From Mytilus trossulus (taxonomy: Eukaryota), in the NCBI RefSeq assembly GCF_036588685.1, contig NC_086386.1:23870001-23934000 (forward strand): DNA of 64,000 nucleotides. Direction: 5' to 3'. The notes below the pieces were generated by a model. It made no database searches. It saw only the letters and a program-made list of their open reading frames with translations, and was not told the origin of the DNA. The position numbers were made by a program, and so were the translations under genes. Every line of letters begins with the position of its first letter. The stretch's first letter is position 1. Positions 1-64,000 of the stretch are shown here, one piece after another.

Positions 1-937
1 CGTCAATTGTATCCTCCTTAGTATCTTCTGACACGGTTTTACATTTCGATAATAAATGTGCAGATATTTCGATTATAAAATGTGGCGATATGACGAATTA
101 AATTCGAGGTATACAATGTGTATTATGAATACGTTTATCGGTGTTGATGTTAATACTGCTGGTGAATCCATCTTCTCTCTAGACTGATTTTGGATGTTGT
201 GTTGGATTAAAGAAAATTATTCTCTATTTCAATCGAATTAAATCGAGCTTTGTCCGTTTTGATTTTAAAAATGCTATCAAATCAACAATTAACAGATATC
301 ATGTCCGGGATTCGAATTAATAAGATTGACTAAATATCCTTGATTGAGGTATATTAGTGATCGAATATCCTTGAACTCGAGAGGTACACCCTAACATGCA
401 TAATGTAGTCAACGTTTGATTACAATTTAATCCAACCCTTGCGACATTAAGTTTAAATTGTGTACACAGAAAATGATACTTTCCGACAACTTAATCTCCT
501 CGTTCGATTACATCTTTAACCTTTCAACATTTGATTACAACTAAAATTAGTAGTATATATATTTAGGATGATATTTATGGTAATATTGCAAACTTGATCG
601 TTACATCCTTGACGATGCTATTATTTCTTTAAATCAAGAAGATTCATTCACTAAGACCTCTCGAGTTCAAGGATATTCGATCGGACAAAGCTCGATTTAA
701 TTCGATTGAAATAGAGAATAATTTTCTTTAATCCAACACAACATCCAAACCCAGTCTAGAGAGAAGATGGATTCACCAGCAGTATTAACATCAACACCGA
801 TAAACGTATTCATAATACACATTGTATACCTCGAATTTAATTCGTCATATCGCCACATTTTATAATCGAAATATCTGCACATTTATTATCGAAATGTAAA
901 ACCGTGTCAGAAGATACTAAGGAGGATACAATTGACG
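1..937. repeat. Inverted duplication (arms 1-256 and 682-937) with inner 27-bp IR (359-385 and 656-682)
   Basis: Reverse-complement match with about 2 mismatches; left arm is cut by the window edge. Confidence 0.95.
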
Positions 938-1038
938 ATAGTTCAGTAAGCTTGTTTGAGGAAGTGAACAAGCTCAGAGCCAGACTATACCATCTGGAGG
1001 CTATGCTGATAGCACATGTATGCAAATGCAAGTGTTAA
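841..1038 (+). pseudogene. Relic ORF ending in a Fos/ATF3-like leucine zipper
   Basis: Stop-free frame ...LFEEVNKLRARLYHLEAMLIAHVCKCKC*; upstream part broken by TAA at 838. Confidence 0.35.
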
Positions 1039-1483
1039 TTGAATTTGTGTGTAAACATAACGCGGGACATTGGTTATATAATTTTTCAAATATATATAAA
1101 ACAGTGGATTTTAGTTATGTTGTTTTTATTATTGATCGATTGGAGTGTAATTATTTTTCATTATTACATCATGGTAAGTGTAACTAAAAAAAAATCTCAC
1201 TGAACCGTTCTTATACAACAGGGTTTATCAGAAAAGTGTTGTCATGATTAAAAGATGTTAAAAGATTATGCAAGTTACTTCAGCGATCGATATGACGTAC
1301 TCAAGTTGATTGAACTTGTTTCAACAGATTACGGTTTAAAATGACAACTTAAGACAATTCCAATGGGTTACATTCTTTATTAATTTACAGTTATTAATAC
1401 ACAATATATTGTTATATTTCAAGTGAATATAATGACCACAGTTAAACAAAAAGTTACAATTATCTGTCCTTCGTTTGTTTCAT

Positions 1484-1988
1484 TCAACACTCTGTAAAAT
1501 TGTTTGGATTACACTCTGGACATGTTAGAAATCCCAACTGATTCATGTGGTCCGATCTATAGGGACACGGTACGACAGAAGACAGTTCGGGTACAAAGTC
1601 ACCCATCCCACTGGCAGTGTCCTTCAATTTGTTATATTCGGAAGGTCTCAAACAAATTCCTTTTTTGGTCGGTATGATATCGGTTTGATTTGTGGGTACC
1701 CAATATTGTCTTAGGTCTACACAGATTGAGTTGTCTTGAACAGTGGCGTAGACGTTTCCCCCCAAGGTGAGATTTATACTCCCTCTTTTCCGTTAAGGCC
1801 TGGTCAATAAAGTCGAGACTGTCGACCAACATTTTCCATCGAGTTAAGGGTAGACTAATTCCTAATTTCGTGGGAATGATATTTTTCTGGGAATCCCACT
1901 CTCTGATGTCGATTCGTATATCATCTTTCCACTCTTTGGCTTGGACGAATCTGTTATTTCCCAATTCGATATTGCAACGTACTGCCAT
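1484..1988 (-). pseudogene. Intronless tandem PC4 (Sub1-like ssDNA-binding) domain gene with Cys/His tail, one frameshift
   Basis: Two PC4 motifs (IDIREW..IPTKLGISL; VDLRQYW..IPTKKGICL) in overlapping ORFs that join if one G is removed from the G6 run at 1758-1763; tail C-x4-DH-x8-CxxC. Confidence 0.8.
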
Positions 1989-2006
1989 GTCGACGTATTT
2001 CGTTGT

Positions 2007-2244
2007 AAATGAAAAGTTTCAAGGTGTGCCTAGCTTTTATATATGCAGAACGATGGGTTTTTTCATTGGTCAAAATAAAACGCAATGAACTGCAAACGTT
2101 TGCATCATAATCCGATGAAGTAATCTACATGTCCTTTAAAGGACTTTTAATGCAAGGAATTAACCATCTTATTAGGATATATAGTTCTGGTCTTTCATTG
2201 GTTGAAATATGACGCAATGAACTGCTAACGTTTGCCTCATTATC
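2007..2244 (-). promoter_or_regulatory. Core promoter of the PC4 gene: Inr, TATA, duplicated CCAAT-containing element
   Basis: Minus-strand TATAAAA at 2041, TCATTT Inr (A at 2010, 31 nt away), CCAAT at 2065-2069; about 52-bp direct repeat at 2061-2112 and 2193-2244. Confidence 0.55.
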
Positions 2245-4059
2245 CTAGTAGAGAATTCTCTATATCTGACTTTACTAGCGTCATACATAAAGTATACGTA
2301 AGAAATCAAAATTAAGACTATATTTGAGATTGAATTGTCTCCCTTTTTCCGAAATGCATTCAGCCATAATTTCGCCTTCATCTTCATATGTTTTCGTAAT
2401 CTAATTAGGATACTAGTATTTGAATTAAGACAACATTAGTGGAAAACGTTTATTTTCAGTAAGGGAATCATGAATAAATTGGACAATTAAACAATCTTTT
2501 GTTGGTTGATACTGTACGTGTAAGTCTTTTTTTGTTTGATAGAAACAAACCGATCAAAAAACAGATACAACCCAATGTCATTAATGGGATGAATTCCGCT
2601 TTATGGTCTAGTGTGGTCTTTTTTTTATACTTGGTCATCCCGGACTTTAATATCTCAGATCGTTAATCTATTTCCTAGCTTAGACTATTTCTTACGAGTT
2701 ATTTATTGGGAATGTTGCAACTGTCTTTTTAAACTGATTTTATCGACTGCTGTTGCATCGCTTTTTAAACTTATGAGAGTATTTTGAGTCGGTAAACATG
2801 TTTGTGCACCGCCATAATTTATGCTCGGTCATATGCTACTCAGTGCTTGACTTTGTTGCTGCTTATAATATTTGTCTTTGGTTCGCACATGTTTGCTTTC
2901 TCGTTTTAATTCCCTTTCCAAAAAAGAGATTTCGTCAGAGCACAACTAGTCAATCTTTAAGCTAACATGCACGTCTAAAACTTGAAAAAGCAGTTTTGAT
3001 TTTTAAGTATTTAGTAATTCTGGTAACTTAAAATTATTGACCATTAAATCGCAAGAAAAATAATCGTAATTAATGGAAACAAAGGAAGGTATAAAGAGCT
3101 GATATCCAGTTTATGATTCAATAACTGGAGACACTGCTATACATCTGTTATACTTTGTTTAAAATGGCATGGGTTAATATTTAAATCAAAGCATATTATT
3201 ATTATAAAATTATAATTGAAATAAAAAATCTCATAATACAAATATCATCTCACTTTGTTGACCGTCTATCCACGATATTCACACCAATATAGGTTGTATC
3301 TCTAATTTAAAGTTGTGTTTGGCGTAAAGTTGTGTTTGACGTATAGTTATCATAACTAGTATTTTGAAGGTTTTTTTCTACGAAAAAAAACCTTCAGATA
3401 TACCTTTTAGTCAAGTCAGAATCAACATGTGTGAAATTATAAAAAAAATCTAAAAATAAATATTTATGGTTGATACAAAACTTCACGCCAACATATAAAT
3501 GTGTCGTATATCTTATATCAAGATAGTTCTTGTTTGTTTATTGTCGTCAGTACATAATCAAGGCAATCTGAAATTGAGCCCTGGGTCTGGACTAAAGCTC
3601 AATTATGAAGGTCATACGGTAACCAATAGTTGCTTAAAATCAACATTACTCCCCCTTGTATTTAGCTATATGATTGTTAATATTGTTAGATATCGACCAT
3701 TCATCGTTTGTGGTTAAACAGAGGATTTTTTTAAAGTTTTATTCTTTATTGCTTCATTTGTACTTCATCAAATTGGCTGTACGAAATAAAATGCCCCTCC
3801 GCACCAAATTTTTTATCAAATAAAAAGATTGTTCGTTCCTTTTATGATGTTAACATTCGAAAGAAAATTAACGGAACATCTGAGTGGCTATCTCCTGGCC
3901 ATATTGTACCAAACATCTCTTTAAACGAGTATCCACAGTAAGGTTGAAAACATAAACAACGAAGTTTATTTTTTGGGAAGAACTTCTTTTTATGAAATAT
4001 CGAATGAAACAAGTGTGGACACAGACTAGTGTGGACAGTATCCAGCATGTATAGAATTA

Positions 4060-4540
4060 CAAGACCACCAGACAGACACATAAAAAACACCACCAGACAG
4101 ACACACAAACAAGACCACCAAACAGACATAGACAGACAGCCAGCCAGACCAGACCAACAGATAGACAGAAAAGACCACTAAACAGACAGACATACACATC
4201 AGATAAACAGACAGACGGACAAGAACACCAGATAAACTAATAGATGGACAAGATCACCAAACAGACAGACATACAAGACCACTAGACAGACAAGACAATC
4301 AGACAGACAGACAATGCCACCAGACAGGCAGACATACAAGACCACCAGACAGACAAGACAATCAGANNNNNNNNNNNNNNNNNNNNNNNNNNNNNNNNNN
4401 NNNNNNNNNNNNNNNNNNNNNNNNNNNNNNNNNNNNNNNNNNNNNNNNNNNNNNNNNNNNNNNNNNNNNNNNNNNNNNNNNNNNNNNNNNNNNNNNNNNN
4501 NNNNNNACAGACAGACAAGACCACCGACAGACAGACAAAC
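4060..4540. repeat. (CAGA)n-rich compound microsatellite spanning gap 4367-4506
   Basis: Repeated gaccaccagacagaca units. Confidence 0.9.
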
Positions 4541-7500
4541 AAATATAATAAGGTCTCCTACAGCTCCACTACACAGGTCAGGAACTTGTAAAACCAGTTA
4601 ACACTAGATGAGTAACGATCCATATCAATCAAAAGATATTTTTTTTAGCTAATTAAACACAAGTCCCACACAAATCAATTTAGTTTAATTAACCCAAGTT
4701 AAACTTAATCAGCATATCTTTGCGTCTTGGCTTTAAACGCCATATATAAATATGTAACATAACGTTGCTATGAAATAAAGAGAATAGCAAATATATTTGC
4801 GGGTTCCCAAAAGGTACATGAAATACTGTGGAGACCGAATATCTACAGATAATCCTTTTTCAAATGATTTTTACATTTCGTTCTTATATCGTACTATAAC
4901 ACCACTGTTCCAGGTTAGGGGGAGGGTGGGGACTCCGCTAACATGTTTAACCCCGTTTTACGTACATATGTGCCTGTCCCCAAGTCTAGAACCTGTAATT
5001 CAGTGGTTGTCGTTTTTAGTGCCGTGTTACATATTAGTTTTTCGTTCATTTTTTTTTGTACATTACTAGTAATTAGGATTTTAATATTTTATTGTTACTC
5101 TTTAAAAGATGAATCTATAATTATTGGTCTATTCAAAACTGAGTCGATCCAGAGCTTTACATTTTGTGTAGAAAATGCATAATACTATATTGCAGATAAA
5201 AGGCCTAGACTACAATTCATTGACGGTTCATGTAATAGTTGTCGTAAAGTCGCTTTAACTTATATAGCTACGACTGGATTACGAACTTGACAGATAAAAA
5301 TTAATTGGAAACTAGTGATACGAAGCATGAATATCATTTGTTTTTAAACAACAATTTCCTATAGAAAATAGTTTTCTGTGATTTATATGTTTTATTGATA
5401 TCCCCCTTTTGACGCTTTTATACCATGGACTTCGATGTTTCATCCTTGATGACACCATGTAAACGGATGTCATCTATGAGATTAAAACATTTGTTTCATC
5501 AAAGAGCTTGAAACATTTGTTTCTTCATTACATTTTTTTGAGATAAGGTTGTACAAGTTCCGGTTGGATGAAATTTAAAAAAAAAAAAGGCAGGACAGAA
5601 ATTTTGATTAAAAAAAATACAGGACATGAGTTTCGATTGAAAAAAGGCAGGATGAGCAACCGGGCCAAAAAAAACCAGGACCAAATATAGTAAAAATAAA
5701 AATGCAGGACAGAAATTACAACTTAAAAAAAGGAGGACACAATGTTTTTATCTTACCCCCCCCCCCCCCCCCCCCCCCCCTGAAATCAAATGATAGCTTC
5801 CTGAAATGTCGGATGTATGACATTAAGTGATGTGAATATACCCCTTACATTGTGAATCGGCAACCGGTCTACCATGATAGGAATACTATTAACCGCATCA
5901 TTTAATTTCAAAAGGTTTTTCGAGAAATCATGCAGTGAATTTGCGCTTCAGAATTGTGCAACATTTCGCGAAACTAAATTAAATTTGTAAGGAAAAAAAG
6001 ACTCCATCTTATCTGTGAGAAGATATATTTAAACTTCAATGTTGGATTACGTTATACAGCCGAAGTTAGTTTCTTTATCGTCCCTGGAGTGCCGTTTGGG
6101 AGTACCAACATCTTTCCGCCTTTTTGGTTCTGAACTTCGCGGATGGGTAGTTTTGTATAGAAATAGTTCTAGGTTAGTTTTTTTATCTTGGGTTACAATG
6201 CAAAATCACTGGCAGTTCTAGCTCAGACCAACTCTTCAGTAAAATATGGAGTAAATTAAAGTAGTTCCGGAACAGAATCGATCAATGTTGGGAGTTTAGT
6301 TATAACGGTATAACTACGATACAGGGCTTTATAATTACGGGTTGGGGTGCTTTCTATAAGGTCCTCGTTCTCAAATTCATATATGGACTTGACTAGGATG
6401 TAGAATTGTCTCATTGGCACTCACACCACATCTTTTTATTTATATTGATAGGTTTAAATGATAAATTTCTAATTTGGGTGCTTTCGGTGACGTTTTCAAG
6501 TTGTGTTATAAAATATCGGTCTAGTGTAGTAATGCTCATTTCACACTTTAAAGTATAGTTGCTGCTGTTGTTGCTTTATGTTGAGTCATATACAAGGTGT
6601 TTCCATGTAATGCTTTTACTTCCTCTACAGCTCTTGTGCTCACTACCTTCTTGTGTGTGTTTTGCTGCTGCCGCTACTTGAGGATAGAGTGTTGTTGAGT
6701 TTGAAAGTGATTTCCTTCATTTGATTCTTAAAAGCTGCAGTAGCAACATCATAACTATCCCTTAGCAACAGCAGAATACAATGAGCATAAGAGCAAGCTA
6801 TACAGGGCACCAAAATGACCATTGTACCACAATTCAAACAGGAAAACCAACGGTCTAATCTATTTTACAAAACCAGAAACATTTATCAAACATACCAACA
6901 AACGACAAGCACTGTTCCTGACTTAAATTCCTGACTGAGAACAGGTGCATATAATATATGCAGCGGATTTGAACGTTTTAACAGGCGTCAATCTTCACCC
7001 TCAACCTGATACAGCAGTATATTAACATTTCAAACAGAAAAGACGCACTATAAAATATTAATTGAAAACGGCTTTACTCAGACTATAAAAAAAGTGAAAG
7101 TAATATGAAATCGTGTGTACCAGTGTATGACTGTTTCTTCAAATTTACTTTTCATATGTTGTAATGGCTCTTGCTCTTTCTGCATGAAAGATGATAAACT
7201 TTCAGAAACCCCCAAAAAAAGTAAAAAAAATTGCAGCCATCAGCTACATTTCCTTTTATCTGTTTTGACTCCTTATAATTTTAAAATCTTGATTTATTTC
7301 CTTGCATAAACTTCAAAGTTTGTTCGATTTCCTGTAGCATGCGCTGCAACGCATTTAAAAAAATTGGAATTGATGACTGGGGGCGCTACAAAGATCTTCT
7401 AGTAATCTAAATAAGTGTTCATCGGTTGATAAATAGCATTGCACATTAACATAACAACTGTAAAGATACAAATGTCCAAGTCGTCTTCACCAAAAACTTA

Positions 7501-10206
7501 AATAAATCAATTTGGAAAAAGAGGTATGAAATATGTCAACTTAAATAAAAAGATACTGATATATTTCATTATATCTACTAGTATAAAAATCGTATTTTTT
7601 GGCTTACTGTCAAAAAAATATAAATCTGTAAAAGCAATCACCGACTTACCATCTTACGTATGCAAAGTCAGTGATTAATACATACGTTTTCACCTGTTTA
7701 ACGGTCTAAACATGATTTTGGGAAAAGAAAGACAATCCAAATTAATAGTTTTCTCTTTCATATGTATAATGTATGTTGAAATGACGCTTGGAAGGTATAA
7801 ATAACATGAAGTTGACGCTTCCTACGTACAAATACCATTGTTAAGTAACATTTAACGTATAAAGTAGATACTTATGTCGCTTGTGTTGTTTTCTCTATTA
7901 AGTAATTAACATGTACTTAAAATTAATTTACGGTAGCATGACCTTATATGGAAGTTCATATACGTCTATTGTTGGAGTTTGGGTCTATTTTAAAGTTCGG
8001 GGAAGTCCCTTTTTGCCGCCATCTTGGAACCTTAGAACCTTACGTTTTTACGGTATCCAAAAAAAGCTCAATCCCTACTACTAATAATGTCATCGAAATG
8101 TTAATCGTGAAACTCGTGCTTAATAGTTATCAAAAGTACCAGGATTATACTTAGGGTTTAGGGTTAGGGTTAGGTTTTAATTAAAAATTTAGGTTTTAGT
8201 TAAAAATTAAAAAAAATCCCGCGGAAATGTGTGTATTCGTGGTTTACGTAAGTGACATATCGGACGTAAGTGTAATTGACACTATTTGTCTCTGTTTGAT
8301 TATATTAATCATGTATTATTTGCTATTTAATTTTTTTTTTAAATAATAAACTTGATGTAGAAAAGAATGCTGTTTTACTGAATATAACAAAGACTCATTT
8401 AACTGCTATTGTAGATGTGAAATACGTGCTCCCGGCTTGCGCGGCACTTTACGTTCGTTCGTACCTTTCGTCAATTTGTAAGAAAGCTCTATTAGAGGTT
8501 TCTCAACATCTTACGAACGAACGAAAATCGCCCTAACTTGACGTTACTTGTCGTAACGAGAAAAGAGGGAGCAGTAATTTATCTTATAATTTTGGATTAT
8601 CGGCTGTGCTCTGCTTCCCTTTGAAATGTCTTTTACATGTAAAATATGCATGCTTGATTTTTTATAACCATTTTGAATCAAATACATATTATATTTATTT
8701 GATATTATATATTATATAATATACAATTTACTGTTCAATCAACACAGTTAAAAGTCTTATTGATCTATAAATTTAAGTGAAGAATATTTAATCAAAGGAC
8801 AGTAATTGTACAAGAAATTCTAATAAATATGATGACAACATCACTATTTTAGTATATGTGAAAAAGGTAAATATAGATTCATGTATACATATGGATCGAA
8901 AGGGATAAGTATTTTTTTTTTATCTTAGCTAGAAGCTTAACGGTAAAAATTATTTCGTGGACACGAGGTAAAATAAATCTAGGAGTGAACGCCTTTCGAT
9001 TTAAATTTGAAAAGAAAACATCCCAATAAGTTCCGGGATAACTTCTTTGCCCTAACCACTAAAATCGAAATGATCTCTTCTTATTGATATATTGTTATAA
9101 ATTGGTAGACTTAACAAGAAAATAATGGAAAATATTGAAATGCATATTTAAACTTATATGTGTTTTTTTGGTTATCATGGCCTTTCTTATTCTATGGGTG
9201 TATGTTTCCTCTATAGTATAATTATGAGTATATACATTTTTTTTTCTTGTTTATTGTTTCCGTTAAGCTTCTATGGCATACTGTGCATATTTCCTATATT
9301 TTTCATATTTCTCATTTTTCTTTTTAGTTATGGGTGTAATATATAAAAAATATATTTTGATAACTATGTGCCTACCAGTTGTGTTAGGGCTAACTATAGA
9401 TCGAGTCCACCTTTGAATTTCTTTAACTGATTCCCAATAAATATTAGAAATAAAAAAGCTATGTTACGACATATTTATTCAAGACACTCTCCGATACGAA
9501 ATAATGAAACTCATAGTAACTCAAACCGATTGGACCCATAGAAGGGACGTGTGGATAGATGAAATATATTAAAGTTGTGTTATCTCAATCACTTATCAAT
9601 CCTTTACCAAACGCTAATTTCGCAGTGAAATGAGTGGAATGTTTGCCACTGAACGTTAAACACCAAACAATCAATCAACTAATTGTTGAATTTTTTAATC
9701 AAGGACATTATAAAAAAAATCTTTTTGAATGGATAAGGGAGATAAATCGAACGCATATATACGACATAACAACAAACGGAACTCAACGTAAGAAAACGAA
9801 ACACCTCTATTAGGTTTCTCAACATCTTACGATCGGACGAAATTCTACGAACGTATCGTTATGGAGCAGTTATTTTGTTATAATAAAATCCATAATAAAT
9901 GTCTACCGATACTGCAGTGTGTTTAAAAGACAACAGTTAACAACTTAATATCCTTTTTTGCAACCTTGCATTTTATTGTTGTCATTACACATCCGTGTTC
10001 CAATTTATTTCTGTTGTTGACTGTTTCGTTTTCTTACGTTGAGTTCCGTTTGTTGTTATGTCGTATATATGCGTTCGATTTATCTCCCTTATATATATCC
10101 TTCATATATCCACACGTCCCTTCTATGGGTCCAATCGGTTTGAGTTACTATGAGTTTCATTATTTCGTATCGGAGAGTATCTTGAATAAATATGTCGTAA
10201 CATAGC

Positions 10207-12241
10207 TTTTTATACGACCGCAAATTTTGAAAAAAAATTTCGTCGTATATTGCTATCACGTTGGCGTCGTTGTCTGCGTCGTCGTCGTCGTCGTTGTCGT
10301 CGTCGTCGTCGTCGTTGTCGTCGTCGTCGTCGTCGTTGTCGTCGTCATCGTCGTCGTTGTCGTCGTCGTCGTCGTCGTCCGAATACTTTTAGTTTTCGCA
10401 CTCTAACTTTAGTAAAAGTGAATATAAATCTATAAAATTTTATCACAAGGTTTATGACCACAAAAGGAAGGTTGGTATAGATTTTGGGAGTTTTGGACCC
10501 AACATTTTAGGAATTAGGGGCCAAAAAGGGCCCAAAATAAGCATTTTCTTGGTTTTCGCACTATAACTTTAGTTTAAGTTAATAGAAATCTATGAAATTT
10601 TGACACAAGGTTCATGACCACAAAAGAAAGGTTGGGATTGATTTTGGGAGTTTTGATTTCAACAGTGTAGGAATTAAGGGCCAAAAAAGGGCCCAAATAA
10701 GCATTATTCTTGGTTTTCGCACAATAACTTTAGTTTAAGTAAATAGAAAATAATGAAATTTAAACACAATGTTTATGACCACAAAAGGAAGGTTGGTATT
10801 TTTTAAGGGAGTTGAGGACCCAACAGTTAAGGAATTAGGGGCCAAAAAGGGACCCAAATAAGCATTTTTCTTGGTTTTCGTACCATACCTTTAGTATAAG
10901 TAAATAGAAATCTATGAAATTTAAACACAAGGTTTATGACCATAAAAGGAAGGTTGGTAATGATTTTGGGAGTTTTGGTCCCAACAGTTTAGGAATAAGG
11001 GGCCCAAAGGGTCCAAAATTAAACTTTGTTTGATTTCATCAAAATTGAATAATTGGGGTTCTTTGATATGCCGAATCAAACTGTGTATGTAGATTTTTAA
11101 CTTTTAGTCATGTTTTCAAATTGGTCTACATTAAGGTCCAAAGGGTCCAAAATTAAACTTCGTTTTATTTTGACAAAAAATTAATCGGTTGGGTTCTTTG
11201 ATATGCTGAATCTAAAAATGTACTTAGATTCTTGATTATCGGCCCAGTTTTCAAGTTGGTCCAAATCGGGGTCCAAAATTAAACTTTGTTTGATTTCATC
11301 AAAAATTGAATAAATGGGGTTCTTTGATATGCCAAATCTAACTGTGTATGTAGATTCCTCATTTTTGGTCTTATTTTCAAATTGGTCTACATTAAAGTCC
11401 AAAGGGTCCAAAATTAAACTTAGTTTGATTTTAACAAAAATTGAAATCTTGGGGTTCTTTGATATGCTGAATCCAAACATGTACTTAGATTTTTGATTAT
11501 GGGCCCAGTTTTCAAGTTGGTCCAAATCAGGATCTAAAATTATATTAAGATTTGTGCAATAGCAAGTCTTTTCAATTGCACAGTATTGCGGAATGGCAAG
11601 AAATATCTTATTGCAAAATATTGTGAAATAGCAATTTTGTTTTTAATTAGAGTTATCTTTCTTTGTCCAGAATAGTAAGCAAGAAATATCTAATTGTAAG
11701 AATTTTTTTATTTGGAGTTATCTTTCTTTGTCCAGAATCAACTTAAATCTTTGTTATATATACATTCATTTTTTACTACCAACTGATAAATTAAAATAAT
11801 CTTTACCATTCAGTGATAACAAGCAGTTTTTTTACATCTTAACATTTTATGATGTATTTAAATGAGTAGTAATTGTTGCAAACTCCATTAGAAATTTTAA
11901 TTAAGATTAGTTTTGGAATAAGGGAAAGGGGGATGTGATTAAAAAAATTGGGTTCAATTTTCTCATTTGAAATTTCATAATTAAAAAGAAAATTTCTTCA
12001 AACATTGTTTTGAGAGGAATAATATTCAACAGCATAGTGAATTGCTCTAAGAGAAAACAAAAATTTTAAGTTCATTAGAACACATTCATTCTGTGTCAGA
12101 AACCTATGCTGTGTCAACTATTTAATCACAATCCAAATTTAGAGCTGAATCCAGCTTGAATGTTGTGTCCATACTTGCCCCAACCGTTCAGGGTTCAACC
12201 TCTGCGGTTGTATAAAGCTACGCCCTGCGGAGCATCTGGTT
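10207..12241 (+). mobile_element. Helentron-associated non-autonomous element (HINE/pearl-like), copy 1
   Basis: subTIRs tttatacgaccgca / tgcggttgtataaa, (CGT)n microsatellite, about 161-bp core tandem repeats, short 3' tail, inserted in a T run. Confidence 0.85.
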
Positions 12242-12344
12242 TATTTCTAATATTTATTGGGAATCAGTTAAAGAAATTTAAAGGTGGACTCGATCTATAG
12301 TTAGCCCTAACACAACTGGTAGGCACATAGTTATCAAAATATAT

Positions 12345-14023
12345 TTTTTATACGACCGCAAATTTTGAAAAAATATTTCGTCGTCGTCTGCGTCGTCGTT
12401 GTCGTCGTCGTCGTCGTCGGCGTCCGAATACTTTCAGTAAAAGTGAATAGAAATCTATGAAATTTAAACACAAGGTATATGACCATAAAAGGAAGGTTGG
12501 TATTGATTTTGGGAGTTTTGGTCCCAACATTTTAGGAATTAGGGGCCAAAAAGGGCCCAAATAAGCATTTTCTTGGTTTTCGCACTATAACTTTAGTTTA
12601 AGTTAATAGAAATCTATGAAATTTTGACACAAGGTTTATGACAACAAAAGGAAGGTTGGGATTGATTTTGGAAGTTTTGGTTACAACAGTTTAGGAATTA
12701 GGGTCCAAAAAAGGGCCCAAATAAGCATTATTCTTGGTTTTCGCACAATAACTTTGGTTTAAGTATATAGAAATCGATGAAATTTAAACACAATGTTTAT
12801 GACCACAAAAGGAAGGTTGGTATTGATTTTGGGAGTTTAGGTCCCAACAGTTTAGGAATTAGGGGCCAAAAAGGGACCCAAATAAGCATTTTTCTTGGTT
12901 TTCGCACCATAACGTTAGTATAAGTAAATAGAAATCCCTGAAATTTAAACACAAGGTTTATGACCATAAAAGGAAGGTTGGTATAGATTTTGGAAGTTTT
13001 GGTCCCAACAGTTTAGGAAAAAGGGGCCCAAAGGGTCCAAAATTAAACTTTGATTGATTTCATCAAAATTGAATAATTGGGGTGCTTTGATATGCCGAAT
13101 CTAACTGTGTATGTAGATTCTTAACTTTTAGTCATGTTTTCAAATTGGTCTACATTAAGGTCCAAAGGGTCTAAAATTAAACTAAGTTTGATTTTAACAA
13201 ATATTAAATTCTTGGGCCTCTTTGATATGCTGAATCTGAACATGTACTTAGATTTTTGATTATGGGCCCAGTTTTCAAGTTGCTCCAAATCAGGATCTAA
13301 AATTATTATATTAAGTATTGTGCAATAGCAAGTCTTTTCAATTGCACAGTATTGTGCAATGGCAAGAAATATCTAATTTCACAATATTGTGAAATAGCAA
13401 TTTGTTTTTTCAATTAGAGTTATCTTTTTTTGTCTAGAATAGTAAGCAAGAAATATCTTATTGCAATAATTTTTTTTTAATTGGAGTTATCTTTCTTTGT
13501 CCAGAATCAACTTAAATCTTTGTTATATACAATATACAATGTATATTCACTTTTTACTACCAACTGATAAATTTAAATGATCTTTACCATTCAGTGATAA
13601 CAAGCAGTTTTTTTACATCTTAATATTTTATGATGTATTTAAATGAGTAGTTATTGTTGCAAACTCCATTAGAATATTTTAATTGAGATTAGTTTTGGAA
13701 TAAGGGAAAGGGGGATGTGATTAAAAAATTGGATTCAATTTTTCTCATTTGAAATTTCATAAATAAAAAGAAAATTTCTTCAAACATTTTTTTGAGAGGA
13801 TTAATATTCAACAGCATAGTGAATTGCTCTAAGAGAAAACAAAAATTTTAAGTTCATTAGAACACATTCATTCTGTGTCAGAAACCTATGCTGTGTCAAC
13901 TATTTAATCACAATCCAAATTTAGAGCTGAATCCAGCTTGAATGTTGTGTCCATACTTGCCCCAACCGTTCAGGGTTCAACCTCTGCGGTCGTATAAAGC
14001 TACGCCCTGCGGAGCATCTGGTT
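12345..14023 (+). mobile_element. HINE copy 2 (same family, fewer repeats)
   Basis: Same subTIRs (perfect tgcggtcgtataaa), same core repeats and 3' end. Confidence 0.85.
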
Positions 14024-15369
14024 ATTATATTACACCCATAACTAAAAAGAAAAATGAGAAATATGAAAAATATAGGAAATATGCACAGTATGCCATAGAA
14101 GCTTAACGGAAACAATAAACAAGAAAAAAAATGTATATACTCATAATTATACTATAGAGGAAACATACACCCATAGAATAAGAAAGGCCATGATAACCAA
14201 GAAAACACATATAAGTTTAAATATGCATTTCAATATTTTCCATTATTTTCTGGTTAAGTCTACCAATTTATAACAATATATCAATAAGAAGAGATCATTT
14301 CGATTTTAGTGGTTGGGGCAAAGAAGTTATCCCGGAACTTATTGGGATGTTTTCTTTTCAAATTTAAATCGAAAGGCGTTCACTCCTAGATTTATTTCAC
14401 CTCGTGTCCACGAAATATTTTCCACCGTTAATCAGCTTCTAGCTAAGATAAAAAAATACTTATCCCTTTCGATCCATATGTATACATGAATCTATATTTA
14501 CCTTTTTCACATATACTAAATAGTGATGTTGTCATCATATTAAAATTTCTTGTACAAATACTGTCCTTTGATTAGATATTCTTCACTTAGATTTATAGAT
14601 CAATAAGACTTTCAACTGTGTTGATTGAACAGTAAATTGTATATTATATATTATATAATATCAAATAAATATAATATGTATTTGATTCAAAATGGTTATA
14701 AAAAATCAAGCATGCATATTTTACATGTAAAAGACAATTCAAAGGGAAGAAGAGCACAGCCGATAATCCAAAATTATAAGATAAATTTCTGCTCCCTCTT
14801 TTCTCGTTACGGCAAGTAACGTCAATTTAGGGCGATTTTCGTTCGTTCGTAAGATGTTGAGAAACCTCTAATATGAGCAGTATGATCAACATACGTCCAC
14901 GAGACAGGATTCACCTTGTCTTGACTTTATTTCATGGTTCAGTGCTCATGGTTAACGTAACATATGTGTCTGTATTTCAGATACAATACATTTGTTCTTT
15001 TGTAAAAGATGCATGATAAGCCCATCTTGACCTTAGGGGAAAAAAGAAGAAGTAAAAGTAACGACTGTTTATTATGTTTAACATAACTTTAAATGCTTGG
15101 CTGGTATCGAAAAATCATGATCAGACATGGCTGTTAATGCTTCCAATGGTAGATTAAATGCATATTCATGACGAAAACATGACATATCAATATAATGTGA
15201 ACATCATTTTACACTTATAATTTTTGTACCATTTATAGCTTGATTTTCGATGTGAGACAACGCCATGTGTTGGAGGTCGCTAATTTACCTATGATTGATT
15301 ACTATTACACATTATTACTTGGAAGGGAGTTATATCGCTGACACTCATGCCATATCCTCTTTTATTTAA

Positions 15370-17330
15370 ACCTGCATTTCCCCCTACATAAGTAGCAATG
15401 TACGAACTGCACCTGCATTCCCAAACGTATTCTCAGTAGTCAAGAGCATACAACAACTACTCAGACTTTTAAAAAAAGGTCACCGATGTCTGTGCAGAAG
15501 GTTGACATATTTGTTACGTTTGGAGGACGTGTTTTTCAACAGACTGTCGGCATCCCAATGGGAACAAACTGTGCCCCTCTACTTGCTGACTTGTTTCTTT
15601 ATTATTATGAGGCTGACTTCATGCAGAAACTTCTTAGAAAGAAAGATAAGAAGTTAGCAATATCCTTTAACTCTACTTTCCGCTATATAGATGACGTTCT
15701 TTCACTAAACAATTCAAAATTTGGTGACTATGTGGATCGCATCTATCCCATCGAATTGGAGATAAAGGATACTACAGATACAGTTAAGTCGGCTTCATAT
15801 CTTGACTTACATCTAGAAATTGACAATGAGGGTCGGTTGAAGACAAAACTTTACGACAAAAGAGATGATTTCAGCTTTCCAATTGTGAACTTTCCATTTC
15901 TAAGTAGCAACATTCCAGCAGCACCTGCATACGGGGTATATATCTCCCAATTGATACGATATTCCCGTGCTTGCATTTCCTATCATGATTTTCTTGATAG
16001 AGGGTTACTGCTCACAAGGAAGCTATTAAACCAAGAGTTCCAAATGGTGAAGTTGAAATCATCCCTTCGTAAATTTTACGGACGCCATCACGAGTTGGTT
16101 GACCGTTATGGAATAACCGTTTCACAAATGATATCGGATATGTTCCTTACGTCGTAACTACAATCCCCTTCCCTTTTATGAATTTGACCTACCGAATTAG
16201 ACTATTTACCGGATTTGTAATCACATAAGCAACACGACGGGTGCCGCATGTGGAGCCGGATCTGCTTACCCTTCCGGAGCACTTGAGATCACCCCTAGTT
16301 TTTGGTGGGGTTCGTGTTGTTTATTCTTTAGTTTTCTATGTTGTGTCATGTGTACTATTGTTTTTCTGTTTGTCTTTTTCAGTTTTAGCCATGGCGTTGT
16401 CAGTTTGTTTTAGATTTACGAGTTTGACTGTCCCTTTGGTGTCTTTCGTCCCTCTTTGACGAACCAGGAGTACTGTCAAAGAACGTCTCGTTCCTTATAT
16501 AAAAAAAAGGTTTATAGGAAGGTACCTAAACCTTGTTAATAAATATTCGGTATCAACTTCACAAATAAAACAAGATGTTCTTGCAATTTGGTTTTGGGAA
16601 CTGCTGTTGTTCATCATCATAAAAACGTGTTTTGATATTCTCTTTTTTGTCTTTGTGAATATAACTGTTTAGTCTGTTTCGGTGGTAACCATTTGACGTG
16701 GCTCTATATTTGCACATCCCGTTATTGTTCTTTGACAGTCTTTGTATTCCTTTCTTTAATGTTTGCTACTATGCTTTATATGTATGCCTTTTTTGTTTTG
16801 TGTTTCTTTCTTTCCATGTGACGTGGCTCTGTACATACGCATCCCGTCATTGTGTTATTGTGTTATCATAATTTCTTGTGTTTTAATGTTTTCGTTTTTG
16901 CTTTCTTTATATGCCTTTTTTATGTTCCTCTCTTACATATGACAGGTATCTGTATTTATACATTCTGTCATTGTGTTTACTTGCCATTAAGGTTAATGTT
17001 TGTTAATATATATATATTTTTTTAATTTTTGGGATAAAAACACATTGTTGTTTTTGTGTACACCTGTTGTTGATATTTACCTATTATGTCTGTCTGTTTT
17101 TTTCTCTGTTGACAATATGGAATTTTATGCAACTGTCATACAAGTGAGAGGTTTAGCTATCTATAAAACCAGGTTTAATCATCTATTTTCTACACAAGAA
17201 AATGCCTGTACCAAGTCAAATATTACAATTATTGTCTATTTGTTTGATGTTGTCCAGCATTTGATTTTGCTTCATTAAATACTTTCCTTTTCTTATTTTC
17301 CTGGGAGTTCATTCGTTTTTATTTTACTTT
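15370..17330 (+). mobile_element. Old degenerate Penelope-like copy hosting the young insertion
   Basis: FPYISSNVRTAPA before and LTNQEY...FIGRY..LVNKY after the young copy; T-rich 3' UTR. Confidence 0.65.
15507..16455 (+). mobile_element. Young 5'-truncated Penelope-like retroelement (RT C-half, thumb, 3' UTR)
   Basis: GIPMGTNCAP, FRYIDD, YLDL, LYDKRDDF and SNIP motifs, open to 16157; TTGAC on both flanks. Confidence 0.9.
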
Positions 17331-17648
17331 TTGAACACACATAACAGGCTGAGCCGATATTTAAGGGTGCCAGTTTACAAGGAAACAGTCACCGGTTTGG
17401 TAAAAACATTTTTTTTTTAAACAACAACAAAAATAAATAAAAAAGTACCTGTTTGATATCAATAATTTAATCCAGGCAGGATGTATCTGATAAACTTACT
17501 GCAGTTGCAATTAATTATTGAAAAACTGAAAATCCACAACTGTCCTAAGAGATGGCGACACATATGAGGATTCAATTCATATATTTCAGAAGTTACAAAT
17601 GAAACCGTAATAACTCAATACAACTTTTATTTTTTTAGGCTAGCTATA

Positions 17649-17666
17649 ATGGAGGATTGGAATAAG
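17649..17666 (+). CDS. Putative first coding exon (MEDWNK)
   Basis: ttttttag|GCTAGCTATA ATG GAG GAT TGG AAT AAG|gtaag; phase 0, matches the next exon. Confidence 0.6.
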
Positions 17667-20600
17667 GTAAGATTTACTATGTAGTTCACTTGTCATAGGT
17701 CAATTTGTTTAAATCATTTTACTGATATGTATGACTTTATGAAAATATAATAGAAAATTAAAATAGAAAAAAGTCAACAAAACTAGATATTCAAAGAATA
17801 CAGATTAAACAAAAATTCAAAAGACCTAGACAAGAAAAAGTGTACTAACACATTTGCAACTCACGTGTTTAATAGCAACAGTGACAGTGTATTCTATATG
17901 AAGTACCTGCAAAAAGCTTGTTTACCATGTCAAATACATAACCTTATAGAGTTATTAGAGAAGACATTGGCCAGGATTTTTGTTTTACTAAATTATAGGA
18001 AGTGTTATATACCTATCCAATTTTACTTCATATGAGTGAAATATATCAGACATACATCTTTTGTAAGGTAGAAATATGCCAAGTTACTCAACACATCATT
18101 GTTATCTAAAAGCTCTGTGTCTTGTTAATTGCAGTTTCTTTATTTTTTAAATCCATGTCCCCATTTATATAGTATACAACTATCTCTTTAAGTAAGTATA
18201 GAGATTTCTACTATCTGATAAAAATAAGAACAAGAAGGATGACGGGACAATATGAGGAGGAGGTGAGTAAAACACAACTTCATATCTTAAAAAAGCTGAA
18301 GTCAAGGTCCAGGAAACAGGTGTTTTGCAATCGAAAATTAAAGTCATATGAAACCTCAAATTAAAAAAAAATATGCATATGTTTTTATAACTAAACGGAC
18401 ATTTTTTCATTATACAACTTATGCACATATAGTTTTTTTCTAATGAAATATTCTTGTATTTGTCCACATTTAAATGAGGTTTACACAATTGCTTGCTTTG
18501 AGGAAGCAATTCGCCGGCATATTTTCCGAAAACATAGTGACCTTAGCGAGACCCTACTCGTAAAAATCCAGTGATCGCAATACGCATGAATTTGTCATTG
18601 AAATAAACAATAATCCGATTGTGTCTGTTAAACATGTGCTCAATATCCATGCTTTTTCGTTGATTGTTTTTTATGAGGTGGCAATCGGTAAACTACGGCT
18701 TAAAAACACGACAATTAAGTAGCTGTCATTGTTTCACCCCATAACATACAGAGTGAGAAAAAATGACGAGTGCGATATCTTTGTGTAAAAATTGATAAAA
18801 TCGTGCACAGAAGACTAAGTTTATGATATATAAATGCATTGGTTCAAGAATTGAATAAACATAATTTTTCACCAGTCACTCGTTTCATATGAAAGTCAGA
18901 CATTGGGGGAAAAGTCTACCAGTTAATTAAACACATGTATACACTCAATAATCTAAGAGTAAAAGTTGATAATAAACTTGGGTCCATGTTTTAACTGTTA
19001 TATTGGGGTTATACAAGGAGATGTTTCAAGCCCTGTCCTTTTAAATCTATTCATAAATGATCTTCTCAACTGTTAACTAAATTGTCCTAATAGTGTCAAA
19101 TTGTCCTATGTTTGCAGATGATGTCATTTTTTTTTTGTGATTCTGCTGATGGACTTCAAAAGCGCTTGAATACATTGGACTTATACTGTGTTACATGTTC
19201 CTGATGCCTAAATGTTAACTTTAAAAAACCCTCAAGTTTTGTTTTCTTCATAAAAGTGCACGCCACATAAAATAACCGTTCTATTTTAAAAATGAATTGA
19301 TTGAAACTGTTTTCAAATATAAATACCTTGAAGTTACATTCCAGTCAAATGGCCTATTTAATTATGCAAAAGAAGACTTATTCAATAAATCTGTAAAAGC
19401 TTTATATTAACTTAATACATGTTTATCTGGCTCAGATGCTAGTATTAAAACAAATTTACATCTGTTTGACCATACCCTAAAACCTATTATTTTGTATGGC
19501 TCAGATATACATGTATGTGGAATGTTTAAAACCGACTCTGATTCTTGTAAAAACAGATGCTACAAATGGACTTGAAAAGTATACCTGAATAATGTTGTTG
19601 ATAAAATGAACTTTAAGTTCTGTAAGCATGATTTTGGCTTAAACAATAAAAGTACAAATGTTGCTGTGCAATCAGAATTAGGTAGATTTCCTATTTGTTT
19701 TAATATTGTTATATCTATGATAAGCTATCTGAATAGATTACATCATTATACCTCAAATTAATTGAAAGAAGCGTTTTTATGAAACAAAAATATGCATGAA
19801 AATAAAACTATGACATGGCATTCCTCTCATAAATCTATAAAAGCTTGAATTGAAAGGAACATATTGTATTAATTATTCAATAAATAGAATAAAACTACTT
19901 ATTATGAAAAAGTTAAAAACATTACTTTTAAAAGCATGGTTCAATGATAAAGACAATGTTACTGGAAAGCTAGATATATATTTTTTTCATAAAAATAATT
20001 TCCAACGGAGAAAATGTTTTCAGTTAAGACAACTATTATGTAACTTTCGCATAAGTGCCCCCCCTCCCCCCCCCCCCCCAATTACGAGTAGAAAAGAGCG
20101 ACATAAGACCAAACCTATAGAAAGGTCACAGAGGACTTGTAATTTCTATTCTCATGATGTTATAGAAGATGAGTTTCATGTTTTAATAAACTGTCCATTG
20201 TTTGCACAAACCCATGAGCACTGTCAAAATTTTAATAACTAAGACTGCAAATCAAAATGTGTACGGTTAATGGCCACTGAAGATAAACATATACTACTTA
20301 AACAGTTAAGTATTTTTTCTCATCCAGGGTTTTAACTTGAGATCCACAAATTATGTAAATGGCTACATGTAAATCTCTTTTAGTTTTTCCCATATATATA
20401 TATCTATTAAACCTTAGGCATATTATATATTTATTTTAAATATATATATAAGCTCAGACACCATATCTGTTTAACGGGGAATAATACTTAAATAAATTGA
20501 ATGTCTCCCATATTACTTTCTCTTCCGTGTGTATGCAATAACTGTTCAGTGTTCTATTGTCATGTATTTCATTTTATTATTTCATTGTTATAACACAGAT

Positions 20601-23600
20601 CATTGTAATGTGGAAATAAAAACCTGCAAGGGTCAGTCATTGGATTTATAAAGTATTCTTATTTTTATTCTTATTCTTATGCTAATAACTTTAAGTTTAC
20701 AGGAGACGCTTCAGGCTGAATAAGTACATAATGAGTACATACCTAATAAAGAAGTACTTACCAGCTATCAAATGTACTTGCTTTGCTTTACTTACAGAAA
20801 CTTCTGAAGGCTGCTGAGGCTGGAGATATAAAAGACTTAAGATTATGTCTACAGAATCGTGCAGACATTAATTTTAAAGGTGTAAGTAAAAAGTCGCATT
20901 TAGAATAACTTTGATTAAATTCATTATGCAAAATTATTTTAACATGCGTCGTCGTAAGGTACTTTTACATGTACAATAAAAATCACAAAGCTAGAGTTTA
21001 CTCGTAAATAAACCAAATTGAAAGTAAACAACTATCTTTCCTTCTATATATTTAAAGGGATATGATTGTTTAACGGACAACACGTGGTCACGTTCTTTAT
21101 TTGGTAACGGGTATCCTCAAAATATGGGATAAGTTACCATAATAGGTTTCTATAACATGAGATAAGTAAAGAGTTACTTCCATGTTAGACAGAAAAAAAA
21201 CAAAATTCTGAATTGTTTCAACAGAATAAAATAGTAATGAACGATCGAAATAAATTCATAAAACGTTGTAATTTTTTTTCTGTATTGAAGACTTCATTAG
21301 TGTCATAGGCCTCTCGTCTTAATATCACACGTGTAGAAAGTCGGTAGTATAAATACGTTACATGGTGAGCTTATGAACTTATACAATATATATGGAGTCA
21401 GTAAATGACGTATCGGGATTCGAACTCCGCTCTTACCACACATAAAATTTATCGAATTATGTGACTAACACGCAATGTTACAAATAATATATATTTCATT
21501 TAATACTTGTGTGGAATAAACTAAGAAAGTCGTATGTGTACTTTGCGTTGTGTTTACTTTGCGTATATTAATTACAAATGGCGAAGCCCATAAAGGTATA
21601 AAGTAACGTTATAAACATAAGACTGAAATACGGGAAACATAACGTTAACGTTTGCATTATATTCTCAACATACTGGGGGCCGCAAAAGTATATCTTTGTA
21701 TACAATTCAAATATTTCTTTAAATGTCCATAATTGAAACGAAAAAAAAAAGATTTAAAATATGATGAGCAATTACAGTCTCCAACGATTTGAAAATCGGA
21801 CACAAAAATCAATGTCCTCTAAGAATTTGTCGAAAATTTAATGTTCTCCTTTGCACGCATTGCTGCCTTTCGCATAGGCAGTGTTCTTCTTGTATCGACT
21901 TCTTTCGTCTCATCTATTGTATTTGGTAGTTCATCTTCGTTGATCTCTAGCGGATAAAGTTTGACGATCGTACGTGAAGTTTGGCCACTGTTCGTTCTGA
22001 TTATCGCCGAACGCACTAAACCATCGTTACCAGTAACAACTTCCTCCACTACTGCTGTTTTCCATTTAATTCGCGGTTTATCGTCATGCACCTGAACTAC
22101 ATCTCCTACTTTAATGTTAATCCTATTGTCTCCAGTCTTTTTATGATATTTTCGAAGTGAGGTTAAGTACTCAAATTTCCAACGGTTCCAAAAATGTTCA
22201 ATAAGAGTAGATGATCTTTGAGCACGTTTGAAATATCTGAAGCAGTCAATGTATATGTTTCGTTAATATTGTCCATTTCGGTACGTGGATACGGTAATGT
22301 TGTAACTCGGCGTCCATACAACAGGTGCGCGGGTGTTAACGGCTCACTATCGATAATGTCTGTAGAAACATATGTTAGTGGTCGATCGTTCAGAATTTTT
22401 CTCTATTTCTGTGACAAATGTCTGTAACATATCCAAATTGATTCACGCACGTCCTGGTGTCTTTTTCAAATTTATTTTTGTAAGTGCAATTAATCTCTCC
22501 CACCACCCTCCGAACCAGGGTGCACGTTTCGGAATGAATCTCCATTCGACTCCAAAAGAAGATAAAGCTTCTTCAATTTTCTTTGACTCACATAGCCGTT
22601 TTACCTCCTGTGACGCTGATATAAAAGAAAGCGCATTGTCCGACATAACGATCTGCGGTAATGATTTCCTACTTGTGAATCGTCTAAATCCAAGTAAAAA
22701 AGATTCTTCGTTCATAGTTGGTATTATCTCCAAATGCACGGCTCTTGTCGACTATCACGTAAATAAACATATGTAAACTTTTTTCAATGTACCATCATTT
22801 TTCTTGACTTGAAGCGCTGCTGTAAAGTCTATATCTGTAAATGTGAAAGGCGGTGCTTTTTGAAGTCTTATGGCGGAGGGTCTGGTGCCCTGTACGGTTT
22901 TCCGTTGACCTTTTTGCAAGTTGTACATCTGTGAAGTAATTTTCAGGTGAATTGGCGCCAAGACGGTATCCAGAATGTTTGACGGATTTGTGTAACGGTG
23001 GCATTAACCCCAGAATGCATAACTAGTTCGTGTGAGTTCAACACTATAAGCTCTGATAATCGGTGATTTGCTGGTAAAATATAAGGATGTTTAGCTGATT
23101 CGGATATTGGCGCATTATGAATTCTACCTTTACATCTCATTAAATTGTTTTCATCTAAATATATTTGAAGTTGTAGAAGTCGTGGAAGTTTAGTTTTCTG
23201 CGCATTTTTTAATGTGAGTGCGCGTACTTCACCGGTGTATGCCGTCGCTTGGCAACATCGTATCCATAATATAGTTGATTGCTGTAATTCATCTGGTTGT
23301 ATTTCCCCAGTGTTTCTCATAGACTTATTTGTCTTACAATTTTGAATAAAACGTTTGACATAAGTTGTCACTCGCAAAAGCTTCTTGTAAGATCCATACC
23401 TGTAAGCATTTATAATTTTGTCAATTCCAAAATGAAGATTATCATTTTTGTCAGTGTTGCTTTCTTCTTCTAGTGTCTCCTCATTATCGTCTGCTAATAC
23501 GGATAAAGCTGTGTTAATAGCTATAGGTAAATGTGATTCCAAGTTGGCTGAATTTTGAATTAGGCAAGTCGGTCCTGTTTTCCATAATACGCTCTCCATA

Positions 23601-26600
23601 AACTGTTTTGCTGTAATACCACGAGTGAGCAAATCAGCAGGGTTACAATTTGTCGGGCAGTATTTCCGTTTGCATTCTTCCGTTAATTCATTAATCTCTT
23701 TAATTCGATTCGATACGAAGCGTTTCAACGGTTTTGACGTATTTAACCATTGAAGTACAATTTGGCTGTCCGACCGTTTTTGCCATCACTATTGCGGCAC
23801 TATGTCCTTTCGATACATACATGTATGCTACCGCTCCATACGCTTTCGTGTTTGCGTCGACAAATACATGTAGTGATCTTGAGTTTGTATTTCCGGTAAA
23901 GTATTGTCTAGGCAATTTCATACTTGTAACGATTCCTATGTCTTTTGCCAGATCTTTCCATTGTAACTGTAGATTTTCGGGTAGGGGTTCGTCCCAATCA
24001 TAGTGTTCTTTCCACAAATCTTGCATCAAAATCTTTGCTCGGATACTAACTCGGCTTAAAAATCCTAGCGGGTCAAATAACTTTGAAGATTCTTTCAGAA
24101 TTTCTCGTTTTGTAATATTTGACGATACAAACGGTAAAACTCGTTTTGCGTAAGATAATTCATCCGTTTCGACATTCCAACGCATTCCCAATATTTTTGC
24201 TTCTTTGTCGGTATCTAAAACATCCTCCTTGATAGCTAGATTTCTCACATTTTCGTTGTTTGAGGTCCATGAGCGAAGATTAAATCCTGCATTTAACATC
24301 AATTGTCGCGCTTCCTTGAAATAAGTTACGGCTTGAGTTTCATTGCAAATACTAGATAAAATGTTGTCAACATATGAATCCCTTGTCAGTATTTTAGTAG
24401 TTTCATTTTCTGTTTGCTGTAAGTGTTTTAGCAGGACAGCGTTTAAAATAAACGGCGAACACGTCGCTCCAAATAGTACAGATTTGAACCTATTTGTCGC
24501 TAAATCGCTTTGTGGGTCAACAGGGTTATCTAACCATAACAATCGTGTGACATCACGGTCCTGTTCATGCAGTCCGACATGTAAAAATGCCTTCTCAGTT
24601 TCAGTAACTATGGCAACCGGGTTCAATCGAAATCTGATTAAAATCTTTGTACGGTCGTTTAAAATCGGGTGGAAGGGGGGGGGGGGGGGGGGGTTTATTA
24701 AACAATCATTAAGACTCGGTAACTGTGATGACTGTCGGCAGCTACAATCGTAAACGATCCTGATTGGTGTAGTTGTTGAATCCTTTTTAACGTTATGGTG
24801 TGGGATATAATGTACAATACCTTTACTAATATCGGGATCCTTAACCTTCTCAATAAATTAAATCCTCGTCGTTCTTGATCTTTGATTATCTGTCCATATA
24901 CCTTAAGCATTTTGGGATCTTGACTTAATTTTCGAATGACGTTTTCAGTTCTTCGTTTCGTAACGAAGAAGTTGGTAGGCAAGGGTTCATGATCTGGTTT
25001 CCATGGCAACTTTGCTATGTACTTGTTTTCTCGAAATTCGATTGCTGACTTTTGTTATGTTTCCATATAATCTATCGTTTCAACATCTGTCGTGTTGCTA
25101 TCTATTCCTAACGACTCTAATTCCCAAAATCTTTCTAAATCGAACTCCTCTGGTTTGTGCGATGTCAATATGTTGTACATACCTACATTACTCTGTTGTT
25201 GATTAGACGTTGGAATTGGACCAGACAACAAATAGCCAAGTTTGGACTTTACGGCGGTTGGACCATTTCCTCTTAATATTGTATCATCTACGAAATCCCA
25301 ATAGAAATCAGCTCCGATGAGCAAGGAAATTTCAAAAGATGAGTTGCCTTCTGTAAACGGATGAGCTAAACGTAATCCTTTCAGGTACTTGAATTCTCGT
25401 ATACCATTACCGATGTAATTAGTTAACGGGCTGGCGATGTTCGGTACTACTAGAACCTCAACTGGAATTTTCGTTCTATTTAGCGACTCTACGTATACGC
25501 GTGCTCTTGACAAATGACGGACTTTGCTGTCGGTACTTCCAAATGCCGATAAATGTATGGTTTCTGTTCCTAGTATTTCTAAATCTATTTCCGACGCTAA
25601 CTCCTCGGTAACAAAAGAGCGCTGTGCTCCTTCATCAAACAAAATGTACCGTTGCACCAGTTGGGGGAAATCGATATAATGGTACGCACATTTTGTTTGA
25701 TGAAGGAGCACAGCGCTCTTTTGTTACCGACGCTAACCCCTCGGTAACAAAAGAGCGCTGTGATCCTTCCTCAAACAAAATGTGCGAATCAACATATCGA
25801 TTTCCCCCAACTGGTGCAATGGCAGTTTTTAGAAGCACGTTCGAACGGGATTTTTCTTCAGACGAATGAAAACTTGCGGCGATCAATGTATTTTCGCCAT
25901 CATCAACTACGGCATTTACTGATGTTTGCTTATCATTAGTACATGTATTTTCATGGCAGAGACTTGTGTGGTCCTTTTTATGGCACTGTCGGCAGCGAAA
26001 TTTCGATTTACAATCTACAGAACGGTGTGATACTAAGCAGTTAAAACATAACTTCTTTTCTTTGACGATTGATAGGCGTGTATCGTGATCTGTAACATTT
26101 GGGCATTTGCAGGGGCATGTAAATTCTGGCAGAATATGCAAGGTTTTTGTCGAATATTTTGTGTTTGTCTCTCACGGTTATCGAATGTAACTACTTTACT
26201 CGGTGTACCTTTTCTATTAGCGCTTGTCAAAGACGATGCGGTCATTTCAGTAGGCTGCATTGAATCCATAAACGACGACGAGCGTTGTCCAGCTTCAATT
26301 ATAGTGATTTCTTTCAAAATTCCACGTCTCAAATCAATCAATTCTCAATTATCCGAACCGTTTTCACGAGCCAAGTGTTGTCGTATTTCTGACGGAAGCT
26401 TGTTCAGTACTATCGGAATAAGTAATGCACCATACGATTCCCCGGAACGGCCTAACGATGCAAGACCTCTTATATAAGCCTCTAACTTGTCGTAATAAAC
26501 ACGTAGACTGAGTAGGTTATTTTGTGGTGCTCTAAATAAAGGCAACAGTAGTATACCGCTGTTCAAAACTCATAAATCCATGGACAAAAGACAAAATCAA

Positions 26601-29600
26601 CAACCAAAACCGAGCAAAACGCATTAAATATAAGAGGAGAACAACGACAAAACACCGAAACGCAACACACACAGAAACGGACCTAGCATCAGACAAAACA
26701 CCACGAGAATAACAAATATAACATGAAAACCAAGTACATGAATTTGGGATAGACAAGTACCGTGCCACGTCTTATCTCAATATCTAAAAAATAAGAGGAA
26801 ACACAAACGACTCGAAGTTAAAATGCAACACACAGAGAAACGAACAATAATATAACAATGACCATCTTCCTGACTTGGTACAGGACACTTTTAAAGGGGA
26901 ATAAAAGTGGTGGGTTGAACCTGGTTTTATGGCATGCCAAACCTCGCACTTTAATGGCAAAGTTAAATATAACATTGAAATGACAACATAATATTACAGG
27001 ACTACAATACAAATAAATAGGAGAACATATTAGACAAAGAAAAACATGATTAATAGATTAACAAAAAGCATTAGGTTTAAAATTCAATACGCCAAAAACG
27101 CGCCTTGTCCACACAAGACTCACCAGATACAACGGTTGCTTAACCGCCATCTGAAATATCATAGCGAGGCAAAAAGATCGAAAGTGAAAAAAGTACAAAG
27201 TTGTACAGCACTGAAGATCAAAAGTTGAAAAGGTTTTGCCAAATACGGCACTGTTTTTATGCCCGGGATAAGAACATTCTCGTTATAAAGAACAATTCAT
27301 GCTATTGCAAACAGTAAATTTTATCAAATGAATATGAAAGAGATATACACAAAGACAATGAAGTATTAACTAATTACAGAAAACTAAACCTTAATACATA
27401 ACGCCTAGATATAAAAGATCGAACGTGAAAAAGGTAAAAAGTTGTACAGCACCAAAGATCAAAAGTTGAAAAGGTTTTGACAAATATGGCATTGTTTTTA
27501 TGCCCGGGATAAGAACATTCTTATTATATAGAACAATTCATGCTATTGCAAACAGTAAATTTTAACAAATGAATATGAAAGAGATATACATAATGAAACT
27601 GAAGTATTAACTAATTACAGAAAACTAAACCCGAGTTTATCACAAATAGACACACATCCGAATCAGTCCAGGCGTCAACGTAATTCAAAAAATGTGACGT
27701 CACATACGATGGCGAAAAGGCAGAAACGTTATGCCACATTTGGACATGTCTACTCATAGTAAATAGACATATACATACAACAGTGAACAACACATGGTTT
27801 GCACTTCGGTGTTGACATAAATATCAATTATATGGTCATTTTTATAAATTTTCTGTGTACAAAACTTTGAATTTTTCGAAAAACTAAGGATTTTCTTACC
27901 CCAGGAGTAGATTAACCTTAGCCGTATTTGGCACTACTTTTTGGAATTTTGGGTCCTCAATGCTCTTCAACTTTGTATTTGTTTGGCTTTCAAACTATTT
28001 TGATCTGAGCGTCACTGATGAGTCTTATGTAGATGAAACGCGCGTCTGGCGTATACAATTATAATCCTGGTACTTTTGATAACTATTGGACCTTTAATAC
28101 TACTCAAAGTAAATATACATACAAATACAACATTGAAAACCTGGTTTGGACCTTACTACTCATAGTAAATATACATACATATACAACATTGAAGAACACA
28201 TGGTTTTGACCTTACTACTCAAAGTAAATATACATATAAATACAACATTGAACAACACACGGTTTGGACCTTACTACTCATAGTAAATATACATACAAAC
28301 ACGACATTGAACAACACATGGTTTTGACCTGACTATTCATAGTAAATAGACACACGCATACAAAATATAACAACACATGGTCTGGAACTGACTACTCAGT
28401 AAATACAACAAATAACAAAACAAGGTGTGAATATGACGTCACACTGTATACTGATTTGATGTAGAAACATCTTGTAAATAAAGGCAACAGTAGTATACCG
28501 CTGTTCAAAACTCATAAATCCATGGACAAAAAACAAAATCGGGGTAACAAACCAAAACCGAGCGAAACGCATTAAATATAAGAGGAGAACAACGACACAA
28601 CACCGAAACGCAACACACACAGAAACAGACCAATCATCAGACAAAACACCACGAGAATAACAAAGGTAACATGAAAACCAAATACATGAATTTGGGATAA
28701 ACAAGTACCGTGCCACGTCATATCTCAATATCTCAAAAATAAGAGAAAACACAAACGACTCAACGTTAAAATGCAACACAAAGAGAAACGAACAATATTA
28801 TAACAATAACCATCTTCCTGACTTGGTACAGGACACTTTTAAAGGGGAATAAAAGTGGTGGGTTGAACCTGGTTTTAAGGCATGCCAAACCTCGCACTTT
28901 AATGGCAAAGTTAAATATAACATTTAAATGACAACATAATATTACAGGACTACAATACAAATAAATAGGAGAACATATTAGACACAGAAAAACATGATTA
29001 ATAGATAACAAAAAGCATCAGGTTTAAAATTCAATACGCCAAACACGCGCCTTGTCCACACAAGACTCACCAATGACGCCCAGATATAAAAGATCGAAAG
29101 TGAAAAAAGTACAAAGTTGTACAGCACTGAAGATCAAAAGTTGAAAAAGGTTTCGCCAAATACGGCATTGTTTTTATGCCCGGGATAAGAACATTCTTAT
29201 TATATAGAACAATTCATGCTATTGCAAACAGTAAATTTTATCAAATGAATATGAAAGAGATATACACAAAGAAACTAAAGTATTAAATAATTACAGAAAC
29301 CTAAACCTGAATACATAAGTAATGATAAATAGTAAATACACTCATATCAATATAAACAAAAACATAAATCTGTTTCACTGTTTCATTTTTGTCCTTTTTG
29401 TTTTGCAAATTTATTATAATACGGTATCTGATGGTACGCCACAGCTGTCTTAACTCTGGTATAACGTTGTGTTATCTTACTATTACTTAAAATGATTTTG
29501 ACATTACGTAATGATGTAATGATATTACACGAAATAGATGATACTTTTATGGAAAGGAAGATAAATGTAAATGACTTTAAGCTTTGTTATTGAGAGGTTA

Positions 29601-32600
29601 GCATAGATGAATGTACTAAAGCTATTTACACGGTGAAATTAAATAAATCACCTGGTCTAAATGGTTTAACATTAGAATTTTATAAGACGTTCTGGGAAAA
29701 ATTAAAAACAGTGTTAGTAAAAGTTCTAAATAAGGAACACGAGGTAAAGCTTCTTTCATATACACAACGAACAGGTGTTCTGTCTTTATTATTCAAGAAA
29801 AATGATCCATTATCTTTAGACTATTATCGTCCAATATCATCATTAAATGTAGATTTGAAAATACTCTCTCATGTTTTAGCACAGAGACTTAAAAAAACTT
29901 CTTCCTACGTTAATTAATGAAGATCAAACCGGATATGTAAAAAAATCGTTTTATTGGAATGAATTTACGGCAAATCCAAGATTTAATGGACTATGCAGAA
30001 TCAAACGGAAAAGATCGGGCTATAATATTTTGATTTTACAATTTTTTTTATTCTTTGGAATGGGAATTTGTGTTAGGTGTTTTAAAACATTTTGGTTTTA
30101 AAGAATCATTCATATCATGTGTGGAAACATTATATAAGGGAACACAAACGTAATAATAAATAATAGAAAATCGAAATTTTTTAAAACTTTAGAGGAATCC
30201 GTCAAGGGGGTCCTTTATCGGCTTTACTTTTTGTTTTATCGGTCGAAATTATGGCAAAGCAATTGAGACAAACCTCAGACATTAAAGGTTTTCGTATTAC
30301 TAGAGATAATAAAACACATAGCATCGAAATATCACAATTAGCTGATGATACAACTCTGTTTTGTAGTTCAAAATCAGATATATCTAAAGCTATAAATATA
30401 ATTGAAACATTTGGCTCGGGATTGAAGCTGAACCGTCATAAAATAGAAGGACTTTGGATTGGAGCGCTTAAAACAGCGTAGATAAGTGTGAGGGCATACG
30501 CTGGACAGACAAACCCGTCAAAGCTTTAGGCATTTATTTTGGTTACGATAGACTTCAATGTGAAAAGTTAAATTGGGAACCTTAACTAGATAACATGAAA
30601 TCATTAATTTAAACATGGGGAAAAGAAAATTAACAATGGTTGGGAAAATATTGATAATACAATCTTTAATATTACCAAAATTTACATTTTAGGCTACTTC
30701 TTGCAAAGTTCCAGATGTTTACTTGAAAGAAATTGAAAGCTGCTGTTTCAAATATATTTGGAAAGGAAAAAATGACAAAGTAAAAACAAACACACTTATT
30801 GACGAATACCAAAAAGGGGGGTTAAGAATGATCGATTTTGACAGTTATTTTACAGCACTGTAGGCCTCATGGGTCTCCAAATTAACAACAACCAATATGC
30901 CGAATTGGAAGATTATTCCTACTAAATATTTTAACAATCTTGATAAAAACTTTCTTGTTTTAACATGAAATTAGATAATAATAAATCAATAGATGGACTT
31001 GCAAAAATAATGATTTGTATTTACAAGTAATTTCAAGTTGGGTTAAAACGGGAGGAGGTTTATCAACATTTTATAATCACTTTTCTTATATTAGAAACCA
31101 GATTATTGGGGGAAATAAATATATTAAATATCGAAACAAATAGATATAGGAAGATGTGGTGTGAGTGCCAATGAGACAACTCTCCATCCAAATAACAATT
31201 TAAAAATTAAACCAAATGCTTGTTTTTCCCGAGCTGGGTTAAACATGGATTGGTTTATATTAACGACACATTAGATCGTGAAGGAAATTTATCCGAAAGT
31301 TTTATTTAAAAAAAGTTAATTAATAAAACAAACTGGATTGCAGAGTTTAAGATGTTAAAATCCTGCATCCAAAAAGAATGGATGCAAGTTATAAAAAAAG
31401 AAAACTATGTTAAGAGTATAATCAATATACATGATATATGTAAGGTTAATAAGATGGCAAAATAAAAAAATTGAAACAAAAGATATCAGCAATAAAATAT
31501 TCTATAAAACTTTAGTAGATAAAACATAAACAAAGCCAATTGGTATCAACATTTGGACAATATATTTACAATTAGAATACGTACCACATATGTCATTTGT
31601 ATACGATTTTATATTTAAAATTTTAAAGGAAAATAAGTTAAAAATTTCAGATGGAAACTGATTCAGTATACTATTCCTACAAAGCAGCTACTATAAAAGT
31701 GGAAAATATCTGAGAACGATAAATGCAATTTTTGCAAAACAAAAAGAGGAGATTATTTGCATTTCTTTATTACATGTTCATTTTTGAAAGATTTTGGGAG
31801 AAAGTACATTATCTTCTAGCAAAAATTAATTTTCAAAACAAGATATTAGCAAAACATATAGTATTTGAATACAAAATATCGGATCAAGGGTATAACGGTT
31901 TTAATTATTTCTTGACAATTATAGGATTTTGTATTTACAAGTCGTACTATGTATCCGAGCAAAAACTGAAATGTTTAGATGTGTATGCTATGTTTATTAA
32001 GGATTTACTTGATACTCAGAAAGTATTTTACAGGAGAACTGTATTAAAGCTTGGAAAATGAAGTAAAGTTGTAACAATCAATTTGAAGAATAAAGAATAT
32101 GTATTCATGTTATTTGTTGTTAAAAAAAAAATAAAAATAAAAAGATATTACACGAAATGGTTTTGTATTGACTTGATATAGTTTTGTCATTACTCAATAT
32201 GGTTTTGTCATAACTCGCTGTGGTTTCACCATTATTTAATGTGGTTGTGACATAAGTCAATGTGGTTTTAACATTACTTTATGTGAATGTAACTTAACGT
32301 TATGAAGTTGTTTCATTACACCATGTAGTTTTGTGGTGTTGAGGGCTCGGACTAACCGACAAAGCATCAATACTATAAAATAAGAAGTCTCCAATTTTTT
32401 TTTAAATGATCATTTGAACATATACGAATGTTAATCGTTTTACAGCGGATGACCGTGAGGGTTGTTATCGCCTAGATTGCCATTATGTAATACTCGGTTT
32501 AGGTTTTTAACCGATCTATAAACATAATGATACGTAGACATCATAAAGTGCAAACGAATATCCCTAATCGATTGTTATGAATTCATTTCTTCAATGAATA

Positions 32601-35600
32601 CTCATCAAATACTTTTTAAAGAAGATTAGTTAATAATATTAAAATGTTTTGTCAAATGTATATAAATGTAAGTGAAAAATCATTAACATTTATGCACACG
32701 CATGTGGAAGTTTATCTCAAGAACGTTTGCAATCTCAAGTAACGATAACTCTGCATGAGTGATTAAACATTTTTTGTGGGAAAATACGAAGACCTACTCA
32801 AATCCATTCTATTAGAAAAATCAAATTATTACAGAAGAGTGACGTGTTGAGAATAAAATGATATACAAATGCCTGAAAATTATTTGTACATGTACCTGTA
32901 ATATACAAGTATTAATATAATATATAACAATAAACAAAGTATACTGATTTGTATCACTACAATATAACAGTCATTACTGTTAGGATGAATTCCCTGTCAT
33001 TAATTTATCCTCCACGCACGAACTTGTCCCAGAATAAAAATATATCTGTACATTAACCTCCCTTTCAGATATAGAGATGTGATTTTTTTCTGAAACAAGT
33101 GTTTGTCGGACCATCTGCAAGAACTTGCGGTCATCCGACGTTCATTAATTCCGTACTTTGATTATCAATTGAATTCTCTGATCTACCTCACACTAATTCA
33201 GATTTTACTTTTTTGAATATCTGTTTCACATGTGACGACGGATATTTTCATTTGTCGTAACCATATTACCGTCATCTTTTAATCGAATGTGAACTACCAA
33301 ATGAAAGCAAATCACTGGGTTAGTACTTTCACTAATAACACGACGGCTGCCTAACATTGAGCAGAATCTTTCAAATTTTGGAGCTTCTGAGAACACCCCG
33401 ATGGATTTTTATTACCCAGTCATAGCGATCTATTGAATCAGCCAATTGAAATTAAAAGTTTGAGGGGCATATTGTTTCACCCCCATCCGCTCGTCCGTCC
33501 TATTATGAGTATATAGTTATTCCGCATAACTTATCCTACAGTTTGAACCTTAGAAAGATTTCTCTTTACTGTCTGTTTAATAATATATTAAAGGTGTGCA
33601 TGTGATCAGGGGTTTTAGTTATATTAATTTATGCTCTTTTGGGAGGTAATTGAACTCATTTTTTGGGGTATAATCAGTTCAATGTTATAGTTATTTTTAA
33701 AATTACACTTTGCATCTGCAGGGGCAGCAATTGTGTCTCCCAGGCACAATCATATCCTCGGTAAAGTCCTACGTTGACTTTGTGATAATACAGTTACTTT
33801 AGAGTGGAGTGCGGGGAGTATCACTTTGTTTACATTTTGTTCGCATGTTGTGCTGTAACATTACTACAACAGTCTGATGTTGAGTTAATATTTAGCGCTC
33901 ACATACATGTTAAACTCCTCCACGTGCACCTTCCTTATGAACCTGCCCCAAATGAGGAGCATGAAGTTCAACTGTTGTCGTTGATCATGTGTGTCCTATT
34001 TTTTTTGTAGATTGTTTTTTTATTAATTAGACCGTTAGTTTTTTTGTTTGATTTTAAATTTTCACATGGCTTTATGTCATGTTTGTAGCTGACTATACGA
34101 GGTGTTGAATGCTATACGGTTGCCTATACATGTTTTCGTACATCCACTGCATTTAAACTCATGTGGTGGCAATTGGCAATCACACCACATCTAACTTTAT
34201 TTCAACTTCTATGTTGCGTTTTTTATACTGTAGTATTGTTTATCTCAGTTTGTACGCATTCATTGTCAGACATTTGGGATTGTTTTGATGTTAATTTTTG
34301 TTAAATATTAATCAGTTTATCAGAAAAGTTTCTATGGCATTTGTTTAATTCCAGGATTTCGGATTTACAGCAGTAATGTTGGCTGCAAGGAAAGGCCACC
34401 TGGATGTATCTCTATTGCTCATTGACAGCAGATGTAAAAAAGATACCACAGATGTATGTTATCTATACGTCATATCACATTATTTGTATGCTGAGTTCAC
34501 ATGTACTTAGAATTCAATTCGCATTAACCAATTTGGATTAGTTTAATTTGCATATGAAACGTACTTCTTTCATCAATTCTAATCCGAATTGCAATGCGAG
34601 TCAAATTCGCTAAACTGTCCAAATGACGTTTACTTTTAATTCGTGTTAACAAAATAGAATTGAGAAAGGAAATGAGGAATGTGTCAAAGCGACAACAACC
34701 CGACCATAGAGCAGACAACAGGCGAAGTTCACCAATGGGTCTTCAATGTAGCGAAAACGTCCACACCCGGAGGCGTCCCTCGGCTGTATTTCTAATGCAA
34801 ATTGGTTAATTCGAATTAGCCAAAAAAAGATTGTGTGAACGCGATTGGCAAATTCGATTCTCATTCGATTCGAGTTCAATTCGAATTAAATGTGCGTATG
34901 AACAAGGCATTGATTATTCTAATGCAATTTGGATGTAACATTTTTTTTCATTGGCTAACAGTTGCCGTCAAATCCACAGTTGACCAGGCGTAACTAAGGA
35001 GAGACCCGCCATTTTGAATTGATGAATCAACAAATGTTCGATTACATCTATATAATCAAAAATAAAACAACACCTACCTCGAATTTGACGTTTTAATGTA
35101 ATTTTATACAAATTTGAAGCGTACAGGTAACGAAATAACCTCCAGTTTGTAAGTTTTCGTTTGTATGACGTCACGTTTAGCCATGACGTCTTTGTGCCAA
35201 AATTATTCATGAAGTTTCGCGGATATTTTTTTTTTTTACAAATTTAGACATTTTTTCAAGTTTTATCGTATTTTTTTCTTTTTGTAATGCATTAGAATCG
35301 GAATAACAGTACTGTAGTTTAAGAGTTGCCACCGTCAATTTTGATTTGACGGTCGCAAATCTCCGTTTTACTGTCTCCGCACCGCGTCGCCAGTAAAACT
35401 GCATTTGCGACCGTCAAATCTACAATTGACGGTGGCAACTCTTCAACTTCAGTACGGTTATTCCTTAAATATAAAATCATGTTGACAGGTTGAAACCACA
35501 AAATATATGTTAGAATTATATAAAGTAGTGGGTTCGGAGTTTACTCATGTTGAATTCAATCACAATTTGTTTTCTTTCTGTATTCTGAATCTGCACTTAA

Positions 35601-38600
35601 TCCTTTTATAACTGTTTATTACACAACATATTCCAGTTTATCTAACAATAATTGTATTATTCCAGGATGACGGATGGACAGCATTTATGTGGGCAGCCTT
35701 CGGTGGATACCTTGATATATCACGACTACTTCTTGACAGAGGGTGTAGACCCGATAACACAGATGTACGTTATATCGTCAATCTGATCACATTCCTTTTA
35801 ACAAACACTCAATCATGTTGCTAATCATACAGACTTAATGGACAATATTTGTTTTAAGAATCATAAAGATTTGGGTCTGGTTTTGCGTATCTCCTCGTAC
35901 TATTTTTCAAAGTTGTTCAGAAAAGGAACCTTTTAAACATTTATTGATCGTGATTCTGATTCGTGTTAATCAGATAGAATTATTTGCGCTTGTCTGAATA
36001 CAGGAGTCTCTGGCCTTTATTTGTCTTGTAAGCGTTAAATTTCAGACTATTTAAAAGTTTAGTATGACGTATATTTTTACTGAACTAGTACACATCTTTG
36101 TAAAGGGTCCAGCTGAAACCCGACTCCGGATACGGGATTTTTCTCGCTTTGTTGAAGACTAATTGAATGCCTTCGGTTGGTTTTTTTTAACTCCTTGGTC
36201 GGGTTGTTGTTCAAAGGACATAATCCACATTTCCATTCTCTATCTTTATAATCAGTGATAAATACTATCTAGGATTATATAAAGTGAGCATGATGAGATC
36301 GCACCTGTCGTTTTGCATTGCAATGCATCCATGTAATACAAAAATCAGATACATTTCTCGAAAAACTTTTCTGGTTGAAGGTTTGACCTCTCACAAAAAC
36401 AAATATAGATGTTTTGTTGCTTTTTGAGAAAATAAACCCTTCTATTACTGTTAGTGTTATACCTTGTATATATCTTGTGATTGTATTTATTATACCCCAT
36501 TTTCAAATTTAGCAGTCATTCATAATATGTGTTGCATATTACAGTGTATCTGCTCACCTTGCCCAAGATTGTTGTTTTTATTTGTAATCTTCCAAAAATC
36601 TTCTCTGATGAAACTACTTAGACAAATTTAATCAAACTTGGTCACAATCATAACTATGAGATTTAGTCTTCAGACAAGTGTCCAATGACCTCGCCTGCCA
36701 ATCAACATGGCTTAAATGGCTTACAAAAAGTACAAAGGAGGGAATGCAGTTTTTGACTTATTTCTCTGTATCTAAATCAAAGTTATAACGGTTGCAATAT
36801 TTCATGCATTAATTTAAAATAAAATAATCAGATGAGCTACACAGCTCCTCAGATAACAAAGTACTGTCCATAATTTGTATATGTTATTAAGTATTATTAT
36901 AGAGAGATGGAAGAACAGCTTTACATCTCGCTGCTCTGAATGGACACCTGCAGGTCGCAAGGTACCTAGTAGAAAAAGCTGGTATCAGTCCATTTGTTTT
37001 AACACATAAGGTAATATTATGTTGTATATGAACACTATTCAACTAAGCTATTAATCAATAAGATGATGCGTAAAAGCTGTTTTAACTTATAATTGTTTAT
37101 TAACAGTATGTACGCATATAGATACTTTTTAGTACTCATTTGGAATAGTATGTAAATAACAATTAATTACAGAGTTGGTTCAAGATTTCAAAAAATTAAC
37201 AAAATAAGAAAAATAAGAAAAAACAAAGGGGATAATATTTGAAAATGCGCTGAAACATTTGTGTATTTATGTTTTTGTACGATTTTTAAAATCTTGGAAT
37301 AACAATTTCACATCCTGGTATTAAAAGTCACAAAGGGAGTGCTTCCTAAGAAAAACACCTACTATCTTGTTGTTATCAGGGGTGTCGGGGTCAGGGTTCA
37401 AAATACACTCACCTTCCAGGTGAGCATCAGGATGTATGAAATTTCAACGCTTGTGAATATGTTGTGCACCATTCATTATACCAAGATAACTGATAATACG
37501 TTTTTTGTGTCAGATTGTGGTCACACTATTTTCAGCAATTGCAAGTCGTAAGTTTTAGAATATGCTATCATAAAGTTCATAAAGTGATAATCAGTACCGA
37601 TGGATTACAATAAAAAGATAAACATGATATATACCACTCAGTTGCTACTGTTATGAAGTGATGACCAGTGCTAAGGGGTCATTAAACGGATTTAATACTT
37701 GCGCTTGACCACTTGGCCACCTGGGATCCACAACTATCCTCGTCAAATTTAATCTAGCATCGTAACACAGTTCATGATACATAAGGCATGGAGATGAAAT
37801 TGTAATAGATATATATTTTGCTGATATTTCAGGGTGAAACTCCATTTGATCTTGCAGCAGCAAAAGTACAGTATCTTGAAAGTACTAGAGAAGTATCGAC
37901 ATACCTGCAGGTACACTTACATGATACAAAGTCTTACTCTTTAAAAGTAAAACATAGTTGTAAACAGAATTACATGATGTAAATATCGACTTGATATACT
38001 AAATTGACATTTCAATAAATTTTGAAATCTCAAAAAGTAAAATTTTGAAAATATCAAAGTGTAAAATTTTGAAATGTCAAAGTGTAAAATTTTGAAAATA
38101 TCAAAGTGTAAAATTTTGAAATATCAAAATGTAAAATAGTGGAATAAGAAAGTGTAAAAATTTGGAAATATTAAAGTGTAATAATACAATCTTAAAAAGT
38201 GGAAAAAGTGAAGGTAAAATCGTTTCTCTTTAAATCATTAAATCATGAGTTATTTTCTTTACATCAAATTAAAGATAAATTTCGAACATTCGCCTGTGTT
38301 TGTTCCCAGATAATAAAGTATCTTCAATGACTAGCAGCCAATACAAAGTATCAATTTCAACTGTTTCTAAAATCAAAACAAAAGTAAACTGGTTTTAGTA
38401 ATGGTAAATCAAGGATATTTTGTATGAGCTGTGTTCGTTTCACTTGGTATCACAAGTTTGTCGTCAAAAGAATTATCAAAAATCTTCTCCTCGGAAACAA
38501 CTTTATAAAAGGAGTAGATTCAGTAAGACCTCGTTTTGGTCCCAAAATATAGCAGTTTTACAAAATTGTTAAAATGTAACCTTTTAGCTATTTATTGGAA

Positions 38601-41600
38601 AGCAGAATGCATCCGCTACATAAATATTGGCTCTTTTTGACAATACAATGCACATATATCGGGCACTTGCATCATAAGGTCATGCTAAATTACTGAAATC
38701 TGCAAAGTTTTAGCATTTTAGTTACATTTTAGACGGTTTCCGTCTTAAAATGAAAGTGGCCACATTCGTGCTCATTCAATATATTGAAATGTAAGTTGTA
38801 TTTGATGATAATACATAACATATATAAAGATTGAGGATGAACACGGATGCGTCCACTTCATTTTTGACAAAAACCTTCTAAAAAGTGACGTTTTTTTCAT
38901 ATTTTAGCTTGAATCGGAGCGTTTTTAATGACTAAATAAGTTACAATCATTCACCTGAACTAATCGAATCAATTAATAAAGTAATTTTTAAAGTGTTAAA
39001 AAAGTGTCCAAAATCTTTCCTTAGATGAACCTGAAATATGAGGCCAAAATCGGCCCTTACCGGACCTACTCCTTTAACCAAAACGTGTACACAATCGTCA
39101 TAGGGTAATGTGGGTTCTTTATATTCGTTGAATACCATTTTTTGTGGATTTCGGGGATACAGAAGAACAATGAATTCAAATGTGCAACGAAATACAAATT
39201 TTCTTAAAGATTGTATGCAGACTTCACCAAAAACCACGAAATTTGATATCCACGAATACGCAAGTTTTTTTTTCAATCCACGAAAATTTGTGCCCTCGAA
39301 AATAAATGAATTCACAGTCTTATGTACCTCTCTGTCAACCAGCATGACCGACATGGGTTTTAAAAAACAAAGGGATAAAAAACACGTGCTTTTTCTATTT
39401 GTTTGAAACCACTTTATAAAGACATGATAGAGAAAACTGATTTGGGTATAATTTGATAAAAATATTTAGTATGTGTATCTCAACCTACATGTATTTTTCG
39501 TTTGTAAAAGCATCTCTCACATGAACTCCTAAAAGAATAATTACCCTAAGTGACACATTTCGCCATTAATTTTGTTAACATGATTATGTCAAACACCATT
39601 ATAAATAGACTGATACTTTTAAAGCAAACATCATCAGTAAAGAACAGCTCTACAAATAGGTCATATCAATCAAAACGTCTAGACAACTCCTTCGTTACAG
39701 CCCTTTAATAACGATTTATCAATTATGTCGAAATCGTCAGTTAATTCTTAAATGAGTAATTCCTTTGTTATGACGGATTTAATTACAGTACCAATTGTTG
39801 GCGATGCAGCTTTGCTGTATACGCATATACACCATGTATACGAAACTCAATATATGATATAATTTACAATGAAGTAAACTAGAATTTTTTAACGGGTGAT
39901 ATCAATGTCAATGAGATAGTAATCCATGACAAAACAAAATCTTAAATAGACAACTTCATGTATACACAGATGTGCAAGTCAATAAGATTGAATACGAAGA
40001 TGTGGTATGATTGCAAACGCGACAACATTCCACGATACAGGATCAATGTAAGGGTATTATTCAGTTGTCAATAACCAGCAATATTCTTACCGTATAGAAC
40101 ATTGTAGTAGGCTATATAAGTGTCTGTTTAGTTGATTTGAAGTCTATAATGGTTGATATCTAGTAACTGTTCTGAGCTGTTTTCTCTGACCTGTTAACAA
40201 AACTTTTAATTTTTGAAAAAAAAAATAAGGCTCAGGAATAGATTACCTTAGCTGTGATTGGCATAACTTTTAGGATTTTTTTTTATCCTCAATGCCCTTC
40301 AACTTCGTACTTTATTTGACCATTTTAACATTTTTGTTATTCGAACGTAAATAACGAGTCTTATGTAGGCACGGCTATTGATAATATACAATTTCAATCA
40401 TGGTATATATTATGAGTTTATATATGACATAGAATTGCTCTCGGAAAAGCACAAGGATTTTGTCGAAACGAACAAAACTAGAACAAGTAGTGTCCCAGTA
40501 AACAATCCAACGTTGAAATTACGTCGTGACAACGTAATTTCGTGGACTCCAAGGCACGTACTGACGACTATCCACACAAAGTTGGCACAACGTAATTTGT
40601 GACGTAATTTATTACCTTCATAGGACGTTGTAACAACGTTGCAACTCAACTGTAAATGACCCTTGTCCTCATTTGATTGATAAGAGCAATAAAATTCCAG
40701 TAAAAAAGTAAACAGGGTCTTTATTTTCTTCTTTTCACCTGTCAAACCGAACAACAAGCTATAAAGGACCCCAAAGTTACTAGTGTAAAACCATTCAATC
40801 TGGAAACCCAACAGTATAACCAATAAAAAAAAACCCAAGAAACACATATAAATTGCCAGCAGTGTATAATATAGTTCCAAAAGTGTTTTTTTACCTTTTT
40901 GCCAGGTTTTAATATCAAATATAGTTTTATTTAATTCATGTTTCACACAGTTTTAAGGTTAAAGTATTCGATTTATATTTTGCAATACTAGTACTGAAGT
41001 ACAAGATTTACACATTTCCATTTAACAAAAGCAACTTTCCTTCAAAAATTCAATACATAATGCATGTACTATTAAAAAAGTGATATTTTGTATGATGGCC
41101 AATGAGACAACTCTCTATCCTAAAATCAAATATAAATGATGTTAGCAATTAAGGTAAATGTGCAGCCTTCAACACGACACTTTGGTACAAGCTGCAACTT
41201 CTAAATGTTTAGGGTTTCAGTGTCCTAGACTAATAATTTCACTATATGATGGTGGAAATTCTAGAATGTAGATTTCATTTTGACAAAGGGAAACATTTTT
41301 TAATGAATTATTCAGAAGTACAAAAAATACCACTTATACCTTAATATTTACTGTAGAATCATTCAGTTAGATTCACTACACACGCGGACGAGCTAGGAAA
41401 AATGTTTGGAAAAAGTCCCCAAAGTCAATAGTTTACAAATATATATTCTACACAACTTATACACACCTCTAAAAATATCCCAAGATGAAGAAAATACCTG
41501 AAATTCATTCGAACTTACTATTGCTTTTTTCCATTGACCAACCAGAAATAGACCTTTCCAAAAGTCAGGACTTCTTTTTTCTTAGGTACATGAACCAAAA

Positions 41601-44600
41601 CAAAAATAATAATATGTTTCTGATTTTTTGTAATTTTATTCCAAATTCTAGTCTTGTGTTGGTTGTATGCAAAACATTCAAACTTTTGGTTTTCTGCCCT
41701 CTCATCAGCTGACCAGTCTTGTGAAGGTTTCCGGTCTCTGAAAACAAAATCATAAATTATAAAATGATAGTAAAAAAATTTCTATCACAACTTTAGAACA
41801 ACAGCAGTTCTTAAAAAATATCCATGTGTAAACATAATCAAAAATTTTTATGCTGGTCATATGATATATCTTGCAGACTCATAATCATGTTGTGTTGTTA
41901 CTGAGATGCTTGTATCTTTGCCAATTTATATACATATTTTGATAATGTATGTTAGAAATTTTAACATAATTTCAGCAGTATATGATAATTTATAACTTTT
42001 AGTTAACCTTTGTCCTTGTTAAAAAAAGAAAATATGTTAATGAAATTATGATTGTTCCACAAAATACTTAGTCCACCCCTAGGGACGACCTTTTTTTTAA
42101 ACCCCAGCACAGACAGAATTAAAAATATATAAGAACAACACTCCCTTTGCATTTTGGTATTTCAAAAACAAAACCACACCCGTAAACAGGCGTATTAAAA
42201 GGAAGTATGGTTTCTCAAAATTGTCATTCATCAATCAATTTAAGATATTCATAGGATTTTCCCTTAATCTGACATGTTAATAAATTTATTATTCACATCA
42301 TAACAGCAAGACATTACACTACAGGTTGGGTAGAGTTTGCTTTGTCTATCGTCCATAGTAGGAGTGGGCACCGGGTGGGCAAAATTTCTAGCTTGTTTTT
42401 ATCAAAAGACTGGCAAACTTACAATCAATTGAAACAAACAGATAAGCAATTATAATCAATATTTTTACAACAAAAAAAGATGATAGCTGGAGTGGGCACG
42501 GGTGGGCTGTCCACGGTTGGCCGTCGGAAAAAACAAAATCCATCCAGGCTGTTGTGTATATCATATGCCAATGAACTCAATCTTATTATTATCTATAAAA
42601 TCAACAAATCATAATTTAATATATAAAATTAATTAAAGAAAAATGTGTACATGAGCCACAAATGATGTTATTAAAGTACATAACTTAAAAAGAACAGTTA
42701 AACAGATGCTCTCAAAAATCAAACTCTGCGTTGTGTGATAACGAGCATGTATAAATGTATATAAATTTCATAACATGTGGTTCAGGCAAACTAAAGTTAG
42801 AGATCATAAACCAATTTTGAGTTCAATGTACATCTATGTAGTACATACACGATACAGTACAAGACCAAAACTATATCACCCAGTGAAGGATGGCACAAAA
42901 AGGGCTGATCAACTGATATTTACCTTTTGATATCTTGGTCCATCCTTTTGAGCTGGTGCATGCTTAAATTGTAAGTATTACTGCAATGCATTTCACAACC
43001 TCAGACACATTGGATCCGTTGATTTTTATACAAGATTCTGGAAAAAAATCAAAAATGCATTCAATTATCTTCTATATTGATTCGTCTGTGTACATTTACA
43101 TGCGTTTCAGTCCAACAAATCTTTGGGAGAACCAGGTACATGTTAGTGAATAACTTACATGCATTCCATATGAAAATTCATGAGTTTTATGATTGATAAC
43201 ATTTTGTATGACATTGTTTGTGATCACATATTTAGTGAGTTTATTGATAAGCATGTACATTTTACACCATAAATTGAATAGCAAAAAAGACGTCCCTATA
43301 TATACTGTTTTTTTAAATCCCAGTAAACTGGGTTTTACCCTTACAGCAGGAAAATTTTACACGTGGATCCTAGTCTAAATAATTATGACATCTTGGAAGG
43401 CTATTTCATTTTATTTTTCTGTGACGCCTATCTACGACAGTCTTTATTGGCACACTTGTCTATTCCCATGTCAGCCCCAGTTATACATTAATCGACTGTT
43501 GGCTTCATTATGTCCAGTGGCAAATATTTCATGCAAGTCTTGGACGACCACCAGTGATACAGTCTTCACGCTGAGTGGCAGCCCAGGCTTATAAAATTGT
43601 TATCAGGCCTGTAAAAATCATATCTACAGCAGGGGCGGATCCAGCCATTTAAAAAGGGGGTTCCCAACCCAGGACAAAAGGGGGGTTCCAGCTATATGTT
43701 CCCATTCAAATGCTTGATCGTCCCAAAAAAGGGGGGGTTCCAACCCCCGGAACCCCCCAATGGATCCGCGCCTGTACAGGTCAACAGAAATCTGAGCTCT
43801 GTCCTCCCTCTTTTTTTACTTTCTACATTCAATTGCTTAATATTTCTTAAAAACAACACAAGTTAATAGAGCAGTTTGAAAAATGGATTCATATAACACA
43901 TATTCTGGCTAAAATATCTTGTACAATGCACCAGTGCAATAATATATTGACAGTAAAGAAGTATCAAATTTCAACACGGTCACCAGTCAACAGATTTTAA
44001 CGAGGCGCCCTACACGGCAACATATGTTTTATTTTCTTGAATCATACTACACGGCAACATATGTTTTATTTTCTTGAATCATACTTGTTGTGATCATGGA
44101 AAATCTTTTTTACGTAATGTGCAATTTATATATTACCTATTTCTTTGTTCTAGAATCTGAATCGAGCTAAATTTTACTGCAAATTTTATCAGTTTTAAAA
44201 AATCAGGCGGTAAAAGTGCGCATGCTCAGAGTTTTTGTAGTATGCGGCGGTAAAACCCGAGGACTGCTGAACGTTCCACTATTATAAAACGATTATCAAA
44301 TTATCAAAAATAATAAATGAGGCATTGAAAAAACATTAATGATATATTAAACAATAAATATTCTTATAAAATATTTATTTAAGAACATTTCATTTGTATT
44401 TGTAATATTTTCTTGTACATTTTGGTGCAACAAATTTAATTATGTCTGTGCGGGTAAAAGGGGGGAATTTTTGAAAATCGAAAAAAATCGTGAAAACATT
44501 TCATTGAAGGTGAATGATATATCTAGGAAGACTCATAACCATAAATTTGTTTCTAAAACCAGAATTAAATGTGTCAGCTGGTATTTACAGGTTTGTTCAC

Positions 44601-47600
44601 TACGTTGTTATAATACTGACACAACGTAACAAAATGTTACGTCGGATAATGACAGTTATAAGCACGTTGTCACAACGTAATAAAATGTTACGTCCTGACA
44701 GGGTACTAAATTTACGTAAATTCGACGTAATTTTACTACGTCGTCTGTACGTTTGCATCCAACGTTGGGTTTTTACGTTCCCACGACGTTGGTACGACGT
44801 ACACTCAAGACATGACGTTCAGACGACAATGCATCGACGTTGGGAGTACGTCGTGTGTTTACTGGGGTAATATTTGTAAATAAATGGTAATTTCACGAAC
44901 AAAAAACCCCAGCTTCTCAACATTTTATATTACCTGTCAAGAAACATCATGAAAAATGGACTGTCAGTACTAAATCAGGTAGAATAAAAATATGCAACAC
45001 AAATAACACTTTGCCATCCTTGTTAAATACGAGAAACACCCGACAGCATGCAATTAAAAGCCCTACCGTTTGATGATCGAAACAGTAAAACAAGTTTTTT
45101 TTGTCTCGCGTTGACTTAAATTACAGATTGATCATTATGAATGAGCATTAACAAACGACAATCACTGAGCATCAAGCTCCTGATGTAGGACAAGTTATCG
45201 TGGTGTTTTGTCTGATGATTGGTCTGTTTCTGTGTGTGTTGCGTTTCGGTGTTGTGTCGTTGTTCTCCTCTTATATTTAATGCATTTCGCTCGGTTTTGG
45301 TTTAAATTGTTACCCCGATTTTGTTTTTTGTTCATGGATTTATGAGTTTTGAACAGCGGTATACTACTGTTGCCTTTATTTATAAAAATGCAGCTACTAT
45401 AAAACATCAAATGAAATGTCAATACTCGATAAAGTAGACATTTAAAGATGCAATGATGGAATGGAATTAGACAATGACGCAATATAAATTCAGTATTGAA
45501 ACATGGTTGACTTTATAAAAGAGCTGTTACAACTAATAATAAAAAGCAAAAGACAAAGTGGCAGTAAGACCCCTTTTATGTTGGACAAAATGGCGTTAAA
45601 TAAATCTGCAAAGTTAATTTAGATAAAGGTAATGTTCTTCAGCCGATTTCGGAAATACATATTTTTTAATTAATACATATGTCGTTTGTACAGATGTGAC
45701 AATTCATCGTCAAACTAAAGAATTACCAAAAGTTGTACAATAGATAAACATAAAGTTATAGAAATGCATTACAAATTAGATATAAACAGTTAAGCACGAA
45801 AGTACGATTTTAGTGTACTCGTAGATACCTAAAGCGACTTGAGGTAGATGCGTAGTTTCAATAATAATACATTTATTGTTTTCAATAATTTGCAAACTGT
45901 AGTTTATATTTGTCTTCTTAAATAATGGGTCAAGGGTCTTATTTTCACGCTACAGGTTGTGCAAAATTGACAGTTATTGTATTGAGTATACATGTACATG
46001 GACATTCTATTTTTCTGTCATTAAACGAAATCAACACTATAGAATCTTAAAATGGAATATTAGAAGATAGCCTTTATATTATGCTTTCAGATAAGAAAAT
46101 GACAAAATAGGGTCACGCGACCAGTTTTCTTACTACATAAAAATAGGTAAATTCGCAACACATTCTAATGTAAAAGTAACTCTATCTGTACTATCTGCCC
46201 TTACAATTGAGTTGCCTCCCCTTATGTGGCAAAGTCTGAAATAAAGAAACAAAAGTATTCTATTTCTTGTCAAGTACAAACAAAGATATGATAAAACATG
46301 TCAGGTTCTATATAGAAATAAAAATTCTTGCACATGAGTTCCCTAATACTCTTAAATTTGGAAATTTTATTAAGGATCTAGAACGCTTGTTTCCTAGTAT
46401 TTTAAACTCCGAGATGGAGAAAGGCACCCTTTAAAACAAACAACATTTAACATCAGAATATCGTATAAAATACTAAAATAACTTCAAACACGTCATAAGG
46501 CGATCATACCTCAACATATTATGTTTGTTTAAACGCAAGGGACAATCCAAGAAGACATGACTTGTGCAATGCCAACATAAAAGTGTCCACAGGCAGTAGG
46601 ATCATGAGGATATTACATTATAAAAGATATGTTTCATGTTATATATAGATAAAGCAATACCTGAATAGAAAAAACGTGGATGTGCTTTTAAATTTCCCAA
46701 AATTCGAGAAAAAAGTGAAAATTTAGTTATGTTTTGTTCTTTTATCTCATTTTCTTGTTTTTTGGTCAATGTAAGGTTTAATATGTTAATCTTATACTAT
46801 AAGCAATATGATGCTTGGAGAATCAAAATATTTCTTAACTGGTATTTCATTGAACTTTCATTTATAAGAAAGATCTAATGAAATGACTAAATTACACTTT
46901 TTTTTACTTAAAACGGATGGATATTTTTTATAATATATTGAAAGTTTTGAATATCAAATATGTTTACCGTGTTATATAAGAAGATAAGAAGTTAACAATA
47001 TCCTTTAACACTATTTTCCGCTATAAAGATGACGTTCTATCACTGAATAATTCACAATTTGGTGACTATGTTGATCGCATCTATCCAATCGACCTAAAGA
47101 TAAAGAATACAAAAGATACAGTTGGCTTCATATCTTGACTTACATCTAGAAATTTACAATGATGGTCGGTTGAAAACAAAACTTTGTGACAAAAGACATG
47201 ATTTCAGTTTTCCAATTGTGAACTTTTCATTTCTAAGTAGCAACATTTCAGCAGCACCTGCGTCCGTGTTAGAAATCTCCCAATTGATACTATCTATTCC
47301 CATGCTTGTATTTTCAATCATACTTTTCTTGATAGAGGGTTGCTGTTCACAAGGAAGCTATTAAATCAAGAGTTCCAAATGGTGTAGTTGAAATCAAGCT
47401 TCGTAAATTTAACAGACGCCATAATGAGTTGGTTGACCGTTATGGGATAAGCGTTTCACAAATGAAATCGGATATTTTCCTTACGTCTTACCTACTTTCC
47501 CCTTCACTTTCATGAATGTGACCTACCGAATTGAAATATGTACCGGATTCGGTATAACATGAGCAACACGATGGGGTGCCACATGTGGAGCGCGGTCTGC

Positions 47601-50600
47601 CTACCCTTCCGGAGCACCTGAGATCATCCTTAGTTTTTGGTGGGGTTCGTGCTGCTTATTCTTTAGTTTTCTATGTTGTGTCATGTGTACTAATGTTTGT
47701 CTGTTTGTCTTTTTGATTTTTACCCATGGCGCGTTGTCAGTTTATTTTCGATTGATGGCTGTCCCGGTGGTAGCTTTCTTATCTATTTTATTTTTCTTTT
47801 GTTATTATTTTATTATGTAGTAAAATGAAATTAAAAACATGAAATCGATGATACATTACCTTAGAAAATGAAGTTCGGAAAATTGAGAAATTCCACAGTA
47901 ACCATTGTGACAGTCAGGTCAATAGACATCGTTTTTTATAAAAGAACAATCCATTTTTTACGTTACAAATTTAAGTTATTCTTTTTAGTTGTGTTTTATT
48001 ATCCAATATTTAGTTATGATGAATAAAGAAATCGTTAAATCATTATTTGTGGAAATTTCAACTTTAATGATCAAAACTAAAAGATTATATTTATTCCGTT
48101 TTACGATTAAGAACGGTGAACAATTTTCAAAGATTAGATACAGTATTTTTCAATTGGTTCAAGTTCAATTTGTTTGATGCAATTCTAAATAATTTATTAA
48201 AACAAAATTGCAGTGAAGCTTCAAATATTTTTATATTAACTTATGACTGTTATCAAAATGATTTGAATTGTTCTATTTTGATTTTAAGAATTAATGCTGA
48301 AGGTAAATCCTAATTGGTACACATCGACGCAACAATTAATATGATGTGTTACTTTTGGTTATGTTATATGAAAGATCTGTTTCTTTACTGTGGATTCATT
48401 TTTTTTCGTGGATACCAATTTTCGTGGGTTGCTGAAAACTTGTCTTTTCGTGGATGTTTGATTTCGTTGTTTTGTCAAAGTCTGCACACACCCTAATACA
48501 AAATTTGTTATTTGTTGAACATTTAAATTCGTGGTTCACCCGAACCCACGAAAACCACGATAATTGGTATCCAACGAATAAAAATGAATTCACAGTAATT
48601 CCGTTATTTTATAGGAATTAATGTCACAATCACAATCCATTTTGACCAAACTAAGCCAGTTAAATAGAGGGGATTTTAAGGCTCTTATCGCTCTGGGAAC
48701 ATTTGCTTCCTACGAAAATAGGGTGTACTTGGCTGGACCTTGTAATATTGGAAAATCGTCCCTAGCAAGTATTCTAATTGGCGAGGAAATTCCGAAGACA
48801 TGGTGTTCAACTGATGGACTGATTATTCATTTTGGAAGAAATGGCATCGATTTACAACGCCGAAAAATGATTCCTTTGAAAAAAGGTAAATGAGACATAT
48901 TATTTTATAAGGATGATTATTTTCAGCTAGAAAATATGGATTGACAGACCTAGATGATTAACAATATTGATTTATTCAGCTTTTTTCAAGTTGCTTATCT
49001 GGATCAAGCATGACAAATGTACAGTTTAAGTGTTCCACAAAATGTTTGAATTAAAGTTAATGTTGCAAACTTTTGTTACTATCTAGGTATTCGTTTTACT
49101 CGTTGATTCCGGATTATCAATATGGCATTTATAATGAAAGGTTTAGTTTCTAGTTTGCATAGACAGCGTTATATAATTCAAATTAGTTTAACCTTAAAAG
49201 AACCGTACTACTGTTTTCCTAAAGAGTTGCATGTTTATACTACAATCCACATACGTTATAGTTTATCCATCATTTGTCTTCCAATATTCATGGTTTTTAA
49301 AGATGAATCAGAATAAGGGCTTCAACACAGAATTCTTTATATTTCTAATAATCCTTGGCTTACATTTTTTTTACTATATTAGGTAGGGGTGATATTCTAA
49401 CAAAACTTCTACTTGGAAATCCCGCATTAAAAGATCATCAAAAGAAGAGACTTCCTGGTGCATATCCGATAGAACAGCATGTTGATGAACATAAAGGGGA
49501 CGGCTCAGGTAATTCGATATCAAATCTTGTATCTAAAATATTTAGAACGAGGACTGATAAACCTCCACCAAAACAGCAACGAGAAAAACCAAATGCAACA
49601 AAAACAAGTCGGGAGACTTTTAAAAGCTCTCACGATCAACCAATTCATACAGCTAATTCCATTCAAGATGACCTGCTGGTAAGGAGTAAGAATGGAAATT
49701 ATCGTATGAATATAGCACCTTCTGATTTGGTCGATTTTGGTGGACAAAAATCATTTGATATGACTCATCAGTTATTTATCCAGCACAGGGGGACATTCAT
49801 TCTGATGTTTGATGGACGTTTTGGCCTTCATAGTGAATTAGAAGAATATCCACAAGGAGATGTCACAGCAGCATGTAAGATACTTCAATTGTACCATTGA
49901 GTTCATATACCCTAGTGATCATAACGAGTTAGTTGAATGCATATATTGAATATACAAATGATGCTCACATTTCTATTCAAAAATCAATGTCTCACTTTTA
50001 AGGTTTAAAGCAATAAATATAAATCGTTTTTGAGATACGGCGCGACATGTGAAAAAACTCCTCCCAGTTATAGTCCCGTAACCCAAAACTTATTATATTT
50101 TCACCAAAAGAAATACGTTTGACCATCATAAGAAGCAGCTATATCAAGATTCATGAAATGTTTTGAAATGGTTCTCAAGTTACAGTGCGACATGTGGACG
50201 CCAGACAGACAGACGGACAGACAGGCGAAAAAATGGGCGCCGGACATTTGTATAACAAAACACGTCTAGTCAATATTTGTTGAAGCGTATAAAAGGTCAA
50301 TGAATATCTAATGTTGAAGACGCAGTTTCCTGATTGTTGGTCCTATATTAGAACAAAACTAATCAAATATTTTATTCAAATAACACCTCAGGCCAAACCT
50401 ACATAATTGTTTACCTTGGTGCGCTATCAGTAATCTATTGGTAGTGTACACGTGATTGCCTCTGTTGAAGGAAGTCATTTTTTTTATCAAATGACACTCA
50501 TGTCATGAGTTATCGCGAGCTCCAAATCTTCCCGTAATCTGGAATAGTGTTGAAGCAAGTTCAACATAAGAACAAATTGCAAATGTCACTTGAAATGGGC

Positions 50601-53600
50601 TAAACTCAAAAGATAACACAAAGCATGAAAATAATTAATAAAAAGACACTAAATACTCATAGCTTTTCCAAAGCTCATTTAAAATTTAAGATTTAAGATT
50701 TAAGATTTACAGTGGGTTTGAGAGTTACATACAAAAAAACATGCAAACATTAGGTTTATTTAGATGGTCAGTCATAAATGTCATGATGAACACAAGTGTG
50801 ATTGGCCATTTGCTCCCATAAACTCGAAATTTTGAACCTAGAAAAATATTAAACATTGAAGTCATTCATCACTCATCATGCATCTTCTTTATAATATATA
50901 AAAACTATTGAATAAGCAACACGAACCCCACTAAAACCTATGGGGTGATCTTAGGTAATCCAACAAGTTTAGCAGATCCTGTTCCAAATGTGGCACCCGT
51001 CGTGTTGCTTATGTCATAAAAAATCCAGTAAATAGTCTTATTCGGAAGGTTTCATTTTATTTGGTTTTAAATAACAACTGATCATATTTTGTTAAGATTT
51101 AATTACTTTCAACTTTGTTGAATAAGGGAAACAAATTCAGATAACCTCACGTTTACCACCATAAAGTTTGATTCCTTAAACAACTTTCGCAAAATATTTT
51201 TGTACATTTTTAGTATGTTGTTCATAGATACTGTCTCGTTTTCTAAGAAAAAAAAAGGGTGTTGCTATTAGTTGCATAATGTTAACCAGATTGACAAGCC
51301 TTATGTGTTCTAAAACTCTTTATCTTTCAAGTATTGACTCATTATATTTAACAAAAAGTATGTACACAACGCAGTGAACAAACTCACATTTGAATTATAA
51401 ACCAATTATTTAGAGAACAATTGAAGGTCTTTCCACCTCGATGATAAGAATGAAATTTAAAAAAAGATGTTAGAAAAGGTCACTCCTTGTTGATGTAATT
51501 TGGTACCTCAAACTGATATAAAAAAAGAAGATTAATAGGAATATGCAGAAGACTTAATTAACAAGAAAGAATTTAAAGCAAAGGTCAAAATCTAGAATGT
51601 CAAGCTGACCTTTGACCTTGACCTTTATTTCAAGGTCATAGGTTAGTGATCTAAAATTAAAAGACCCTAGGTAAATCACTTGTATGGATGTGGAGAAATA
51701 CCGATTTCAAATACAAAAGGGGAGATATTCCCATAAGGGTTAACCAAAACACTTCGAATGAAGTAGGTTAAAGTTGCACCTTATTGTAAACAGTAATTTG
51801 GCAAACACGTCATATCATTAACTGTAACAGTTTCTTTTGAATAACGATAACAAGCAAAATTAAAATGTATTACATGACCTTGACCTTTGACCTTGACCTA
51901 AAGGTCATGGGACAGTGAACTCAAATTGGAAGGTCCGAGGTCAATCACTTGTATGGTTGTGGAGGATTAACGATTTCAAATACATAAGGGGAGAAAACTC
52001 CTATAAGGAGATATACAAAACACTTCGACTGAATAGGTTGAAGGTGCGCCTGATTGCAAACAGTAGTTTGGCAAACATATCATATTATTTACTGTAAAAG
52101 TTTCTTTTGAATAACGATAACAAGCAAAAATCAAAATTTATAACATGACCTTGACCTTTGACCTTGACCTCAATTTCCGTCAAATGGACCAAGGACTTCA
52201 TATCAAAAGACTGTAGGCCTGTACGACTTATATTGTTTGAATTTATCCAACATATCGTCTATCCAAAATTTTCAAAGGGAAACAACTCCCAAAAAGATGT
52301 CTTCCGATCACTCCAGTCGAAATAAAACAAATCATTCTTAAGAATAGACGAACAATTTGGTGAGAACAGTTTGTAAAAATCTTTTACGGTTTTAGATATA
52401 TAGCGATAACAAGAAAAAGAGGACGCGGGGAGATAACTCCTATAAGAATAATTGTTCGGTCACACAGGGTGAGTTTTAAAATCCTCATTACTGTACAACA
52501 ACATTGGCCAAACATCCATTCGATTTGTTGTAAAACAAAAAAGCATCTCAGACGGCAGAAGATAAAAAAAAACTAATCAGAAGTGGAAAGACCTTATTAT
52601 GGTCATTTGCCCTTTTATTAGCACCCACGCAACATGGGGAAATAACATATGCAACGTTTGAAACATTGGAACTCTGTTACTGATCTTTACAGTATCTTTT
52701 TTATCGAGAAGTTGATCGATTTAAAACAAATCAAATACCATACTTTAATTTTATATTTATAAGAACTAGATATTTTTTTGCAGCCATTCTTTTGCATTGG
52801 ATAAACTCTGTATTGACTTACTGTAACAAAAGCGAGGACAAAATGCCAAGAATTGTGTTTGCTGCAACCCATAGCGATAAATTCTCTGAGGTATGTTTGA
52901 ATCGATCATTGATGTCAGTAATTGCTGGCAAGTTTTTTCACAACTACAACTACAAAACTACAAACACAAGTAGAGATAACATGGTTATATAGATCGGTGT
53001 TTCTCTTAATGTCATTCGCCCTGGGCTTTTATTTAGCCATTTGTTTTCCCGCGTAACGCGTTGTAGTAGACATGGAAAAAACGGCCGCCCGTCCAACCAT
53101 CCGGTCTTGTTACTCTTTTCGCAGGTATAAAACCTGTTTTATAAGTTACTTTAGTAATATATCTGTTACAATGGTGGGCAACTGACCATCTTTATATGAG
53201 TTTTTCTCTTTGCAAATATTAAATACGCGAACTATATCTATAATAATGCTTGCGGTACCTTTTAAAGTAAAAAAAATAAAACAAATTCAGATGGGTGTTT
53301 CAAAAATAAATTTGGACATTAAAAAAAAACAACCGGAGATTCACAGTTGACATGATTGTTGTGAACGATTATAGGTAGGATTAAATACTTAGTATTGTGA
53401 ATTTTTTGCATTGCTATGAGTAACAATTTATGACAAAGACCCATCGAAACAACATCTGATACAAACATTTAATAATACTTTTAAATATTTTGATGACATA
53501 TTGGCTCTCAATAATTACGACTTCAGTATGTATACTAAACAAATTTATCCTGTTGAACTTACTTTAAATAAAGCTAATACTAACAATGACCACTGCTCTT

Positions 53601-56600
53601 TCCTCGATTATGATATCTTTATCATAAACGGAAAGCTTAATACAAAAATTAATGATAAAAGACATGATTTTTCATTTCCTATCGTTAATTGTCCATTTTT
53701 AGATGGTGACGTTCCCTTGACACCATGATCTTATGGTGTTTTCATATGTCAACTTGTACGATTCGCTCGTTTTAGATTTAAACGAGATAAATTTATGTAT
53801 TACTGAAAAATTATAACCCCAGGGTTTTCGATTTCACAAACTAGTCAACACATTTACTAAATTTTATCATCGGTAAAAGGACATAATTCTTAAATATAGC
53901 TCAACATACAGAATTCTTATACGTTTAGGTATTTCACATCCAATCACAAAAATGTCAGTATAAACCTCAGAAACTAACAAAACTTTGATATAACCTTATT
54001 TAGAAGTGATATAGTTACGATACTGTTGTTAGGTCATTAAAATTGCATATTTGGCTTTAATATTGATTCACTTATAGGGTAATTGCATCGGAACTAAATA
54101 CATTTATTCATGTTATTTAATACACCAGTTGTTGGCATGCCACGGGTTATGTTCGTCTCATATATGTTATGATCGATGGTATAAAACTAAACGACTAACG
54201 GGAGGGATTGTGCCTGCTATTCATATGATGAGGACATTGTCTTTCAATCAGTTTAATTGAAGTCTGGAGCGGGCATGTCAGTTAACTGCTAATAATCTGT
54301 TGTTATTTATGTTTAGTTGTCATTTTGTTTATTTTCTGTTGTTTGATCGTCTGACATCAAACTCGGACTTCTCTTAAACTGTATTTTACTGTGCGTATTA
54401 TTATGCGTTTACATTTCTACATAGGCAAGAGATATATGGGAGGGGGTGATATCTCATATACATGTTTAACCACGCTGCATTTTTGCGCCTGTCCCAGGTC
54501 AGGAGAAACTAGCCTTTGTTAGTTTTGTATTATTTTTAATTTTAGTTTCTTGTGTATAAGTTGGAGTTTACTATGGCGTACATTAATACTAAACTAGAAT
54601 ATATATATTTGTTTTTAGGCCAGCTAAAGAACGCCTCCGGGTGCGGGAATTTCTCACAGCATTGAAAACCTATTGGTGACTTTCTGCTGTTGTCTGTTCT
54701 TTGGTCGAGTTGTTGTCTCTTTGACACATTCCCCATTTCTATTTTCAATTTAATTAATTAATATGGTCATCAAATATTTGCTTTAAACCATCGTCATGAT
54801 GACTTAAACAATCATCCCAACTTTTTATAGCTTTATATATTATGGACTTTGTTGTGATTAAACATATTTTTAATAAGTTGAAAAATATATATATTTCTTA
54901 CATTGGTTTTTCATAAAAAATGAGGTAATTTCTGTTTGTATAATTGACAGGATGAAAAAAAGAAATTAACCATGACATTACAAAAGGAGTTGACACAAAT
55001 GTTTTCCTCACACAAACTTCAAGAGCATATACTCTGCGACAAAGTCTTTTTCATCGACGCAAGAGATGAGGAAGATATAGAAATTGTTCGGTTAAAGGAC
55101 ACATTAGTTGATATCGCCTTCCAGCAGTCAACATGGGGTCAACAAATGCCAATTGTTTGGGTGCCACTTGATTTACAAATATCAGATATGAGAGCAGATG
55201 GAGTAAAGTTGATTACAAAAGAGGAACTTCTGGAAATTAACCAGTCCAATAAAGAATTCGCTCTAAGTGAAAGAAGAGTTGAAGATTTTTTACTTGTTCA
55301 TCACTCAATAGGAAAGCTATTGTACTTTGATCAACCTGCTTTAAGAGATTTCGTTGTTATTCAGCCTTCAGCAATGGTAAATATCCTTAGAGCTTTCATT
55401 ACAGACATAATGTTTTGGCCAGAAGAAGGACCCATTCGAGACATACTGGAGAGCTTATCATCCACTGGAGTTCTAAAGAAGACCGACCTTTTTACTCTGT
55501 GGTCACAACCAGCTTTCAAAGATATTTTGACTGATGACAGAACAAAGGAATATGTAGTTCAGGTTCTTCTTCATCTTGACATCCTTGTTGAACCTAAACG
55601 CTACACAGAGAAGGATACAGCTGCAGATTTATTTCTGGTTCCTTGCATCGTGAAATCTAAAATTCCACCAAAAATGAAGAAAAATGCTACAGATGACAGA
55701 ACAATATGCATAGCTTATCATCTGAAGGAGACCGTGGTTCCATCTGCTTTGTCGTTCAAGCTCATAGGGGCTGCAATAAGCATCTGGCCATTGAAACTAG
55801 TAGACACTCGTTTTTGTGTCTATTTTCAAGCTGCAATACTGGATGCTGATAACAAAAATGAACTTCAAATTTCTGTGGATGACCAAAGAATCGTTGTTTA
55901 TCTAATAAATGAGGTGTCAAAGCAACATATCTCACCAGATCTAGCGACAACAGTTCAGGAATGCTTGACTCTGGCACTTGGACGAATTCTTGAATTTTAT
56001 GGTCGTTGTTTTGGTAAAGAAAGTCACCAAGTGATATCCGATTTATTTGAAATAGAAGTTGGAGAGATATGCAATGGAGAAACTTGTTTAATTCCTTTGT
56101 CGAAAGTGAAAAAGCAAACACATTGGAAATGCAAGAATGGAAATCAACATGAAGCAAAATATCCTCTGACTTGGGTGTTTGATAAGGTAAGTTATTTTTC
56201 TTATAATATGTTTTACTCTTTAAGCATGCATTTAATTGATGTTTATTAGAAGACTAATGGAATCTTCCATACTCTGAAAAACAATTTGTTGAATATACTT
56301 TTGAAAAAAATAAAGATGATAGATAGACGAAGGCTTGTTTATAGTAAAAGTTCCATAGAAAATGCAGTTAGGTTTTCATGAATATTTCTAAAGTTTTATA
56401 ACAAAACTCATGCAATGTCTATACACAAATTGATGATGTAATTACACAGTCCTGTTTTACACTCTGATAAATAACATTAACACAACATAAAATTGAAATG
56501 GGAAAAGAATGTTCGATTTAGGACATGTCAGTTAAGATAATAATTTTTGTTTTTATCTGTTTGTCTTTTTATTTGTGACGTTGTCCGTAAATTATCGATC

Positions 56601-59600
56601 TACAAGTTTGGGTGTCCCTGTTGTATCGTTCGTCCCTCTTTCAAATATGAAATCAACAAATAATCCTTTCTTGTCCGAAATGCAATCAACTGTATGGCTA
56701 AAGAAAGAAAATAAAAACATACACAAGTAGAAAGGCAAGGACTAAGTATAGTAACATGAAACACTAAATAAAACATTTGTTTGCAGACTCTAAGCTTTTT
56801 AATGTTTATTTTTCAGAATAAAGAGCATTGTGATCCAAACTGTAAAGGTAATTGAATAACTATAATTGATTTAAAGAGGGAGAAGTATCACTATGGGCAA
56901 AAAAGTCATAAGACACACAAAAAGGCAATACTGATCAACATGGCCCAAGAAAAAAGTCAATATTTAGCATTTTTAAGAAATGTATATTTAGTAACATGTA
57001 CTGGTCCTCAAAAACTTCGGCTGAATTCAGGTGATATGAAATGTTAAAGCCGTTCCTAACGCAGTAATCATAAGCATGTCATTTGACATATGAATAAATG
57101 AAAATTAAACCAAACAGTGGTTCATAAAGTGTGATTAGTTTTCAAATCCGGGATCACCAATGTGACTCAAAATTTAATATTGGATTTAAATCAGAAGCCA
57201 TTATATAAACCATCAAACTGAAGACAACTTATATGGTCATTTGACGACCCTAAATATAAACATAAACATGAATATGAATAGACGGATAAAGTCATTCAGT
57301 TTGAGGATTAGAAGACAAAGAAAGAGGCAACACTGGTTCATTTGTTTAAATGTCGACATTCTATCTTTTTAATATCTATTAGAAATCTCCTGTTTACAAA
57401 ACTTTGTTTTTTTTCGAAAAACTAAGGATTTTCTTATCCCAGGCAAAGATTACCTAAGCCGTATTTGTCACACCTTTTTGGAATTTGGATCCTCAATGCT
57501 CTTCAACTTTGTACTTAGTTGGCTTTATAAATATTTTGATATGAGCGTCGCTGATGAGTCTTATGTAGACGAAACGCGCGTCTGTCGTACTAAATTATCA
57601 TCCTGGTATCTTTGATAACTATTTGATAACTGAATATTTTAGCATAGACTAATTATTTGGCAGTAAGATAAAGGTTGCATGCATACATGTTAAAATTAGG
57701 TAGAACTATTGACCTCATGGCAAAAATTACATTTGTGACCTTTTGTATCTTATTTTGACAAAACCGAACAAAAAAATCTGTTAATAGTTTTCTCATCATA
57801 CTTATTTATCTCAGACTATAAGCATCAGGCAGTATTTAGTATCACTGGGCGTTTAACTTGTCATTGTCAACCAATTATAATTAATTTGAGTGGTTGTGCT
57901 AAAAGTGAGCTAGTAAATTAATAACATTGCAGAAAAGAGCTGCAAGACTAATGTCAGATGCTGACCCACTTCCATCTTCAGCACCACTCTTTAAACAGCT
58001 TAAGAGGATGTCATTAAAGAACAGAATCGCATATTAGTACATTTAATCTGTTGATGCAGAAATGCATTAAAAAAGATAATTTTCATACACTTACTCAAAC
58101 TTTATTCATTGTTATTGTTGAGGTACTTTGAATTATGCCACTACTATTATTATTATTATTGTATAGCAATATAATTTTTCCCACAGAACGTAACCAAAAG
58201 TTAGCGTGCAATAAATTCTAATATTGCACTAGTGCAATAAGTCTTCAATATTCATGACGTCATCAACGACAAAATCTTATCTAAAACCATTTTTTACTTT
58301 CAAATATTATATTGCTATACAATAAAAGGGTTATTGCATGAATATTGGGGAATATTGTCCCTCGTAGAACATATATTGCACTCGCAAGCTCGTGCAATAT
58401 AAAATTCTACTTGGGACAATATTCCCCAATNNNNNNNNNNNNNNNNNNNNNNNNNNNNNNNNNNNNNNNNNNNNNNNNNNNNNNNNNNNNNNNNNNNNNN
58501 NNNNNNNNNNNNNNNNNNNNNNNNNNNNNNNNNNNNNNNNNNNNNNNNNNNNNNNNNNNNNNNNNNNNNNNNNNNNNNNNNNNNNNNNNNNNNNNNNNNN
58601 NATTTTTTTTATCCTTTTGTGAAAGATAGAAACTTTATATGCAAATATCAGCAGCAAAAATACAACTTCACATAAGCCAACATTAACAAAATCGTCAGTC
58701 GAGCTCTTCAAGGAAAATTTTGCGTATCTTGTACATTTCTTTATAATATTATCGTCAAACCTATAAAAGATGAATAGAAAATTTGAATAGAAAAAATGAT
58801 CAGCAGGACAATATTTACAATTTAGTCACCTTTTTCCAAAATCATTAGAACACTATTGATATGAGTGATTTCCCTTGTTTGTGTTTAGAAGAAAATAAAA
58901 ACTTGTAAACCAAAAACTTTTGAGGAGTACAAGATCATTAAAAAAAACATTTCTCATGAATTCTATATTTTTGACAAAATTAGAGAGGGTCTATTATTGA
59001 AGCCCATAAACATAGGACTGGTGTCAAACTACAAATCAAACTAGCCTTTACGAGATACATACATTCAGAAAGCTAAATAGATAAATTCAGTATACTATAA
59101 TAATTTTCAATATTTTGATCTAAGAAATGGCAGACCTACAATAATGTTCATCTAATACTATTTGGATGCATACAATTAAAACATTAAGAAAGCTAGAAAG
59201 ATTATCTCAACAATTTTTTTCCGTGAGGTGAGGTTGACATCTGTCATAATAACGTAATTTACATTCAAGGTCTTGAAAGAGAAACAAAAACGCTGCTTTT
59301 GAAACCAATTGATCAGCATTTTGTTCATCTTACCAAAAAACTTGGTATAGCTGAATTTTACAAGTTCTTCATTTATCTTGGTATGACAAAGGCTGATTAC
59401 GATAACTTAAATTATCGTTATTTCTCAAATCCTATGGACATGATGCTGATGGGGATGTTTCAGTGGAGAGATAAAACAGAAAGTGATCAATCACCTGCTA
59501 CATTTGGGAAATTGCTGAAAGCATTGAAGGCTATTGATAGTCACCACTACCTATGCCAGGTTAGTTTTGTAAAGTGTGTTAGCTTTCTGTGTTACAAAGA

Positions 59601-61060
59601 AAGAAATCTATAATGTTTTCATTATGTAAAATAGTATGATCCATCATAACACCATATAATTAAGTTACCTGTACTAAGCTATGATCATTTAGTTTTAATA
59701 CAGTCGTTTTCCATTTGTTCCGTGAATGGAGCGTTTTACAATGTCCGCTTAGGGGCATTATGTTCTTTGGTCTGTCCGTCTGTTCGTTCGTCCGTCCGTC
59801 TGTCCCGCTCCAGGTCAATGTTTTGGTGACGGCATTTTTTTATGAAGTTGAAGTCCAATGAACATGACATTTAGAATACATGTTTCCTATGATATGAACT
59901 TTCTACATTTAATTCCAAATTTAGAGTTTTGATTCCTATTCAACGTTCCACTGAACATAGATAATTATAGTGCTAGTTAGGCATTCGTGTTCTATGAACA
60001 CATTTTGGTTTTGTCAGAATTTATGGACCTATCCTTCTTTCAATTTACCCTAGAGTTCTATATCTTCACTTGACTTAAACAACTCAGCTTATTTTTCAAA
60101 TTGATTGGTTACCTTGACAGGAAATGATTATCCAAGTTAAAATATGGACATTTCAGTGAATGTAACATAATTTTTATTATAGCCTCACAGAAGATGTATA
60201 CTGACTTTAATAATCACGTTAAATTTCCTAAATTACCACTAAACGGTAGATAAAATGAAAATGTATACAATGTCACTACTGTATTGTTGGTTTTTGTTCA
60301 ATATATATTTTTACCAGAATTATGCTATGTATAAATAAATTTGATGTTCATTTTTCATTTCTGTTATTTTATATTTAACATATTTCAGATACACAGAGAG
60401 GATCATAGTTTAGTTGGTATGTCTATTGTTATAGAATCGTTGCTGTTTCAATCATATTTGTTTGTAACTTCACAGCTTGTTTTATGCCATTTCCTTGAAC
60501 CAATCTTACAATACATCCAAAGTGAGAATGGCAAAGGGGAATATGTCAGAGACAACACGCCAGCAGTATGCCGCTGTATACATGTTCTTGCAATCTTTTA
60601 TAATATTTGTGTTAGATGTATTTTATGGTTGAGCTATTAAAGTAGAAGATCAATGATGTTTTTTTACCTGTTTTCATATTTTGTTTCCACTATAAAAAAA
60701 CACAAATAAAGTTAATATCATTTATTGATTATGATTTCCTTTCATGTATTTACAGAACAAGTTCACAGTCACCTGCAAGTTGTTCCGTCAGATGAAGTAA
60801 TTAATACTTTGACCGAAGAGAAGCTGATAGGTGATTGTGTTGTTCACTTAGGAGTTGAATTAGGTCTTACCATTGGTGATATAAAGGAGACTATGCACAA
60901 CTTTCCGAGCGATTTAAATGGTCGAATACATGATCTTTTAATCAAATGGAAAAAAACAAACAAGGTGACACCAACAATATACCGGCTTATGGTAGCTTTA
61001 AAACGTGTTGAAGCGGCTGAAGGACTAGCTTTCCTGAAGAAAACATATGGTGTCGAATAA
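17649..61060 (+). CDS. Spliced gene: ankyrin repeats-Roc-COR-death-death (kinase-less ROCO, DAPK-like architecture)
   Basis: Exons 17649-17666, 20798-20881, 34355-34453, 35666-35764, 36903-37010, 37833-37910, [44942-44978, 47865-47917 tentative], 48615-48885, 49383-49874, 52784-52890, 54951-56186, 56817-56847, 59270-59559, 60389-60416, 60756-61060. All introns are GT-AG with matching phases; total 3246 nt (3336 with tentative exons), stop-free. Confidence 0.85.
18950..20680 (+). mobile_element. Degenerate 5'-truncated non-LTR retrotransposon (RTE-X-like)
   Basis: Frameshifted GVIQGD.SP, FADD, YKYL, KPIILYGS, ELGRFP, IEDEFHVLINC; (ATTCTT)n tail at 20656-20680. Clade assignment is tentative. 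Confidence 0.75.
20798..20881 (+). CDS. Ankyrin exon 1 (KLLKAAEAGDIKDLRLCLQNRADINFKG)
   Basis: ttacag|...|gtaagt; N-capping ankyrin consensus LLxAAxxG...ADIN. Confidence 0.85.
21183..21670 (-). repeat. Probable 3' LTR of the BEL/Pao element
   Basis: Minus strand gcggcccccagta|TGTTG...AACA; no partner LTR seen, so the outer boundary is inferred. Confidence 0.5.
21183..26532 (-). mobile_element. Decayed BEL/Pao LTR retrotransposon (gag-PR-RT-RH-IN), 5' end missing
   Basis: Cys/His knuckles, LFDEGAQRSF, EKAFL/YVDN, LHVFVDA..AYGAV, SDNA, APWFGGWWERL, C-terminal GNDGLVR; many stops and frameshifts. Confidence 0.95.
26533..27635 (-). mobile_element. About 850-bp non-coding retroposon with degenerate hammerhead, copy A, with a tandemly duplicated 240-bp 5' unit
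   Basis: Near-identical to 28475-29318; 27171-27400 is repeated at about 27411-27635. Confidence 0.8.
27801..28086 (+). mobile_element. Retrozyme-like monomer
   Basis: Interspersed repeat (also 57350-57622, 40170-40385, 61410-61500, 8122-8149) carrying a hammerhead; interrupts a 58-bp minisatellite. Confidence 0.8.
28009..28052 (+). ncRNA. Minimal type I hammerhead ribozyme
   Basis: gcgtca CTGATGA gtct-tatgt-agat GAAA c-gcgc-gTC^ tggcgt; predicted cleavage after 28046; G-U pair at the base of stem II. Confidence 0.85.
28475..29318 (-). mobile_element. About 850-bp non-coding retroposon with degenerate hammerhead, copy B
   Basis: Direct repeat of copy A; a 3' fragment also lies at 45195-45381 (+). 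Confidence 0.8.
29536..32143 (+). mobile_element. 5'-truncated Tx1/L1-clade LINE, degenerate, with poly-A and 15-bp TSD
   Basis: KSPG.NGLT.EFYK.FW, DQTGY, GIRQG.PLS, SQLADDTT, GGLRMID, Cys/His tail; TSD gatattacacgaaat at 29521-29535 and 32144-32158. Confidence 0.9.
32144..32335. repeat. About 21-bp degenerate minisatellite (ggttttgtcattactcaatat)
   Basis: Visible periodicity; continues left of the LINE at about 29490-29535. Confidence 0.7.
34355..34453 (+). CDS. Ankyrin exon 2 (DFGFTAVMLAARKGHLDVSLLLIDSRCKKDTTD)
   Basis: 99 nt, phase 0/0, ttccag|...|gtatgt; GxTAxxLAAxxGH motif. Confidence 0.9.
34914..35464 (+). mobile_element. Non-autonomous element with subTIR pair and long terminal hairpin
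   Basis: attctaatgca / tgcattagaat at 34916 and 35288, then palindrome 35300-35464. Confidence 0.65.
35666..35764 (+). CDS. Ankyrin exon 3 (DDGWTAFMWAAFGGYLDISRLLLDRGCRPDNTD)
   Basis: 99 nt, phase 0/0, ttccag|...|gtacgt. Confidence 0.9.
36903..37010 (+). CDS. Ankyrin exon 4 (RDGRTALHLAALNGHLQVARYLVEKAGISPFVLTHK)
   Basis: 108 nt, phase 0/0, tatag|...|gtaata; canonical TALHLAA. Confidence 0.9.
37833..37910 (+). CDS. Ankyrin exon 5, C-cap (GETPFDLAAAKVQYLESTREVSTYLQ)
   Basis: 78 nt, phase 0/0, tttcag|...|gtacac; GxTPxDLA. Confidence 0.88.
38017..38180. repeat. About 22-bp tandem repeat (aaattttgaaaatatcaaagtgta)
   Basis: About 7 visible copies. Confidence 0.85.
38510..39073. mobile_element. 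Kolobok-like MITE
   Basis: Imperfect TIR aggagtag..gtaag..ttttgg / ccaaaa..cttac..ctactcct; TTAA on the right, TAAA on the left. Confidence 0.6.
39108..39317. mobile_element. Tc1/mariner-type MITE (same family as 48388-48595)
   Basis: Ends aatgaattcacag; repeated ccacgaaa motifs. Confidence 0.65.
40494..44866. mobile_element. Non-autonomous EnSpm/CMC-like DNA transposon (4.37 kb)
   Basis: TIR cccagtaaaca / tgtttactggg, 2-bp TSD GT, ACGT-rich subterminal repeats at both ends; no transposase ORF. Confidence 0.8.
43630..43774. mobile_element. hAT5-like MITE with 5-bp TSD
   Basis: TIR caggggcggatcca / tggatccgcgcctg; TSD TACAG. Confidence 0.8.
44942..44978 (+). CDS. Tentative linker micro-exon (KHHEKWTVSTKS)
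   Basis: tcaag|37 nt|gtagaa; phase 0/1, keeps frame only together with 47865-47917. Confidence 0.4.
46980..47775 (+). mobile_element. Degenerate copy of the Penelope-like element at 15507-16455
   Basis: Collinear nucleotide similarity with frameshifts; further fragments near 50915-51050 (-), 33225-33400 and 56540-56640. Confidence 0.88.
47865..47917 (+). CDS. Tentative linker micro-exon (ENEVRKIEKFHSNHCDSQ)
   Basis: ccttag|53 nt|gtcaat; phase 1/0; 37+53=90 nt is in frame. Confidence 0.4.
48388..48595. mobile_element. Tc1/mariner-type MITE, TA TSD
   Basis: ta|ctgtggattcatt...aatgaattcacag|ta. Confidence 0.8.
48615..48885 (+). CDS. Roc GTPase exon: P-loop and switch I
   Basis: GPCNIGKSS (G1) and STDG (G2); tatag|...G|gtaaat. 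Confidence 0.93.
49383..49874 (+). CDS. Roc exon: long insert and G3 (DFGGQ...THQLF)
   Basis: Roc-specific DFGGQKSFDMTHQLF; phases 1/1. Confidence 0.93.
51560..52590 (-). mobile_element. HINE/Helitron-like element with about 270-bp tandem core repeats
   Basis: tgacctttgaccttgacc near 51608, 51880 and 52150, with collinear units. Confidence 0.6.
52784..52890 (+). CDS. Roc exon with G4 (HWINSV...VFAATHSDK)
   Basis: ttgcag|...|gtatgt; Roc G4-type THxD; phases 1/0. Confidence 0.92.
53400..54750 (+). mobile_element. Degenerate Penelope-like element, second family
   Basis: FKYFDDI, IYPVEL, FLD, DKRHDFSFPIVN.PFLDG; its 3'-end sequence recurs at 34628-34790 (-) and 35985-36245 (+). Confidence 0.82.
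54951..56186 (+). CDS. Roc end and COR domain exon
   Basis: WGQQMPIVWVPL, HSIGKLLYF, VVIQP and FLVPC match COR-type motifs; gacag|...|gtaagt. Confidence 0.93.
56817..56847 (+). CDS. Micro-exon (NKEHCDPNCK)
   Basis: tttcag|31 nt|gtaatt; needed to bridge phase 0 to phase 1. Confidence 0.8.
57350..57622 (+). mobile_element. Retrozyme-like monomer, second copy
   Basis: Collinear with 27810-28086. Confidence 0.8.
57545..57588 (+). ncRNA. Minimal type I hammerhead ribozyme
   Basis: gcgtcg CTGATGA gtct-tatgt-agac GAAA c-gcgc-gTC^ tgtcgt; predicted cleavage after 57582; one mismatch in stem I. Confidence 0.87.
58156..58430 (+). mobile_element. subTIR plus long-hairpin element, running into gap 58431-58601
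   Basis: ttattgtatagcaata / tattgctatacaataa, then palindrome 58344-58430. Confidence 0.65.
59270..59559 (+). CDS. Death domain 1 exon
   Basis: FIYLGMT...MFQWRDK...ATFGKLLKALKAID fits the death-fold pattern; phases 1/0. Confidence 0.87.
59715..60010 (+). mobile_element. Short HINE-like element
   Basis: (GTCC/GTCT)n near the 5' end and a short 3' palindrome gtgttc-tat-gaacac. Confidence 0.5.
60389..60416 (+). CDS. Micro-exon (IHREDHSLV)
   Basis: tttcag|28 nt|gtatgt; needed to bridge phase 0 to phase 1. Confidence 0.8.
60756..61060 (+). CDS. Death domain 2, terminal exon
   Basis: LGVELGL...LLIKWKK...PTIYRLMVALKRV; TAA stop overlaps an AATAAA. Confidence 0.9.
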
Positions 61061-61636
61061 AAAGTACGCCGTAAATTTAGGAAAAAAAACCAAATTATTA
61101 CTTCAACAACTTAGAAATACAGTGCTTATAACTAACTTTGAGTTCATATAGTACCATCGGTACAGACACTGATATTGGTGAACTGCACACATTACTTATT
61201 TTTGATCATTTAAAGGGCAAACATTTACATCAAAAAAGTTCTCAGTGTTACTATTGTTTGAACTTGTGTTCGTTACTATTTTCATGTCCTCCAATTACAT
61301 TTGAAATATTTTGAAATGATGGAACCTACCACATGTATACGGAAATTTCCAAATGCTCAAATTGAGGTAAAAACCAATCTTCGAAATACCGCATACACTG
61401 TTTCCCCTAGGGTATCACCAGATCAGAAGTCAGCACTTCGGTGTTGACACGAATATCAATTATGTGGTAGTATAAATTTTCTGTTTATAAAAGTATGAAT
61501 ATTTCACTTAAATTATTTGTTGTATAAATAAATGTTACTGTGTGTATTGTATGCCTTTGTACATCAATAAGTGTTATTTTTTATGTGTACCGTGTGTTTG
61601 TTGTGTTGTTTTGTTTAAAAGTTTACTTAACTCCAC

Positions 61637-61805
61637 CAGTGGCGGATCCAGACATATTTATAAGTGGGGGCCCCCTGATTGCGTAAGAGCGGACCCGCTG
61701 CGAACATGCTTTTATTTAGTAATTCCCTTTATAATCAACCAATTTTTCTCCAGACAAAAAAGGGATGTACGGGCCGCCCCTGATCCCCCTCTAAATCCGC
61801 CTATG
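61637..61805. mobile_element. hAT5-like MITE with 5-bp TSD
   Basis: TIR cagtggcggatcc / aaatccgcctatg; TSD TCCAC. Confidence 0.75.
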
Positions 61806-62190
61806 TCCACTGCATACATTTCACACATCTGTGGTTTTTCAGCAGTTGTATGGTTGAATAAATCATTGTGATGTTATGAGAAAAGTGAAACAATAACATT
61901 TATTATCGCTATTTTACGAGTTTCCTTTGTTATTACCTGGATGTTAGTGTCCTTTCTCTGCAATAAAGCGTTGCCCGTGCACACAATTAAGTGCGCATCA
62001 TACAAAATGTTCTTCGGTCAACGCTTTTACACCCCAATGAAGTTACAAAAAGAACCATTAAATTGTTAATTCAAGTATAATCACGGCTAGTAATCTACAC
62101 ACGCAGAACAATTGATTCTGCAATTAGCACATACATACAACTGTTCGTCCAATCAAATTACTTGAATTTGTCTTCTAACTTTCATATATA

Positions 62191-62719
62191 AAATAAAGTA
62201 CAGGTTCCAGCCCCTGCGCCGGGGAGGAAGTTACGAATCAAATCTACTCTAACATCGTTAGGTTGATTTTCTAGGCACTTTATACATATTCTAAGGCCTG
62301 GTATTTCTTAATCATAAGAAATCCGATGGACAAGGTATAATTTGCAGTTGTCACTACACACAGGCAGACATATACACATATATATTTACAGTGATTGTAT
62401 GCTTCTATTAATAGATTAGCATCCTGCAATTATACTGAAGAGATGAGTAGATGATCATTTCTTTTCCCTTTAAAATAAATACTTCGCGTATTGTATCAGA
62501 GATCCTTGTTTAATTCCTAAGAGCAGGTATTACCTCCCAAAACGAAAGCTTATTTTTATAAGCTAGAGTTAGAGGAGGGGATAAGGTCTCTGCACAATGC
62601 TAGGCGGTGTTGTCGTAGAAGTTAGAAATAAAGTACAGGTTCCAGCCCCGGCGCCGGGGAGGAAGTTACGAATCAAATCTACTCTAACATCGTAAGGTTG
62701 ATTTTCTAGGCACTTTATA
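62191..62719 (+). repeat. About 93-bp direct repeats (62191-62284 and 62626-62719), SINE-like 3' halves
   Basis: Near-identical; B-box-like ggttccagccc; tail resembles the adjacent SINE. Confidence 0.7.
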
Positions 62720-62855
62720 TATATATATATATATACAACTCGTCTAAAAATCAACCCAACAATGTTAGATCTGTAAATTTGCTTTCGCAAATTTTTGGTT
62801 CTTCCCTCGCACTGCACTGCAGCCGTCCCGCTAGACCACACGACCACCTGGGCTC
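62718..62855 (-). mobile_element. tRNA-derived SINE, internally deleted
   Basis: Minus strand gagcccaggTGGTCGTGTGGtctagcg (A-box-like), (TA)n tail, no B box. Confidence 0.55.
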
Positions 62856-63095
62856 GCAAAAAAGAGCTTTTGCTGGCCATGTGTTACCTTTCCACGTCAG
62901 TTTTAATCTAGCGGCGTACTACAGTACATGATATATAAGGCATGCAGATGTTAATGTTACAGATCAGCTAAATTATCTATAGTAAAGGATCCTACAAAGT
63001 AATAAAAGATACAGTCACAGAAAATAATTATATTCATAAGTACGTCTGAGTCAGTGACAACTCTACAACAGATGTATCCATCAGATATATAGAGA

Positions 63096-63801
63096 ATAAT
63101 ACATGGCAAAATCCGTATCATATGTCGTATCATCCCGAGACATCAATATCAGCCCGAGGGCCTTTATGCCCGAGAGATGATATTGGTCGAGGGTGATACG
63201 GCATATGTGATACGGATTTTGCCATGTGTTATACGCTTTATCATATATTTCAACAGAAGAGTATTATAGTATATGACCTGTTTTCTGATCCATAGCCCTG
63301 GGTTACCTTCAGTTCTGCTTTTGTCTTGTTTCAAAGCTTTAAAATAACTGCTCAATTATTTATACGAAGCACCTAGGTTACCTTACAATCTGTAGTTTTG
63401 AAAATATTTTGTTTATTATTGTATATATTTAAGTGTTTTGTATTTTTTATAGTTGCATTGAGTGTGCCAAAAAACATGTTGTAAAAACTTGATGTTCGTG
63501 ACGTCACATACAATATGAAAACTTGATGTACGTGACGTTACATACCAAACAATGACGTCATTCCAAAAAATTACCTATTTTTAGAAAAAAAATTCTTAAT
63601 AAGCAAAAAAAAACCCCAAAAAACTTACTTTAGTTAAAAAAAAAAAAAAAAAAAAAAAAAGGTATGCGATACGGGTTATGCGATACGGGTGTTAGCCATG
63701 CGACACGGGGTATGCGATACAGGGTAGGTGATACAGACTGGAAAAAAGAACCTTTATTAGATATACAAAATAGCTGTATTTTGTACTAAATATATGATAA
63801 A
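63096..63801 (-). mobile_element. subTIR plus long-hairpin element
   Basis: Palindrome 63096-63232; 14-bp IR tttatcatatattt (63237) / aaatatatgataaa (63788). Confidence 0.7.
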
Positions 63802-64000
63802 TATATAGTACATACTTTTTCGTGTACTAAGTAATTACGCATATATGACCACAAGGGTAAAATTTCATTGTATCGTAATCAAGATATTGAAATATAAATT
63901 GCTACTGGCTATTTGAAAAAAATGTTGTGTTCCAAATTAAACTCAATAGTTTGTAATTAGTTTTCAAATTATTTTTTAAACAACCCACTATTTAATCTTT

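Follow-up and report, generated by a model that had tools for sequence, protein, structure and literature searches.

A kinase-less ANK-Roc-COR gene with two death domains in Mytilus trossulus, member of an expanded mussel family and candidate immune sensor

What does a protein do that keeps the domain order of DAPK1 but carries no kinase and has two death domains (DDs) instead of one? DAPK1 itself runs from a CaM-regulated kinase through 8 ankyrin repeats, Roc and COR to a single C-terminal DD. The question is raised by a 64,000-nucleotide stretch of the Mytilus trossulus genome (contig NC_086386.1, positions 23,870,001 to 23,934,000; hereafter the window). An initial annotation, made from the letters alone, proposed a stop-free, phase-consistent exon chain from 17649 to 61060 that encodes about five ankyrin repeats, a Roc domain with intact G1-G4, COR and two tandem death domains, with no kinase exon. 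It read the product as a GTP-switched innate immune or cell-death receptor.

This mussel ANK-Roc-COR-DD-DD gene without a kinase is real and intact, and the proposed start and end both match the exon model. The gene (17649-61060, plus strand) has 14 coding exons and 13 introns, all of them GT-AG, with compatible phases throughout. The coding length is 3246 nt, or 1081 aa, and the sole stop is the terminal TAA at 61060. From N to C terminus, the protein comprises about five ankyrin repeats, Roc, COR and two death domains (DD1 and DD2), encoded as follows:

17649..17666, +, exon 1: ATG, 6 codons
20798..20881, +, exon 2: N-cap ankyrin repeat, phase 0-0 (Ank_4 E 0.048, tblastn)
34355..34453, +, exon 3: one ankyrin repeat, phase 0-0 (Pfam Ank E 3e-4)
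35666..35764, +, exon 4: one ankyrin repeat, phase 0-0 (Pfam Ank E 7e-7)
36903..37010, +, exon 5: one ankyrin repeat, phase 0-0 (Pfam Ank E 3.5e-9)
37833..37910, +, exon 6: partial C-cap repeat and helix toward Roc, phase 0-0 (tblastn to P0008, E 0.002)
48615..48885, +, exon 7: N-terminal half of Roc, with the P-loop (G1, 48735-48758) and the G2 threonine
49383..49874, +, exon 8: variable insert (about aa 268-345), then G3 (Roc E 0.0012)
52784..52890, +, exon 9: Roc helix and G4
54951..56186, +, exon 10: last part of Roc with G5, then COR-A and a COR-B-like region (COR-A E 2.5e-7)
56070..56150, +, predicted zinc site 1 at the COR end: Cys826, Cys831, Cys846, His852
56817..56847, +, exon 11: small linker exon that supplies half of predicted zinc site 2, Cys869 and Cys873
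59270..59559, +, exon 12: DD1, ending with His967 and Cys970, the rest of predicted zinc site 2
60389..60416, +, exon 13: linker between DD1 and DD2
60756..61060, +, exon 14: DD2 and stop (Pfam Death E 3.4e-5)

Exons 12 and 13 form one phase 1-1 cassette of 106 codons, and the introns are rich in mobile-element remains. A further transcribed exon probably precedes exon 1, because an acceptor-like AG lies upstream of the ATG (17637-17638) and the three codons preceding the ATG are open.

RNA-seq junction mapping, which had been put forward as a check, is answered in part. RNA contigs from 4 of 24 runs were available for 36880-56870, a part of the exon chain that leaves exons 1-4 and 12-14 outside. 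Contig matches break off at four predicted splice sites (48613, 49381, 54949 and 56184), and the one breaking at 48613, the exon 7 acceptor, runs on for 104 letters past it. Among the joints listed, where intronic repeats predominate, no exon-exon joint was found, the ankyrin-to-Roc joint included. Three things speak for the proposed link from ankyrins to Roc: exon phase, database models and that one contig. Contig depth over the exons is low, and the contigs are uninformative on expression level, tissue or induction.

Exons 3, 4 and 5 each encode one canonical ankyrin repeat by Pfam, exon 2 a weak N-cap and exon 6 a partial C-cap recognized by eye, with no Pfam Ank match; the estimate of about five repeats is therefore fair if three canonical repeats and two caps are counted. 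With 44 relatives as queries, tblastn matched only the modelled exons and revealed no additional hidden ankyrin exons. The Roc motifs, taken from the translation and the family alignment, comprise G1 at aa 203-210 (with Lys209), G2 Thr228, G3 at aa 370-374 and G4 at aa 445-448, so that the claimed G1-G4 set is present, and a G5-like strand follows at aa 485-489. The insert of exon 8 is predicted to be disordered. Pfam matches to Roc (E 0.0012) and COR-A (E 2.5e-7) are both under the curated cut-offs; in relatives, Roc reaches 1.9e-10. In the AlphaFold model of a relative that is 70% identical (P0012), the Roc-COR unit matches those of LRRK2, LRRK1 and C. tepidum Roco (Foldseek E 3.5e-14 to 8e-14), in line with the placement of COR after Roc. 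With G1-G5 in Roc and COR directly C-terminal to it, the protein qualifies as a Roco protein, and its motifs predict GTP binding and hydrolysis.

Both death domains hold up, each on its own evidence. DD2 matches Pfam Death (E 3.4e-5), which exceeds the cut-off. DD1 has no match to Pfam Death; its predicted fold has six helices (pLDDT 88.7), and the closest structure is the RAIDD DD (Z 13.2, rmsd 1.8 over 82 aa; TM 0.78). The best 8 rows of a VIA-align comparison with DD1 are all DDs. On its predicted fold, DD1 belongs to the death domain superfamily. The family profile matches the DDs of RAIDD, FADD, PIDD and RIPK1; a common fold does not identify the partner.

Two zinc sites are predicted, one at the COR end and one flanking DD1. 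In 149 rows, the first is conserved at 100% (Cys826), 100% (Cys831), 99% (Cys846) and 80% (His852), and the second at 100% (Cys869), 98% (Cys873), 99% (His967) and 99% (Cys970). All eight residues occur in the studied protein. Seven of them are 98-100% conserved, even across subfamilies that are only ~30% identical, a pattern that suggests metal binding.

Is the kinase truly missing? No upstream kinase was found in 150 of the 153 plus-strand stop-free segments of at least 30 aa within the window, in a list confined to segments free of N, and the tblastn search just described matched modelled exons only. Nine of 57 ankyrin-bearing relatives share the N-terminal pattern of exon 1 at residue 1 and hence this protein's start; one relative, P0256, has an N-terminal kinase fragment. 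The absence of a kinase exon, as first proposed, thus agrees with the window and with the relatives. Compared by layout only, the mussel protein differs from DAPK1 in its missing kinase, second DD, ~5 repeats and multi-copy state, and no DAPK1 proper was identified among the homologs listed. LRRK1/2 and MFHAS1 place LRRs before Roc, with a C-terminal kinase in the LRRKs, whereas the mussel protein has ankyrins only and, by exon scan, no kinase.

The gene is ordinary within its family, and its value lies in that family. A homolog search returned 42 Mytilus proteins among 44 matches. In a larger search, 443 of 8000 scored candidates matched at E≤1e-10, a figure that covers several species and assemblies and is not a per-genome count, and 119 of the 120 listed were named Mytilus. 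A wider, ankyrin-dominated search was swamped by unrelated ankyrin proteins and sampled other bivalves poorly; all ten Roc-COR matches looked up in it were Mytilus. These searches bear out the suggestion of a lineage-expanded family and speak against a single-copy, housekeeping-like ortholog. Presence/absence variability, put forward as a check, also finds backing: Table S52 of Gerdol et al. 2020 (PMC7653742) lists 273 COR and 226 Roc entries for M. galloprovincialis and reports an excess of both in the dispensable gene set (FDR p 2.6e-5 and 4.4e-5, respectively). Passages of that source tie dispensable mussel genes to immunity and apoptosis and note that ankyrin genes generally are enriched among them too. 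Its passages and two supplementary files yielded domain counts only, and no architecture, phylogeny or mechanism was found in them.

DD1-DD2 closes 149 of the 209 core-bearing rows, and 44 of the 209, the studied gene included, have the full ANK-Roc-COR-DD-DD layout. An intact P-loop is seen in 145 of the 146 rows picked by a match to the G1 profile, a choice that biases the count. Mytilus relatives such as P0012 ('RIPK4', M. edulis), P0013, P0015 (LOC143054953) and P0008 (LOC134699896) are 64-71% identical over most of their length and share the ANK-Roc-COR core, mostly with both DDs. They are uncharacterised or misnamed records, many without the first exons, and many database relatives are partial. 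No relative is identical to the studied gene, and the best COR identity is 85%. For a core tree, rows had to name a species and to span 380-620 aa of core, and 178 qualified. The gene is nested there in a Mytilus subclade with support 1.0; the Mytilus node has support of only 0.37 because of a long Pecten branch, too low to establish monophyly against other molluscs. Subfamilies mix members of several Mytilus species. By its core clade and its eight Cys/His residues, the gene belongs to a Mytilus Roc-COR-DD-DD expansion.

Within this expansion, the domains appear to evolve at different speeds. Across 6 close ankyrin-bearing members, pairwise identity is 37-83% in the last ankyrins (a range that includes P0009, whose model looks truncated or mis-predicted), 85-100% from G1 to G2 and 78-96% from G3 to COR, which suggests that the ankyrins diverge faster than the GTPase core. 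Expansion, presence/absence variation and fast-evolving repeats are also expected from near-neutral birth-and-death.

The death domains may also move between paralogs. Identities in COR and DD1 are barely correlated (Spearman 0.17, 171 pairs), whereas those in DD1 and DD2 are (Spearman 0.75); the values for Roc segments were set aside, as P0001 and P0010 are misaligned there. In AU tests on quick trees of 20 rows, the COR clade is rejected by the DD data (p-AU 0.006) and the DD1 clade by the COR data (p-AU 0.02). The conflicting groups recur in separate assemblies (P0010, P0013 and P0015). The COR and DD trees of close paralogs thus conflict, and exchange of DD cassettes is therefore suggested. 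Automated gene models in tandem clusters may be chimeric, which would mimic domain fusions and DD swaps.

How much of this has precedent? The initial annotation likened the protein to a reversed NLR with a sensor, a switch and an effector. Animal NLRs do share the logic of sensor, nucleotide switch and death fold, and the order is indeed reversed: NLRs and other STAND proteins use a NACHT or NB-ARC ATPase in the opposite domain order, whereas the mussel protein has the GTPase Roc as its NTPase. Nor is the sensor-switch-effector design new; it follows the standard Roco layout and is already in print. By analogy, the mussel protein may work like an NLR, and the nearness of the DD1 predicted fold to the RAIDD DD recalls the PIDDosome. 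The description as an uncharacterised family stands as far as lineage expansion goes, but relatives of the same architecture already sit in databases, uncharacterised or mislabelled. A full-text search found no literature describing this mussel Roc-COR-DD-DD family (subscription papers, e.g. the Marin Roco surveys, were outside its scope), and the main texts of PMC10514466, PMC12373286 and PMC4346834 held no relevant Roc/Roco passage. New here are the two predicted zinc sites, the faster ankyrin divergence and the conflicting COR/DD trees.

Similar designs occur across distant lineages. Passages of Kaur et al. 2021 (PMC8195603) propose bacterial AP-GTPase (Roc)-COR proteins as counter-invader systems; like the mussel family, these have fast-evolving N-terminal repeats, a Roc-COR switch and a swappable C-terminal effector, but they are bacterial, use LRR sensors and at least 24 effector types, and their function is predicted. 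Passages of PMC11378527 and PMC4104024 describe for brown algae an expanded LRR-Roc-COR family, proposed to serve immunity, in which each repeat has its own exon; its sensors are LRR, not ankyrin, and the passages of PMC11378527 on algal proteins contain no DD pair. Trichoplax Rocos, catalogued in part of PMC4104024 with TPR, CARD and death domains, are expanded and carry death domains as in mussels, with TPR rather than ankyrin sensors. Roc-COR proteins with TIR or death domains are known from Aplysia and sea anemones (PMC9334734, PMC5094078). In amphioxus, P0044, P0217 and P0220 are kinase-less ANK-Roc-COR-DD proteins with the mussel layout, P0220, labelled 'DAPK1-like', having two Death stretches and no kinase; among further relatives from amphioxus, DED, CARD, OTU, caspase, trypsin or glycosyltransferase domains occur. 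These proteins are ~22-26% identical to the mussel protein and, because they form a separate group of their own in the core tree, represent on tree evidence a parallel expansion. Look-alike clusters in molluscs, sponges and chordates, seen in the Atlas, are leads only.

On balance, we favour the view that the protein is a candidate immune or danger sensor within the cell: its Roc-COR GTPase would control the exposure of the two DDs, and the sensor would nucleate DD assemblies. The ankyrins, encoded one per phase-0 exon and fast-diverging, would recognise either a protein from a pathogen or a host protein that has been disturbed. Ligand binding would then change the nucleotide state and the oligomerisation of Roc-COR, a shift of the kind proposed for LRRK2 and C. 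tepidum Roco. A zinc clasp likely braces DD1; the DD pair, once released or clustered, would seed an assembly of DDs with adaptors of the RAIDD, FADD or RIPK1 type, and this assembly would signal through caspases or NF-kB. By swapping DD cassettes, paralogs would change which adaptor a sensor engages.

It is unlikely that the protein is instead a non-immune scaffold for stress, cytoskeleton or membrane traffic, DAPK1- or LRRK-like, whose kinase was lost or never present and which recruits kinases in trans through its DDs. The domain order, DAPK1 minus the kinase, would fit such a role, as would the autophagy, vesicle traffic and wound closure functions that passages of PMC4104024 give for characterised animal Rocos. 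Yet the hundreds of Roc/COR entries in a single genome and the dispensable-gene enrichment in Table S52 of PMC7653742, together with variable termini, are unlike conserved low-copy regulators, and an HRD-type kinase motif is absent from the 209 rows.

Catalytically dead, tandem-DED c-FLIP damps death signalling, and on this model the protein could be a GTP-regulated inhibitor or decoy, its tandem DDs capping or sequestering DD complexes to damp apoptosis or inflammation. The studied member is without an enzymatic effector, tandem death-fold pairs are able to act as caps, and the family keeps the pair as a fixed feature (149 of 209 rows). We nevertheless regard this as rather improbable: some relatives add a CARD (P0005, P0016) or HEPN_DZIP3 (P0004, P0007) C-terminal to DD2, which suits an activating output, and an inhibitor would have less use for ankyrins that diverge into hundreds of variants.

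The family could also be a largely neutral by-product, in which a genome rich in repeats has amplified a module prone to duplication and most copies do little. This reading would account for introns full of mobile-element remains, the many partial relatives and the massive presence/absence variation general in the mussel genome, but is very doubtful given a 14-exon frame unbroken across 43 kb, the retained P-loop (145 of 146 rows, chosen by G1 match), seven near-invariant Cys/His residues across subfamilies down to ~30% identity, RNA contigs breaking off at predicted splice sites and subfamilies with members from several Mytilus species.

If the sensor reading holds, a broader and more tentative proposal follows. 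Mussels, and in parallel amphioxus, might possess, alongside NLRs, a second major class of intracellular immune receptors based on the Roc-COR GTPase: hundreds of presence/absence-variable genes with exon-shuffled ankyrins as sensors and zinc-braced DD cassettes recombining among paralogs, in which nucleotide switching would assemble a 'Roco-some' death/NF-kB platform. In LRRK2, how the nucleotide state of Roc-COR leads to output is still debated, and the presence of a kinase confounds any readout. A compact ANK-Roc-COR-DD-DD protein would offer a kinase-free system for studying Roc-COR switching, and the switch question becomes testable because the predicted output, DD clustering, is simple. 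A large presence/absence-variable family in a farmed animal would likewise supply natural variants for disease-resistance association, and may prove a candidate basis of individual differences in mussel disease resistance.

The locus at 17649-61060 (+) is a genuine gene, typical of the large and little-described family to which it belongs. Its 14 exons form the in-frame, stop-free chain read in the initial annotation: every intron is GT-AG, the phases are compatible and the product is 1081 amino acids long. In tblastn searches of the whole window, 44 relatives matched 12 of the 14 exons (the others are 18 and 28 nt long) and nothing outside the modelled exons. GC content is 33% in this window of animal DNA, and the nearest proteins found by homolog search all come from Mytilus mussels. 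RNA contigs ∼95–98% identical to the window, from sequencing runs recorded or guessed as RNA, end within 2 bases of three predicted acceptors (48615, 49383, 54951) and one predicted donor (56186), and continue for 60 to 1194 letters that are unaligned there. This pattern would be expected of spliced transcripts from the gene or a very close allele. The ankyrin-to-Roc link has indirect support from 43 predicted proteins in the databases that share the complete architecture.

Mobile elements and repeats lie upstream of the gene and within its introns:

1487-2018 (-): PC4 (p15) ssDNA-binding domains in two ORFs that overlap in different frames, one domain per ORF (E 3.7e-12 and 4.5e-8)
10392-13282: two tandem-repeat blocks with 161-bp and 126-135-bp units, a CGT/TCG microsatellite before each
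15396-16154, 47104-47361 and 53420-53725 (+): three fragments, related to one another, that resemble reverse transcriptase
21822-26569 (-), intron 2: BEL/Pao LTR retrotransposon, broken into many pieces (DUF1759, DUF1758, RVT_1, Peptidase_A17, Integrase_H2C2, DUF5641)
26533-27125 and 28475-29072, intron 2: 600-bp direct repeat, 95% identity
29594-32058 (+), intron 2: LINE-like reverse transcriptase in degraded pieces (RVT_1 at 29594-29914 and 30185-30478)

Together, the ORFs at 1487-2018 make up a tandem-PC4 gene that lacks introns and has been disrupted by a frameshift; it probably belongs to a mobile element. The fragment at 15396-16154 stays open for 253 aa (RVT_1, E 0.0009); by eye, it and its two relatives resemble Penelope-like elements. 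The BEL/Pao element has a small internal inversion (∼25590-25820), and the direct repeat adjoins 241-bp and 59-bp tandem units.

The proposed domain order also held. The expected five or so ankyrin repeats comprise one each in exons 3, 4 and 5 (Pfam), a weak N-cap in exon 2 and a partial C-cap in exon 6, and all ankyrin exons are phase 0-0. Translation and family alignment place G5 in Roc alongside the anticipated G1–G4; G2 and G3 are separated by a variable insert of ∼80–110 aa, for which disorder is predicted in P0012, an M. edulis relative (70% identical) whose model matches Roc-COR units from LRRK2, LRRK1 and the C. tepidum Roco. The tandem death domains (DDs) are recovered by different means: Pfam Death matches DD2 and does not match DD1, which has a confidently predicted DD fold closest to RAIDD in structure comparison.

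At E ≤ 1e-10, a profile search recovered 443 proteins, a total that spans several species and assemblies and so is not a per-genome count; among the matches listed, 119 of 120 are from Mytilus (five species), which agrees with the suggested lineage expansion. Table S52 of Gerdol et al. 2020 (PMC7653742) gives 273 COR and 226 Roc entries for the M. galloprovincialis genome, both over-represented in dispensable genes. By local profiles, DD1-DD2 ends 149 of 209 core-bearing (Roc-COR) rows, which include fragments, isoforms and amphioxus proteins, and the complete ANK-Roc-COR-DD-DD layout is present in 44. FastTree on 178 cores splits the Mytilus rows into several deep subfamilies. The ANK-bearing layout is likely ancestral to the Mytilus family, since every such subfamily spans several species and most have ankyrin-bearing members.

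Other mussel members have CARD or HEPN_DZIP3 after DD2, and some have a DD pair, HEPN, Ig, nSTAND3 or Macro in front; single cases may be annotation chimeras. P0017 and P0245, from two species, bear a DD pair at each terminus (DD-DD-Roc-COR-DD-DD), the N-terminal one perhaps derived from a neighbouring tandem gene. Four N-termini (P0020, P0022, P0023, P0024; three species) look Hsp70-like by eye, with no Pfam match at E 0.001, and P0043 (Pecten) and P0262 (M. edulis) carry two Roc-COR units per chain.

The absence of a kinase exon was borne out: Pfam found none in 150 of 153 N-free upstream plus-strand segments of at least 30 aa, and an HRD-type motif occurs in 0 of the 209 rows. One exception to the kinase-less family is P0256, an ankyrin-free protein of another subfamily whose N-terminus holds a truncated domain resembling a tyrosine kinase. 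In this gene, the ATG follows an acceptor-like AG with the frame open between, so sequence alone does not fix the start; Met1 is very likely correct because 9 of 57 ankyrin-bearing relatives show the same short pattern from residue 1, leading into the N-cap repeat.

Eight Cys/His residues conserved in a 149-row alignment make two predicted zinc sites:

Site 1, COR end: Cys826, Cys831, Cys846, His852
Site 2: Cys869 and Cys873 (linker mini-exon) with His967 and Cys970 (DD1 end)

Site 2 would clasp both ends of DD1 together. Divergence among 6 close members is uneven, with the last ankyrins 37–83% identical versus 85–100% for G1–G2 and 78–96% for G3–COR. Against the related protein P0002, P0013 is 86% identical in COR and 57% in DD1, and P0012 78% and 90%. 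In AU tests on quick trees of 20 rows, the DD data rejected a clade from the COR tree (p 0.006), and the COR data rejected one from the DD1 tree (p 0.02). COR and DD histories thus conflict among close paralogs, the simplest reading being exchange of DD cassettes; chimeric gene models or rate shifts could also account for it. Together, exons 12 and 13 make up a cassette that is symmetric in phase (1-1).

The protein has both Roco features examined (Roc with G1–G5, COR after Roc), differs from DAPK1 in lacking a kinase and having two DDs, and is not an NLR. Immune hypotheses for repeat-Roc-COR-effector proteins are already published for bacteria (PMC8195603) and brown algae (PMC11378527, PMC4104024); Rocos with death folds are catalogued in Trichoplax (PMC4104024), and Rocos with TIR domains or DDs have been noted in Aplysia and in sea anemones (PMC9334734, PMC5094078). 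A full-text literature search turned up no paper describing the mussel ANK-Roc-COR-DD-DD family as such. Amphioxus shows its own, separate expansion, which includes ANK-Roc-COR-DD(-DD) proteins as well as fusions to other effectors. Precomputed Pfam assigns OTU, DED, caspase, trypsin or GT4 glycosyltransferase partners to Branchiostoma Roc-COR (P0221, P0224-P0227, P0229-P0234), an effector list similar to that of bacterial AP-GTPase systems.

A GTP-gated sensor is the best reading and somewhat favoured; all steps beyond the anatomy are inferred. A non-immune DAPK-like scaffold is unlikely, as is, to much the same degree, an inhibitory decoy; near-neutral expansion is improbable. In the GTP-gated sensor, ligand bound at the ankyrins would alter the nucleotide and oligomer state of Roc-COR, for which the LRRK2 model offers a parallel (PMC6337361). 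The altered state would then release or cluster the DD pair, which may nucleate a RAIDD-, FADD- or RIPK1-type assembly.
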